Of a stretch of DNA of 64,000 nucleotides, positions 1 to 64,000 are shown one piece after another. Below the pieces are notes generated by a model that worked only from the letters and a program-made list of their open reading frames with translations, made no database searches and was not told the origin of the DNA. The stretch comes from Paramoeba atlantica. Lineage: Eukaryota > Protista > Discosea. Numbering within the stretch: the stretch's first letter is position 1; each line of letters begins with the position of its first letter. Location: the NCBI GenBank assembly GCA_977017575.1, contig CDRNVI010000056.1, positions 372,001 to 436,000 on the forward strand, written 5' to 3'. The position numbers and the translations under genes were made by a program.

Positions 1-10
1 CTTGATAACA

Positions 11-364
11 TAAAGGGGGGGTTCGTCTATTATTAACAACCATCTATTATTAAAAATGATATTATTTCATCTATTATTAACATTCATCTATTATTAACAA
101 GAATTAATTTTCTTCATTTTTCGCAGCTTCCCTAAAGGAAAATTCGCTAAAACTAACTTTCATGGAGCTTTTTTTCGTAAAAGTTGGGTTATTCTTGGGG
201 ACAAGGGTAGTAAACAAGCCGAAAATAAGCCGAAAAGGTCTATTGTTAATAATAGATGAAAAATTCATCTATTATTGAAAAAGGGGGTATTATTTCATCT
301 ATTATTAACAAACCGTCTATTATTAACAAAAACGTTTGTTAATAATAGACGAACCCCCCCTTTA
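11..364. mobile_element. TA-flanked MITE (Tc1/mariner-type), non-coding
   Basis: Perfect 29-bp inverted repeat TAAAGGGGGGGTTCGTCTATTATTAACAA at 11-39 and 336-364, with TA at both ends; multiple internal TCTATTATTAAC subterminal repeats. Confidence 0.8.
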
Positions 365-1026
365 CCTATACCTTGATAACATACCGGGGGGTATGTTAAA
401 TGGGTATGTGGTTTATGTCCCAGGGCTACGCTCACAGTTGGGTATCTATAGAATTCAGATCTCCCAGTACTACGCTTTCATGGGGGTTAGAGTGAACGCG
501 TACATGTGTCTATAAATTCAAGAAAAGAGGAAAAGACATTTCAATATATATTTTTGACTGGCACATTCTTGCTAAAGCCTCTCGCACTTTCACCCCTTGA
601 GGATTGATCCTTGACGCAATGAAGCGCCGTTGCCTTTGATACGTCGGACCGTTCGTAAACTGGTCCAATCTTTTTCACTACTTTTGAGTCCGAATCGCTA
701 AGACAAACATTCAATTTCTCTTGCATCGTCAAACACACTTTAGAAGTCCTAGGTGTGCTGATAGAGAGAGAATGAAGTGCCTTGGTGGAGGACGGCTGAC
801 GACTGGGGGAACCAAATTATTTTTTTCGTTGAACGACATTTTCATGTCGTTCATCCCAAATTTTAATGACTTAAACAATTGAAAAACTAGAAGTCAGTAT
901 GGAAGGAAATACTTTTTTAATAGATTTTTAGTGTCTCTATCACACGTTCAACGTACGGCAACGATTCGTTTGAACGACCCCTATAAAATTTATCCACATA
1001 AGAATATCTTAATTCAGTAACGTGTA

Positions 1027-1761
1027 ATGGACTACCAGCCCTCCAAAGTGCGTCCCTCCAAAGTGCGAGGCGTAAATATGCCACAAGAAATGGACCTTGA
1101 ACGTCTAATTAGTGGTGTTTCCAAACCACACGAAAGTTGGAGTTCACGGACACCAGCATGTCAGTGGATAGGCATAGAATGCAATCTCGACGAACAAGTC
1201 ACGAAAATATTTTGGGCTCGTCGATCACTCCGTGGGCACTTGAATTTTTCGCACATCCCAATCTCAGTAGTGCGTTTCGATGTTGAAGAAAACATGTTAA
1301 CTGGTGGAATATTTTTGAGTGGCTTGTCTCCGTTAGTGAATCTTAAAGATTCCATTATTGGTAGGAATGAGTTTACTGGAAATCCGGACCTTACAGTTTT
1401 ACCACAAAATTTGTCGTCGACATGGATGGAGCAGAACAAACTTTCGGGTGAAGTATGTCTTACCCAACTACCTACTGAATTGAAGCATCTCGACATCAGT
1501 TGCAATGAATTAACTGGGAATATTGATCTGCGGTCTCTCCCGAGTACTCTACGTAGTTTATATATGAACCAAAATTTATTTGAAGGAATTGTGGACTTGT
1601 CACATCTTCCACAAAAGCTTGATGACTTCTTTATTGATGACAATGAACTGTTGGAAGGTACCATAATGTTAAGCAGCCTCCCTGCTAATTTAAAAGGTGA
1701 GGTTTTACGGATGACGAGAAATACTAAGCTTATTGTTGCTTCGGAATCACTCTTGGGGTAA
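1027..1761 (+). CDS. Leucine-rich repeat protein (LRRNT-capped family), 244 aa
   Basis: SKVRG..PQEMDL.R motif, PHxSW..AC.W.G..C cap, then LP..L..L.L..N.LTG.IDL repeats. Confidence 0.88.
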   Translation: MDYQPSKVRPSKVRGVNMPQEMDLERLISGVSKPHESWSSRTPACQWIGIECNLDEQVTKIFWARRSLRGHLNFSHIPISVVRFDVEENMLTGGIFLSGLSPLVNLKDSIIGRNEFTGNPDLTVLPQNLSSTWMEQNKLSGEVCLTQLPTELKHLDISCNELTGNIDLRSLPSTLRSLYMNQNLFEGIVDLSHLPQKLDDFFIDDNELLEGTIMLSSLPANLKGEVLRMTRNTKLIVASESLLG

Positions 1762-1873
1762 TCTACTCTCTTGGGGCAATCTCTCTCGGGGTAGAGTGTG
1801 TTTTGTTTTCGCAAATATCTCACTTTTCTTACACCGGACTGGATTTATAAACATAAATCCAAAACGTATATAA

Positions 1874-2230
1874 TTTAGTCGCTTCGTTAAACGCGGTGGT
1901 TGTTTTCAACATAGCAGTCACTCATGCTGCGAGCTTCGCGTTGAAAACTACCTGCGGGTTCAAAATAAGCGACTAAAAAAGAAAAATTGAATAGGAAACC
2001 TAAAGATATCGGAAGGATTCGAGCCAAACATAGCAGATTTGGGGTAAAAATGGGGGCATTTTCGCATTTTTTGGTTCTCAGAGCACTAAGTCCGACATTC
2101 GCGTGTGGGCAATCGCTCGTAGACATGAATTAAAACCTGCAGAACGTAATGGGTAAAGAATGCGACTCCAACCACACCATTATTCCGACAGAAAAGTGCC
2201 CCTTTGGAACCACGGCTCCAGGGAGCGGTG
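1874..2230 (-). repeat. Hairpin-ended dispersed repeat, copy 1
   Basis: Arms 1874-1910 and 1940-1977 around a 29-nt loop; the ~300-bp body is homologous, inverted, to ~19940-20301. Confidence 0.75.
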
Positions 2231-3058
2231 TCTTAAAAAAATATTGTTCTTTTTTATCTTCTTATCTGCTCATCTGTTCTTCTTATCTGTGTATCTGTGC
2301 TTGCACTCGCCTACACTCACATTCAGTCGTGCGCACGTCAGGTTCGGTACACTTTGTGTCAACTGCTCCGTGGGTTGAAAAGGATACTTCTCTGGGAAGT
2401 ATTGCCATTTGGAATCTGAAATGGCTCTGATTGTAGTGGCTGTGGCCTGCTCTGTGTGAAATGGTGGTATTGACTCCCATCTTGTCCTACACTCTTCCGT
2501 ATCTGTGTACCATTTCCGAAATCGACAGTATGTTGGTAGACGTTTCAAGTGTGGTGCGCACTTGGTCGGTCGTGTCCCATACCCACTCTGGAACTTTGTC
2601 CTCCGGGCTTGGTAAGAGGGGTCACAAGAGTCCACATCCGACCTTCAGGATCTCTTGGGCGTGGAGACGGAGGAGGGATTGGAGTAAACGATCAAGAGTA
2701 GTTACACTGGTGGATAGATAAGAGGGTGGGTAAAGTATTGATGAAAAAGGACGAAAATTGAAAAAAGCACTGCTCCGTGCAATAATATTTTTTCGTCTAT
2801 TATCCGACAAAAATCTACCCTAAATTGACCCTATTTTTTTGAGAAACAAATGCTTTTATTTTCGTTTTTTACAATTGTTTTTCGTAATTTTGCGTACGTC
2901 TGGTACGTTCCTTTCGTATTTCCGCATTGATTTCGTCTATATGGGCTGTCTAGGGTGCGCACCATTAGCCGGAATAATATTGGTGACTTCAATTCTACTG
3001 AAAACTACTGAAAATGTTGTTCTATGGATGAAAAATCATTCTTCGGGGCGTACACTCC

Positions 3059-3444
3059 TTGTTTTCGCTGTGGAGAGCGACTTCGGAAACTTTTTTAAAA
3101 GAATTTGAGGACGCACCCAAGTGTGGTTTAGAAGTGCCAGAATTCGGTCTCTTTTTTATCACCAAAAGCCGAATCGTTGATGAAACCCGTGGCTGGCTTC
3201 TTATTGCGAGCCACAGATCGCCGTTACCGTGTATACTGGCACCGGGGGAACTCAAGGTACGTGTCCAGACGACCTTAGAGGGAACAGATGCAAGCATATT
3301 TATTTTGTTTTGATGAAGGAACTTCATGATGAAAAACATCTGGCTGTTTTGAAATCTGAATTCACTACACGGGAACTTTCGGCCAAAGTAAAGGAATATT
3401 GCATAAGTCAAGGAATATTGCATAAGTCAAGGAATATTGCATAA
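3059..3444 (+). pseudogene. Degenerate SWIM zinc-finger gene remnant
   Basis: GTCPD...RCKHIYFVL resembles the SWIM CxC..CxH core with the first Cys missing; coding-like sequence is split over frames and runs into a tandem repeat. Confidence 0.4.
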
Positions 3445-3504
3445 GTCAAGGAATATTGCATAAGTCAAGGAACATTGCGTAAGTCAGGGAATATTGCATA
3501 AGTC
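3391..3504. repeat. 19-bp tandem repeat x6 (AAGGAATATTGCATAAGTC)
   Basis: Units start at 3391, 3410, 3429, 3448, 3467 and 3486; the last two carry substitutions. Confidence 0.95.
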
Positions 3505-3599
3505 AAGAAGCACTTCTGTCCTCCCGGTGAGGCCCCGGAGTTGCAAGAGGCCTCCATACCCCACAACTACCACCTTCCCCCCATATTTAGCGGGGGTCG

Positions 3600-3786
3600 C
3601 TCGAGCGACCCTTTTGCCGAAAAAATCGCGCTTTTTCACCCAAAAAAGGAGATTGTTCACAATGTTTTGGCAATTTTTCTTTTTTAGGCTCTTCGTTAAA
3701 CGCGGAGGTAGTTTTCAACGCGAAGCGCACAGCGTGAGTGACTTCTAAGTTGAAAACAACCACCGCGTTTAACGAAGAGCCTAAAA
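3600..3786 (+). repeat. Hairpin-ended dispersed repeat, copy 2
   Basis: 38-bp arms 3682-3719 and 3749-3786 (2 mismatches) with a 29-nt loop; body homologous, inverted, to 23057-23140. Confidence 0.8.
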
Positions 3787-4256
3787 TTAATGACAGGGGG
3801 AGTAACTAATTCTGCACATAAAGAGGTTTGTCCATAAAAAAAGCGCCGCGAATTGTTTTACTCTTTTTTTGGTTTTTCCAGTATTTAGTTATTGTTCCTA
3901 GAGCCACGTATTGTGCCTAGAGCCAGTTATTGTGCAGGGGGGGGGGGGGGGCACAATAACCCGGAACACGGTTTACATGACATTTGTGAACGTTTGTAAC
4001 TGCCTATTGTTCTGGAAATGTGTTGAAATGTGTTTTAGAAGTGTTGAAGCTATAAATTTTATTCAAAAATTAATAAAAAAAGTAAGTGAAAAAAAATTAC
4101 CAGTTTTTGAACTTTAGGGTTCATTTTTTCCGGAATACTTTCCTTTTTTGTCCCTTCGTTACAAACCGTGGTTCTTTTCAACCTTCAAAAGGCACTACAT
4201 CTTACCCGCTTTTTTTCTTTTCCCTTCCTTTTCCCTCTTTCCTGTATATTCCCCCT

Positions 4257-4901
4257 ATGTCTCCCCTCTTTATCATGGCCTCGGACCCCTCCCCCCCACC
4301 GGGACATGGCTCCACACCCTCCAAGCTCGCCTCCACCACACTCCCCCCGGAGTTTCACCTCTCCCGTTTCCTCCACCCCCTCACCAACCCGCACAGCTCA
4401 TGGGAGACCTCCCACGCGGCCTGTGAATGGGAGGGGGTGAAGTGTAACGACCAGAAGCAACTCGTCGCGTTGCTCTGGCAGGGGAGGGGGTTGAAAGGGG
4501 GGGTGGCCTGGGAGCACCTGCGGGTACTCCCGGCTACCCTAGTGGAGATCCACCTCGGGGAGGGTCACTTGTTTGACCGGAATGAGCTGCACGGGACGGT
4601 GGACTGGGGCGCGCTTCCGCGGGCCCTGGAGAAGCTGTCGTTGTCGTACAACCAGTTTGAGGGGGGTGTGGTGTTTTCGGAGCTCCCGCGGACGCTGCGG
4701 GAGTTGGATGTGGAGGCGAATCGGTTTTCGGGGGAAGTGGATTTTGAGGCGATCCCGGAGGATATGTTTGCGTGTGTGTTGTCGCATAATTGGAAGCTGC
4801 GGGGGACGTTGGATTATTCGAAGTTACGAAAACGGGTTATTTTTATGGTATCGAGTACGGAGATTGAGGTAAAGGAAAGGATGATGCAGTTTAGGTTTTA
4901 A
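4257..4901 (+). CDS. Leucine-rich repeat protein, GC-rich family member
   Basis: PSKLAS..LPPEFHLSRF, PHSSW..ACEWEGVKC cap and LP..L..L.L..N.F.G repeats. First in-frame ATG is 4257 (alternative 4275); the tracked 4086 start is non-ATG. Confidence 0.85.
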   Translation: MSPLFIMASDPSPPPGHGSTPSKLASTTLPPEFHLSRFLHPLTNPHSSWETSHAACEWEGVKCNDQKQLVALLWQGRGLKGGVAWEHLRVLPATLVEIHLGEGHLFDRNELHGTVDWGALPRALEKLSLSYNQFEGGVVFSELPRTLRELDVEANRFSGEVDFEAIPEDMFACVLSHNWKLRGTLDYSKLRKRVIFMVSSTEIEVKERMMQFRF

Positions 4902-5347
4902 TGGGAATGCGGTGTGAAGAGTTTCAAAAAAAATTGAAGAAGAGTTTCTTTGCTGTTTCCTACGCTGTGTTATGGGAAGATGATTTACATAAAAAGCTGC
5001 TAAAATAGTGGTCGCGTATCTCCTTTTAATAGAAAGAGTAATTTTGGTATCTCATTTGGTTACGCTAATTTTGGTTGGAGCAATTTTGTTGGAGCTCATT
5101 GGAGCAATGAGCAATTGGAGCGAATGTTCATCGTAAAAAAGATTTGTCACATGCTTTTTTCTTACCCACTTTTCTCCTTTCTATTTTTCGCTGAAAAATA
5201 TCCTAAACTTATTATTGTATTGCTTTTTTCTATTATTTACATGTATAGACGCTTATAAAAGAGTCCGGTGAAGAGCATTCCTTTCAATACGCTGTATGCA
5301 CTTTTTACTTTCTGCTTTCATTACTTTTCTTCATTTTTCTTGTTTTC

Positions 5348-5629
5348 ATGACAACTGCAAAAGTATTAAAATTGTATCGCTCGTCTTTGAAAGCGGCACG
5401 CGATTTCGTAGATTACAATTTTCGTGAATATGCGCTGCGTTCCGTGCGAAACCGATACCGTAGTAACCGTTCTGTCACGAATCCGCAACAGATTGAAGAC
5501 CTGATCCGTGAAGGAGAGAAAAACTTGCAAATTCTTCGCCGACAAGTTCTTATAGGAAAGCTATACGCGTCTAACTCTGTATTTCTGTCTCGCAACTCTG
5601 AAAAATCGGATTCTGAAAAAGTGACTTAG
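5348..5629 (+). CDS. ISD11: LYR-motif protein, Isd11/LYRM4-like (Fe-S cluster assembly accessory factor)
   Basis: LYR..L..A..F.DYNFREYA.R..R..(Y/F)R.N and G..NL..LRRQ..IG.LY, characteristic of Isd11. Confidence 0.88.
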   Translation: MTTAKVLKLYRSSLKAARDFVDYNFREYALRSVRNRYRSNRSVTNPQQIEDLIREGEKNLQILRRQVLIGKLYASNSVFLSRNSEKSDSEKVT

Positions 5630-5833
5630 CCCTCATATTTGCTCCCTTTAGACAACTGTATATGGACGGAGTAGTTAGTATCTTTTGTGTACGTTCATTC
5701 TGGATGTGAAAATACATTGAATGTGTTTTTGAATTTTATGTCGTTGTAAAAACGGAAGTATTCTTTCAACTCTATCTAAAGCATACACACAAGTACCAGA
5801 TCTTTCTTCATACATTTATACACCCATATTTTC

Positions 5834-6445
5834 ATGAAATCAGAAAAGAAATGTTCTCCATCCAATTCTTTACCAAAAAAGCGATCCGTCTCTTTCGCTA
5901 CTACCATACCTCAGCGCAATGAGTACGTAACCCTTAACCCCTCCAACGTATTTGGCACTTCTCTGTTTGATTACAACATTGCTCGCAAGAAGGAAGAGGA
6001 CGAAATTGTGAAACGAAGAATTTTACGTGGATCCCACAGTTTTCACACATCCTTACCCCTCGAAACTCTAAAATCGGATCCAATCCAAAACGACGGGAGC
6101 AATAAAATAATAAAAAAAAGCAGCAAGCGTAAAAAGGGTGGGAATCCCTTTATCGATGTAAAAGATTCGAAGGCTACGAAAACCAATGCTAAGAGAACTA
6201 AAATCCAAGACATATCGAATTGTGAAGACAAATTGATATTCCCTGCCATGCTAGAAGAAGACTCCACTCACATTCCGATCACTTCTCAGCAAGTGTTTCA
6301 CCCTTTTCAGATTCCTACCGCTTTAGACACAAACTGGCTTACGGTTCTGGAGCTAAAGCGGGAACTCTCGACAAGAGCGCTTCCTGTTTTCGGGAACAAA
6401 GCTTCTCTAAGGAAAAGATTAGAAAAAGCACTTAAGGAGTCGTGA
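5834..6445 (+). CDS. Protein with C-terminal SAP DNA-binding domain, 203 aa
   Basis: C-terminal LTVLELKRELSTRALPVFGNKASLRKRL fits the SAP pattern; basic NLS-like stretch KKSSKRKKGG. Confidence 0.75.
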   Translation: MKSEKKCSPSNSLPKKRSVSFATTIPQRNEYVTLNPSNVFGTSLFDYNIARKKEEDEIVKRRILRGSHSFHTSLPLETLKSDPIQNDGSNKIIKKSSKRKKGGNPFIDVKDSKATKTNAKRTKIQDISNCEDKLIFPAMLEEDSTHIPITSQQVFHPFQIPTALDTNWLTVLELKRELSTRALPVFGNKASLRKRLEKALKES

Positions 6446-6541
6446 ATGGCAAAAAGGGGTCATTAGTCCACTCGGTCGGTCTTCAATTTGATATTTCGCT
6501 CAAATTGATAAAAATATCTTTATGAAAACGCATCTTTAAAA

Positions 6542-7027
6542 TACCGTGGAAACATTAATTAAGAGACACATTAAATAAGGGAACACTAATTAAGGGAATA
6601 ATTATTTTTTGTCGATTTTTGTCATTTTCAGACAATTAATAATTAATAATTATTTTTTCCACCCATGGCCCAGGCACCCCCAAACCCTGCTGAGCGCGCA
6701 TAGCAATATTTCAGAGTTTAGGTTAAAAAAACAAAATATGCAACCGAAACGTTCTAATACGTGAAGTATCCACTTATTAACACACTTTCTCGAATTTTCA
6801 CTTGTTATCACACAATTCGCTTATTATCACACCGAGGTGTGATCAAAAAGGTGTGATAATGGGTGGTCCCCCCTCTACTTATCTCGTGATCTTTGGCTAT
6901 TTTCAACTTGATTCCCGCAAAACAATTAAGGGAACATAAAATAAGGGAACACTAATTAAGGGAATAATTCTTTTTGAAAACCATTTTCCCTTAATTAGTG
7001 TAATTCTTAATTAATGTTTCCACGGTA
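6542..7027. mobile_element. TA-flanked pogo/mariner-type MITE
   Basis: Perfect 23-bp inverted repeat TACCGTGGAAACATTAATTAAGA (6542-6564 / 7005-7027); repeated internal AACACTAATTAAGGGAA motifs in both orientations. Confidence 0.8.
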
Positions 7028-7208
7028 TGTATTTTTAAAATAATCTTTCATCTTATTTTCTCTCACTCTCTTGATTTAATAAAAACCAGTGATTAGTTTT
7101 GTACAAACACATACACCAAAATCTCATTATCTCTTTTTTCTTTATTTCAAAGGTCCTTTTCTTTAATCCTTCTCCTCACACAACAAACACAACCGCACCG
7201 TCCGTTTC

Positions 7209-8312
7209 ATGGCACATTTTTCAAACCTCCCTATTCCCGAAAAATCGTTTCCTGCGCAAGAGGCAAAACCTTTGCCTCCTTGTTTCACCTTTTCTTTTTG
7301 TTCTTCAACAACAACAACAGCAACGACTAAAAAACAATCTTTTAAAACGCAACCTACAAAACATATTCAGTGGTCACACAAACTGATTGGGAGCTCGACT
7401 GAAAAATTGCTGCCATCGCCGATTCACAAATCGCGCCTCTGGTGGGCACAAAAACAAAAAATTTGCTCTCGTCCTCAATCTGCAATTATTCCTTTAGCGG
7501 GTACAAAAGGCATCGTTCTTCGCTGTCCTGTTGGGGGAAGTGTCACGCTTTCCTTTGCCGCGCTCTCCCGTGATTTTTGTGACGAATGGATAAACGAAAG
7601 TCAACCGAATGTGAGGGGAGCGAAATCTCGGCGAACGCAAGTCGTAGAACTCGAACGAAGTCCCGTTTTAGCAAAAACACAAAAAGCCAAAGGCTTCCCG
7701 GTTTCGCCAATTTTTTCACCGGAAAAGACAAGTCCCCAACAGGATACACACAGAAAAACAAAATATAGGACTGGACGCAAAGTGCGACTTATGATTTCAC
7801 CTCTTTCTTCATTTCCGTCCAACGCACCACTTGAAGCGTACAACACAGCATCCTTTTCAAAACACGGCCATCGAGAAGAAACACAATCGAATTTTTCGTC
7901 TTCTTCGGACAGCTTTTCACCGGATGGGCGGGATTCTTTTTTTCGCCCACCTTCTTCTTTTTTTTCTTTTTCTTCTTCTTCATGTTCTTCAGTACCTCGT
8001 TCTTTTACTCTCGCTACCTTAACGGCACAACGCCCAAGCCAAGGTTTGTCTTTTTGCCTACCCCCAGGGTCGTATTCGGTGTATGGCATAAAATACAACG
8101 AGAGCAATCCGAGTCCAAACTCTGATTCTTCTTCTCAAGCTTTCGGTTCTCTAGAACGTTTCAAAAATAAAGAAAACTCGAAAATGGATTTTCGGGATTT
8201 CATAAAAACTAAAAGGAGAAGAAAACAACAAAAGGAAGAAAGCAGAGATTTCTCTTTTTCTGGTGTTTATCTTCAATGGAAACAGAAAGGTATTCGGGTG
8301 TATAATGCGTGA
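7209..8312 (+). CDS. Hypothetical Ser/Lys-rich low-complexity protein, 367 aa
   Basis: Long ATG-initiated ORF co-oriented with neighbours; no domain recognised. Confidence 0.5.
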   Translation: MAHFSNLPIPEKSFPAQEAKPLPPCFTFSFCSSTTTTATTKKQSFKTQPTKHIQWSHKLIGSSTEKLLPSPIHKSRLWWAQKQKICSRPQSAIIPLAGTKGIVLRCPVGGSVTLSFAALSRDFCDEWINESQPNVRGAKSRRTQVVELERSPVLAKTQKAKGFPVSPIFSPEKTSPQQDTHRKTKYRTGRKVRLMISPLSSFPSNAPLEAYNTASFSKHGHREETQSNFSSSSDSFSPDGRDSFFRPPSSFFSFSSSSCSSVPRSFTLATLTAQRPSQGLSFCLPPGSYSVYGIKYNESNPSPNSDSSSQAFGSLERFKNKENSKMDFRDFIKTKRRRKQQKEESRDFSFSGVYLQWKQKGIRVYNA

Positions 8313-8754
8313 GCGTTGAGTGTTTACTCTTTATAAACGCTTTATATTGGGATACACACAAGTAAACTAATGAATGATATGAACTTACTTTTCGCATGCA
8401 TCTATCTACGGAGTCAGAGTATACAGCATATTATATTTGTGAGTGGCATTTGATTGCACGTTACTCCGATGACAGTCCTGTAGATATGCAACGTCCTGTA
8501 GCATGACAATAGTATGGCTCATTGGCTGGTAGATTTGGTGTTAGATTCTTCTATAGAGGATGTGCGGTGATCCTTTTATGCATTTATGTATGTGCTTATG
8601 TGCTTCTTATTTATTCCCTATAGTAAATTTCTTGCGCTTTATTTTGTTGCCATTGCTCGCGCTTAAACTTATGGTTCGAATCACTATAATCACTGTCTGA
8701 ATTACTTCACAATTTTTTACGAGCACTGTAAGTAGTTCTTAGACGTGGTTATGC

Positions 8755-9633
8755 ATGTATGTTATTCTAAAACTATCTACGATGTTTGCACCTCAAATGC
8801 AGTTAGCAGATACGCAGCAGTCGCAGAATACACGACAGAGACATGATGGAACTTCTTTGTTGTCTGTAGCACGGGGAAACCTATCAGAAGCCACAACACC
8901 CGTTGTTTGTCTCGGTAAGGTTCGAGGATCGAGTTTACCACAGGAATATGAACTTGCACGATTGATTGCAGATGTTAGAAATTCACATTCCTCCTGGAAT
9001 GTTTCAATAGCTGCGTGCAAATGGCAAGGTGTGACGTGTGATGAAGAATTACGCGTCACACAAATTTACTGGACAAAGAGACTTTGGAATGAATATTTGA
9101 CTTACGTAGAAGTAAATTTAAAGCCTCTTGCAGGACCCCTTCACTGGCATTATTTGCCCCGTACACTGCTTCGTTTTTCTGTTGCGTCTAATAAGCTCAT
9201 AGGAACAGTTCCGCTTGATTCGTTGCCTCCGGACCTTTTGTTCTTTTACGCATCCGACAATACGTTTACTGGTGAATTAAACTTGACAAGCTTGCCGTTA
9301 ACGTTGAAGGGACTGAGTCTTAAAGCTAACATGTTTGAAGGATGTGTGGACTTTACTCAGCTACCACCGAATCTAACATTCTTGACCGTTTCTGGCAACG
9401 AACTTTCCGGAATCGTTGACTTATCTTCTTTGCCGGACACGATGTTCGAACTTGATTTGTCCAACAATCAATTCGAGGGTCCAATAGTATTAGGAGAAAT
9501 CCCTTCAAGATTAGAGATGCTAAAACTTGAGAATAATGCAAAACTTTGCGGTGAGATTGATGTGGGCTCTTTTGATGAGAAAGACATAGTCATAGAATAC
9601 AGCCAGACCAATATCAGATCTAAAATGATTTGA
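8755..9633 (+). CDS. Leucine-rich repeat protein, 292 aa
   Basis: GKVRGSSLPQEYELARL, SHSSW..ACKWQGVTC cap and about 6 LRRs; exact start codon uncertain. Confidence 0.88.
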   Translation: MYVILKLSTMFAPQMQLADTQQSQNTRQRHDGTSLLSVARGNLSEATTPVVCLGKVRGSSLPQEYELARLIADVRNSHSSWNVSIAACKWQGVTCDEELRVTQIYWTKRLWNEYLTYVEVNLKPLAGPLHWHYLPRTLLRFSVASNKLIGTVPLDSLPPDLLFFYASDNTFTGELNLTSLPLTLKGLSLKANMFEGCVDFTQLPPNLTFLTVSGNELSGIVDLSSLPDTMFELDLSNNQFEGPIVLGEIPSRLEMLKLENNAKLCGEIDVGSFDEKDIVIEYSQTNIRSKMI

Positions 9634-9781
9634 CTTACTTGGCGAACCGTATAAATCGCACGGAATGCCGACATATGGTAAATTTCCCCTAAATTGGTGA
9701 AAGAGAGATGTTCAATTCAATTAAAGTCGTCATAAGCTTCACAAAATCAATTCACACGGCGCTCGGGAATGAGAAAACAGA

Positions 9782-9962
9782 CAGGGTAAAGTGGACGATG
9801 GAGATACCAGTAGTGTAGGTGCGGCTGTTTCGCACAGGATAAACGGCATCTCCACCTTTTTAGGTGCCTGTCTTCATGCTATAAGGGAGATACCGTTTTT
9901 CCTGTGGGAAACTTCCGCACCTACACTATTGGTATCTCCCTCGTCCACTTTACCCTGGGTTA
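9782..9962. mobile_element. Foldback element / long-TIR MITE, copy A
   Basis: 72-bp arms 9782-9853 and 9886-9957 (about 7 mismatches); the right end reads CTGGGT|TA; homologous to 20341-20547. Confidence 0.7.
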
Positions 9963-10535
9963 CAAAGTAAAAACACATTCCCTAGGACTCCTTACATCTT
10001 CCCACGCGAGGAAGTCGTCGTCGCACGGCGAAAAGACAGAGGGCTCCGCTTTCTTCTTTTTGCCTTGCGCCTCCTCCTTCCTCCAAGGTCTTGCGTACCA
10101 CAAACTTCCAGTTGAAAAAAGCAATTGGGGTTTGCAAATCACTTCCGAAGAAGGTGGTCTCAAGCCGTCCAAAAAGGTACGTTTCTCTTTCTTAAAACTA
10201 TCAGTTTATGGTGTTGTCCTTGATTCTTTGCGAAAAAACTATTTCCGGAAACTTTTTCGTCGGGCCAAATTTCGGGCCAAACTTATTAATATACGATAGC
10301 GAGGGAGTAGTATCTCCCTCAATAAGCAATTTATGGTTCATGCAATATTTCTTGACTCTCCCCGTCATCGGCTCTGCGTCGCTTTCCCAATCGCACGCCC
10401 TTCTTATTGATTTCGTATATCACCGGTATCGCTTTATTCATTTATCTTTCCCTAAGCACTGTACTTGTTCGCTTCCTCCTCTTCTCTTTCTGTAGTTTTT
10501 CTTTATGAATATTTGTACCTTTTCTCCTTTGCCTC

Positions 10536-12125
10536 ATGATTCTACAATCTACATCCTGTGCTGACACGTCTGCCTCACGACGTGGTAAAATAGCAAACGT
10601 TGCATTCCCCCCTGAGCTGCAAGTACTGCGGTTCCTCTCAGGTGTGACCAATCCACACAGTTCTTGGGTCCCGTCTGTCCCCCTCGAACTGTGGGGGGGC
10701 GTTGTGGTTGACGGCGACAGAAAACTTTACAGACTCGAATTTATAGACTCGCTCGACCTAGAAGGCACATTGAATTGGCAACATTTTCCAGACATGGTTG
10801 AAAGTTGTAACTACTCGCTTACCATGTAAGCGAGTCCCCCCATACAGCTCTCTCTCTCATTTCGACCTACCTGGCATGCGACGCCCTCCAACGTGGCTAG
10901 CCGACAATGACGGTATGCTACGTCCGGACGGGTGGGTAAAGCTAAGGGACGGGAAAGAGTTCATTATTGAATTAACTTGCCCATGGGAGGAGAATATGCA
11001 GGTCGCGCACGAACGGAAAATGCTGAAATACCACCACCTGTGGCATACGCGAAAAGAAAATCATCCCGAAACATACCTATTCGCCCTAGAGATTGGGGCT
11101 CGCGGAAGTCTCCAAGACTCGGCGAGTAAATTAGACATGCTCTTCTGCGAGGAAATAAAGCTTGCGAAGGAGTGTCGCCAACATTTGGTGACGAGAGCAT
11201 TTAGGGGGAGTTTCACTATATACCAAAATCGGGACCGCGCAAACTGGAACCCCATGGATGTTTGTATTTCGGATGAGTAAACGGGAATAGCCAAACACGT
11301 CGTATGCGTGTACGGGATCATATATTGTGCGATCCCAGGCTATTTGACTTAATCTCTACAGTATAACTGTATGAATCCTTCTTCTTTCCACACAAGTCTG
11401 ACTGGTGCCGTGCAGTGGGGTTCTCTCCCTTCCTGCTTAGTCACACTTGAATTAGCAAACAACAACTTTTCTGGGCCTCTGCCTTCGGGGTCTAATCCCC
11501 TTCCAGAGCGTTTGCATACCTTTGATCTTTATTCAAATCGCTTTTCAGGTCCAGTTGATCTGGAAGCTCTGCCGCAAGAGATCAAGTTATTCTCTTTTTC
11601 CATGAATCGTATAACTGGGGAGCTTGACTTGACCCGACTGCCTCCTGTTCTTGAAACTCTTTATGCTTACGAAAACAATTTGGAAGGTGTCGCCGATCTT
11701 ACATATCTTCCGAAAACAATCGAGGGTTTAGTTTTACGCGGCAATTCTTTTTCTGGAACCATCGATTTAACATGCTTGCCGGCAGGTATGTAAGAATTAG
11801 ATCGCTCTCCGGGGAAGTTTCATAATTTTTCAGCACCGCGAGAACAAACAGTGGATGGAGGTTAGTTCTGGGGAGTGAGTCGCTGACTGTCAGGTGATTT
11901 CAACGCGTTTTGTGCGCGTAATAAGGAACTCCCATATTCACCGTCTAATCTCTGTAGAATATTTTCTACATGATAACGTATATATTCAGCCATAATGAAT
12001 TTTCCGGCGTTGTTCGCTGGGCAGACCTTCCCCCCGCTCTTTACTATATTTATTTAGATGGAAACAAGATTACTGCTGCCGATCCTAACCCTCGTCCAGA
12101 TGCCATAAGAATTTCTCTATGGTAG
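10536..12125 (+). pseudogene. Disrupted LRR-family gene
   Basis: N-terminal cap at 10536-10805 (GKIAN..FPPE, PHSSW), retroelement insert, LRRs at 11353-11793 ending at a premature TAA, then a frameshifted tail (FSHNEFSGVVRWADLPPALYYIYLDGNK) ending at 12125. Confidence 0.8.
10806..11352 (+). mobile_element. 3' fragment of a non-LTR retrotransposon with restriction-like endonuclease (RLE) domain
   Basis: LRPD...IIELTCPWEEN..A.ERK..KY..L...ALEIGARG is the PD-(D/E)xK RLE signature of R2/R4/NeSL/HERO-type elements. Stop at 11280, short 3' UTR; junctions approximate. Confidence 0.8.
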
Positions 12126-12354
12126 CGGTTGTTTTAGTGGGGCGAAGTTCCCGTACAGCATCCATACCCTAAATCATTGGCATGTACCGTTCCTTTTTTG
12201 TGCAACATTTAAGTTTTCACGAGATATGAAATCACGTCTTTAAACTCGTATCATTCTGTTGTAACGGGCAGATGTAAATCTAACTTGCATCATCACATAA
12301 ACTCAATCGAATTCGTTTTTCTTTCGTGCCTTCGTTCTTTCTTTCACCAAACAC

Positions 12355-14739
12355 ATGTCATATACGAATTGGCAGCGCTCCCTGCGCGAACCTATCTTCC
12401 TCCAAAACACAACAAAGAAAAACGTTTACCCCTCCAGCGACACGACGCTTCCCCCCATCGCACCCTATCCTCTATCCTTCAAAAACAAAAGTCGTGCTCC
12501 CTCTTCCTCAAAACAAAATCTTTGTCTACATGTCACAACCCGTGACATTCCTTCACACGCTACGAATCGCTCATCCGTTTCTTCCTCTCCTTCCCCACGG
12601 TCGTGTGTAAAACGTAAATCGTTCTCTCCACAACACAACCCCTCTCGAAATCGAAATTTTAGAAAGTTCGAGAGCATTCAAAAGTTGGCATCCCCCGAGA
12701 CGTGCGACCATGAGATCTTGGCCCCTTCTTCTTCTTCTTCCTCCTCTTCTTTTCGGTCGAATACAAAGTTAAATGTGCGAACCTCTAAAGTCTCTTTAAA
12801 GACTTTAGAGACTTCACTTTCTTTTGTCTCTTTTTTACGTTATGGTCTAAAAGAGTATTCAAAAGGGCTGAAAATGGGAAAAACGTTTTTGAGGAATAAA
12901 GAGACGTCTGGAGTGCACGCTTCTTGGAGCGGTTCCCATTCTTCGCAGCCTTCTTCTTCTTCTTCTTCTTGTGAAAGGGGAAAAGGGATTTCAATGCATG
13001 AAAAGGATCATGTTTTGGTTTTTTCCTATCAAGAGGTCCAAGAGGATTGTAGGATTAATAACCCTAAGGGGAGTGAAACAATTTCGTATACTCAAGAAGG
13101 GGAGAGCAAGAAGGAAAAGAGGGATTTTCAAGAATGGAAGAGCAAGAATGAAAGTGTGGATTTTCTAGAACGCAAGTTCGAAAATGAAAATAGACATTTT
13201 CAAGAAAAAGAACATTTTAACATTCAAAACGCGGAATCTCATGCTGCAGACAATAACCCTCTACCCCCAAAGCTCTCCAAAACCATCGCTTTATGTTCTC
13301 CACAATCCCACAACGCTACGGTTGTAAAAGACGAGGCTAATAGGCCAATTACCTGCTCTCCCTGCACGCCTTTTCATTCTGTAAAGAAGGCATCGAATGT
13401 CGTAAAAAATTCAAAACACAACTCTTCTCTCCTTTCCTTCACCTCTCACGCCCCTGATCTTTTTCAAAAAATCCATCGCCTTTTTGGTTGGGACTTGGAG
13501 GAAATTTGCACTCAACTTTTTCACCCGATTTGGGAAAACACAAAAACACCGGGAAAATCAAAAGCTCGGATTTATTACGCTGGGGCGCACTGGGTAGTAA
13601 AAACGGTGACTGAAAACGAGCAGAGCTTTCTGTGTCGCTTGTTACCACATTATGTACGTTATGTCGAGGCTCATCCGAATACAAGGCTTCCGATATTCGT
13701 TGGGCATTTTTCGGTGAGTTATGATGCAAGTCTTACGAAACATGAAAACGCAAAGTCATTTTTTGGAAGCTTATTCGATAAGAAACTGTGTTGTAATTCA
13801 TCTTGTAGAACAACACGAACCGCGCATGTTGTGGTCATGCGAACGGTTTTTGAATCCAGTCTTCCGCTCTCCTGTGTGTATGATTTAAAAGGAAGTACAA
13901 CCGGTCGAAGCTATGGGGTACGGAAAGACAAAGATGTGGGGATAAAAAAAGAGAGCCACAAAAACTCTCTTTTTGTAACGGAGAATACGAGAATCGGATT
14001 ATCTCCGTCTCATGCCTCTCTTTCTCTTTCTTCCGCTACAGATCTGAACGAAAAAGAATTTTTTCGTAAACCTCGAGATGCATCAACTCTTGCAGCCCTT
14101 CCTTCTTTTTCTGCGCAATCTTTTAAAAAACCTTTCTTTCTAGACGCCCAACTTGCTTCTTCTTCTTTGCCCTCTCCTCCCATGTTTTACGATTCCGATC
14201 TTCTACCCACCATGAAAGTTCATTTAGCTCTCGAAGACAGTGAGCTTGTGATCTCGCAAATCCAAAAGGACTGCAATTTTCTGCAATCGTTTTCGGTCAT
14301 GGATTACAGTCTTCTGTTGGGCGTCAGTCGAATTTTCGATACTCATTCACATTCTTCTTCACAGAAAACAGAGACTGGACCTAAAGAGTTATCGAAAGGA
14401 GAAAATTCTGTTTTGGATAGCACAAAGCGCAGGGCTTCAACCTCCTTTCGAAATTTACGCAATGGCATGAGGGAAAGCGATGTGAATTCTGCTTTGTCTC
14501 ATGCCATGATCAATGGAATTTGCTCCCCTCCACTTCGCTCCAGTGAGGGACATCTCTATTATGAGATCTACTTTTTTCGAATGATTGATGTTTTACAACA
14601 ATATACCCTTCGAAAAAAGTTGGAGCATTTCTTTAGAGGAATGTGCTATGGGTTTCATTCCATCAGTGCAGTTCCGCCGGCCGCGTACGCGAAACGTTTT
14701 CAGAAATTAATGAAGCGTACTTTTGCGTGCCAAACGTGA
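12355..14739 (+). CDS. Phosphatidylinositol phosphate kinase (PIP5K family), 794 aa
   Basis: GKS, VVKT, YDLKGS, D..FL....VMDYSLLLGV, IDVLQQY..RKKLEH and SAVPP..YA.RF motifs; long low-complexity N-terminus. Confidence 0.92.
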   Translation: MSYTNWQRSLREPIFLQNTTKKNVYPSSDTTLPPIAPYPLSFKNKSRAPSSSKQNLCLHVTTRDIPSHATNRSSVSSSPSPRSCVKRKSFSPQHNPSRNRNFRKFESIQKLASPETCDHEILAPSSSSSSSSFRSNTKLNVRTSKVSLKTLETSLSFVSFLRYGLKEYSKGLKMGKTFLRNKETSGVHASWSGSHSSQPSSSSSSCERGKGISMHEKDHVLVFSYQEVQEDCRINNPKGSETISYTQEGESKKEKRDFQEWKSKNESVDFLERKFENENRHFQEKEHFNIQNAESHAADNNPLPPKLSKTIALCSPQSHNATVVKDEANRPITCSPCTPFHSVKKASNVVKNSKHNSSLLSFTSHAPDLFQKIHRLFGWDLEEICTQLFHPIWENTKTPGKSKARIYYAGAHWVVKTVTENEQSFLCRLLPHYVRYVEAHPNTRLPIFVGHFSVSYDASLTKHENAKSFFGSLFDKKLCCNSSCRTTRTAHVVVMRTVFESSLPLSCVYDLKGSTTGRSYGVRKDKDVGIKKESHKNSLFVTENTRIGLSPSHASLSLSSATDLNEKEFFRKPRDASTLAALPSFSAQSFKKPFFLDAQLASSSLPSPPMFYDSDLLPTMKVHLALEDSELVISQIQKDCNFLQSFSVMDYSLLLGVSRIFDTHSHSSSQKTETGPKELSKGENSVLDSTKRRASTSFRNLRNGMRESDVNSALSHAMINGICSPPLRSSEGHLYYEIYFFRMIDVLQQYTLRKKLEHFFRGMCYGFHSISAVPPAAYAKRFQKLMKRTFACQT

Positions 14740-14948
14740 ATTTCACAGATAAACTGTTTATCTAATCTAGATGTATGTTCTCCAGACTGGAAAATACATG
14801 TACAACGCCGACTCTTTTTACATTTCGTATCCGCTTCTTTTCTCTTTCACTTTTGAAAACAAAATACATAACCCTTGTGGTATTTCTGGCCTATTTCAAT
14901 CTTTGTCAAACAGAATTTCGTTTTCTTATTTCTCCATTCGATAGTTAC

Positions 14949-15689
14949 ATGATGGGTTTGGCGTTTCGTTCTTTCTGTGAAGCATTGGATGACTTAAAGC
15001 CCAATAGACTCGAAAGCCGACTAGGTAAGGTGCGAGGCCATTTACCACAAGAATACGAACTCGCACGATTTGTTGAAAATGTTGCAAACCCTAAACCTTC
15101 ATGGCATTCGGCTACCCCTGCGTGTGATTGGGAAGGTGTGTACTGTGATTCGAATTTACAAGTAATGGATATTCGTTGGAGTTATAAAAAAATTGCAGGA
15201 CCATTTCAATGGGACTATCTGTGCCGCACGGTTCTTACCTTTATCTCGCGTGAAAACGATCTTTCAGGGGCTTTGGATTTCTCTAATTTGCCCTTTACAA
15301 TGACGAGACTTCAATTGACAGACAACAACTTTGAGGGATGTGTGGATCTAACTCATTTGCCTTCAACTTTGACACTTTTGTTTTTGAGTCACAATCTTTT
15401 TTCTGGGGAGATTGACCTCACACGTTTACCCTCCACCATGGAACATTTGAGTGTCTCGAACAATCGTTTTACGGGCCCTCTTGACTTACAACATTTGCCT
15501 CCATCTCTCAAGTCTCTCCAGTGTGATTTTAATGATTTCAGCGGCCGAGTAATGTTTGATTCTCTTCCTGTAGGCTTGCACCATCTGACTTTGGGACATA
15601 ATTCTAATCTTCGTGGTGATGGTTCAAAGATCCCGGTCCTCCCTATGGGTGTGGATGTGTCCAGTACAAAGATATCCATGAAACATTAA
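14949..15689 (+). CDS. Leucine-rich repeat protein
   Basis: GKVRGHLPQEYELARF, PKPSW..ACDWEGVYC cap and LRRs. The tracked ORF opens at 14775 (ATG); 14949 is preferred as it matches family N-terminal length. Confidence 0.88.
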   Translation: MMGLAFRSFCEALDDLKPNRLESRLGKVRGHLPQEYELARFVENVANPKPSWHSATPACDWEGVYCDSNLQVMDIRWSYKKIAGPFQWDYLCRTVLTFISRENDLSGALDFSNLPFTMTRLQLTDNNFEGCVDLTHLPSTLTLLFLSHNLFSGEIDLTRLPSTMEHLSVSNNRFTGPLDLQHLPPSLKSLQCDFNDFSGRVMFDSLPVGLHHLTLGHNSNLRGDGSKIPVLPMGVDVSSTKISMKH

Positions 15690-15910
15690 CAGGTACTTAA
15701 GCGCTGAATCCAAAAAGCATACAAAAGATAACGTTACATTTGACAAGTGCTCTTTTAAGCTCTTAAAGAACTTTTTCTCCACTTGTCTTTGTAAACATTT
15801 TTATCATCTTTTACCGTAATATTCGTACATCGCAATATTTAAACATTGTAATATTTATACTTTTTTTAGCGTTTCACTTCTATTCTCTTACTGATTTCAA
15901 TTCTGCCTTC

Positions 15911-16771
15911 ATGATCTTTCCATCATGCCGGCGTTATGATGCTGTCGAGGATTCACATCCTCCTAGGCAACACAATCACATCGGTAAGATACGGGGCTCC
16001 ACCTTACCACAGGAATATGACCTCTCCCGTCTACTCCAAAATTTTGAAATTCTCCATCCCTCATGGAATACGCGAACACCTGCCTGTGAGTGGCAAGGCA
16101 TCACTTGTGGAAGTGACTTTCCACACTTGTGTGTAAGTAACTCACAAGTAGCACAGATTTATTGGAATGAGATGAGTCTTCGAGGGTCTCTTCAATGGGA
16201 TTATCTTCCCCTCTCTGTGCATTCTTTTCACATTGGAAATAACTGGATAACCGGTTCGGTCCCTTTTCACACGCTGCCTTCTCATTTTACCTGTCTTCAG
16301 CTTTTAAACAATCAATTTACGGGTCCTGTCGACTTTGTCCGTCTTCCACAATCGCTACGAAATCTTTGTTTAAATTCTAATTTGTTTTACGGCGAAGCGG
16401 ATTTGACACACTTGCCACCCGGTTTGGTCTCTCTGCAGTTCTCTTCGAATAAATTTTCTGGTACTCTTGATCTTTGCAGTTTGCCACATGGTCTCGCTCT
16501 TCTTGAGCTACGCGACAATGCGCTTTCCGGTCCTCTTGACCTTAGACAGTTGCCCTCCTCTCTTGAAACGTTGAATTGTGAGGCCAATCGTTTCTGTGGT
16601 TTGGTGCAGTTTGATAAACTGCCTAAACAATTGCTCTCCGTATATCTCAGTGAAAACACTGAACTTTGTGGTAAAGTGGACACTTATCCAAGTTCTGGTT
16701 TCCCGTTCGTGTCCGTCAAAAACACAAACATACGCGAGACATTCAGAAACGCGACTTTTGAATTTTTCTGA
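15911..16771 (+). CDS. Leucine-rich repeat protein, 286 aa
   Basis: GKIRGSTLPQEYDLSRL, HPSW..ACEWQGITC cap and about 7 LRRs. Confidence 0.9.
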   Translation: MIFPSCRRYDAVEDSHPPRQHNHIGKIRGSTLPQEYDLSRLLQNFEILHPSWNTRTPACEWQGITCGSDFPHLCVSNSQVAQIYWNEMSLRGSLQWDYLPLSVHSFHIGNNWITGSVPFHTLPSHFTCLQLLNNQFTGPVDFVRLPQSLRNLCLNSNLFYGEADLTHLPPGLVSLQFSSNKFSGTLDLCSLPHGLALLELRDNALSGPLDLRQLPSSLETLNCEANRFCGLVQFDKLPKQLLSVYLSENTELCGKVDTYPSSGFPFVSVKNTNIRETFRNATFEFF

Positions 16772-17205
16772 TTTTCTCCCTTAGTTCACTTTCCTTTCAC
16801 TAATCGACTAAAAAAAGGCAGCTGTAAGTTGGTACAGTATTTCCTGTTTTGGTTGGCATGAGTTTGCATGAATTAGCACAAGGCAGGCACACTGGATGGC
16901 ACCGATTAACAGCACACTCTCCCTAGTTAAAACTAGTCCATAATTTTCCTGTACCCCCGTTTAGTATGTATTATGTACAGTCGCAGCTACTGATCTTGAA
17001 AACGCAGTGGAGTGCAAGTGTTTTTCCGATCGCATGGATATATTTTCCTTGTCCACTCTTTTTTTTCGAGGCTACCATTTTTTATTTCACTCTATGATCA
17101 CGGTTTACGCCCGTGTTGTCTTCCTGTTTTACACTTCGGATGCCCCAAAATCAGATGATTTAATTTGTAATCATTGATTACAAACGAAGCCGCTCTCTTG
17201 CAGGT

Positions 17206-17973
17206 ATGGACAATACATCGCACAGTCGCCCCAGTAAAGTACGAGGAGCTCTTTTACCCTCTGAATACGAACTTACACGCTTTGTATCAAAGATAGAAAA
17301 TCCGCATATTTCTTGGAGCGCATCGACTCCTGCATGCGAGTGGAAAGGAGTCACCTGTGTTGACTCTCGTATTCAAATAGTGGATTGGGGACGTAGCGGT
17401 CTTAAGGGGTCTCTTCTCTTCGAGTGGATGCCCCGTGCATCCCGTTTCTTTTATTTATTTAACAATCAGGTTGGAGATTTTGTTAAACTTGACTCTTTAC
17501 CACCTCAACTGACGTGTCTGGATCTTGATATCAATACATTCAGTGGTTCGATCGATCTGATTCACTTACCCTCCACCTTTCGTACTCTTTCATTGCGTAA
17601 TAATGCATTTGCAGGATCTGTTGATCTTAGTCACTTGCCACCGAATCTGGAGGAATTATATCTTAGCAACAACAATTTAAGTGGTAGAGTCGATCTCGAT
17701 CGTTTGCCTCTGTGCATGATCTCTCTAGATTTGTCCCATAATCGATTCACCGGTTTCCTCTCGCTGGAAAAGCTTCCTCCTTTGCTTGAGTATGCCTTCT
17801 TTGATTGCAATTGTTTTTACGGTCTTGTTCAATTTGAAACCCTTCCTGTGACTTTAGAATCTTTGAGCATCAAAAGTAACTTGGAACTTGTTGGCGAAAT
17901 CAAGAGGCACTCACTTCCCGACAAATTGACAAGTATTGACATCGAAGATACCCAAATAAGTTTAATTCCCTGA
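17206..17973 (+). CDS. Leucine-rich repeat protein, 255 aa
   Basis: SKVRGALLPSEYELTRF, PHISW..ACEWKGVTC cap and LRRs; preceded by TCTCTTGCAG. Confidence 0.9.
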   Translation: MDNTSHSRPSKVRGALLPSEYELTRFVSKIENPHISWSASTPACEWKGVTCVDSRIQIVDWGRSGLKGSLLFEWMPRASRFFYLFNNQVGDFVKLDSLPPQLTCLDLDINTFSGSIDLIHLPSTFRTLSLRNNAFAGSVDLSHLPPNLEELYLSNNNLSGRVDLDRLPLCMISLDLSHNRFTGFLSLEKLPPLLEYAFFDCNCFYGLVQFETLPVTLESLSIKSNLELVGEIKRHSLPDKLTSIDIEDTQISLIP

Positions 17974-19939
17974 ATAAACAAAACAAAGGTCATTATTCTT
18001 TTTTTCTCCTCTTTGCTACTTTTTTCTCGTTATTTTTACCTTACCTACAATTCGGTTTAATATTCCTGTAGCCCGATAACATTCCGGAACAGGTCGTGAT
18101 GTGCCCGGATTATTAATTCCGAACAAGTCTTACAAACGTACAACTCCGTGTTACACGGCTACTCATCATACACCCACCTTAATGGGACGTATCTACGAAC
18201 ACGAACCACTATTTTTTATCAACAATATTTTATCAAATGCCTCCCTTCCGCTTTTCAGCAATAGGGCCCTTGAAATTGAGCCCCACCCCGATGATCTTGG
18301 AAAATACGGTTGTCATGTTCGGAAACTTTCGCTCCGACTGCGCTGGATACGCATTTGCACTTAAACCCCGCGCACACAAGGCGATACAACCAGTACTCTG
18401 GGGGCCCTAGTAGGTGAGACCTCCGGGAAACACCCTATGGCAGCGCTATCTCTCGTTCGACAGTGGGATTAGCCCACTTAGACGTAAAAAATAAATTTTA
18501 CCCGCGATTGGCCAAATACAGTGGTCGTCACTATTCTCAGAATCCGTAATTGAACATTGACAGGATTTTTTTATTCTCATTCTCAGTTTCGCGACCATTC
18601 TCATTTTCGCGTTGATTTTGCCGTTTTTGAACGTTGACAAGAAATAGAAAAAAATCGGAAAAAAAAATCTTTTTTTTTATTTCCATCTTTTTGTTCCTTG
18701 CTTATTAACGAATCCTCTAAATTATATTTTTCCACATGGTCGTAACGAACTATAGAAAGCTTGCAATCATGAAGAAGGTTCAGGTGATGCCTGATGACAC
18801 TCTCCTGGAAAAAATTACTTCTGCTCGGTCCGAGCGCAAGGTCGAAACACCTGTATCGACCTTGTTTTGATGGTTTCAAACCGAAGAGCCATCCGTATGG
18901 CGGACCCTAGGAAAAATCACACGCGAGACCGGAGTGCTACGAATTCCTTGGAAGATGTAGTAGCCAGTTGAATGCAAAATCAACACGAGTTCACCAAGAA
19001 GTCCCGAAAGCGCTTCATCATTAGTGCTACTGGTGATCGCTCTGGGGATAGTAGTCGTTCCAACGCTCTTGATTGTTGGATACGTCGAATACTGAAAATA
19101 GTTCTCATGTAATGTACATAGAAAACATATTTACTCAATCTATATAATGTTGCCTATTTAATAACACCCGTGCATTCCTCTCTCATTCCACAACCCTCAT
19201 AACAAATTCATATCGAAAAGTTGGATCCCTATTTACTCAGCATATCCTTTCACACACCTACCTCCACACATCCTATAACTTACGACTGGGATATCAAAAG
19301 TTTCGCGTCGCACGTCCCGCCCGCGACGTCCTCGCCCGCGACCCCGTGCTGCATACGTCGAGACGGGAGGCTGGCGTATATAATTCACATTTGGCTCACG
19401 CCGTCCTCTCCCGTACTCGATACTACGGCGCAACATGTTTCCAAGGCCGTCATTAGGATCTCGCGCATTTCGGTAGTGTACTCCCCTTATAATTGCGGTG
19501 GTTGTAAAACTACCGCTCTACCCTCGATTATTGAAAAAAAGGTGAACAAAAACAGTGAAAATAAAAAAGTAAATATAAAGAGTAACACAGTAATAAAGTA
19601 ATAATAGAAGAAAAATTTATAAAAGGGGGCCCCGGTGGTCCAAAATTGAAAACACTGGGGGGTCTAGGGGTAGCCGGGGTCTTGGCGCGTATTTTCCACC
19701 CCCCTACCCGGGGGTGACCCCCCCCGCGTATCCGCAGGACGGGCCCGCCAAGTGCGGATTTTCTCAGAAAAAACATTTTGAAAAAAAAGTCAACTTGGCG
19801 AAAAAGATAGCAAAAAAAATATTTTTCCAAAATCGTTTCCCCTATTGTATTTTTATAGTTTGGGACTTATACTAGCTTTCTGCGCAGTTGTTTTCGCAGG
19901 CTATCTCTTCTTCGAGCCGTGGTATGCCCGCGAAAATGG

Positions 19940-20301
19940 CCCATTTTTGATTAAAAAAGGTGAAAAGGTATTTTTCGGACCCCAAGGGGCCTTTTTGTGT
20001 TGAAAGAATGGTGTGGTTGGAGTCGCATTCTCTACCCATTACGTTTGGTGGGCTTTCATTCATACCTGCAAGTGATTTCCCATACGCAAATGTCGGATTT
20101 AGTGCTCTGAGAGCAAAACTAGCTAAAATTGGCCCCATTTTTATCCGACAATCGGCTATTTTTGGCTATAATGTTTCCGTTTTCTTGAGCTTTCCAGGCC
20201 AAATTTTCTTTTTTAGGCTCTTCGTTAAACGCGGTGATAGTTTTCAACGCGAAGAGCGCAGCACGAGTGACTTCTAAGTTGAAAACAACCACCGCGTTTA
20301 A
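19940..20301 (+). repeat. Hairpin-ended dispersed repeat, copy 3
   Basis: Arm 20211-20248, 29-nt loop, truncated arm 20278-20301; body is the inverted homolog of 1980-2230. Confidence 0.75.
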
Positions 20302-20340
20302 TTAATTTTTATAAATGGGTCATTTAGGGGCATTTATAAA

Positions 20341-20547
20341 AACCCAGATTGAAGGAGGCGAGGGAGATACGAAGCAACAGGCGTGGCAGATTCCCACTGA
20401 AAAGAAATGGTATATCCCTGCACGAAGTTTGCCTCCGAGCTAGCAAGCGCAAAGGCTTTTCTCGTGCGGGGAGATACCATTTCTTTTCAGTGGGAATCTG
20501 CCACGCCTGTTGCTTCGTATCTCCCTCGCCCCTTTCAATCTGGGTTA
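20341..20547. mobile_element. Foldback element / long-TIR MITE, copy B
   Basis: 85-bp arms 20341-20425 and 20462-20546 with 4 mismatches and a 36-nt loop; the right end reads CTGGGT|TA. Confidence 0.8.
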
Positions 20548-20589
20548 TCTACAAGCTGGTCGCCCTTCCACAACATGGCCAGCTGGCTT

Positions 20590-21365
20590 GTGTGCAGATG
20601 GCCACTGCAGCTACATTGCATTACTGCAGTCACTTCCTCACGTGGCAGTGCACTTACTCTCGCACGTGCCACTGCAGCTACACTACAGTCACTGACTCTC
20701 TCGCGCGCCACTGCATCTACACTGTGTTCACTGTCTCACGTGGAAGTAGGCTTACTCGCGCACGTGCCACTGCATCTACACTGCGTTCACTGCCTCACGT
20801 GGCAGTACTCTGTCACTTACCACTGTACTTACAGTGGTAGTGCACGTACTCTTGCACGTGCCACTGCAGCTGCAATGCATCACTGCAGTCACTTCACGCG
20901 GCAGTGCAGCTGCATTGCATCAATACAGTCACTGCCTCACGTCGCAGTACACTTACTCTCTCACGTGCCACTGAAGCTACACTGCAGTCACTGACTCTCG
21001 CACGTGCCACTGCATCTACACTGCGTTCGCTTCCTCACGTGGCAGTAGACGTACTCGCGCACGTGCCACTGCAGCTACACTGCGTTCTCTGCCTTACGTG
21101 GCAGTACACTTACTCTCTCACGCGCCACTGCAGATCCACTGCATCAATACAGTCACTGCCTCACGTGGCAGTACACTTACTCTCTCAAGTGCCACTGCAG
21201 CTACACTGCATTACTGCAGGCACTTCCTCACGTGGCAGTGCACTTACTCTCGCACGTGCCACTGCAGCTACACTGCAGTCACTGCCTCTCTCACGCGCCA
21301 CTGCGTCTACACTGTGTTCACTGCCTCACGTGGCAGTACACTTACTCTCTCAAGGGCACTGTATC
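20590..21365. repeat. Complex minisatellite built from CACGTG/CTGCAG-containing modules
   Basis: Alternating modules such as CACTGCCTCACGTGGCAGTACACTTACTCTC and GTGCCACTGCAGCTACACTGCAGTCACTG. Confidence 0.85.
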
Positions 21366-21885
21366 TGCACACTACCACTCGGACCTGCTCATTATTTTTC
21401 TCTCTATATATATACAAAATGCAAACCGTGTTTTTGGTGGCCAGCTGGCCACTTTTTCGAGAAAAAAAATTCTGAAAAAAAAAATTTGTTCTGAATATGT
21501 TTTTTGCGATCTTGAGCAAATAATTTTTCTTGCGATTTTTTTAGTAAAATGTCGATGTCGGGAATCGAACCGCGGACGTCCAGCGTCAAAATGGAACCCC
21601 TTTACCAACTGGACTACTCAAAGGACGCTCCTTAATCAACCAGTTTGTCGTATCGCAGGCCTTTGCACACGCACCTTTTTTTGCCAAAGGTGTTCTAAAA
21701 TTTGGGAAATAAGGTTGTTTTAGATGATTTTTAGAGTATTGAAGAGTTCATCTAATGACCTACTGCTCTGTTTCGGAATTTTGAAAAAACTCGATCTTAT
21801 GCTTCTTTGATGATCTTTTTCAATTTTTGGAATTAACCTTAGTAAGCGAGTTAGATACTCCATATCTCCCTCAATATATTATTTA

Positions 21886-21954
21886 TACTGTGCCCCCCCC
21901 ACTTATAGTGCCGCGGTTTTCGACCAAACGGCACTATAAGTGGGGGGGCTAGTA
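21886..21954. mobile_element. 69-bp hairpin micro-MITE
   Basis: TA-CTGTG-C8-ACTTATAGTGCCG-(15 nt)-CGGCACTATAAGT-G7-CTAG-TA; the end resembles the MITE at 26495. Confidence 0.6.
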
Positions 21955-22955
21955 TGTTTCAGGTCGAGGGTGAAAATTTTCCTCCCCCCAAAAAAAAGCG
22001 CAGCGCTTCGCGGCGCAATTCTTTCTATCATGTGGTTTTGAGTGCCTAAGCGCTGTAAATGTTTGTGAAATATTAATTCGTGAACAAATTTCGAAATGGC
22101 GAGCTGTATTCCGCATGTTTCCATAACGAAAAAGATGTTTTCACCTTTTTTGCATTAACACGACTTTTGTTGACACAACTTTTGTTGCCTCGACTTTTGT
22201 TGCGAAAACTTTTTTCCCCCCAGTAGGGGAGAAGAAAGATCAACGCACTCATGAGCCAAAAAAGGTCTTTGCCCACCAAAAAAGCGTACCCCAGTAACAA
22301 GGATTCTAGTAGTCCATCCTAGTAGTCCAACAAGGATTCTAGAGTCCAAAATGAGGGAGTTGCTATGCTCTGTCCATGGTATCATGTTCAGGGGAACAGC
22401 AACTCCCCATTATCCCGGCGTAGTAACCACGCCTTGGCTTGCCTGGCACTACGATTGCCGAAAAAAAAAATCGGTTCATTTCGCAGCCCAGTCGCTTCCC
22501 ACTTAAGGGGCCCGTTCCCACAACCGAGTGATCTCCCCGGCAGCACGGTTTTACCCATGCGTTGAGAAGGCTGGGGTGTGAGACCAGGGTGCATTAGTAG
22601 AAAATTTTCGGAGGAAGAAATACGAAGGAGATTTTACTGTATAAGGGAGTTTGAGTGCAATAGGAAAAAAAGGGGGTTGGCTTAAATGTTTTGGTATCGA
22701 CTCATACCAATTACTCTAAATTCGTTCATGATAAGATTTAAACCAGGTGACGGTTAAGTGTTTATTAGGAACCATAAGTCTGGACATTTGGAACAGGGCC
22801 CGCGGTCGGAGTTTGGCTACTCCCCATTCCTGCTCAAGGGGTAGGAACAGGTTTCCTCGACAACACGTCGCCGTCCGGAGTCTTTCCGTCTGGAGACGCG
22901 TTGTTAAGTCCAAACCTTGTTGACGCAACCAGTGTGTATAAAACTGTTCTGTATA

Positions 22956-23140
22956 TTATGCTCTTCGTTAAACTCGGTGGTTGTCTTCAACTTAAAAGTC
23001 ACTCATGCTGCGCGCTTCGCGTTGAAAACTACCACCGCGTTTAACGAAGACCCTAAAAAAGAAAAATCTCCAAAAGATCATGAATAATCTACTTTTTTTG
23101 GGGGAAAAAGCTTGACTTTTCGGCAAAAATTGCGAAATTT
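22956..23140 (-). repeat. Hairpin-ended dispersed repeat, copy 4
   Basis: Arms 22956-22991 and 23021-23056 with a 29-nt loop; body is the inverted homolog of 3600-3681. Confidence 0.75.
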
Positions 23141-23566
23141 TACACCAAATTTGGTCCGTTTTGGATGCCTTACCAGTAGGGGCAGGAGGCAAATCTGACG
23201 AAAAAAACGTCGTAGAATAGTAGGTGAGGTCCTAAACTCTCCAAATACGGTTTAGAAGTCGATTTCGGAAAAATAAATATTTACTTTTTTCCGGGTCAAA
23301 AGAAATTTGTTTTGGTCATCCCAAAAATTTCAGAATTTTTGACCTTTTCGGACCCCTCCAGCGCGTACCAGGGTACCCTCAGGTGGGGGGAATCGTTTTT
23401 TTAATTTATTACATTTTTACCAGCGAAGACATGAAAATAGAGGAGCCCCGGCGCCGCGAAGCGGCGCCAATTTTTTTTTGCACTATTTTCGTTGTTTTTC
23501 GGAATTTTTATTGTACCTGTAGCTACGTATTGTACCTGTAGCTAGTTATTGTACCGGTGGGGTACA

Positions 23567-24112
23567 TTAACCCGGACGGGGGTTTAGTTGGCCTCTTCGG
23601 GCTTCACAGATTCGACAAAGATTTTTGAGATGACCGGAGATTGTACCAATTAACCCTTGTAAAGGGCTTAAATTCTCCTTTTCTGCCTCACATCCTTTGC
23701 TCACCGTGGGAATTTCTTTTTCAGCCTCCATCTTGTCAAGAGTGTGCTTCCGTTGTTTCAAGATGGAGGCTGTTCGCAGTAAAATGTTTCCTGTGATTTG
23801 GTCATGATCATAATTTCCTTTCTCTATGAGTTCGACAACTTTTAATTTTGGTAACTCAGCCACCGTTTCTCCAATATCTTTCAACACAGCTGAAGGATAG
23901 TCTAGATCTTGAGGCCATTTCTCTTGCATTGCAGTGAAAAAGGGAATCCTAACCTTTTTGTCTTTAATCTTCAATGTAGTGTACTTCATAATGAGTCCCA
24001 ATTCATCTTTCAAAGCCTTGGATAGCACGACATTAACTGTAGCTTCTGTGGAGGCCATGAGCAAAATAAAGGACACAGTAAGAAAGGTGTCGGTAAGCTC
24101 CATGCATATCAA
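23567..24112 (-). CDS. Hypothetical protein, possibly truncated or mobile-element derived
   Basis: 181-codon ORF with protein-like composition; the only sizeable non-transposase minus-strand ORF not overlapping another gene; its stop lies inside a dispersed repeat. Confidence 0.35.
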   Translation of the reverse strand: MICMELTDTFLTVSFILLMASTEATVNVVLSKALKDELGLIMKYTTLKIKDKKVRIPFFTAMQEKWPQDLDYPSAVLKDIGETVAELPKLKVVELIEKGNYDHDQITGNILLRTASILKQRKHTLDKMEAEKEIPTVSKGCEAEKENLSPLQGLIGTISGHLKNLCRICEARRGQLNPRPG

Positions 24113-24209
24113 TCAAAACTCATTTTTTTCCCCTTGAACGCTAACAGCTCAATGAAAATTACAATTGAAAAACTTATATTTGCCTATCTAATCTTTGCCT
24201 TCAAGTTTC

Positions 24210-25115
24210 ATGTCCCCAAGACTTCTTTCTGGGGTTGTGAAATCGAGTGACACTCAACCCCCTATAAGTTCATCTCGACGTGGCAAAGTTCGTGGCGCTA
24301 TTCTCCCACAACACGTGATGATGCGTCGATTTGTTTCTGAAATGGAAATTCCGCAATTTGCTGAGCGCGACGATGTCTGCACTTGGGAAGGTGTTACTTG
24401 TAACGACCATGGTGAGGTTAAGGGGATTGATTGGTCGTATAAAATTATGTTTGGAAACCTTAAGATTATGGTAGGAAATCTTACCTGGGAGTGTTTACCC
24501 TCGACCGTTTCAAGACTTAATTTATCGAGCAACCGTCTCTCTGGAGAGCTCCCCACACGAGTGTTACCTTCAGTCTTGGAATATTTGAATATACAAGAGA
24601 ATGGATTCCTTGGACCTTTTGACGCAACGGAACTTCCAAACAAACTAAGAAAATTTTTCTCTGCAGACACAAACTTTTCAGGGATTCTAGACTTATCATC
24701 ACTGCCTCCTGTTATAAATGCGTTTTCCGTTGTGAACAATATGTTTGCAGGACATATCGATCTCACGTGCCTTCCGTCATCTTTGCGAAGTTTGTACCTG
24801 CAAGAAAACTCTTTTAGTGGTCCCATTGATTTGACGAAGCTTCCACACAGAATGGACATCTTGTCGCTTCACCAAAACAATCTTATAGGCAATCTTGATC
24901 TGCGATGCCTTCCGACAACACTGAGGAGACTTGATCTCAATTCAAACTGCTTTTCTGGTGAGCTTTACGTGAACACACTACCCGATTCGGTGACTGAAGT
25001 AAATATTCGTGAAAATAATGGCAACCTGTTGTTACCTTCACCATTGCCGAGCAATATTAAAATGGGGGTCATTTCGAATAAAATAGTTTGCAATCCAGAA
25101 TGGAGCTCTAATTAG
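24210..25115 (+). CDS. Leucine-rich repeat protein
   Basis: RRGKVRGAILPQ, VCTWEGVTC cap and about 8 LRRs; first ATG at 24210 within the ORF tracked from 24195. Confidence 0.88.
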   Translation: MSPRLLSGVVKSSDTQPPISSSRRGKVRGAILPQHVMMRRFVSEMEIPQFAERDDVCTWEGVTCNDHGEVKGIDWSYKIMFGNLKIMVGNLTWECLPSTVSRLNLSSNRLSGELPTRVLPSVLEYLNIQENGFLGPFDATELPNKLRKFFSADTNFSGILDLSSLPPVINAFSVVNNMFAGHIDLTCLPSSLRSLYLQENSFSGPIDLTKLPHRMDILSLHQNNLIGNLDLRCLPTTLRRLDLNSNCFSGELYVNTLPDSVTEVNIRENNGNLLLPSPLPSNIKMGVISNKIVCNPEWSSN

Positions 25116-25165
25116 TGGTCATCTTCATGTTTTTTGTTATTGATTTTATCTACACTCAAAACAAT

Positions 25166-25874
25166 TACTCCCTCTCTCATTAATTTTTATAAATGGATTT
25201 CGTGTTATAAAAATTTAGTTTGTGCGGGATCATTAATTTTTATAAATCAGAAATTAATCGAACGCTATTTCTTAATTTTTTTCTAAGCCAAAGAATTTTT
25301 TCTTTTATTCTACTTAAGATGGATTATTTTGTGAACGTGGATGGACGCCCTTCGAAGAAATTTCTTACAGAAAAGCGCAAATGGTTGATTTATATGCTGC
25401 AGGCAGATGGTGAGAAAAAACAAACTTTATTTAGCAATTTATGGGAAGACTATCTCCGTTTAACACGTGCTTGACTCACAGCTTCAGATAGGTATTGATA
25501 TTCGTTTATAGTACATTACCTCTATGTGATTTCTTTTGCTTATTTGACTCTCAGCTTCAGATATTGATTCATGAAAAATGCTCATGTAGGGGAAAAGACA
25601 ATCTTTTTGGGGGGGATTTTCTTCCTGAGATGAAGATACTGATTTTTGTAAAACGCGATTCACTGAAAAAAATCAGCATGGGGAAGCATGGTCGGGACCT
25701 ACTCGCGGTCTTCCCTGGCACTACCATCTTACAGATCGTACTAACGCCGACCTGTTTTTGGAATAGCGGTCATTTATACGGGATTATTAATTTTTATAAT
25801 TACATATAACAAAGTAGTATAACTCACTTTTTGTTATAATTTATAATTTATAAAAATTAATGAGAGGGAGAGTA
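25166..25874. mobile_element. TA-flanked mariner-type MITE
   Basis: 29-bp inverted repeat TACTCCCTCTCTCATTAATTTTTATAAAT (25166-25194 / 25846-25874, 2 mismatches). Confidence 0.75.
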
Positions 25875-26727
25875 TTTGTGTAAGAAAAAACGGGAAATTT
25901 TAGTGAATTTTTTATTGTGCAACATTTTTAGAAATGGAAATTTTACTTTTGTTTTTTTGATCCAAATTCTAAACAAGAATTTTTTAGCCAACTTTGAGTA
26001 ACAATGAGGGTGAAATAGAGGCCCTTGTCATTGGACACTATGCAGTTGTCCACTGCCATCCAGTGCCATCCAGTGCCATCCAAAACAGAGATATGAGCGA
26101 GGACCGAAGACCTTTTTTTTGATTTGGAGGACCCAAGAACTTTCCATTTCCGCCGGATGTTGTAGGACAAGTGATGGCCATGATATGAAAAAGCGTCTAA
26201 TGTCGGATTCAATTGTACTCATTTTTCAAAAACACGTCTTTTTCTTTGCTTTTGCAAAATAGAATATTTTCTCGGTCTCTTCTTGTGCGTCCTCTGTCAT
26301 GTACATGTGCGGACCTGAGTTGAATTTTAAAGTGAAAGCATGATGGGACACACCAAAAACTTTTGAAGATTTTTTGCTTTGTGACCGAAAAGAATGTCCT
26401 TACGATCACGAGGGTTGGAAAGTTCGTGACTCTGTTTCTAGTATTTGTTGGAGGCGATGTAAGCACGTAAGTTTTAGAAAAAGATTGTCTCGACTACTGT
26501 GCCCCCCTAGTTATCTGTAACACGTCACCCCCCTAGTTATCTATCACTTTTTGGAACTTCGATTTTTTTTTTCGTCGACCTCATAAAATGAAACTTACAT
26601 TTTTTCTTTTTGTGTTTCAAGCCAATGGTCGTGCGTGGTGCTATTATAAACCGTTTCTGTAATTCCATGTTCTGACTTTTTTTGTGACAGACACCCTCCC
26701 TAGGTATCTGTCGCACACTGATCCGCC

Positions 26728-29188
26728 TACCGTTACCCCCCCCTTACTTAGCCCCCACTTTTTGGCCCAAAACCCATACTTTGTGGTGAAGTAAGGGGGG
26801 GTGGGGGGGGGGGAAGTAAGGGGGGTGGTGAAGTAAGGGGGTGGTGAAGTAAGGGGGGTGGTGAAGTAAGGGGGGATTATTAAGTTGTCAAGTTCCTCCA
26901 GTAAAATCCTTATCGCCCGTCATGCTCACTTCAGGGTTGAACGAAACTTTCTGTTTCACGCTTGCCATAGTTCGGAAAGATCATTGACTTTATAAAATGA
27001 ATTAAAAGATCATTGACTTCTACAGAAAGTAACTAACATCATGAAAATACGCTACGCCCAAATTTAGTTTCTAATGTGCCGGCTTAAATATATAAAATAA
27101 TGACAGAAAATATGATACCTATAGAGGCTTTGCAAGGCACTAAGTAGAACCACAGAAAAACTTAGATACGACGAATATTAAAAACGGTGCTGTGGACGTA
27201 AAACGCTGGGGAAGGTGAGGTGCGCTAAGCCCCAACACTGCCGAAAATATATGCAGTGGCCCTGACCTGCGGCCATCGTTAGTGCTTTGCGCAGAAATTG
27301 TCACTCTCTTCCCCCTTTTCTTCAATTGCACACATGTGATGAAATTTCGTTAAACACCCAGGTTCACTACACTCGCGTAGAGTTAAATTCACTCGCGTGC
27401 AATAATAACACTCCTGTACTGGGGTTGCGTTAAGCGCTGAGTTCCTGTTACGCGCTGACTCTATCGCGGACTTCATGGCTTTCGCTGCGATTGTGGGACT
27501 AATTCGATTTTTTATAGGAACGCGCGTTGGCAGACGAGGGACCTGATTTGGTTCAAGAGATTCCTCGACAATGCTCAGTTGTGATACGCGTGAAGCGATG
27601 GCTGATGCATCCACCATCGATTCCGTGATAACGCTTGAGGAGAGTCTGAGCTCGGCTCTGGATTCTATGGGAATCTGTGCGAGATTTTTGGTAAGTGCTG
27701 GAACAAGCAACTTATTAAATTCGATTTCGTATTCTTCTGAATTCACTTTTGCCAGAGCCTGGGTGGCAAATTTTGTTATAAGACTTCGCGTCGGCCGGAC
27801 AATTTCATGATGCGTCGACGCACGCCATGAGGCAAAACACTCCTTGTAGTACTTTTTAAAAGGCTGGTTGATGGCCATATCCATGAGCTGTCCTTTGGAA
27901 GTGCAACCTCCTGGAACGAATTGAACATCGATTTTTCTCTCACGAAAGAACAATAATAATTCCGCTGTCCGATGAGCAGCGTACAGATCCAAAATAATAA
28001 GTGTCTTCCGCGGACGATACTTCATTCTGTCAAAGAATTCCGCTTCAGCCCATTTTTTAAATGACTCTCCTGTGTTCCACCCGCTTGTCGTTGTTGCCGT
28101 ACAATTGTACTTTTCTGCCGCCCGTAGCACCTCTTTGGAAACCTTCCCAGAATCTGAATGGGCTTCCCAAATTAAGTGCGGAGGAAACACCTTATGCTCC
28201 CACGTGCTTTCTGCATGTTGGTTCGTAACAGAGCGGCCCCAAAACCACGCAGTCAGTGTCTTCTTCTCCTTCCCTGTAGTTAAAACCTTTACACGCTTTG
28301 TCCCTTTAGTGTCGTATGTGATTTCATTGACGGGCTCCCACACAACACAGGTCTCAGACCACAATTTCGCAGAGCTATCATATTCAAAAAGGCTTCTATA
28401 CGCTCGTCCATGTCTTTTGGGACCATTTGGGTTGCTCCATTGACTCTTCGTCGCGAAATATTGGCGAAGGTGCAAAAACGAATCCAAAATTTTTCTTTTC
28501 CTTTGTCGGTAAGGGAACAGAAGTGCTCTGAAATTACAGCAAAGTACCCCAACATTGTCGGTTTCGTGACTGCCGAAAGAGACTCGCGTAGCAAAAGCAG
28601 TTGCGTCAACCCTTTTTCATATAATTCTTTATTTGCTCGGGGGGGATGATACTGAAACAATTTCCCGAAGCCAAGTTGAGTAAATTTATGCCAATCTTCT
28701 TTTTTCCGATAAACTCTATGAACCGTGCTTACCTCGACCTTGTAATCTCGGGCGGCCACGCTTACAGACTTGCCGGCATCTATACTAGCACATAGGTTGT
28801 TTTTTTGCTGTATGGTAAGATCCACCCGAACCTTCCGCGGCTGCTCAGCAAGCTGGTTAGATGCATTCAATATTAATGTGGTGGATGGCGTAGCTGAAGT
28901 ATCATCGGGGAAGGGCAGTACGGCAACAGTTTCGTGTGGCAACGGTGAGGATAGAGTCACTTGGCTCGCGTTAAAGAATAGAAGTGGTGGGGCCATCGTG
29001 TATTGAATAAATATTGAAATCAATGAAAATTTACAGTTTCTGACCTGGGTTAACTATCATCACAGAGTAGGAATCGGGGGAAAATTCTGGCACCCCCCTT
29101 ACTTCACCACATACGGAGTGGCTAAATGTGGTGAAGTAAGGGGGGAGGTGAAGTAAGGGGGGAGGTGAAGTAAAGGGGGGTAACGGTA
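26728..29188 (-). mobile_element. pogo-like (Tc1/mariner superfamily) DNA transposon
   Basis: TIRs TA|CCGTTA(C)6-8TTACTT at both ends, arrays of GGTGAAGTAAGGGGGG subterminal repeats, internal transposase. Confidence 0.88.
27279..29023 (-). pseudogene. Frameshifted pogo/DDE_1 transposase with N-terminal CENP-B-like HTHs and C-terminal PHD-like finger
   Basis: HTH ORF 29023-28289 shifts into the catalytic ORF near 28370 (ETCVVW..TY..KG.K.V.V.TTG.EK; LILDLYAAH; PGGCTSKGQLMD, with 35 residues between the last two Asp); ends C..C...C...C...FHHMC...FC..H. Confidence 0.85.
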
Positions 29189-29801
29189 GTTATCTGTCAC
29201 ACCCCTACCCCCCCTAGTTATCTGTCACCTTTTCGCGAAAAGTAGTGACAGATAAGTAGGGGGGGTACAGTACTTCCTTACTTTCATTCAGATGTGCGCA
29301 AACCGTCCCACAAATTTTAGTTTTGGGTACTTGTAGTACACAAGTACATAAAAATTAGTCATCCAGTGCCATCCGCTGCCATCCAGTGCCATCCAAATCT
29401 TCATAGTGTCCATTTATACCCATGATGATCGGGATACCGAACACCATGATCCTCTGTACAAAACTTTGTGCAATAAAAATATTCGTGACTTTTTATTACG
29501 CAACAATTTCAAATGTTGCACAACGTCAGGGCACCAAATCCGACATTTTCGTGTGCGCACATAAGATGTGCACATAATCCTACAGAACATAACCGGTGTT
29601 GAATGCGATCCTATCCGCACTACTCTTGCGACAGCTAAGGACCCCTTTGGGTCCGCAAATTACTTTTACGCATTTTTTATTCATACAGGGTGATCAGCTA
29701 ACTCTGGCGGGGGTCTAAGATTTGTGAACGTGTTTAACAATTTGCGATTTTTTTTGCTTCATTTCCTTTGCTCATTTATGCCACAAAGACAGGTGCATTC
29801 A

Positions 29802-31998
29802 CGTTTTTCGTAAACCCCATCGTCTTTGGTAAGACCATCGTTTTTAGTAATTATCGTTTTTGGTAAGACTATTGCTTTTGGTAAGACCATCGCTTTGGTA
29901 AAACCATCGTCTTTTGCAGGAATATCATCTTTTGTAAGACCATCGCTTTTGGTAGGACCATCACTTTTTATAAGAGCATCCTTTTTGGTACGCCCATCGT
30001 TTTTGGTAAGACCATCGTTTTTGGTAAGACCTTTTTTGGTAAGACCATCGTTTTTGGTAAGACCATCGTTTTTTGTAAGACCATCGCTTTTGGTAAACCA
30101 TCGTTTTTGGTAAGATCATCGCTTTTGGTAAGACCATTGTTTTTGGTAAGACCATCGTTTTTCGTAAGCCCATCGTTTTTTGCAAGACCATCGTTTTTGG
30201 TAACACCATCGTTTTTTGTAAGACCATCGTTTTTGGTAAACCATCGTTTTTGGTAAGACCATCGTTTTTGGCAAGACCATCGGTTTTGGTAAGACCATCG
30301 TTTTTGGTAAACCATAGTTTTTGATAAGACCATCGTTTTTGGTAAGATCATCGCTTTTGGTAAGACCATTGTTTTTGGTAAGACCATCGTTTTTCGTAAG
30401 CCCATCGTTTTTTGCAAGACCATCGTTTTTGGTAACACCATCGTTTTTTGTAAGACCATCGTTTTTGGTAAACCATCGTTTTTGGTAAGACCATCGTTTT
30501 TGGCAAGACCATCGGTTTTGGTAAGACCATCGTTTTTGGTAAACCATAGTTTTTGATAAGACCATCGTTTTTGGTAAACCATGGTTTTTGATAAGACCAT
30601 CGTTTTTGGTAAGACCATTTTTTTTTGGTAAGACCATCGTTCTTGGTAACACCATCGTTTTTTGTAAGACCATCGTTTTTTGTAAGACCATCGTTTTTGG
30701 TAAGACCTTCGTTTTTAGTAAGCATCGTTTTTGTTAAGACCATTCCTTTTGGTAACACCATCGTTTTTGGTAAGATCATCGCTTTTGGTAAACCATCGTT
30801 TTAGGTAGGATTATCGGTTTTGGTAAGACCATCGTTTTTGGTAAGACCATCGTTTTTCGTAAGCCCATCGTTTTTTGCAAGACCATCGTTTTTGGTAACA
30901 CCATCGTTTTTTGTAAGACCATCGTTTTTGGTAACACCATCGTTTTTTGTAAGACCATCGCTTTTGGTAAACCATCGTTTTTGGTAAGATCATCGCTTTT
31001 GGTAAGACCATCGTTTTTGGTAAGACCATCGTTTTTCGTAGGCCCATCGTTTTTTGCAAGACCATCGTTTTTGGTAACACCATCGTTTTTTGTAAGACCA
31101 TCGTTTTTTGCAAGACCATCGTTTTTGGTAACACCATCGTTTTTAGTAAGCATCGTTTTTGGTAACACCATCGTTTTTTGTAAGACCATCGTTTTTGGTA
31201 AACCATCGTTTTTGGTAAGACCATCGTTTTTGGTAACACCATCGGTTTTGGTAAGACCATCGTTTTTGGTAAACCATAGTTTTTGGTAAGACCATCGTTT
31301 TTGGTAAACCATCGTTTTTGATAAGGCCATCGTTTTTGGTAAGACCATCGTTTTTGGTAAGACCATCGTTTTTGGTAAGACCATCGTTCTTGGTAACACC
31401 ATCGTTTTTTGTAAGACCATCGTTTTTTGTAAGACCATCGTTTTTGGTAAGACCATCGTTTTTAGTAAGCATCGTTTTTGGTAAGACCATCGTTTTTAGT
31501 AAGGATCGTTTTTGTTAAGACCATTCCTTTTGGTAACACCATCGTTTTTGGTAAGACCATCGTTTTTGGTAAGACCATCGTTTTTGGTAAGATCATCGGT
31601 TTTGGTAACACCATCGTTTTTGGTAAGACCATCGTTTTTTGTAAGACCATCGTTTTTGGTAAGACCATCGTTTTAATAAGCATCGTTTTTGGTAAGACCA
31701 TCGTTTTTGGTAAACCATCGTTTTTCGTAAGCCCATCATTTTTGGTAACATCATCGTTTTTTGTAAAACCATCGTTTTTGGTAAACCATCGTTTTTGGTA
31801 AGACCATCGTTTTTGGTAAGACCATCGTTTTTGGTAAACCATCGTTTTTTGCAAGACCATCGTTTTTGGTAACACCATCGTTTTTGGTAAGCCCATCGTT
31901 TTTGGTAAAACCAACGCTTTTTATAAGACCATCGTTTTTGGTAAGACCATTGCTGTTGAGAAGCCATCGTTTTTCGTAACATCATCTTTTTTGGTAGG
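29802..31998. repeat. 18-bp satellite (TTGGTAAGACCATCGTTT)n, roughly 120 monomers
   Basis: Continuous tandem monomers with 17-bp variants; a locally visible 232-bp higher-order repeat. Confidence 0.97.
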
Positions 31999-32024
31999 CC
32001 GCTGTGAGCACACAATCGACGGAA

Positions 32025-32087
32025 GCGTCCATACCCAAGTGGTTAAGGGGCCTGACTTGAAATCAGGTGTGTTCTCACGCGCAGGTT
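32025..32087 (+). pseudogene. 3'-truncated tRNA-Ser(UGA) at the array border
   Basis: Matches the first 63 nt of the array tRNA, then loses the T-loop and 3' acceptor strand; TGTGTTCTCACGCGCAGG is re-duplicated just downstream. Confidence 0.9.
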
Positions 32088-33333
32088 GACGCGTAGGATG
32101 TGTTCTCACGCGCAGGATGAAAGTCACGCTCAGGAAAAGTGTACCGCTTTTTAGAGCATCCTATCTCAAAATTCAAAATGACGTCAGATTTACCTCTTTC
32201 CGCCTGCACGGTGAAGGGGCGTTTTCAAAAATCTCTGGACGCGACGTTTGCATGACTTCCGTGCATGGCGTGCGTCGATTGCGAAACGCCAAACCAGCAA
32301 GCTATATCTCCTGAGTGGTCGTGCTTCGAGCGATATTTTCTGTAGAGATAGAGTTTTTCCGTTAGTCAGTATGATTGCGAAACAAAACGTGGGTTTCGCC
32401 AGACCAGTTTTTGTCCGTTCTTCCCTGAATCAAATCTTCAAATTTTTTAACCCTTTCTACTTGATGAGTGTTCTGAGCGCTCTTATTTTGCTCCGATGTT
32501 TGCTTTGGGCACTCTTTTTACATGATTTCACTGATACTATAAGACTTCCCCTCTTCTAACGCAAGAATTTGTTGTCATCGGACATTCTTTTAGTCAAATC
32601 AATGCTTGATTGCACAAGCTTCCTGCATCTCAAGGGGGGGTTGTATTTCTCTATACCTCTTTCACTTTTCACCTGCTCTTCCAAGCAACAGGGTCACAGG
32701 GCGCGCGCGTATTGTAATAGTGTGGTGGAAAAACGTCGGTTTCACACGAAACTCGCATCCACCGTGCGACCCCATTCCGTGGAGAACGATCTTTGTTTTC
32801 TTCGATCGCACTGATTCCGTTAGATGCACAGAGCGTGATTTCACGTGAATCGAACAATTCCGCGAGATGTTTTACTTGGGGCAAAGCAGGGCAGCACATG
32901 AACAATGAAAACAGGACGCGCAATGGCGCGGAACACCTTCCACGTGACACCTTCCGAAACGCGTTCTGCACAATCCAGGTATAAAACAACGAATTTCTTC
33001 GCCCGGCCGTTGCAAAGACCCACCCCTTACCGATAGATTTCGTAGCTCTGCTCTAAACGTGAACGCATCGTGCTCAACCTCTCTTCCCGACTGTGTCATC
33101 GCAAAAATTGTATGTGTCACTTCTGGGCCGTTCGCATGGGCATGTGTTGGGCACACTCAAACCCCCATTGCATTCATCAATGCGACCTACGGTTGTGAAT
33201 GTCGCCTTGCTTGGGGGGGGGGCTGTAAGGATCGTTAAGCGAGCGAAATCGGGGAGTTTCCATTATGACATGAATTAGCAAGGTAAAGTGCACCGCTATG
33301 GACACACAAAATTCGAGACACACCACGACGGAA

Positions 33334-33414
33334 GCGTCCATACCCAAGTGGTTAAGGGGCCTGACTTGAAATCAGGTGTGTTCTCACGCGCAGGTTCGAA
33401 CCCTGCTGGGCGCG
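33334..33414 (+). tRNA. tRNA-Ser(UGA), copy 1
   Basis: 81-nt cloverleaf: GCGTCCA/TGGGCGC acceptor, CCC/GGG D-stem, CCTGA-CTTGAAA-TCAGG anticodon arm, 13-nt variable arm, GCAGG-TTCGAAC-CCTGC T-arm, discriminator G. Confidence 0.95.
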
Positions 33415-33419
33415 TTTTT
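33415..33419 (+). terminator. Pol III T5 terminator directly after the tRNA (repeated after each full copy)
   Basis: TTTTT immediately follows the discriminator base. Confidence 0.8.
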
Positions 33420-34819
33420 GCGATTCTCTTCGTTCACAATCGTGTGGCCGCTTTTGGGCGCGCGCGAGAGATGCAACGTGAATCGCAGAAGCAATGGTAC
33501 ATTTTAGGGTATTTTCTTTGCTGAAATGAAGTCTTTTTGGCCTGTGTAGCAGATGACGTTTTGGCGGCAGAGACGGTGAATGGGTAGATGGCCGTGCGCG
33601 TGTCAAATGTAAAAGCCCGAAAAGTGTACCGCTTTTTAGCGCATCATATCTTAAAATTCAAAATGACGTCAGATTTACCTCTTTCCGCCTGCACGGTGAA
33701 GGGGGGTTTTCAGATATCTCTGGACGCGACGTTTGCATGACTTCCGTGCATGGCGTGCGTCGATTGCGAAACGCCGAACCAGCAAGCTACACCTCCTGAG
33801 TGGTCGTGCTTCGCGCGATATTTTCTGTAGAGATAGAGTTTTTCCGTTAGTCAGTATGATTGCGAAACAAAACGTGGGTTTCGCCAGTCCACTTTTTGTC
33901 CGTTCTTCCCTGAATCAAATCTTAAACAATTTTAACCCTTTCTAATTGATGAGTGTTCTGATCGCTCGTGCTTTGCTCTGATATTTGCTTTGGGCACTCT
34001 TTTCACATGATTTCACTGATACTATAAGACTTCCCCTCTTCTAACGCAAGAATTTGTTGTCATCGGACATTCTTTTAGTCAAATCAATGCTTGATTGCAC
34101 AAGCTTCCTGCATCTCAAGGGGGGGGTTGTATTTCTCTATACCTCTTTCACTTTTCACCTGCTCTTCCAAGCAACAGGGTCACAGGGCGCGCGCGTATTG
34201 TAATAGTGTGGTGGAAAAACGTCGGTTTCACACGAAACTCGCATCCACCGTGCGACCCCATTCCGTGGAGAACGATCTTTGTTTTCTTCGATCGCACTGA
34301 TTCCGTTAGATGCACAGAGCGTGATTTCACGTGAATCGAACAATTCCGCGAGATGTTTTACTTGGGGCAAAGCATGGCAGCACATGAACAATGAAAACAG
34401 GACGCGCAATGGCGCGGAACACCTTCCACGTGACACCTTCCGAAACGCGTTCTGCACAATCCAGGTATAAAACAACGAATTTCTTCGCCCGGCCGTTGCA
34501 AAGACCCACCCCTTACCGATAGATTTCGTAGCTCTGCTCTAAACGTGAACGCATCGTGCTCAACCTCTCTTCCCGACTATGTCATCGCAAAAATTGTATG
34601 TGTCACTTCTGGGCCGTTCGCATGGGCATGTGTTGGGCACACTCAAACCCCCATTGCATTCATCAATGCGACCTACGGTTGTGAATGTCGCCTTGCTTGG
34701 GGGGGGGGCTGTAAGGATCGTTAAGCGAGCGAAATCGGGGAGTTTCCATTATGACATGAATTAGCAAGGTAAAGTGCACCGCTATGGACACACAAAATTC
34801 GAGACACACCACGACGGAA

Positions 34820-34900
34820 GCGTCCATACCCAAGTGGTTAAGGGGCCTGACTTGAAATCAGGTGTGTTCTCACGCGCAGGTTCGAACCCTGCTGGGCGCG
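34820..34900 (+). tRNA. tRNA-Ser(UGA), copy 2
   Basis: Identical to copy 1. Confidence 0.95.
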
Positions 34901-36309
34901 TTTTTGCGATTCTCTTCGTTCACAATCGTGTGGCCGCTTTTGGGCGCGCGCGAGAGACGCAACGTGAATCGCAGAAGCAATGGTACATTTTAGGGTATTT
35001 TCTTTGCTGAAATGAAGTCTTTTTGGCCTGTGTAGCAGATGACGTTTTGGCGGCAGAGACGGTGAATGGGTAGATGGCCGTGCGCGTGTCAAATGTAAAA
35101 GCCCGAAAAGTGTACCGCTTTTTAGCGCATCATATCTTAAAATTCAAAATGACGTCAGATTTACCTCTTTCCGCCTGCACGGTGAAGGGGGGTTTTCAGA
35201 TATCTCTGGACGCGACGTTTGCATGACTTCCGTGCATGGCGTGCGTCGATTGCGAAACGCCGAACCAGCAAGCTACACCTCCTGAGTGGTCGTGCTTCGC
35301 GCGATATTTTCTGTAGAGATAGAGTTTTTCCGTTAGTCAGTATGATTGCGAAACAAAACGTGGGTTTCGCCAGTCCACTTTTTGTCCGTTCTTCCCTGAA
35401 TCAAATCTTAAACAATTTTAACCCTTTCTAATTGATGAGTGTTCTGATCGCTCGTGCTTTGCTCTGATATTTGCTTTGGGCACTCTTTTCACATGATTTC
35501 ACTGATACTATAAGACTTCCCCTCTTCTAACGCAAGAATTTGTTGTCATCGGACATTCTTTTGGTCAAATCAATGCTTGATTGCACAAGCTTCCTGCATC
35601 TCAAGGGGGGGTTGTATTTCTCTATACCTCTTTCACTTTTCACCTGCTCTTCCAAGCAACAGGGTCACAGGGCGCGCGCGTATTGTAATAGTGTGGTGGA
35701 AAAACGTCGGTTTCACACGAAACTCGCATCCACCGTGCGACCCCATTCCGTGGAGAACGATCTTTGTTTTCTTCGATCGCACTGATTCCGTTAGATGCAC
35801 AGAGCGTGATTTCACGTGAATCGAACAATTCCGCGAGATGTTTTACTTGGGGCAAAGCATGGAAGCACATGAACAATGAAAACAGGACGCGCAATGGCGC
35901 GGAACACCTTCCACGTGACACCTTCCGAAACGCGTTCTGCACAACCCAGGTATAAAACAACGAATTTCTTCGCCCGGCCGTTGCAAAGACCCACCCCTTA
36001 CCGATAGATTTCGTAGCTCTGCTCTAAACGTGAACGCATCGTGCTCAACCTCTCTTCCCGACTATGTCATCGCAAAAATTGTATGTGTCACTTCTGGGCC
36101 GTTCGCATGGGCATGTGTTGGGCACACTCAAACCCCCATTGCATTCATCAATGCGACCTACGGTTGTGAATGTCGCCTTGCTTGGGGGGGGGGGGGGGAT
36201 GTAAGGATCGTTAAGCGAGCGAAATCGGGGAGTTTCCATTATGACATGAATTAGCAAGGTAAAGTGCACCGCTATGGACACACAAAATTCGAGACACACC
36301 ACGACGGAA

Positions 36310-36390
36310 GCGTCCATACCCAAGTGGTTAAGGGGCCTGACTTGAAATCAGGTGTGTTCTCACGCGCAGGTTCGAACCCTGCTGGGCGCG
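36310..36390 (+). tRNA. tRNA-Ser(UGA), copy 3
   Basis: Identical to copy 1. Confidence 0.95.
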
Positions 36391-37797
36391 TTTTTGCGAT
36401 TCTCTTCGTTCACAATCGTGTGGCCGCTTTTGGGCGCGCGCGAGAGACGCAACGTGAATCGCAGAAGCAATGGTACATTTTAGGGTATTTTCTTTGCTGA
36501 AATGAAGTCTTTTTGGCCTGTGTAGCAGATGACGTTTTGGCGGCAGAGACGGTGAATGGGTAGATGGCCGTGCGCGTGTCAAATGTAAAAGCCCGAAAAG
36601 TGTACCGCTTTTTAGCGCATCATATCTTAAAATTCAAAATGACGTCAGATTTACCTCTTTCCGCCTGCACGGTGAAGGGGGGTTTTCAGATATCTCTGGA
36701 CGCGACGTTTGCATGACTTCCGTGCATGGCGTGCGTCGATTGCGAAACGCCGAACCAGCAAGCTACACCTCCTGAGTGGTCGTGCTTCGCGCGATATTTT
36801 CTGTAGAGATAGAGTTTTTCCGTTAGTCAGTATGATTGCGAAACAAAACGTGGGTTTCGCCAGTCCACTTTTTGTCCGTTCTTCCCTGAATCAAATCTTA
36901 AACAATTTTAACCCTTTCTAATTGATGAGTGTTCTGATCGCTCGTGCTTTGCTCTGATATTTGCTTTGGGCACTCTTTTCCCATGATTTCACTGATACTA
37001 TAAGACTTCCCCTCTTCTAACGCAAGAATTTGTTGTCATCGGACATTCTTTTAGTCAAATCAATGCTTGATTGCACAAGCTTCCTGCATCTCAAGGGGGG
37101 GGTTGTATTTCTCTATACCTCTTTCACTTTTCACCTGCTCTTCCAAGCAACAGGGTCACAGGGCGCGCGCGTATTGTAATAGTGTGGTGGAAAAACGTCG
37201 GTTTCACACGAAACTCGCATCCACCGTGCGACCCCATTCCGTGGAGAACGATCTTTGTTTTCTTCGATCGCACTGATTCCGTTAGATGCACAGAGCGTGA
37301 TTTCACGTGAATCGAACAATTCCGCGAGATGTTTTACTTGGGGCAAAGCATGGCAGCACATGAACAATGAAAACAGGACGCGCAATGGCGCGGAACACCT
37401 TCCACGTGACACCTTCCGAAACGCGTTCTGCACAATCCAGGTATAAAACAACGAATTTCTTCGCCCGGCCGTTGCAAAGACCCACCCCTTACCGATAGAT
37501 TTCGTAGCTCTGCTCTAAACGTGAACGCATCGTGCTCAACCTCTCTTCCCGACTATGTCATCGCAAAAATTGTATGTGTCACTTCTGGGCCGTTCGCATG
37601 GGCATGTGTTGGGCACACTCAAACCCCCATTGCATTCATCAATGCGACCTACGGTTGTGAATGTCGCCTTGCTTGGGGGGGGGGGGATGTAAGGATCGTT
37701 AAGCGAGCGAAATCGGGGAGTTTCCATTATGACATGAATTAGCAAGGTAAAGTGCACCGCTATGGACACACAAAATTCGAGACACACCACGACGGAA

Positions 37798-37878
37798 GCG
37801 TCCATACCCAAGTGGTTAAGGGGCCTGACTTGAAATCAGGTGTGTTCTCACGCGCAGGTTCGAACCCTGCTGGGCGCG
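37798..37878 (+). tRNA. tRNA-Ser(UGA), copy 4
   Basis: Identical to copy 1. Confidence 0.95.
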
Positions 37879-39287
37879 TTTTTGCGATTCTCTTCGTTCA
37901 CAATCGTGTAGCCGCTTTTGGGCGCGCGCGAGAGACGCAACGTGAATCGCAGAAGCAATGGTACATTTTAGGGTATTTTCTTTGCTGAAATGAAGTCTTT
38001 TTGGCCTGTGTAGCAGATGACGTTTTGGCGGCAGAGACGGTGAATGGGTAGATGGCCGTGCGCGTGTCAAATGTAAAAGCCCGAAAAGTGTACCGCTTTT
38101 TAGCGCATCATATCTTAAAATTCAAAATGACGTCAGATTTACCTCTTTCCGCCTGCACGGTGAAGGGGGGTTTTCAGATATCTCTGGACGCGACGTTTGC
38201 ATGACTTCCGTGCATGGCGTGCGTCGATTGCGAAACGCCGAACCAGCAAGCTACACCTCCTGAGTGGTCGTGCTTCGCGCGATATTTTCTGTAGAGATAG
38301 AGTTTTTCCGTTAGTCAGTATGATTGCGAAACAAAACGTGGGTTTCGCCAGTCCACTTTTTGTCCGTTCTTCCCTGAATCAAATCTTAAACAATTTTAAC
38401 CCTTTCTAATTGATGAGTGTTCTGATCGCTCGTGCTTTGCTCTGATATTTGCTTTGGGCACTCTTTTCCCATGATTTCACTGATACTATAAGACTTCCCC
38501 TCTTCTAACGCAAGAATTTGTTGTCATCGGACATTCTTTTAGTCAAATCAATGCTTGATTGCACAAGCTTCCTGCATCTCAAGGGGGGGGGTTGTATTTC
38601 TCTATACCTCTTTCACTTTTCACCTGCTCTTCCAAGCAACAGGGTCACAGGGCGCGCGCGTATTGTAATAGTGTGGTGGAAAAACGTCGGTTTCACACGA
38701 AACTCGCATCCACCGTGCGACCCCATTCCGTGGAGAACGATCTTTGTTTTCTTCGATCGCACTGATTCCGTTAGATGCACAGAGCGTGATTTCACGTGAA
38801 TCGAACAATTCCGCGAGATGTTTTACTTGGGGCAAAGCATGGCAGCACATGAACAATGAAAACAGGACGCGCAATGGCGCGGAACACCTTCCACGTGACA
38901 CCTTCCGAAACGCGTTCTGCACAATCCAGGTATAAAACAACGAATTTCTTCGCCCGGCCGTTGCAAAGACCCACCCCTTACCGATAGATTTCGTAGCTCT
39001 GCTCTAAACGTGAACGCATCGTGCTCAACCTCTCTTCCCGACTATGTCATCGCAAAAATTGTATGTGTCACTTCTGGGCCGTTCGCATGGGCATGTGTTG
39101 GGCACACTCAAACCCCCATTGCATTCATCAATGCGACCTACGGTTGTGAATGTCGCCTTGCTTGGGGGGGGGGGGGATGTAAGGATCGTTAAGCGAGCGA
39201 AATCGGGGAGTTTCCATTATGACATGAATTAGCAAGGTAAAGTGCACCGCTATGGACACACAAAATTCGAGACACACCACGACGGAA

Positions 39288-39368
39288 GCGTCCATACCCA
39301 AGTGGTTAAGGGGCCTGACTTGAAATCAGGTGTGTTCTCACGCGCAGGTTCGAACCCTGCTGGGCGCG
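39288..39368 (+). tRNA. tRNA-Ser(UGA), copy 5
   Basis: Identical to copy 1. Confidence 0.95.
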
Positions 39369-40781
39369 TTTTTGCGATTCTCTTCGTTCACAATCGTGTA
39401 GCCGCTTTTGGGCGCGCGCGAGAGACGCAACGTGAATCGCAGAAGCAATGGTACATTTTAGGGTATTTTCTTTGCTGAAATGAAGTCTTTTTGGCCTGTG
39501 TAGCAGATGACGTTTTGGCGGCAGAGACGGTGAATGGGTAGATGGCCGTGCGCGTGTCAAATGTAAAAGCCCGAAAAGTGTACCGCTTTTTAGCGCATCA
39601 TATCTTAAAATTCAAAATGACGTCAGATTTACCTCTTTCCGCCTGCACGGTGAAGGGGGGTTTTCAGATATCTCTGGACGCGACGTTTGCATGACTTCCG
39701 TGCATGGCGTGCGTCGATTGCGAAACGCCGAACCAGCAAGCTACACCTCCTGAGTGGTCGTGCTTCGCGCGATATTTTCTGTAGAGATAGAGTTTTTCCG
39801 TTAGTCAGTATGATTGCGAAACAAAACGTGGGTTTCGCCAGTCCACTTTTTGTCCGTTCTTCCCTGAATCAAATCTTAAACAATTTTAACCCTTTCTAAT
39901 TGATGAGTGTTCTGATCGCTCGTGCTTTGCTCTGATATTTGCTTTGGGCACTCTTTTCCCATGATTTCACTGATACTATAAGACTTCCCCTCTTCTAACG
40001 CAAGAATTTGTTGTCATCGGACATTCTTTTAGTCAAATCAATGCTTGATTGCACAAGCTTCCTGCATCTCAAGGGGGGGGGGTTGTATTTCTCTATACCT
40101 CTTTCACTTTTCACCTGCTCTTCCAAGCAACAGGGTCACAGGGCGCGCGCGTATTGTAATAGTGTGGTGGAAAAACGTCGGTTTCACACGAAACTCGCAT
40201 CCACCGTGCGACCCCATTCCGTGGAGAACGATCTTTGTTTTCTTCGATCGCACTGATTCCGTTAGATGCACAGAGCGTGATTTCACGTGAATCGAACAAT
40301 TCCGCGAGATGTTTTACTTGGGGCAAAGCATGGCAGCACATGAACAATGAAAACAGGACGCGCAATGGCGCGGAACACCTTCCACGTGACACCTTCCGAA
40401 ACGCGTTCTGCACAATCCAGGTATAAAACAACGAATTTCTTCGCCCGGCCGTTGCAAAGACCCACCCCTTACCGATAGATTTCGTAGCTCTGCTCTAAAC
40501 GTGAACGCATCGTGCTCAACCTCTCTTCCCGACTATGTCATCGCAAAAATTGTATGTGTCACTTCTGGGCCGTTCGCATGGGCATGTGTTGGGCACACTC
40601 AAACCCCCATTGCATTCATCAATGCGACCTACGGTTGTGAATGTCGCCTTGCTTGGGGGGGGGGGGGGGGCTGTAAGGATCGTTAAGCGAGCGAAATCGG
40701 GGAGTTTCCATTATGACATGAATTAGCAAGGTAAAGTGCACCGCTATGGACACACAAAATTCGAGACACACCACGACGGAA

Positions 40782-40862
40782 GCGTCCATACCCAAGTGGT
40801 TAAGGGGCCTGACTTGAAATCAGGTGTGTTCTCACGCGCAGGTTCGAACCCTGCTGGGCGCG
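40782..40862 (+). tRNA. tRNA-Ser(UGA), copy 6
   Basis: Identical to copy 1. Confidence 0.95.
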
Positions 40863-42267
40863 TTTTTGCGATTCTCTTCGTTCACAATCGTGTGGCCGCT
40901 TTTGGGCGCGCGCGAGAGACGCAACGTGAATCGCAGAAGCAATGGTACATTTTAGGGTATTTTCTTTGCTGAAATGAAGTCTTTTTGGCCTGTGTAGCAG
41001 ATGACGTTTTGGCGGCAGAGACGGTGAATGGGTAGATGGCCGTGCGCGTGTCAAATGTAAAAGCCCGAAAAGTGTACCGCTTTTTAGCGCATCATATCTT
41101 AAAATTCAAAATGACGTCAGATTTACCTCTTTCCGCCTGCACGGTGAAGGGGGGTTTTCAGATATCTCTGGACGCGACGTTTGCATGACTTCCGTGCATG
41201 GCGTGCGTCGATTGCGAAACGCCGAACCAGCAAGCTACACCTCCTGAGTGGTCGTGCTTCGCGCGATATTTTCTGTAGAGATAGAGTTTTTCCGTTAGTC
41301 AGTATGATTGCGAAACAAAACGTGGGTTTCGCCAGTCCACTTTTTGTCCGTTCTTCCCTGAATCAAATCTTAAACAATTTTAACCCTTTCTAATTGATGA
41401 GCGTTCTGATCGCTCGTGCTTTGCTCTGATATTTGCTTTGGGCACTCTTTTCACATGATTTCACTGATACTATAAGACTTCCCCTCTTCTAACGCAAGAA
41501 TTTGTTGTCATCGGACATTCTTTTAGTCAAATCAATGCTTGATTGCACAAGCTTCCTGCATCTCAAGGGGGGGTTGTATTTCTCTATACCTCTTTCACTT
41601 TTCACCTGCTCTTCCAAGCAACAGGGTCACAGGGCGCGCGCGTATTGTAATAGTGTGGTGGAAAAACGTCGGTTTCACACGAAACTCGCATCCACCGTGC
41701 GACCCCATTCCGTGGAGAACGATCTTTGTTTTCTTCGATCGCACTGATTCCGTTAGATGCACAGAGCGTGATTTCACGTGAATCGAACAATTCCGCGAGA
41801 TGTTTTACTTGGGGCAAAGCATGGCAGCACATGAACAATGAAAACAGGACGCGCAATGGCGCGGAACACCTTCCACGTGACACCTTCCGAAACGCGTTCT
41901 GCACAATCCAGGTATAAAACAACGAATTTCTTCGCCCGGCCGTTGCAAAGACCCACCCCTTACCGATAGATTTCGTAGCTCTGCTCTAAACGTGAACGCA
42001 TCGTGCTCAACCTCTCTTCCCGACTATGTCATCGCAAAAATTGTATGTGTCACTTCTGGGCCGTTCGCATGGGCATGTGTTGGGCACACTCAAACCCCCA
42101 TTGCATTCATCAATGCGACCTACGGTTGTGAATGTCGCCTTGCTTGGGGGGGGGGGCTGTAAGGATCGTTAAGCGAGCGAAATCGGGGAGTTTCCATTAT
42201 GACATGAATTAGCAAGGTAAAGTGCACCGCTATGGACACACAAAATTCGAGACACACCACGACGGAA

Positions 42268-42348
42268 GCGTCCATACCCAAGTGGTTAAGGGGCCTGACT
42301 TGAAATCAGGTGTGTTCTCACGCGCAGGTTCGAACCCTGCTGGGCGCG
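42268..42348 (+). tRNA. tRNA-Ser(UGA), copy 7
   Basis: Identical to copy 1. Confidence 0.95.
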
Positions 42349-43754
42349 TTTTTGCGATTCTCTTCGTTCACAATCGTGTGGCCGCTTTTGGGCGCGCGCG
42401 AGAGACGCAACGTGAATCGCAGAAGCAATGGTACATTTTAGGGTATTTTCTTTGCTGAAATGAAGTCTTTTTGGCCTGTGTAGCAGATGACGTTTTGGCG
42501 GCAGAGACGGTGAATGGGTAGATGGCCGTGCGCGTGTCAAATGTAAAAGCCCGAAAAGTGTACCGCTTTTTAGCGCATCATATCTTAAAATTCAAAATGA
42601 CGTCAGATTTACCTCTTTCCGCCTGCACGGTGAAGGGGGGTTTTCAGATATCTCTGGACGCGACGTTTGCATGACTTCCGTGCATGGCGTGCGTCGATTG
42701 CGAAACGCCGAACCAGCAAGCTACACCTCCTGAGTGGTCGTGCTTCGCGCGATATTTTCTGTAGAGATAGAGTTTTTCCGTTAGTCAGTATGATTGCGAA
42801 ACAAAACGTGGGTTTCGCCAGTCCACTTTTTGTCCGTTCTTCCCTGAATCAAATCTTAAACAATTTTAACCCTTTCTAATTGATGAGCGTTCTGATCGCT
42901 CGTGCTTTGCTCTGATATTTGCTTTGGGCACTCTTTTCACATGATTTCACTGATACTATAAGACTTCCCCTCTTCTAACGCAAGAATTTGTTGTCATCGG
43001 ACATTCTTTTAGTCAAATCAATGCTTGATTGCACAAGCTTCCTGCATCTCAAGGGGGGGTTGTATTTCTCTATACCTCTTTCACTTTTCACCTGCTCTTC
43101 CAAGCAACAGGGTCACAGGGCGCGCGCGTATTGTAATAGTGTGGTGGAAAAACGTCGGTTTCACACGAAACTCGCATCCACCGTGCGACCCCATTCCGTG
43201 GAGAACGATCTTTGTTTTCTTCGATCGCACTGATTCCGTTAGATGCACAGAGCGTGATTTCACGTGAATCGAACAATTCCGCGAGATGTTTTACTTGGGG
43301 CAAAGCATGGCAGCACATGAACAATGAAAACAGGACGCGCAATGGCGCGGAACACCTTCCACATGACACCTTCCGAAACGCGTTCTGCACAATCCAGGTA
43401 TAAAACAACGAATTTCTTCGCCCGGCCGTTGCAAAGACCCACCCCTTACCGATAGATTTCGTAGCTCTGCTCTAAACGTGAACGCATCGTGCTCAACCTC
43501 TCTTCCCGACTATGTCATCGCAAAAATTGTATGTGTCACTTCTGGGCCGTTCGCATGGGCATGTGTTGGGCACACTCAAACCCCCATTGCATTCATCAAT
43601 GCGACCTACGGTTGTGAATGTCGCCTTGCTTGGGGGGGGGGGGCTGTAAGGATCGTTAAGCGAGCGAAATCGGGGAGTTTCCATTATGACATGAATTAGC
43701 AAGGTAAAGTGCACCGCTATGGACACACAAAATTCGAGACACACCACGACGGAA

Positions 43755-43835
43755 GCGTCCATACCCAAGTGGTTAAGGGGCCTGACTTGAAATCAGGTGT
43801 GTTCTCACGCGCAGGTTCGAACCCTGCTGGGCGCG
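43755..43835 (+). tRNA. tRNA-Ser(UGA), copy 8
   Basis: Identical to copy 1. Confidence 0.95.
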
Positions 43836-45208
43836 TTTTTGCGATTCTCTTCGTTCACAATCGTGTGGCCGCTTTTGGGCGCGCGCGAGAGACGCAACGT
43901 GAATCGCAGAAGCAATGGTACATTTTAGGGTATTTTCTTTGCTGAAATGAAGTCTTTTTGGCCTGTGTAGCAGATGACGTTTTGGCGGCAGAGACGGTGA
44001 ATGGGTAGATGGCCGTGCGCGTGTCAAATGTAAAAGCCCGAAAAGTGTACCGCTTTTTAGCGCATCATATCTTAAAATTCAAAATGACGTCAGATTTACC
44101 TCTTTCCGCCTGCACGGTGAAGGGGGGTTTTCAGATATCTCTGGACGCGACGTTTGCATGACTTCCGTGCATGGCGTGCGTCGATTGCGAAACGCCGAAC
44201 CAGCAAGCTACACCTCCTGAGTGGTCGTGCTTCGCGCGATATTTTCTGTAGAGATAGAGTTTTTCCGTTAGTCAGTATGATTGCGAAACAAAACGTGGGT
44301 TTCGCCAGTCCACTTTTTGTCCGTTCTTCCCTGAATCAAATCTTAAACAATTTTAACCCTTTCTAATTGATGAGTGTTCTGATCGCTCGTGCTTTGCTCT
44401 GATATTTGCTTTGGGCACTCTTTTCCCATGATTTCACTGATACTATAAGACTTCCCCTCTTCTAACGCAAGAATTTGTTGTCATCGGACATTCTTTTAGT
44501 CAAATCAATGCTTGATTGCACAAGCTTCCTGCATCTCAAGGGGGGGTTGTATTTCTCTATACCTCTTTCACTTTTCACCTGCTCTTCCAAGCAACAGGGT
44601 CACAGGGCGCGCGCGTATTGTAATAGTGTGGTGGAATTCCGTGGAGAACGATCTTTGTTTTCTTCGATCGCACTGATTCCGTTAGATGCACAGAGCGTGA
44701 TTTCACGTGAATCGAAACAATTCGCGAGATTGTTTTACTTGGGGCAAAGCAGGGCAGCACATGAACAATGAAAACAGGACGCGCAATGGCGCGGAACACC
44801 CTTCCACGTGACACCTTCCGAAACGCGTTCTGCACAATCAGGTATAAAACAACGAATTTCTTCGCCCGGCCGTTGCAAAGACCCACCCCTTACCGATAGA
44901 TTTTCGTAGCTCTGCTCTAAACGTGAAACGCATCGTGCTCAACCTCTCCTTCCCGACTATGTCATCGCAAAAATTGTATGTGTCACTTCTGGGCCGTTCG
45001 CATGGGCATGTGTTGGGCACACTCAAACCCCCATTGCATTCATCAATGCGACCTACGGTTGTGGAAATGTCGCCTTGCTTGGGGGGGGGGGGGGGGGCTG
45101 TAAGGATCGTTAAGCGAGCGAAATCGGGGAGTTTTCCATTATGACATGAATTAGCAAGGTAAAGTGCACGCTATGGACACACAAAATTCGAGACACACCA
45201 CGACGGAA

Positions 45209-45289
45209 GCGTCCATACCCAAGTGGTTAAGGGGCCTGACTTGAAATCAGGTGTGTTCTCACGCGCAGGTTCGAACCGTGCTGGGCGCG
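45209..45289 (+). tRNA. tRNA-Ser(UGA), copy 9, T-stem variant
   Basis: CCTGC to CGTGC at 45278 gives a G.G mismatch in the T-stem. Confidence 0.85.
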
Positions 45290-46698
45290 TTTTTGCGATT
45301 CTCTTCGTTCACAATCGTGTGGCCGCTTTTGGGCGCGCGCGAGAGACGCAACGTGAATCGCAGAAGCAATGGTACATTTTAGGGTATTTCTTTGCTGAAA
45401 TGAAGTCTTTTTGGCCTGTGTAGCAGATGACGTTTTGGCGGCAGAGACGGTGAATGGGTAGATGGCCGTGCGCGTGTCAAATGTAAAAGCCCGAAAAGTG
45501 TACCGCTTTTTAGCGCATCATATCTTAAAATTCAAAATGACGTCAGATTTACCTCTTTCCGCCTGCACGGTGAAGGGGGGTTTTCAGATATCTCTGGACG
45601 CGACGTTTGCATGACTTCCGTGCATGGCGTGCGTCGATTGCGAACGCCGAACCAGCAAGCTACACCTCCTGAGTGGTCGTGCTTCGCGCGATATTTTCTG
45701 TAGAGATAGAGTTTTTCCGTTAGTCAGTATGATTGCGAAACAAAACGTGGGTTTCGCCAGTCCACTTTTTGTCCGTTCTTCCCTGAATCAAATCTTAAAC
45801 AATTTTAACCCTTTCTAATTGATGAGCGTTTCTGATCGCTCGTGCTTTGCTCTGATATTTGCTTTGGGGCACTCTTTTCACATGATTTCACTGATACTAT
45901 AAGACTTCCCCTCTTCTAACGCAAGAATTTGTTGTCATCGGACATTCTTTTAGTCAAATCAATGCTTGATTGCACAAGCTTCCTGCATCTCAAGGGGGGG
46001 GGTTGTATTTCTCTACACCTCTTTCACTTTTCACCTGCTCTTCCAAGCAACAGGGTCACAGGGCGCGCGCGTATTGTAATAGTGTGGTGGAAAAACGTCG
46101 GTTTCACACGAAACTCGCATCCACCGTGCGACCCCATTCCGTGGAGAACGATCTTTGTTTTCTTCGATCGCACTGATTCCGTTAGATGCACAGAGCGTGA
46201 TTTCACGTGAATCGAACAATTCCGCGAGATGTTTTACTTGGGCAAAGCAGGGCAGCACATGAACAATGAAAACAGGACGCGCAATGGCGCGGAACACCTT
46301 CCACGTGACACCTTCCGAAACGCGTTCTGCACAATCCAGGTATAAAACAACGAATTTCTTCGCCCGGCCGTTGCAAAGACCCACCCCTTACCGATAGATT
46401 TCGTAGCTCTGCTCTAAACGTGAACGCATCGTGCTCAACCTCTCTTCCCGACTATGTCATCGCAAAAATTGTATGTGTCACTTCTGGGCCGTTCGCATGG
46501 GCATGTGTTGGGCACACTCAAACCCCCATTGCATTCATCAATGCGACCTACGGTTGTGAATGTCGCCTTGCTTGGGGGGGGGGGGGGCTGTAAGGATCGT
46601 TAAGCGAGCGAAATCGGGGAGTTTCCATTATGACATGAATTAGCAAGGTAAAGTGCACCGCTATGGACACACAAAATTCGAGACACACCACGACGGAA

Positions 46699-46779
46699 GC
46701 GTCCATACCCAAGTGGTTAAGGGGCCTGACTTGAAATCAGGTGTGTTCTCACGCGCAGGTTCGAACCGTGCTGGGCGCG
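46699..46779 (+). tRNA. tRNA-Ser(UGA), copy 10, T-stem variant
   Basis: Same G.G T-stem mismatch as copy 9. Confidence 0.85.
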
Positions 46780-48190
46780 TTTTTGCGATTCTCTTCGTTC
46801 ACAATCGTGTGGCCGCTTTTGGGCGCGCGCGAGAGACGCAACGTGAATCGCAGAAGCAATGGTACATTTTAGGGTATTTTCTTTGCTGAAATGAAGTCTT
46901 TTTGGCCTGTGTAGCAGATGACGTTTTGGCGGCAGAGACGGTGAATGGGTAGATGGCCGTGCGCGTGTCAAATGTAAAAGCCCGAAAAGTGTACCGCTTT
47001 TTAGCGCATCATATCTTAAAATTCAAAATGACGTCAGATTTACCTCTTTCCGCCTGCACGGTGAAGGGGGGTTTTCAGATATCTCTGGACGCGACGTTTG
47101 CATGACTTCCGTGCATGGCGTGCGTCGATTGCGAAACGCCGAACCAGCAAGCTACACCTCCTGAGTGGTCGTGCTTCGCGCGATATTTTCTGTAGAGATA
47201 GAGTTTTTCCGTTAGTCAGTATGATTGCGAAACAAAACGTGGGTTTCGCCAGTCCACTTTTTGTCCGTTCTTCCCTGAATCAAATCTTAAACAATTTTAA
47301 CCCTTTCTAATTGATGAGCGTTCTGATCGCTCGTGCTTTGCTCTGATATTTGCTTTGGGCACTCTTTTCACATGATTTCACTGATACTATAAGACTTCCC
47401 CTCTTCTAACGCAAGAATTTGTTGTCATCGGACATTCTTTTAGTCAAATCAATGCTTGATTGCACAAGCTTCCTGCATCTCAAGGGGGGGGGTTGTATTT
47501 CTCTACACCTCTTTCACTTTTCACCTGCTCTTCCAAGCAACAGGGTCACAGGGCGCGCGCGTATTGTAATAGTGTGGTGGAAAAACGTCGGTTTCACACG
47601 AAACTCGCATCCACCGTGCGACCCCATTCCGTGGAGAACGATCTTTGTTTTCTTCGATCGCACTGATTCCGTTAGATGCACAGAGCGTGATTTCACGTGA
47701 ATCGAACAATTCCGCGAGATGTTTTACTTGGGGCAAAGCAGGGCAGCACATGAACAATGAAAACAGGACGCGCAATGGCGCGGAACACCTTCCACGTGAC
47801 ACCTTCCGAAACGCGTTCTGCACAATCCAGGTATAAAACAACGAATTTCTTCGCCCGGCCGTTGCAAAGACCCACCCCTTACCGATAGATTTCGTAGCTC
47901 TGCTCTAAACGTGAACGCATCGTGCTCAACCTCTCTTCCCGACTATGTCATCGCAAAAATTGTATGTGTCACTTCTGGGCCGTTCGCATGGGCATGTGTT
48001 GGGCACACTCAAACCCCCATTGCATTCATCAATGCGACCTACGGTTGTGAATGTCGCCTTGCTTGGGGGGGGGGGGGGGCTGTAAGGATCGTTAAGCGAG
48101 CGAAATCGGGGAGTTTCCATTATGACATGAATTAGCAAGGTAAAGTGCACCGCTATGGACACACAAAATTCGAGACACACCACGACGGAA

Positions 48191-48271
48191 GCGTCCATAC
48201 CCAAGTGGTTAAGGGGCCTGACTTGAAATCAGGTGTGTTCTCACGCGCAGGTTCGAACCGTGCTGGGCGCG
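48191..48271 (+). tRNA. tRNA-Ser(UGA), copy 11, T-stem variant
   Basis: Same G.G T-stem mismatch as copy 9. Confidence 0.85.
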
Positions 48272-49682
48272 TTTTTGCGATTCTCTTCGTTCACAATCGT
48301 GTGGCCGCTTTTGGGCGCGCGCGAGAGACGCAACGTGAATCGCAGAAGCAATGGTACATTTTAGGGTATTTTCTTTGCTGAAATGAAGTCTTTTTGGCCT
48401 GTGTAGCAGATGACGTTTTGGCGGCAGAGACGGTGAATGGGTAGATGGCCGTGCGAGTGTCAAATGTAAAAGCCCGAAAAGTGTACCGCTTTTTAGCGCA
48501 TCATATCTTAAAATTCAAAATGACGTCAGATTTACCTCTTTCCGCCTGCACGGTGAAGGGGGGTTTTCAGATATCTCTGGACGCGACGTTTGCATGACTT
48601 CCGTGCATGGCGTGCGTCGATTGCGAAACGCCGAACCAGCAAGCTACACCTCCTGAGTGGTCGTGCTTCGCGCGATATTTTCTGTAGAGATAGAGTTTTT
48701 CCGTTAGTCAGTATGATTGCGAAACAAAACGTGGGTTTCGCCAGTCCACTTTTTGTCCGTTCTTCCCTGAATCAAATCTTAAACAATTTTAACCCTTTCT
48801 AATTGATGAGCGTTCTGATCGCTCGTGCTTTGCTCTGATATTTGCTTTGGGCACTCTTTTCACATGATTTCACTGATACTATAAGACTTCCCCTCTTCTA
48901 ACGCAAGAATTTGTTGTCATCGGACATTCTTTTAGTCAAATCAATGCTTGATTGCACAAGCTTCCTGCATCTCAAGGGGGGGGGTTGTATTTCTCTACAC
49001 CTCTTTCACTTTTCACCTGCTCTTCCAAGCAACAGGGTCACAGGGCGCGCGCGTATTGTAATAGTGTGGTGGAAAAACGTCGGTTTCACACGAAACTCGC
49101 ATCCACCGTGCGACCCCATTCCGTGGAGAACGATCTTTGTTTTCTTCGATCGCACTGATTCCGTTAGATGCACAGAGCGTGATTTCACGTGAATCGAACA
49201 ATTCCGCGAGATGTTTTACTTGGGGCAAAGCAGGGCAGCACATGAACAATGAAAACAGGACGCGCAATGGCGCGGAACACCTTCCACGTGACACCTTCCG
49301 AAACGCGTTCTGCACAATCCAGGTATAAAACAACGAATTTCTTCGCCCGGCCGTTGCAAAGACCCACCCCTTACCGATAGATTTCGTAGCTCTGCTCTAA
49401 ACGTGAACGCATCGTGCTCAACCTCTCTTCCCGACTATGTCATCGCAAAAATTGTATGTGTCACTTCTGGGCCGTTCGCATGGGCATGTGTTGGGCACAC
49501 TCAAACCCCCATTGCATTCATCAATGCGACCTACGGTTGTGAATGTCGCCTTGCTTGGGGGGGGGGGGGGGCTGTAAGGATCGTTAAGCGAGCGAAATCG
49601 GGGAGTTTCCATTATGACATGAATTAGCAAGGTAAAGTGCACCGCTATGGACACACAAAATTCGAGACACACCACGACGGAA

Positions 49683-49763
49683 GCGTCCATACCCAAGTGG
49701 TTAAGGGGCCTGACTTGAAATCAGGTGTGTTCTCACGCGCAGGTTCGAACCGTGCTGGGCGCG
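49683..49763 (+). tRNA. tRNA-Ser(UGA), copy 12, T-stem variant
   Basis: Same G.G T-stem mismatch as copy 9. Confidence 0.85.
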
Positions 49764-51174
49764 TTTTTGCGATTCTCTTCGTTCACAATCGTGTGGCCGC
49801 TTTTGGGCGCGCGCGAGAGACGCAACGTGAATCGCAGAAGCAATGGTACATTTTAGGGTATTTTCTTTGCTGAAATGAAGTCTTTTTGGCCTGTGTAGCA
49901 GATGACGTTTTGGCGGCAGAGACGGTGAATGGGTAGATGGCCGTGCGAGTGTCAAATGTAAAAGCCCGAAAAGTGTACCGCTTTTTAGCGCATCATATCT
50001 TAAAATTCAAAATGACGTCAGATTTACCTCTTTCCGCCTGCACGGTGAAGGGGGGTTTTCAGATATCTCTGGACGCGACGTTTGCATGACTTCCGTGCAT
50101 GGCGTGCGTCGATTGCGAAACGCCGAACCAGCAAGCTACACCTCCTGAGTGGTCGTGCTTCGCGCGATATTTTCTGTAGAGATAGAGTTTTTCCGTTAGT
50201 CAGTATGATTGCGAAACAAAACGTGGGTTTCGCCAGTCCACTTTTTGTCCGTTCTTCCCTGAATCAAATCTTAAACAATTTTAACCCTTTCTAATTGATG
50301 AGCGTTCTGATCGCTCGTGCTTTGCTCTGATATTTGCTTTGGGCACTCTTTTCACATGATTTCACTGATACTATAAGACTTCCCCTCTTCTAACGCAAGA
50401 ATTTGTTGTCATCGGACATTCTTTTAGTCAAATCAATGCTTGATTGCACAAGCTTCCTGCATCTCAAGGGGGGGGGTTGTATTTCTCTACACCTCTTTCA
50501 CTTTTCACCTGCTCTTCCAAGCAACAGGGTCACAGGGCGCGCGCGTATTGTAATAGTGTGGTGGAAAAACGTCGGTTTCACACGAAACTCGCATCCACCG
50601 TGCGACCCCATTCCGTGGAGAACGATCTTTGTTTTCTTCGATCGCACTGATTCCGTTAGATGCACAGAGCGTGATTTCACGTGAATCGAACAATTCCGCG
50701 AGATGTTTTACTTGGGGCAAAGCAGGGCAGCACATGAACAATGAAAACAGGACGCGCAATGGCGCGGAACACCTTCCACGTGACACCTTCCGAAACGCGT
50801 TCTGCACAATCCAGGTATAAAACAACGAATTTCTTCGCCCGGCCGTTGCAAAGACCCACCCCTTACCGATAGATTTCGTAGCTCTGCTCTAAACGTGAAC
50901 GCATCGTGCTCAACCTCTCTTCCCGACTATGTCATCGCAAAAATTGTATGTGTCACTTCTGGGCCGTTCGCATGGGCATGTGTTGGGCACACTCAAACCC
51001 CCATTGCATTCATCAATGCGACCTACGGTTGTGAATGTCGCCTTGCTTGGGGGGGGGGGGGGGCTGTAAGGATCGTTAAGCGAGCGAAATCGGGGAGTTT
51101 CCATTATGACATGAATTAGCAAGGTAAAGTGCACCGCTATGGACACACAAAATTCGAGACACACCACGACGGAA

Positions 51175-51255
51175 GCGTCCATACCCAAGTGGTTAAGGGG
51201 CCTGACTTGAAATCAGGTGTGTTCTCACGCGCAGGTTCGAACCGTGCTGGGCGCG
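51175..51255 (+). tRNA. tRNA-Ser(UGA), copy 13, T-stem variant
   Basis: Same G.G T-stem mismatch as copy 9. Confidence 0.85.
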
Positions 51256-52665
51256 TTTTTGCGATTCTCTTCGTTCACAATCGTGTGGCCGCTTTTGGGC
51301 GCGCGCGAGAGACGCAACGTGAATCGCAGAAGCAATGGTACATTTTAGGGTATTTTCTTTGCTGAAATGAAGTCTTTTTGGCCTGTGTAGCAGATGACGT
51401 TTTGGCGGCAGAGACGGTGAATGGGTAGATGGCCGTGCGAGTGTCAAATGTAAAAGCCCGAAAAGTGTACCGCTTTTTAGCGCATCATATCTTAAAATTC
51501 AAAATGACGTCAGATTTACCTCTTTCCGCCTGCACGGTGAAGGGGGGTTTTCAGATATCTCTGGACGCGACGTTTGCATGACTTCCGTGCATGGCGTGCG
51601 TCGATTGCGAAACGCCGAACCAGCAAGCTACACCTCCTGAGTGGTCGTGCTTCGCGCGATATTTTCTGTAGAGATAGAGTTTTTCCGTTAGTCAGTATGA
51701 TTGCGAAACAAAACGTGGGTTTCGCCAGTCCACTTTTTGTCCGTTCTTCCCTGAATCAAATCTTAAACAATTTTAACCCTTTCTAATTGATGAGCGTTCT
51801 GATCGCTCGTGCTTTGCTCTGATATTTGCTTTGGGCACTCTTTTCACATGATTTCACTGATACTATAAGACTTCCCCTCTTCTAACGCAAGAATTTGTTG
51901 TCATCGGACATTCTTTTAGTCAAATCAATGCTTGATTGCACAAGCTTCCTGCATCTCAAGGGGGGGGGTTGTATTTCTCTACACCTCTTTCACTTTTCAC
52001 CTGCTCTTCCAAGCAACAGGGTCACAGGGCGCGCGCGTATTGTAATAGTGTGGTGGAAAAACGTCGGTTTCACACGAAACTCGCATCCACCGTGCGACCC
52101 CATTCCGTGGAGAACGATCTTTGTTTTCTTCGATCGCACTGATTCCGTTAGATGCACAGAGCGTGATTTCACGTGAATCGAACAATTCCGCGAGATGTTT
52201 TACTTGGGGCAAAGCAGGGCAGCACATGAACAATGAAAACAGGACGCGCAATGGCGCGGAACACCTTCCACGTGACACCTTCCGAAACGCGTTCTGCACA
52301 ATCCAGGTATAAAACAACGAATTTCTTCGCCCGGCCGTTGCAAAGACCCACCCCTTACCGATAGATTTCGTAGCTCTGCTCTAAACGTGAACGCATCGTG
52401 CTCAACCTCTCTTCCCGACTATGTCATCGCAAAAATTGTATGTGTCACTTCTGGGCCGTTCGCATGGGCATGTGTTGGGCACACTCAAACCCCCATTGCA
52501 TTCATCAATGCGACCTACGGTTGTGAATGTCGCCTTGCTTGGGGGGGGGGGGGGCTGTAAGGATCGTTAAGCGAGCGAAATCGGGGAGTTTCCATTATGA
52601 CATGAATTAGCAAGGTAAAGTGCACCGCTATGGACACACAAAATTCGAGACACACCACGACGGAA

Positions 52666-52746
52666 GCGTCCATACCCAAGTGGTTAAGGGGCCTGACTTG
52701 AAATCAGGTGTGTTCTCACGCGCAGGTTCGAACCGTGCTGGGCGCG
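52666..52746 (+). tRNA. tRNA-Ser(UGA), copy 14, T-stem variant
   Basis: Same G.G T-stem mismatch as copy 9. Confidence 0.85.
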
Positions 52747-54156
52747 TTTTTGCGATTCTCTTCGTTCACAATCGTGTGGCCGCTTTTGGGCGCGCGCGAG
52801 AGACGCAACGTGAATCGCAGAAGCAATGGTACATTTTAGGGTATTTTCTTTGCTGAAATGAAGTCTTTTTGGCCTGTGTAGCAGATGACGTTTTGGCGGC
52901 AGAGACGGTGAATGGGTAGATGGCCGTGCGAGTGTCAAATGTAAAAGCCCGAAAAGTGTACCGCTTTTTAGCGCATCATATCTTAAAATTCAAAATGACG
53001 TCAGATTTACCTCTTTCCGCCTGCACGGTGAAGGGGGGTTTTCAGATATCTCTGGACGCGACGTTTGCATGACTTCCGTGCATGGCGTGCGTCGATTGCG
53101 AAACGCCGAACCAGCAAGCTACACCTCCTGAGTGGTCGTGCTTCGCGCGATATTTTCTGTAGAGATAGAGTTTTTCCGTTAGTCAGTATGATTGCGAAAC
53201 AAAACGTGGGTTTCGCCAGTCCACTTTTTGTCCGTTCTTCCCTGAATCAAATCTTAAACAATTTTAACCCTTTCTAATTGATGAGCGTTCTGATCGCTCG
53301 TGCTTTGCTCTGATATTTGCTTTGGGCACTCTTTTCACATGATTTCACTGATACTATAAGACTTCCCCTCTTCTAACGCAAGAATTTGTTGTCATCGGAC
53401 ATTCTTTTAGTCAAATCAATGCTTGATTGCACAAGCTTCCTGCATCTCAAGGGGGGGGGTTGTATTTCTCTACACCTCTTTCACTTTTCACCTGCTCTTC
53501 CAAGCAACAGGGTCACAGGGCGCGCGCGTATTGTAATAGTGTGGTGGAAAAACGTCGGTTTCACACGAAACTCGCATCCACCGTGCGACCCCATTCCGTG
53601 GAGAACGATCTTTGTTTTCTTCGATCGCACTGATTCCGTTAGATGCACAGAGCGTGATTTCACGTGAATCGAACAATTCCGCGAGATGTTTTACTTGGGG
53701 CAAAGCAGGGCAGCACATGAACAATGAAAACAGGACGCGCAATGGCGCGGAACACCTTCCACGTGACACCTTCCGAAACGCGTTCTGCACAATCCAGGTA
53801 TAAAACAACGAATTTCTTCGCCCGGCCGTTGCAAAGACCCACCCCTTACCGATAGATTTCGTAGCTCTGCTCTAAACGTGAACGCATCGTGCTCAACCTC
53901 TCTTCCCGACTATGTCATCGCAAAAATTGTATGTGTCACTTCTGGGCCGTTCGCATGGGCATGTGTTGGGCACACTCAAACCCCCATTGCATTCATCAAT
54001 GCGACCTACGGTTGTGAATGTCGCCTTGCTTGGGGGGGGGGGGGGCTGTAAGGATCGTTAAGCGAGCGAAATCGGGGAGTTTCCATTATGACATGAATTA
54101 GCAAGGTAAAGTGCACCGCTATGGACACACAAAATTCGAGACACACCACGACGGAA

Positions 54157-54237
54157 GCGTCCATACCCAAGTGGTTAAGGGGCCTGACTTGAAATCAGGT
54201 GTGTTCTCACGCGCAGGTTCGAACCGTGCTGGGCGCG
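54157..54237 (+). tRNA. tRNA-Ser(UGA), copy 15, T-stem variant
   Basis: Same G.G T-stem mismatch as copy 9. Confidence 0.85.
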
Positions 54238-55647
54238 TTTTTGCGATTCTCTTCGTTCACAATCGTGTGGCCGCTTTTGGGCGCGCGCGAGAGACGCAAC
54301 GTGAATCGCAGAAGCAATGGTACATTTTAGGGTATTTTCTTTGCTGAAATGAAGTCTTTTTGGCCTGTGTAGCAGATGACGTTTTGGCGGCAGAGACGGT
54401 GAATGGGTAGATGGCCGTGCGAGTGTCAAATGTAAAAGCCCGAAAAGTGTACCGCTTTTTAGCGCATCATATCTTAAAATTCAAAATGACGTCAGATTTA
54501 CCTCTTTCCGCCTGCACGGTGAAGGGGGGTTTTCAGATATCTCTGGACGCGACGTTTGCATGACTTCCGTGCATGGCGTGCGTCGATTGCGAAACGCCGA
54601 ACCAGCAAGCTACACCTCCTGAGTGGTCGTGCTTCGCGCGATATTTTCTGTAGAGATAGAGTTTTTCCGTTAGTCAGTATGATTGCGAAACAAAACGTGG
54701 GTTTCGCCAGTCCACTTTTTGTCCGTTCTTCCCTGAATCAAATCTTAAACAATTTTAACCCTTTCTAATTGATGAGCGTTCTGATCGCTCGTGCTTTGCT
54801 CTGATATTTGCTTTGGGCACTCTTTTCACATGATTTCACTGATACTATAAGACTTCCCCTCTTCTAACGCAAGAATTTGTTGTCATCGGACATTCTTTTA
54901 GTCAAATCAATGCTTGATTGCACAAGCTTCCTGCATCTCAAGGGGGGGGGTTGTATTTCTCTACACCTCTTTCACTTTTCACCTGCTCTTCCAAGCAACA
55001 GGGTCACAGGGCGCGCGCGTATTGTAATAGTGTGGTGGAAAAACGTCGGTTTCACACGAAACTCGCATCCACCGTGCGACCCCATTCCGTGGAGAACGAT
55101 CTTTGTTTTCTTCGATCGCACTGATTCCGTTAGATGCACAGAGCGTGATTTCACGTGAATCGAACAATTCCGCGAGATGTTTTACTTGGGGCAAAGCAGG
55201 GCAGCACATGAACAATGAAAACAGGACGCGCAATGGCGCGGAACACCTTCCACGTGACACCTTCCGAAACGCGTTCTGCACAATCCAGGTATAAAACAAC
55301 GAATTTCTTCGCCCGGCCGTTGCAAAGACCCACCCCTTACCGATAGATTTCGTAGCTCTGCTCTAAACGTGAACGCATCGTGCTCAACCTCTCTTCCCGA
55401 CTATGTCATCGCAAAAATTGTATGTGTCACTTCTGGGCCGTTCGCATGGGCATGTGTTGGGCACACTCAAACCCCCATTGCATTCATCAATGCGACCTAC
55501 GGTTGTGAATGTCGCCTTGCTTGGGGGGGGGGGGGGCTGTAAGGATCGTTAAGCGAGCGAAATCGGGGAGTTTCCATTATGACATGAATTAGCAAGGTAA
55601 AGTGCACCGCTATGGACACACAAAATTCGAGACACACCACGACGGAA

Positions 55648-55728
55648 GCGTCCATACCCAAGTGGTTAAGGGGCCTGACTTGAAATCAGGTGTGTTCTCA
55701 CGCGCAGGTTCGAACCGTGCTGGGCGCG
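55648..55728 (+). tRNA. tRNA-Ser(UGA), copy 16, T-stem variant
   Basis: Same G.G T-stem mismatch as copy 9. Confidence 0.85.
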
Positions 55729-57136
55729 TTTTTGCGATTCTCTTCGTTCACAATCGTGTGGCCGCTTTTGGGCGCGCGCGAGAGACGCAACGTGAATCGC
55801 AGAAGCAATGGTACATTTTAGGGTATTTTCTTTGCTGAAATGAAGTCTTTTTGGCCTGTGTAGCAGATGACGTTTTGGCGGCAGAGACGGTGAATGGGTA
55901 GATGGCCGTGCGAGTGTCAAATGTAAAAGCCCGAAAAGTGTACCGCTTTTTAGCGCATCATATCTTAAAATTCAAAATGACGTCAGATTTACCTCTTTCC
56001 GCCTGCACGGTGAAGGGGGGTTTTCAGATATCTCTGGACGCGACGTTTGCATGACTTCCGTGCATGGCGTGCGTCGATTGCGAAACGCCGAACCAGCAAG
56101 CTACACCTCCTGAGTGGTCGTGCTTCGCGCGATATTTTCTGTAGAGATAGAGTTTTTCCGTTAGTCAGTATGATTGCGAAACAAAACGTGGGTTTCGCCA
56201 GTCCACTTTTTGTCCGTTCTTCCCTGAATCAAATCTTAAACAATTTTAACCCTTTCTAATTGATGAGCGTTCTGATCGCTCGTGCTTTGCTCTGATATTT
56301 GCTTTGGGCACTCTTTTCACATGATTTCACTGATACTATAAGACTTCCCCTCTTCTAACGCAAGAATTTGTTGTCATCGGACATTCTTTTAGTCAAATCA
56401 ATGCTTGATTGCACAAGCTTCCTGCATCTCAAGGGGGGGGGTTGTATTTCTCTACACCTCTTTCACTTTTCACCTGCTCTTCCAAGCAACAGGGTCACAG
56501 GGCGCGCGCGTATTGTAATAGTGTGGTGGAAAAACGTCGGTTTCACACGAAACTCGCATCCACCGTGCGACCCCATTCCGTGGAGAACGATCTTTGTTTT
56601 CTTCGATCGCACTGATTCCGTTAGATGCACAGAGCGTGATTTCACGTGAATCGAACAATTCCGCGAGATGTTTTACTTGGGGCAAAGCAGGGCAGCACAT
56701 GAACAATGAAAACAGGACGCGCAATGGCGCGGAACACCTTCCACGTGACACCTTCCGAAACGCGTTCTGCACAATCCAGGTATAAAACAACGAATTTCTT
56801 CGCCCGGCCGTTGCAAAGACCCACCCCTTACCGATAGATTTCGTAGCTCTGCTCTAAACGTGAACGCATCGTGCTCAACCTCTCTTCCCGACTATGTCAT
56901 CGCAAAAATTGTATGTGTCACTTCTGGGCCGTTCGCATGGGCATGTGTTGGGCACACTCAAACCCCCATTGCATTCATCAATGCGACCTACGGTTGTGAA
57001 TGTCGCCTTGCTTGGGGGGGGGGGGCTGTAAGGATCGTTAAGCGAGCGAAATCGGGGAGTTTCCATTATGACATGAATTAGCAAGGTAAAGTGCACCGCT
57101 ATGGACACACAAAATTCGAGACACACCACGACGGAA

Positions 57137-57217
57137 GCGTCCATACCCAAGTGGTTAAGGGGCCTGACTTGAAATCAGGTGTGTTCTCACGCGCAGGTTC
57201 GAACCCTGCTGGGCGCG
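57137..57217 (+). tRNA. tRNA-Ser(UGA), copy 17
   Basis: Identical to copy 1. Confidence 0.95.
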
Positions 57218-58626
57218 TTTTTGCGATTCTCTTCGTTCACAATCGTGTGGCCGCTTTTGGGCGCGCGCGAGAGACGCAACGTGAATCGCAGAAGCAATGG
57301 TACATTTTAGGGTATTTTCTTTGCTGAAATGAAGTCTTTTTGGCCTGTGTAGCAGATGACGTTTTGGCGGCAGAGACGGTGAATGGGTAGATGGCCGTGC
57401 GCGTGTCAAATGTAAAAGCCCGAAAAGTGTACCGCTTTTTAGCGCATCATATCTTAAAATTCAAAATGACGTCAGATTTACCTCTTTCCGCCTGCACGGT
57501 GAAGGGGGGTTTTCAGATATCTCTGGACGCGACGTTTGCATGACTTCCGTGCATGGCGTGCGTCGATTGCGAAACGCCGAACCAGCAAGCTACACCTCCT
57601 GAGTGGTCGTGCTTCGCGCGATATTTTCTGTAGAGATAGAGTTTTTCCGTTAGTCAGTATGATTGCGAAACAAAACGTGGGTTTCGCCAGTCCACTTTTT
57701 GTCCGTTCTTCCCTGAATCAAATCTTAAACAATTTTAACCCTTTCTAATTGATGAGCGTTCTGATCGCTCGTGCTTTGCTCTGATATTTGCTTTGGGCAC
57801 TCTTTTCACATGATTTCACTGATACTATAAGACTTCCCCTCTTCTAACGCAAGAATTTGTTGTCATCGGACATTCTTTTAGTCAAATCAATGCTTGATTG
57901 CACAAGCTTCCTGCATCTCAAGGGGGGGGTTGTATTTCTCTACACCTCTTTCACTTTTCACCTGCTCTTCCAAGCAACAGGGTCACAGGGCGCGCGCGTA
58001 TTGTAATAGTGTGGTGGAAAAACGTCGGTTTCACACGAAACTCGCATCCACCGTGCGACCCCATTCCGTGGAGAACGATCTTTGTTTTCTTCGATCGCAC
58101 TGATTCCGTTAGATGCACAGAGCGTGATTTCACGTGAATCGAACAATTCCGCGAGATGTTTTACTTGGGGCAAAGCAGGGCAGCACATGAACAATGAAAA
58201 CAGGACGCGCAATGGCGCGGAACACCTTCCACGTGACACCTTCCGAAACGCGTTCTGCACAATCCAGGTATAAAACAACGAATTTCTTCGCCCGGCCGTT
58301 GCAAAGACCCACCCCTTACCGATAGATTTCGTAGCTCTGCTCTAAACGTGAACGCATCGTGCTCAACCTCTCTTCCCGACTATGTCATCGCAAAAATTGT
58401 ATGTGTCACTTCTGGGCCGTTCGCATGGGCATGTGTTGGGCACACTCAAACCCCCATTGCATTCATCAATGCGACCTACGGTTGTGAATGTCGCCTTGCT
58501 TGGGGGGGGGGGGGGCTGTAAGGATCGTTAAGCGAGCGAAATCGGGGAGTTTCCATTATGACATGAATTAGCAAGGTAAACTGCACCGCTATGGACACAC
58601 AAAATTCGAGACACACCACGACGGAA

Positions 58627-58707
58627 GCGTCCATACCCAAGTGGTTAAGGGGCCTGACTTGAAATCAGGTGTGTTCTCAGGCGCAGGTTCGAACCCTGCT
58701 GGGCGCG
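58627..58707 (+). tRNA. tRNA-Ser(UGA), copy 18, variable-arm variant
   Basis: Variable arm TGTGTTCTCAGGC instead of TGTGTTCTCACGC; otherwise intact. Confidence 0.88.
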
Positions 58708-59503
58708 TTTTTGCGATTCTCTTCGTTCACAATCGTGTGGCCGCTTTTGGGCGCGCGCGAGAGACGCAACGTGAATCGCAGAAGCAATGGTACATTTTAG
58801 GGTATTTTCTTTGCTGAAATGAAGTCTTTTTGGCCTGTGTAGCAGATGACGTTTTGGCGGCAGAGACGGTGAATGGGTAGATGGCCGTGCGCGTGTCAAA
58901 TGTAAAAGCCCGAAAAGTGTACCGCTTTTTAGCGCATCATATCTTAAAATTCAAAATGACGTCAGATTTACCTCTTTCCGCCTGCACGGTGAAGGGGGGT
59001 TTTCAGATATCTCTGGACGCGACGTTTGCATGACTTCCGTGCATGGCGTGCGTCGATTGCGAAACGCCGAACCAGCAAGCTACACCTCCTGAGTGGTCGT
59101 GCTTCGCGCGATATTTTCTGTAGAGATAGAGTTTTTCCGTTAGTCAGTATGATTGCGAAACAAAACGTGGGTTTCGCCAGTCCACTTTTTGTCCGTTCTT
59201 CCCTGAATCAAATCTTAAACAATTTTAACCCTTTCTAATTGATGAGCGTTCTGATCGCTCGTGCTTTGCTCTGATATTTGCTTTGGGCACTCTTTTCACA
59301 TGATTTCACTGATACTATAAGACTTCCCCTCTTCTAACGCAAGAATTTGTTGTCATCGGACATTCTTTTAGTCAAATCAATGCTTGATTGCACAAGCTTC
59401 CTGCATCTCAAGGGGGGGGGTTGTATTTCTCTACACCTCTTTCACTTTTCACCTGCTCTTCCAAGCAACAGGGTCACAGGGCGCGCGCGTATTGTAATAG
59501 TGT

Positions 59504-61000
59504 CTTGTTGACTCTTACCGCTATCTGGGAAACATTCAGGATTCAGGCGTTTCTTCGCCAGTAAAAGACCGCTTAAGGCTCACCTGGGCCGCATTTCGGA
59601 AGCTCAAGGGCATTTGGGACTCGCCACTGAGTGCATCAACAAAACTGCGTTTGTTTGATTGCCTCGTTTACCCAATCATGACCTTTGGTGCCGCTTCGCT
59701 TTCCATATCCAACAAAATGCTTCGGCAAACAGAAGTTGAGCTCAATATGATGCGAAGATTTTGCTGTAATTGTGCTAAATTGGACGAGTTTGGACACTGC
59801 TACCCTATCGAGTCACTTTATTGCGGCACTCCTCGTTTCTCCACCGTACATCGCGTTAGTCGGGCTAAAATTGTTGGTCACATTCTAAGGCACTCATTCA
59901 TGTTTCGAGATCTTATCCAGTGGAAATGCAGCGATAGGAAACGAAATCTCTCACCAAGCGAAGCTTGCTTTCACGATCTGGACATTACCGAAGAACAAGC
60001 CCTCGTATACGCTCAGGATCGAGATCACTGGAAAAAGTTATGTGAAGATTTAAAGGTAGCACTCGAACCGCTTCCGGATTACGAAAGACTCTCTTCTCCT
60101 AGATGGAAAAGTAAACATGCCCACGCCTTGAAGCAAGATACGCCTTACGATTTGCAATTTGTCGAAGAAAGTTCTGATCCTTTTCCATTAAAAGATGATG
60201 AGGTTCACTTCTATATTGATGGTTCAGTCCGTGCCTTGCGGGTGACAAACGAGATCAGAGCAGGTGCTGGAATTGTTGTGCTTCAACGATGGACAACCGA
60301 TAAATGTTTTTCCTTAACATTAGATGTTGATAGTGCCGAGCAAGCTGAGGCTGAATCTTTTCGAGAGGCGCTTAAAAGAATACCGGACGGAGCAAAAGAT
60401 ATCGTAGTACACACAGATTCGTTCTATGTGTGGAACTTCTTTCATCACGTTCGCATCCGGAGACGGGTAATAGGGTATGACCGCGTCGTCAACAGAAACA
60501 TTCTACAAGATATAGATCATCAGGTGCGGAAACTAAAATCTCAGAATGTTAATTTGTATGTGTGCAAAGTTAAATCTCATAATGGGAACGAATATAACGA
60601 CAAAGCTGATGTCTTGGCTCTTTCGGCGTCACGAAGGCCGTTAAAATCACAAGAGGCAAAGAGGTTGAAGACGACAAAAGCTCCTTCTTCTTCTTCTTCT
60701 GACCCAATATCCTCGCCAGAAGCGACACTCATATTGCGCCCAAGAAGGAATGTTGACACTATTTCATCCAAACGCAAGAATAACACTACTGCAAGTGGGG
60801 CTCTATCCAAAAAGGGTAGCTCACTGTCTGGAGAGCCTGGAGTGAAACCGTCTGAAAAAACGAATGCTATGATCCTGAGTAGGCCTGATGTCGGTAAAGA
60901 AAAAAGTTGCAAGGGAAATAGGGAGTCTGATAAGATCGTGGAAACAAAGGGAAAGAAGTCTCCCAAGAGAAAGAAGGCTTCACGAAAATTAGAACAGTAG
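59504..61000 (+). CDS. Partial retrotransposon ORF: RT thumb region, RNase H, basic tail
   Basis: Frame open from the junction: LVDSYRYLG...RLTWAAFRKLKGIWDSPLSASTKLRLFDCLVYPIMTFG; RNase H motifs YIDGS, AEAES, HTDS, KVKSHNGNEYNDKAD; no start codon of its own. Confidence 0.9.
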   Translation, partial: LVDSYRYLGNIQDSGVSSPVKDRLRLTWAAFRKLKGIWDSPLSASTKLRLFDCLVYPIMTFGAASLSISNKMLRQTEVELNMMRRFCCNCAKLDEFGHCYPIESLYCGTPRFSTVHRVSRAKIVGHILRHSFMFRDLIQWKCSDRKRNLSPSEACFHDLDITEEQALVYAQDRDHWKKLCEDLKVALEPLPDYERLSSPRWKSKHAHALKQDTPYDLQFVEESSDPFPLKDDEVHFYIDGSVRALRVTNEIRAGAGIVVLQRWTTDKCFSLTLDVDSAEQAEAESFREALKRIPDGAKDIVVHTDSFYVWNFFHHVRIRRRVIGYDRVVNRNILQDIDHQVRKLKSQNVNLYVCKVKSHNGNEYNDKADVLALSASRRPLKSQEAKRLKTTKAPSSSSSDPISSPEATLILRPRRNVDTISSKRKNNTTASGALSKKGSSLSGEPGVKPSEKTNAMILSRPDVGKEKSCKGNRESDKIVETKGKKSPKRKKASRKLEQ

Positions 61001-61051
61001 TATCTTTAATCGGTTTTTAACCGATCTATTAGGATAGGATAGGATAGGAGG
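59504..61051 (+). mobile_element. 5'-truncated non-LTR retrotransposon (RTE-like RT C-terminus plus RNase H) inserted in one array unit
   Basis: 1,548 bp absent from all other units; flanked by a 13-bp duplication ATTGTAATAGTGT (59491-59503, 61052-61064); (TAGGA)4 tail. Confidence 0.95.
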
Positions 61052-61679
61052 ATTGTAATAGTGTGGTGGAAAAACGTCGGTTTCACACGAAACTCGCATC
61101 CACCGTGCGACCCCATTCCGTGGAGAACGATCTTTGTTTTCTTCGATCGCACTGATTCCGTTAGATGCACAGAGCGTGATTTCACGTGAATCGAACAATT
61201 CCGCGAGATGTTTTACTTGGGGCAAAGCAGGGCAGCACATGAACAATGAAAACAGGACGCGCAATGGCGCGGAACACCTTCCACGTGACACCTTCCGAAA
61301 CGCGTTCTGCACAATCCAGGTATAAAACAACGAATTTCTTCGCCCGGCCGTTGCAAAGACCCACCCCTTACCGATAGATTTCGTAGCTCTGCTCTAAACG
61401 TGAACGCATCGTGCTCAACCTCTCTTCCCGACTATGTCATCGCAAAAATTGTATGTGTCACTTCTGGGCCGTTCGCATGGGCATGTGTTGGGCACACTCA
61501 AACCCCCATTGCATTCATCAATGCGACCTACGGTTGTGAATGTCGCCTTGCTTGGGGGGGGGGGGGGGCTGTAAGGATCGTTAAGCGAGCGAAATCGGGG
61601 AGTTTCCATTATGACATGAATTAGCAAGGTAAAGTGCACCGCTATGGACACACAAAATTCGAGACACACCACGACGGAA

Positions 61680-61760
61680 GCGTCCATACCCAAGTGGTTA
61701 AGGGGCCTGACTTGAAATCAGGTGTGTTCTCACGCGCAGGTTCGAACCCTGCTGGGCGCG
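61680..61760 (+). tRNA. tRNA-Ser(UGA), copy 19
   Basis: Identical to copy 1. Confidence 0.95.
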
Positions 61761-63171
61761 TTTTTGCGATTCTCTTCGTTCACAATCGTGTGGCCGCTTT
61801 TGGGCGCGCGCGAGAGACGCAACGTGAATCGCAGAAGCAGTGGTACATTTTAGGGTATTTTCTTTGCTGAAATGAAGTCTTTTTGGCCTGTGTAGCAGAT
61901 GACGTTTTGGCGGCAGAGACGGTGAATGGGTAGATGGCCGTGCGCGTGTCAAATGTAAAAGCCCGAAAAGTGTACCGCTTTTTAGCGCATCATATCTTAA
62001 AATTCAAAATGACGTCAGATTTACCTCTTTCCGCCTGCACGGTGAAGGGGGGTTTTCAGATATCTCTGGACGCGACGTTTGCATGACTTCCGTGCATGGC
62101 GTGCGTCGATTGCGAAACGCCGAACCAGCAAGCTACACCTCCTGAGTGGTCGTGCTTCGCGCGATATTTTCTGTAGAGATAGAGTTTTTCCGTTAGTCAG
62201 TATGATTGCGAAACAAAACGTGGGTTTCGCCAGTCCACTTTTTGTCCGTTCTTCCCTGAATCAAATCTTAAACAATTTTAACCCTTTCTAATTGATGAGC
62301 GTTCTGATCGCTCGTGCTTTGCTCTGATATTTGCTTTGGGCACTCTTTTCACATGATTTCACTGATACTATAAGACTTCCCCTCTTCTAACGCAAGAATT
62401 TGTTGTCATCGGACATTCTTTTAGTCAAATCAATGCTTGATTGCACAAGCTTCCTGCATCTCAAGGGGGGGGTTGTATTTCTCTACACCTCTTTCACTTT
62501 TCACCTGCTCTTCCAAGCAACAGGGTCACAGGGCGCGCGCGTATTGTAATAGTGTGGTGGAAAAACGTCGGTTTCACACGAAACTCGCATCCACCGTGCG
62601 ACCCCATTCCGTGGAGAACGATCTTTGTTTTCTTCGATCGCACTGATTCCGTTAGATGCACAGAGCGTGATTTCACGTGAATCGAACAATTCCGCGAGAT
62701 GTTTTACTTGGGGCAAAGCAGGGCAGCACATGAACAATGAAAACAGGACGCGCAATGGCGCGGAACACCTTCCACGTGACACCTTCCGAAACGCGTTCTG
62801 CACAATCCAGGTATAAAACAACGAATTTCTTCGCCCGGCCGTTGCAAAGACCCACCCCTTACCGATAGATTTCGTAGCTCTGCTCTAAACGTGAACGCAT
62901 CGTGCTCAACCTCTCTTCCCGACTATGTCATCGCAAAAATTGTATGTGTCACTTCTGGGCCGTTCGCATGGGCATGTGTTGGGCACACTCAAACCCCCAT
63001 TGCATTCATCAATGCGACCTACGGTTGTGAATGTCGCCTTGCTTGGGGGGGGGGGGGGGGCTGTAAGGATCGTTAAGCGAGCGAAATCGGGGAGTTTCCA
63101 TTATGACATGAATTAGCAAGGTAAAGTGCACCGCTATGGACACACAAAATTCGAGACACACCACGACGGAA

Positions 63172-63252
63172 GCGTCCATACCCAAGTGGTTAAGGGGCCT
63201 GACTTGAAATCAGGTGTGTTCTCACGCGCAGGTTCGAACCCTGCTGGGCGCG
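63172..63252 (+). tRNA. tRNA-Ser(UGA), copy 20
   Basis: Identical to copy 1. Confidence 0.95.
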
Positions 63253-64000
63253 TTTTTGCGATTCTCTTCGTTCACAATCGTGTGGCCGCTTTTGGGCGCG
63301 CGCGAGAGACGCAACGTGAATCGCAGAAGCAATGGTACATTTTAGGGTATTTTCTTTGCTGAAATGAAGTCTTTTTGGCCTGTGTAGCAGATGACGTTTT
63401 GGCGGCAGAGACGGTGAATGGGTAGATGGCCGTGCGCGTGTCAAATGTAAAAGCCCGAAAAGTGTACCGCTTTTTAGCGCATCATATCTTAAAATTCAAA
63501 ATGACGTCAGATTTACCTCTTTCCGCCTGCACGGTGAAGGGGGGTTTTCAGATATCTCTGGACGCGACGTTTGCATGACTTCCGTGCATGGCGTGCGTCG
63601 ATTGCGAAACGCCGAACCAGCAAGCTACACCTCCTGAGTGGTCGTGCTTCGCGCGATATTTTCTGTAGAGATAGAGTTTTTCCGTTAGTCAGTATGATTG
63701 CGAAACAAAACGTGGGTTTCGCCAGTCCACTTTTTGTCCGTTCTTCCCTGAATCAAATCTTAAACAATTTTAACCCTTTCTAATTGATGAGCGTTCTGAT
63801 CGCTCGTGCTTTGCTCTGATATTTGCTTTGGGCACTCTTTTCACATGATTTCACTGATACTATAAGACTTCCCCTCTTCTAACGCAAGAATTTGTTGTCA
63901 TCGGACATTCTTTTAGTCAAATCAATGCTTGATTGCACAAGCTTCCTGCATCTCAAGGGGGGGGGTTGTATTTCTCTACACCTCTTTCACTTTTCACCTG

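What the first reader, a model, noticed from the sequence alone, without database searches (positions are those of the whole stretch)
1027..25115. Eight-member LRR family sharing a conserved pre-cap motif [GS]K[VIL][RA]x..LP[QPS]E(Y)EL.R
Seen: each paralog has a variable 5-55 aa leader, then SKVRG..PQEMDLER (1027), SKLAS..PPEFHLSR (4257), GKVRG..PQEYELAR (8755, 14949), GKIAN..PPELQVLR (10536), GKIRG..PQEYDLSR (15911), SKVRG..PSEYELTR (17206) or GKVRG..PQHVMMRR (24210). A W..AC.W.GV.C cap and a few LRRs follow, with no obvious signal peptide, TM segment or kinase domain. Known: the Cys cap resembles LRRNT caps of plant extracellular LRR proteins, which are normally secreted. Inference: the basic motif may be a non-classical export or cleavage signal, analogous to RxLR/PEXEL, marking an expanded effector or recognition family; this would fit an endosymbiont or parasite.
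Basis: partly seen in the sequence, partly recalled or inferred. Interest (0 to 1): 0.7.

Follow-up and report, generated by a model that had tools for sequence, protein, structure and literature searches.

The report
Conserved N-terminal cap of LRR family
The shared motif is real, but most of it is the first helix of the leucine-rich-repeat cap in a family of about a thousand small, signal-peptide-less proteins of a kinetoplastid protist; only a short basic tail in front of that helix (R-x-G-K-V-R-G) remains unexplained, and nothing marks it as an export signal.

Summary
All eight ORFs carry the motif at the stated places. The family is far larger than eight: about 1,100 C-x-W-x-G-V-x-C caps in the 45.7-Mb assembly, haplotigs included.

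The motif has two parts.
- L-P-Q-E-Y-E-L-x-R-F/L-I/V is the alpha-helix of a plant-type LRRNT cap. AlphaFold2 gives pLDDT 97. Structural alignments to plant LRR ectodomains (Z about 22) begin exactly there.
- R-x-G-K-V/I-R-G is equally conserved but predicted flexible (pLDDT about 60).

In every copy I inspected the motif sat on an LRR gene.

Two family members match MMETSP transcripts. Both have in-frame stops just upstream of the Met, so these proteins have no signal peptide. The organism uses a kinetoplastid spliced leader and is probably a free-living bodonid, not a parasite.

The RxLR/PEXEL-like export reading is not supported. The "expanded recognition family" part is plausible, because the concave-face positions are the most variable.

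My best reading is an N-terminal capping module plus a constant basic tail whose role (docking or processing) is unknown. The scan noted this family before on other DNA of the same genome (s1-392906).

The parts
1027..1761 (+). LRR family gene (244 aa). Leader is 8 aa (M-D-Y-Q...), pre-cap motif at 1051-1110, cap ends at 1182.
   Evidence: A close paralog in the same genome (P0072, at G000:C21 ~713.4 kb) is 99% identical to the product of an MMETSP transcript (P0163).
4257..4901 (+). Short LRR family gene (214 aa). Divergent motif S-K-L-A-S..L-P-P-E-F-H-L-S-R at 4314-4373, cap ends at 4445.
8755..9633 (+). LRR family gene (292 aa). Leader is 51 aa and holds L-A-D-T-Q; motif at 8908-8967, cap ends at 9039. 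This is the protein folded in model 1.
10536..11793 (+). Broken family copy. N-part at 10536-10829 (motif 10578-10637; cap cysteines replaced). A ~0.58-kb insert carries a fragment of an R2-type endonuclease ORF (10798-11280). The LRR remainder lies in another frame at 11371-11793.
14949..15689 (+). LRR family gene (246 aa). Motif at 15018-15074, cap ends at 15146. The stretch 14799-15414 is absent from part of the contigs of other runs of the same organism.
15911..16771 (+). LRR family gene (286 aa). Motif at 15977-16036, cap ends at 16108.
17206..17973 (+). LRR family gene (255 aa). Leader is 7 aa (M-D-N-T...), motif at 17227-17286, cap ends at 17358. This is the protein folded from the motif onward in model 2. 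Its 3' part is covered by contigs of a probable RNA run.
24210..25115 (+). LRR family gene of the sister subfamily (301 aa). Motif R-R-G-K-V-R-G-A-I-L-P-Q-H-V-M-M-R-R at 24276-24335, cap ends at 24401.

Best explanation
The motif is the N-terminal capping module of a lineage-specific, massively expanded family of small (about 200-350 aa) LRR proteins without signal peptides, in a kinetoplastid protist.

Shown:
- L-P-Q-E-Y-E-L-x-R-F/L-I/V, running on to N-P-H-x-S-W, is the amphipathic alpha-helix of a plant-type LRRNT cap. It packs on the first repeat and leads into the C-x6-C hairpin.
- About eight 23-residue repeats of the form L-P-x-x-L-x-x-L-x-L-x-x-N-x-F-x-G-x-V-D-L follow.
- The preceding R-x-G-K-V/I-R-G is as conserved as the core but lies outside the fold, as a flexible basic tail. 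It sits about where signal peptidase creates the mature N-terminus of plant LRR ectodomains.
- The motif is tied to LRR genes. In the two multi-module relatives seen, only the first, N-terminal cap has the basic piece.

Inferred:
- The proteins stay inside the cell, or leave it by no classical route.
- The variable concave LRR face gives each paralog its own specificity.
- The invariant tail is a constant handle shared by all paralogs: a docking site for one common partner, or a processing site. It is not a cargo-independent export signal.
For: Family size and linkage of the motif to LRR genes.

Conservation starts abruptly at R-x-G-K-V-R-G, at 3.1-3.6 bits per column against 3.9-4.2 for P-Q-E-Y. 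All four Val codons and all six Arg codons occur there, so selection acts on the protein.

Structure:
- Model 1 has residues 1-60 at pLDDT 45-63, then 97 from L61, with a helix at 63-70.
- Model 2, started at the motif, has its first ten residues at mean pLDDT 60 and everything after at 96 or more, with a helix at 12-19.
- VIA-align gives plant LRR ectodomains at Z 19-23 and rmsd 2.0-2.5 over about 215 residues. The alignments start at model residue 60-62. PGIP residue 4 aligns with model residue 60. Foldseek agrees.

No signal peptide:
- P0174 (MMETSP, typed 'complete') is 100% identical to G000:C69:306978-307586, and P0163 is 99% identical to P0072.
- In-frame stops lie 6 codons and 1 codon upstream of their Met codons.
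- Only 24 of 145 database proteins of the family have an SP-like hydrophobic window.

Internal caps of P0016 and P0021 keep the helix but not the basic piece.

The beta-strand positions 6, 7, 9, 11, 12 and 14 of the repeat are the most variable, at 3.0-3.3 bits of entropy.
Against: - AlphaFold's low confidence does not prove disorder. The tail could order against the LRR, a partner or a second copy.
- The 'constant handle' role is inference only. No partner or protease was identified.
- The N-termini of most paralogs rest on ORF logic, not on RNA. Some have hydrophobic N-terminal stretches ending in A|D that resemble short signal peptides. One metagenomic relative (P0021) has a convincing SP-like h-region before S-L-A-D, so a secreted ancestry, or secretion of some members, is possible.
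- The conserved C-x6-C pair is typical of extracellular caps.
- The N-terminal specificity of the basic piece rests on two proteins with four internal caps.
Confidence: 0.7

Rival explanations
1. R-x-G-K-V-R-G is a proteolytic maturation site. The variable leader is a propeptide removed after the basic residue, which exposes the cap helix as the mature N-terminus, as in plant LRR ectodomains.
For: - The site maps within about three residues of the mature N-terminus of PGIP and plant receptor ectodomains in structural alignments.
- The leader upstream is variable in length (3-132 aa, median 32) and in sequence.
- The piece is flexible and accessible.
- It occurs only at the protein's N-terminal cap in multi-module relatives.
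Against: - No protease, cleaved form or peptide evidence was found.
- The site has Lys at P3 and Arg at P1 and is not dibasic, so by my recollection of those consensus sites it fits neither a kexin- nor a furin-type site.
- Leaders as short as 7-9 residues would make a propeptide pointless.
- There is no signal peptide that would bring the protein to secretory-pathway convertases.
Confidence: 0.13
2. One reading: a non-classical export or host-targeting signal analogous to RxLR/PEXEL, marking an effector family of a parasite or endosymbiont.
For: - A conserved basic motif lies 10-50 residues from the N-terminus of a very large, fast-diverging family.
- The proteins lack a classical signal peptide yet have an extracellular-type Cys cap.
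Against: - The motif was never seen on non-LRR proteins, and it sits at a fixed distance from the cap helix, which is part of it.
- It has no RxLR or RxLxE consensus.
- RxLR and PEXEL act downstream of a signal peptide or hydrophobic stretch (my knowledge). That feature is absent in the transcript-backed members.
- The organism has a kinetoplastid SL RNA and matches MMETSP transcripts from a cultured protist, so it is probably a free-living bacterivore.
Confidence: 0.05
3. The tail is purely structural. In the real protein, or in an oligomer, it orders as an extra strand or strap on the first repeat, and it is conserved only for folding.
For: - It is conserved as strongly as core residues and at a fixed distance from the helix.
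- AlphaFold often gives low confidence to terminal straps.
Against: - Two models (five predictions each) leave it unstructured at pLDDT about 60.
- Plant caps fold without any equivalent.
- Internal caps of P0016 and P0021 lack it.
Confidence: 0.1
4. The conservation is at the nucleic-acid level. The codons AAG GTA CGA GGA GC mimic the spliced-leader 5' splice site (GTATGAGAAGC) and act in RNA processing.
For: - 9 of 11 bases match the SL RNA intron start.
- GTA and CGA are over-used in the motif, at 55-59% against 24% elsewhere in the family.
Against: - All synonymous Val, Arg, Gly and Lys codons occur.
- The third-position majority (48-63%) is no higher than in the neighbouring P-Q-E-Y-E-L codons (50-83%), as expected from shared ancestry.
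- Conservative replacements (K/R, V/I) point to the protein.
- The reading frame runs on into the helix.
Confidence: 0.02

Closest known systems
Plant extracellular LRR proteins with an LRRNT_2 cap (PGIP, and the SERK, ERL, HAESA and FLS2 ectodomains)
   Same: - The same cap architecture: an N-terminal helix, then W...C-x-W-x-G-V-x-C, then a right-handed LRR solenoid.
- These are the best structural matches (Z 19-23, rmsd about 2.2 over about 215 residues).
- Pfam LRRNT_2 hits lie near its cut-off.
- Profile hits to PEPR1, FLS2 and BRI1.
   Different: - No signal peptide, TM segment or kinase.
- 23-residue repeats with an L-P-x-x-L signature instead of the 24-residue plant-specific repeat.
- No C-terminal Cys cap.
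- An extra conserved basic tail R-x-G-K-V-R-G where plants have the signal-peptide cleavage site.
Leishmania promastigote surface antigen PSA/GP46 and the related bodonin ectodomains of Bodo saltans
   Same: - A kinetoplastid multigene LRR family with an N-terminal C-x6-C domain before the repeats (PMC2584048).
- PSA-like ectodomains already exist in a free-living bodonid (PMC4728078).
   Different: - PSA has a signal peptide, 24-25-residue repeats, a Cys-rich C-terminal domain and usually a GPI anchor (PMC2584048). None of these is present here.
- I did not test sequence homology to PSA directly.
RxLR (oomycete) and PEXEL (Plasmodium) host-targeting motifs
   Same: A short conserved basic motif a few tens of residues from the N-terminus of large, fast-evolving families.
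   Different: - From established knowledge, those motifs follow a signal peptide or hydrophobic stretch and precede unrelated cargo domains, and PEXEL is cleaved in the ER.
- Here there is no signal peptide and no matching consensus.
- The motif is fused to a single kind of domain, and half of it is that domain's first helix.
Bacterial YopM/IpaH/SspH-type LRRs and FNIP repeats
   Same: - The L-P-x-x-L-x-x-L...N repeat signature.
- YopM is the top sequence hit among solved structures (2.1e-57).
- FNIP (PF05725) scores up to 31.8 bits, above its cut-off of 21.
   Different: - Those repeats are 20-22 residues long and lack the G-x-V-D-L half.
- They have a different helical N-cap and no C-x6-C cap.
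- No effector domain is attached here.
Small plant-like LRR genes reported in Bodo saltans BAC clones
   Same: A 948-bp and a 483-bp LRR gene, neither with a signal peptide marked in the table, and with best BLAST hits to plant receptor kinases (Table 2 of PMC2621209). These look like the same kind of gene.
   Different: They were only listed in a table. No motif, family size or structure was described, and I could not fetch their sequences to test.

Membership tests
Leucine-rich repeat superfamily | Tandem L-x-x-L-x-L-x-x-N units forming a curved solenoid | tested here: met
   Pfam LRR_1, LRR_4, LRR_8 and FNIP hits. AlphaFold2 solenoid with pLDDT 96-99. Z about 22 to solved LRR domains.
LRRNT_2 (PF08263) plant-type N-terminal cap | An N-terminal helix followed by W...C-x-W-x-G-V-x-C, scoring above the Pfam gathering cut-off (20.7 bits) | tested here: inconclusive
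   Four of eight window proteins reach the cut-off (21.0-24.1 bits). Three fall just below (16.3-20.6), and the truncated 10536 copy has no hit. The match covers only profile positions 16-41. Structurally the helix and hairpin superpose on plant caps from the first residue of the helix.
Plant secreted LRR proteins / receptor ectodomains | A cleavable N-terminal signal peptide | tested here: not met
   Two members identical or 99% identical to MMETSP transcript ORFs start M-L-S-L-H-T-A-D and M-D-Y-Q, with in-frame stops 6 codons and 1 codon upstream. Only 24 of 145 family proteins have an SP-like hydrophobic window. SignalP was not available.
Plant secreted LRR proteins / receptor ectodomains | A C-terminal Cys-pair cap, TM helix and/or kinase domain | tested here: not met
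   No Pfam domain beyond LRRs. The C-termini are short and polar.
Leishmania PSA/GP46 | A signal peptide, a C-x6-C domain, 24-25-residue LRRs, a Cys-rich C-terminal domain and a GPI anchor (PMC2584048) | tested here: not met
   Only the C-x6-C element is shared. The repeats are 23 residues, and there is no signal peptide and no Cys-rich or hydrophobic C-terminus. Direct sequence comparison was not done.
RxLR / PEXEL-type host-targeting signals | The motif lies downstream of a signal peptide or hydrophobic stretch | tested here: not met
RxLR / PEXEL-type host-targeting signals | The motif is independent of the cargo and occurs on unrelated effector domains | tested here: not met
   R.GKVRG codon pattern: 149 hits (13 in the control). 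88 of them are followed by P-x-E. 20 of 20 of the rest that I fetched are LRR genes of a sister subfamily. 18 of 18 real caps outside the strict pattern carry a degenerate motif. This is sampling, not an exhaustive profile scan.
RxLR / PEXEL-type host-targeting signals | Consensus R-x-L-R or R-x-L-x-E/Q/D | tested here: not met
   The family consensus is R-x-G-K-V-R-G-A-x-L-P-Q-E-Y-E-L.
Peroxisomal/glycosomal PTS2 | [RK]-[LVI]-x5-[HQ]-[LA] near the N-terminus | tested here: not met
   K-V-R-G-A-N-L-P-Q is out of register by one residue, with Pro where H/Q is required. I read this off the consensus by eye.

The most novel reading that the evidence does not exclude
R-x-G-K-V-R-G is a previously unknown signal specific to the protein's N-terminus. 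It would be shared by about a thousand signal-peptide-less LRR proteins of a free-living kinetoplastid. It could be a sorting or processing tag that delivers a diversified set of recognition modules to one place (for example an unconventional secretion route, the feeding apparatus or the flagellar pocket) or couples them to one common effector.
Probability: 0.12. Interest if true: 0.75.

Novelty: new variant of a known kind. Interest (0 to 1): 0.42.

Why it matters
This may be one of the largest gene families in this genome: roughly 1,100 caps, on the order of 2% of the assembly. I found no description of it in the papers I could search. It pairs an extracellular-type, plant-like LRR cap with proteins that have no signal peptide, in a free-living relative of trypanosomes. 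A constant N-terminal tail next to a variable binding face is the layout expected of a diversified recognition system with one shared output. If that holds, it would bear on how kinetoplastid LRR surface families such as PSA arose, and on self/non-self or prey recognition in heterotrophic flagellates. As it stands, the finding mainly removes an attractive but unsupported 'export signal' reading and narrows the open question to seven residues.

Tried and rejected
1. A splice acceptor at the [AS]-D element. Many copies show a pyrimidine tract plus AG just before the conserved Asp, always in the same phase. That suggested a cis- or trans-splice site with a missing first exon.
   - Rejected because the Ala codon uses all four synonymous forms.
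   - An MMETSP 'complete' ORF starts upstream of such a tract (M-L-S-L-H-T-A-D), with a stop 6 codons further up.
2. A spliced leader that donates the start codon. I located the SL RNA gene (L081). Its exon has no ATG.
3. A classical signal peptide. Hydrophobic N-terminal stretches exist in some ORF models, but they are short, are encoded by T-rich DNA, and are absent from the transcript-backed and many other members.
4. PTS2 and a mitochondrial presequence. Neither fits the consensus, and the leaders carry acidic residues.
5. A nucleotide-level (5' splice-site-like) constraint. It is not needed to explain the codon pattern.
6. RNA evidence for 5' ends. The only candidate RNA run is stored as contigs and covers just two 3' parts of the stretch I laid. 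The MMETSP transcript DNA could not be fetched.
7. The longer 577-579-aa members carry only extra LRRs, with no added domain.
8. I did not run complex prediction, because no partner is claimed.

Full report
**Observation.** The eight ORFs are at the stated coordinates on the + strand and carry the quoted strings. Each continues into W..(A)C.W.GV.C and then 23-residue repeats with an L-P-x-x-L...N-x-F-x-G signature. Pfam reports only LRR_1/4/8, FNIP and LRRNT_2, the last near its cut-off. They lie in one transcription direction with a PIP5K gene (12355-14739) and a SAP-domain gene (5834-6445). Gene 10536 is a broken copy.

**What organism.** The assembly is 45.7 Mb in 248 contigs, and many loci are present twice at 99-100% identity, which suggests haplotigs. 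It has a kinetoplastid-type SL RNA gene next to 5S rRNA. The exon ends ...CAGTTTCTGTACCTTGTTG, followed by GTATGAGAAGC. Two family proteins are identical or 99% identical to ORFs of MMETSP transcripts, and one of them is also in EukProt. A preprint states that EukProt holds Neobodo designis contigs (10.1101/2025.10.03.680260). So a cultured free-living bodonid is likely, and the species name is my guess. The ESM Atlas places the nearest cluster (433 members) in Euglenozoa.

**Family size and spread.**
- A tblastn-type search with the 17206 protein returned 164 matches at 34-100% identity. The first look gave 2,328 candidates, of which only 149 were scored, so 164 is a lower bound.
- The codon pattern for C-x-W-x-G-[VIM]-x-C occurs 1,118 times against 14 in the reversed control.
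- Exact P-Q-E-Y-E-L occurs 226 times against 0, and 197 of those are followed by W...C-x-W at the right distance.
- K-[VIM]-[R/S]-G followed by the cap occurs 340 times against 1.
- Of 20 caps taken from the cap list outside that strict pattern, 2 were chance hits. The other 18 all carry a degenerate version, such as R-L-G-R-V-R-S..L-P-Q-E-Y or R-P-A-K-V-H-G..L-P-Q-E-Y.
- A profile of motif plus cap found 352 cluster representatives at E <= 1e-10 among 1.84 billion. Most of the best 150 are 100-370 aa and match from profile position 1-3.

**Is the motif ever off an LRR gene?** The pattern R-x-G-K-V-R-G has 149 hits against 13 in the control, and 88 are followed by P-x-E. I fetched 20 of the remainder. 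All 20 are LRR genes of a sister subfamily, R-[LR]-G-K-V-R-G-A-I-L-S-Q-D-M-Q-M-A-Q-F. The window's gene 24210 also belongs to this subfamily. What is left is mostly of the size of the control. This is sampling, not an exhaustive profile scan.

**Anatomy of the motif.**
- Column information rises abruptly at R-x-G-K-V-R-G: K 3.6, V 3.4, R 3.3 and G 3.1 bits. It stays high through L-P-Q-E-Y-E-L-x-R-F (P 4.2, Q 3.9, E 3.9, Y 3.9) into the cap.
- All synonymous codons are used at K, V, R and G. GTA and CGA are over-used, but the third-position majority is no higher than in the neighbouring codons, so selection is on the protein.
- AlphaFold2 on the 8755 protein, with 53 paralogs as the alignment, gives pLDDT 45-63 for residues 1-60 and 97 from L61. 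Helix 63-70 is Q-E-Y-E-L-A-R-L.
- A second model begun at R-P-S-K-V-R-G gives mean pLDDT 60 for the first ten residues and 96 or more for all later blocks. Its helix is at 12-19.
- Foldseek and VIA-align put plant LRR ectodomains first (Z 19-23, rmsd 2.0-2.5, about 215 residues). The alignments begin at model residue 60-62, and PGIP residue 4 aligns with model residue 60.
- So the second part of the motif is the cap helix. The first part lies about where plant proteins have just lost their signal peptide.
- By sequence, the repeats also resemble YopM-type L-P-x-x-L repeats.

**The leader and the signal-peptide question.**
- The 'variable leader' usually contains Met, a short and often hydrophobic stretch, and then [AS]-D-[TDV]. 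In about one in six members a P-P-x-K-R-R-K cluster that looks like a nuclear localisation signal follows.
- Many members start directly with M-D or M-S-D.
- I considered that the pyrimidine-rich stretch plus AG before the Asp is a splice acceptor hiding a first exon. The Ala codon varies synonymously, the SL exon has no ATG, and the MMETSP ORF P0174 (typed 'complete') starts upstream of such a tract. That ORF is 100% identical to G000:C69:306978-307586, where a stop lies 6 codons above the Met.
- P0072, which is 99% identical to P0163 and related to the window's gene 1027, has a stop directly before M-D-Y-Q.
- These two expressed members therefore have 9- and 14-residue N-terminal tails before R-x-[GS]-K and no signal peptide.
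- Among 145 family proteins in the database, the median leader before L-P-Q-E is 32 aa. Only 24 have a 10-residue window with Kyte-Doolittle mean >= 2.0, and the gene-caller starts in those are untested.
- A probable RNA run covers the 3' ends of genes 14949 and 17206, but it is stored as contigs and shows no 5' ends.

**Is the basic piece needed for the cap?** Two multi-module relatives from ENA metagenome assemblies have four caps (P0016) and two caps (P0021). In both, only the first, N-terminal cap is preceded by a basic G-R-V-R or R-V-R-K-G...L-P-D-E element. The four internal caps keep a helix but not that element. P0021 also has a convincing hydrophobic h-region ending in S-L-A before Asp. 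Related proteins with true signal peptides exist too (P0173, P0175), and there the helix follows the signal peptide directly, as in plants. This suggests a secreted ancestry for the fold. The basic piece then looks like an addition specific to the N-terminus, not a structural part of the cap. The sample is small.

**Variation.** Within the 23-residue unit, the positions flanking the conserved Leu and Asn of the beta-strand (6, 7, 9, 11, 12, 14) have the highest entropy, 3.0-3.3 bits. The other variable positions have 1.9-2.8 bits. This fits diversified binding surfaces, but it is not a test of positive selection.

**Interpretation.** There is no RxLR or PEXEL consensus, no upstream signal peptide in the verified members, and no sign of a parasitic lifestyle. 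I therefore read the motif as the capping module of a very large, lineage-specific family of LRR proteins without signal peptides. The seven-residue basic tail would be a constant handle, for docking or for processing. That role for the tail is inference. A maturation site is the main rival, and a new sorting signal cannot be excluded.

**Comparison with what is known.**
- The fold is that of plant extracellular LRR proteins, but the defining signal peptide, 24-residue repeat, C-terminal cap, TM segment and kinase are absent.
- Leishmania PSA shares the C-x6-C element but has a signal peptide, 24-25-residue repeats, a Cys-rich C-terminus and a GPI anchor (PMC2584048).
- The Bodo saltans survey listed small LRR genes, with no signal peptide marked in its table and with plant-like best hits, but did not describe them (PMC2621209).
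- The B. saltans genome paper describes bodonin and PSA-like ectodomains, which are different proteins (PMC4728078).
- Searches for Neobodo plus leucine-rich repeat found nothing else.
Several earlier reports describe R2-like retroelements landing in these LRR genes, and the insert in gene 10536 agrees with them.

**Verdict.** The export-signal interpretation is not supported. What remains open is the function of R-x-G-K-V-R-G.

Noticed in passing
window 10798-11385: Gene 10536 is interrupted by a ~0.58-kb insert. Its ORF (10798-11280) has the PD...E...K-x-x-K-Y signature of an R2-type restriction-like endonuclease, so it is a 5'-truncated R2-like retroelement inside an LRR gene. The LRR coding sequence resumes in another frame at 11371.
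   Followed up: partly
window 14799-15414, and 15061/15071 to 16075: Contigs of three other runs of the same organism skip 616 bp: the leader, motif, cap and first repeats of gene 14949. They do so at roughly half the local depth, which suggests an indel between haplotypes. Other contigs join gene 14949's motif region to gene 15911's cap region. That could be unequal recombination or paralog mixing in assembly.
   Followed up: no
G000:C11:600-7000 (L081) and genome-wide: An SL RNA gene array is interleaved with 5S rRNA. The 11-mer that spans the SL exon-intron junction (CCTTGTTGGTA) occurs 230 times, dispersed over many contigs, against 22 in the control. That is far more than the arrays explain, so these may be dispersed SL RNA gene copies or SL-RNA-derived elements that include the intron start.
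   Followed up: no
motif codons, e.g. window 17236-17250: The consensus codons of K-V-R-G-A (AAG GTA CGA GGA GC) match the SL RNA 5' splice-site region (GTATGAGAAGC) at 9 of 11 bases. GTA and CGA are over-used there. This is probably shared ancestry and chance.
   Followed up: partly
leaders of about one in six family members, e.g. L045, L029, L055; window 8755 has the related L-A-D-T-Q-Q: A subset carries L-[AS]-D-T-Q-x-P-P-x-K-R-R-K between the N-terminus and the motif. This looks like a classical monopartite nuclear localisation signal and would argue for nuclear, not secreted, members.
   Followed up: partly
window 29817-31996; 20630-21349; 3386-3507: An 18-bp minisatellite of about 123 copies, a degenerate 98-bp repeat array that creates long spurious ORFs, and a 19-bp repeat of 6 copies.
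   Followed up: no
window 27279-28487 (-): An ORF with a DDE_1 transposase domain and a PHD-like zinc finger, so a pogo/Tigger-type DNA transposon remnant.
   Followed up: no
P0170, P0177 (ENA contigs of about 1 Mb, other organisms): Distant relatives keep the whole N-terminal layout in degenerate form (hydrophobic stretch, A-A-D, L-G-R-x-D-x-R-x-L..Q..M-E-L-L). The leader plus tail plus helix arrangement is therefore older than this species.
   Followed up: no

Follow-up and report, generated by a model that had tools for sequence, protein, structure and literature searches.

A LINE fragment with an RNase H domain in a tRNA-Ser tandem array: probably one insertion, multiplied with its array

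How did a fragment of a LINE come to lie inside a tandem array of tRNA-Ser genes, does its presence there reflect a preference of the element for this repeat, and to which group of LINEs does it belong? We addressed these questions in a window of 64,000 nt, by which we mean the whole stretch of DNA analysed. Positions 32025..64000 of the window (forward strand, as for all features below) are occupied by an array with one tRNA-Ser(UGA) gene per unit of ~1,491 bp, as judged from unit comparison and from ARAGORN, which found 20 tRNA-Ser genes in the window. The units are spaced at 1,485-1,492 bp with a single exception of 1,456 bp, and their pairwise identity has a median of 99.7%; the first unit is degenerate, and the array extends beyond the window end to about C56:437807. 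A genome-wide search of the contigs detected no tRNA-Ser array outside C56, C96 and C106. The 13-mer ATTGTAATAGTGT has 21 matches in the window, as against 0 expected by chance, and occurs once per array unit, with additional DNA between two copies only at 59491..59503 and 61052..61064. Sequence, 13-mer matches and comparison with empty sites identify these two copies as an upstream and a downstream target-site duplication of 13 bp that enclose an insert of 1,548 bp (59504..61051); the remaining 19 occurrences in the window are empty sites with identical flanks.

The filled site lies between the tRNA-Ser(UGA) genes that ARAGORN places at 58627..58707 and 61680..61760. The insertion point follows the tRNA start at 58627 by 864 bp, and 616 bp separate the end of the downstream duplication from the tRNA start at 61680, in agreement with the distances given in an earlier, sequence-only reading of this DNA. 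That reading had also proposed a 1,548-bp insert with a perfect 13-bp duplication, arising from a recent 5'-truncated retrotransposition. Both proposals were borne out, the first by the exact duplication and the 19 empty sites. The insert has an identity of 99.3-99.6% to the 3' ends of dispersed copies on C7, C43 and C87. The observation of a LINE insert in a tRNA-Ser array unit is confirmed, and the insertion in itself is ordinary.

The insert represents the 3' third of the element, consisting of residues 986-1483 of the full ORF, the 3'UTR and the tail. Its reading frame is already open at the first base, as had been claimed, and continues uninterrupted for 498 codons to a TAG stop at 60998-61000. 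Truncation occurred at residue 986, 64 aa past the YADD motif, and the translation accordingly starts with the post-catalytic C-terminal part of the RT and a linker (59504..60199). Within this part, at about 59591-59659, a DUF6451-like motif covers the AWAAF..KL..IW pattern, although the match to Pfam PF20049 is weak and below the cut-off (E=0.0017). A type-1 RNase H domain follows (60200..60628), for which Pfam PF00075 gives a score of 55.3 bits, the cut-off being 25.8 (E=1e-14); the catalytic set D-E-D-H-D is complete and its columns are invariant across the lineage (alignment A1), so that the RNase H recognized in the sequence-only reading stands. The remainder of the ORF is, by composition, a Lys/Arg- and Ser/Thr-rich tail (60629..60997), and inspection of the last 143 aa (23% K+R, 20% S+T, one Cys and one His) found no zinc finger. 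The stop codon and short 3'UTR (60998..61029) include 29 nt of 3'UTR and are followed by a (TAGGA)n tail with GG at its end (61030..61051). TAGGA- or GGA-repeat tails are present on all dispersed copies and in the sister subfamily, and a poly(A) tail is absent from all copies, whether in the array or dispersed. A scan of the filled unit for promoter and terminator consensus sequences gave no informative match.

Full-length masters exist elsewhere in the genome, and define a non-LTR retrotransposon of ~4.56 kb with one ORF of 1,483 aa. This ORF is intact in full-length copies on C43, and there are near-identical copies on C87, C29, C1 and C7. It encodes, in order, an N-terminal barrel domain, an APE endonuclease (Pfam Exo_endo_phos, residues 191-443, with the motifs QET, GDFN and LDHI), an RT (Pfam RVT_1, residues 732-994, with YADD), the RNase H and the basic tail. 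The N-terminal domain of ~125 aa is conserved and is predicted by AF2, with confidence, to form a five-stranded barrel; it has no match in Pfam, and the best matches of the model in the PDB have a Z of 6.1 at most, which is low for assignment to a fold family. The 5'UTR is made up of 18-bp tandem repeats that stop about 20 nt short of the ATG, and the ORF has no NPGP (2A) motif. Searches of the ESM Atlas returned just generic RT+RNase H clusters with scores <0.9, and a sequence search of the PDB matched R2 and L1 RTs alone, apart from one weak hit to an RNase H.

The sequence-only reading described one unit as carrying the insert, which is correct for the window but not for the genome. A new observation is that the same insertion recurs in 14 or more other array units, 8 on C96 and 6 on C106, giving a total of at least 15 across C56, C96 and C106, a count to be read with the proviso that C96 and C106 may be parts of the same array, alleles or partly products of assembly. 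The filled unit is 3,052 bp long. All 13 complete array copies begin at one and the same base and agree in their 13-bp duplication and in length, their frames are all open, and they differ by 2 SNPs in all over 13 x 1,548 bp; no array insertion with a differing truncation point was found among them. Because the duplication and the truncation base are shared and only two bases differ across the 13 complete copies, the array copies are one insertion event, probably amplified by array recombination. Tandem arrays are difficult to assemble, and a LINE fragment could have been mis-joined into the array as an artefact, but an exact 13-bp duplication of array sequence is the signature of an insertion and the same junctions recur 15 times over three contigs, making this explanation improbable in the extreme.

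One alternative was that the element favours the tRNA repeat as a safe harbour, as the sequence-only reading had suggested. A site-specific element might have targeted the array repeatedly, in which case the 15 filled units would be independent insertions. The use of exactly one shared site by all 15 is in keeping with this idea, and site-specific LINEs for multicopy genes, tRNA genes included, are on record (PMC4640811). We nevertheless consider repeated targeting very unlikely, because independent events would truncate at differing points, whereas the filled units agree in truncation base, in duplication and in tail length, and the complete copies, but for the two SNPs, in sequence. The preference is also unsupported because independent copies of the family are found at no fewer than five loci (C7, C29, C43, C87 and C1), and the flanks of those examined are unrelated; the copies on C29 and C7 have duplications of their own, of 12 bp and 10 bp respectively, at unrelated sites. 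Three duplications start with AT or AAT. A search for family copies elsewhere, which had been suggested as a check, recovered full-length copies whose flanks argue against targeting, an outcome that the sequence-only reading had itself named as refuting the idea, and a genome search for the sister subfamily found no copies on the array contigs (C56, C96 and C106). Insertion between tRNA genes is reminiscent of the Dictyostelium TRE elements, and yeast Ty3 and Ty1 are tRNA-gene-associated retroelements too. These elements insert near many different tRNA genes, at short and constant distances, whereas the insertion described here is a single event that lies 783 bp away from the closest tRNA end, with other copies of the family outside the array.

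Another possibility is exaptation, in which the host has adopted the truncated ORF as an RNase H gene and array amplification reflects selection for dosage. The RNase H retains all its catalytic residues, the frame stays open in 13/13 complete copies, and a trans-splicing host might in principle express an internal ORF. However, in copies as young as these an open frame does not signal selection, the frame begins in the RT region past YADD without a dedicated start codon, and the amplification is explained by hitchhiking on array recombination, so that we view exaptation as highly improbable. For genome dynamics, the amplification of one insertion is a clear example of a dead retrotransposon fragment being multiplied about 15-fold by tandem-array recombination and not by transposition. 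It is a warning against inferring targeting from copy number or from shared sites. Array units are, moreover, tagged by the insert, which could serve to follow array turnover.

The affinity of the element was examined with trees computed under LG+G4. In the RT tree, in which the relatives are unnamed proteins and curated RTE, RTEX, Proto1, Proto2 and ingi references are absent, the family falls in a clade of 14 rows (support 100/99), 12 of them with RNase H. This clade is nested in clades of 17, 21, 32 and 38 rows (support 97-100) that also contain APE+RT proteins of ~1,000 aa, some with DUF6451. Neighbours in the tree are uncharacterized proteins of amphioxus and metagenomes, and have close kin in rotifers, a coral, a fish and a ctenophore. 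Among relatives without RNase H, the nearest are single ORFs of ~1,000 aa on contigs of 3.2-3.6 kb, many with Pfam DUF6451; a literature search found no paper mentioning this domain. The RTE-like affinity claimed in the sequence-only reading was upheld in that these RNase H-less relatives are of RTE-like build and the RT nests among them, away from the I-like LINEs. The RNase H tree likewise recovers the lineage as monophyletic (99/97) and separate from the RNase H of I-like LINEs. With the RNase H domain as query, an exhaustive search yielded only 75 proteins at E<=0.001, and five of these are named LINE proteins, namely P0006, P0008 and P0012, which belong to the lineage, P0188, a fragment with the N-terminal domain of the lineage, and P0227, in which the RNase H is mid-protein.

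Could the family instead belong, as a divergent element, to ingi/L1Tc, the kinetoplastid clade of the I group in which elements carry a C-terminal zinc finger? The order APE-RT-RNase H, duplications of ~12 bp (12-13 bp in the comparison with our family) and a euglenozoan host are points of likeness (PMC12278014), ingi has been reported, with data not shown, in a free-living kinetoplastid (PMC4728078), and the RT tree, being without ingi sequences, leaves room for such a placement. Against it, ingi/L1Tc elements have a poly(A) tail (PMC12278014) and a 2A peptide (PMC3708506), whereas our family ends in (TAGGA)n and lacks poly(A), NPGP and the zinc finger. At the 5' end, ingi/L1Tc elements bear the Pr77 signature of 77 conserved nt (PMC12278014), and our family has its 18-bp tandem repeats directly ahead of the ATG. 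The RT matches RTE-like proteins with an E of 1e-57 as against about 1e-10 for I-like RNase H LINEs, and the AU test rejects monophyly with the latter (p-AU 3.9e-7, for a group named after the tree had been seen). The RNase H search at E<=0.001 retrieved 0/6 of the I-like LINEs in the tree set. Membership of the ingi/L1Tc clade is, on this evidence, unlikely.

The RTE elements (RTE-1, BovB, SR2/SR3 and the lepidopteran RTEs), with which Proto2 is grouped, resemble the family in that one ORF encodes an APE at its N-terminus and then an RT. They have a very short 3'UTR that ends in a simple-sequence repeat and not in poly(A), and frequently leave 5'-truncated copies that retain the RT end only, with flanking duplications of variable length (PMC2887409); the short 3'UTR and (TAGGA)n of our family, its truncated copy keeping the RT end and its duplications of 10, 12 and 13 bp fit this description. 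The differences are the type-1 RNase H after the RT, the conserved N-terminal barrel with the long basic tail, and a size of ~4.56 kb as against ~3.2-3.5 kb for the compact RTEs. A 2015 review lists the I group, plant L1, Proto1 and Dualen as RNase H-bearing non-LTR clades and does not name RTE (PMC4640811). Proto1, for which RNase H is listed there, shares this domain with our family; both Proto1 and Proto2 are names of protist LINEs. We infer the label 'RTE-like' from the build of the unnamed relatives and from features of the tail.

The reading that we favour, with a probability of roughly 80%, is a single insertion of a ~4.56-kb LINE into the array spacer by target-primed reverse transcription, followed by amplification within the array, the LINE being of an RTE-like lineage with a type-1 RNase H and the conserved N-terminal barrel. 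This lineage would comprise several subfamilies in the genome of an uncultured protist of euglenozoan type, where the element would be autonomous, and would have relatives in metagenomes. At about even odds, the family is an unclassified branch of the RTE group that gained a type-1 RNase H independently of the I group, has a lineage-specific N-terminal barrel, diversified in an uncultured euglenozoan and is present in many environmental protists. If this is true, the RTE group joins the LINE groups that acquired RNase H, and transposon classification would have to accommodate one more independent gain in a group described as being without this domain. The known LINE repertoire of Euglenozoa would also widen past CRE and ingi; a search for literature combining RTE, RNase H and Euglenozoa found none.

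The insertion may be pictured as one event of target-primed reverse transcription in the spacer of one tRNA-Ser array unit. The APE endonuclease of the element would have nicked the spacer, and reverse transcription would have been primed on the 3' end of the RNA, where a hairpin precedes the (TAGGA)n tail. Reverse copying would then have halted at codon 986, such that integration was confined to the C-terminal, post-catalytic end of the RT together with the RNase H, the basic tail and the 3'UTR, and staggered cleavage of the second strand would have generated the 13-bp duplication. Unequal crossing-over or gene conversion inside the array may subsequently have multiplied the 3,052-bp filled unit to at least 15 units. 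The hairpin in the 3'UTR, identified from sequence and folding, has 7 bp (61009-61025) and alone folds no better than shuffled sequence (z=-0.28). In the sister subfamily a hairpin of different sequence occupies the equivalent place in the 3'UTR.

The window carries 20 tRNA-Ser(UGA) genes, spaced at about 1,491 bp from 33.3 kb to its end, and a degenerate first array unit at about 32,025. The 13-mer ATTGTAATAGTGT occurs once per array unit, with 21 matches in the window and none expected, and at 19 places the spacer runs on unchanged after it, marking empty sites. Only the matches at 59491-59503 and 61052-61064 bracket foreign DNA, forming the 13-bp target-site duplication ATTGTAATAGTGT around a 1,548-bp insert (59504-61051). 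This confirmed the insertion proposed by the sequence-only reading, whose distances of 864 and 616 bp to the adjoining tRNA genes were correct, as was its description of a frame open from the first base (498 codons, closed by the TAG at 60998-61000).

In this genome, the array is present only on the window's own contig, C56, and on contigs C96 and C106, which consist of the same array with a majority of filled units. C96 and C106 may be a continuation of the array on C56 or allelic to it. There are eight filled units on C96, with a single empty unit intervening in two places, and at least six, consecutive, in the readable part of C106. All 13 complete copies share an identical first base, 13-bp duplication and length, with two single-base differences in total. 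Independent retrotranspositions would not stop at one nucleotide, and this shared start thus indicates one insertion, after which the 3,052-bp filled unit would have been multiplied via unequal crossing-over or gene conversion. The 99.7% median identity of the empty units in the window fits ongoing homogenisation. The insert is genuine and, as a LINE insertion, ordinary; it was carried along by recombination of the array.

Searching the 45.7-Mb assembly with the insert, as had been suggested, detected this sequence at 98-100% identity on several contigs and recovered a full-length element of about 4.56 kb on C43, with an intact 1,483-aa ORF. Other copies comprise two on C87 within a segmental duplicate (one broken by a 3.5-kb nested insert), copies on C29 and C1 broken by nested inserts, and a 5'-truncated 3.6-kb copy on C7. 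The window insert has 6-11 differences from these dispersed copies in about 1,546 positions. The protein encoded by the full-length ORF comprises an APE endonuclease (Exo_endo_phos, residues 191-443; motifs QET, GDFN and LDHI), a reverse transcriptase (RT; RVT_1, residues 732-994, YADD at 922) and a type-1 RNase H, followed by a Lys/Arg- and Ser/Thr-rich C-terminal tail without a zinc finger. The RNase H reported for the insert was substantiated by a PF00075 match (E=1e-14) when this segment was scanned alone and by a complete D-E-D-H-D catalytic set, with 5/5 residues invariant in the lineage and in three RNase HI-like proteins. The 5' truncation was likewise verified: the window copy begins at residue 986, 64 residues past YADD, and so lacks the polymerase active site and is incapable of autonomous movement.

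The 3'UTR is 29 nt long with a 7-bp hairpin, and precedes a (TAGGA)n tail ending in GG; poly(A) was absent from every copy examined. A sister subfamily with 76% protein identity shares this tail and has, at the corresponding position, a hairpin whose sequence differs. The 5'UTR consists of 18-bp tandem repeats, variable in number (two to >20) and stopping some 20 nt short of the ATG. The monomer AAGAACACACTTTTTATA is repeated in tandem >20 times ahead of the intact C43 ORF (locus L038, 5520-5905) and about 2.3 times in the C87 elements.

The idea that this family favours the tRNA repeat as a safe harbour was contradicted by the flanks of the independent copies, which differ from the array and carry their own duplications where readable: 12 bp (ATTGAGTTTTTA) for the C29 copy and 10 bp (AATCACCCTT) for the C7 copy. 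Of about 30 copies of sister subfamilies, none is on a contig that carries the array. Together these observations argue for an absence of targeting. All three duplications start with AT or AAT, a hint of a loose nick-site preference, but three sites are too small a sample to judge by. At the 5' junction of the C7 copy (locus L037, 3925-3952), about 12 extra bases separate the upstream duplication from the truncated element and form with the target the palindrome TCACCCT TTATA AGGGTGA, possibly due to snap-back at second-strand synthesis.

RTE elements have a single APE+RT ORF that lacks RNase H, a simple repeat in a short 3'UTR and numerous fragments of the 3' end, and they insert without a sequence-specific target (PMC2887409); our family agrees on all of these described features except RNase H and size. 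The RTE group is absent from a list of RNase H-bearing LINE clades published in 2015, which gives the I group, plant L1, Proto1 and Dualen (PMC4640811). In ingi/L1Tc elements, poly(A) and Pr77 (PMC12278014) occur along with a 2A peptide (PMC3708506), whereas our family lacks poly(A), an NPGP motif and a C-terminal zinc finger.

Using the RT region as a query against public proteins, we obtained three tiers of matches: proteins of a metagenome assembly (69-76% identity), a set of metagenomic APE+RT+RNase H proteins (40-48%), and many APE+RT proteins of about 1,000 aa on 3.2-3.6-kb contigs (30-38%, E down to 1e-57). Some third-tier proteins are from amphioxus, and one has close kin among rotifers and in a coral, a fish and a ctenophore. 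Several contain Pfam DUF6451, whose span is exactly the AWAAF..KL..IW motif of the sequence-only reading and which matches the insert weakly, below cut-off (E=0.0017). I-like RNase H LINEs reached only about 1e-10. Sister subfamilies in the genome itself have 60-67% and 51% protein identity, and many of their ORFs, about 1,535 aa long, are intact.

A maximum-likelihood tree of 78 RT domains (LG+G4, ultrafast bootstrap/SH-aLRT) was rooted on three CRE/R2-like elements of the same genome (L039 5462-7891, L034 3-2504 and L042 6770-8548, all on the minus strand), in which a Cys/His knuckle and a restriction-like endonuclease motif come after the RT, and which adjoin or nest in LINE copies. The family is placed in a clade of 14 rows (100/99), with RNase H in 12 of them; this clade is enclosed by nested clades of 17 (100/99), 21 (100/99), 32 (98/97) and 38 rows (97/98). 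The 21-row clade takes in transcripts of the kinetoplastid Apiculatamorpha. All these enclosing clades also hold RTE-like proteins of about 1,000 aa, and L1-like and I-like groups are separate. Constraining the family to unite with I-like RNase H LINEs cost 135 log-likelihood units (p-AU 3.9e-7), a test weakened because the constrained group was named after the tree was seen. As the rows of the tree come from outside the curated RTE, RTEX, Proto1, Proto2 and ingi reference sets, 'RTE-like' is well supported as a resemblance and does not denote membership.

In a tree of RNase H domains with an unresolved backbone, those of the lineage group together (99/97), separate from the clade of I-like LINE domains (95/95). 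When 1.84 billion representatives were searched exhaustively with this domain by HMMER, just 75 proteins came back at E<=0.001. Fragments and full-length proteins of the same lineage ranked highest, and RNase HI-like proteins scored worse (E 1e-4 to 1e-6). Judging from these sequence matches, the RNase H is an old part of this LINE lineage, not a recent capture.

An N-terminal domain with the pattern V.VVW...W.GTV...Y...PFPP (residues ~40-125 of the C43 ORF) is conserved across the lineage in our alignment (A2). It is also kept in relatives without RNase H, and in some fragments a domain of this type also follows the RNase H. An AF2 model was a confident five-stranded barrel with weak PDB matches (Z at most 6.1), Tudor, chromo, KOW and Sm-like barrels among them; the predicted barrel could possibly bind chromatin or RNA. 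The family is moderately novel, as an RTE-like LINE with RNase H and a predicted N-terminal barrel.

A 2.2-kb satellite with the 18-bp unit GTAAGACCATCGTTTTTG (29817-31996) abuts the degenerate first tRNA unit. A near-identical 18-mer forms the tandem 5'UTR repeats of a sister subfamily (locus L043, 2800-2985); such repeats immediately precede the ORFs of sister-family elements on C12, C21 and C30, and are about 320 bp away from an N-terminally incomplete match on C1. Across the genome the pattern has 978 matches, and C56 and C72 carry long arrays of it. By sequence likeness, the satellite and the LINE 5' monomers share a common origin. Just upstream of satellite and array, a minus-strand ORF (27279-28487) encodes a DDE_1 transposase domain together with a PHD-like zinc finger. 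The sequence-only reading, by its comparison with kinetoplastid LINEs, presupposed a host of that kind. The window's conserved PIP5K gene is matched at 98% in a metagenome assembly, its best named match being a Euglena transcript (31%). The highest-scoring tRNA matches in this genome cluster on few contigs, within C137-C185, and bacterial contigs may also be in the assembly. Finally, the 616-bp nested insert in the C29 LINE (locus L041, oriented 7658-8273) starts with ...ACAGTTTCTGTACCTTGTTG then GTAC, which resembles the 3' part of a kinetoplastid/diplonemid spliced leader plus intron start (GT), suggesting a retrocopy or SINE derived from SL RNA.
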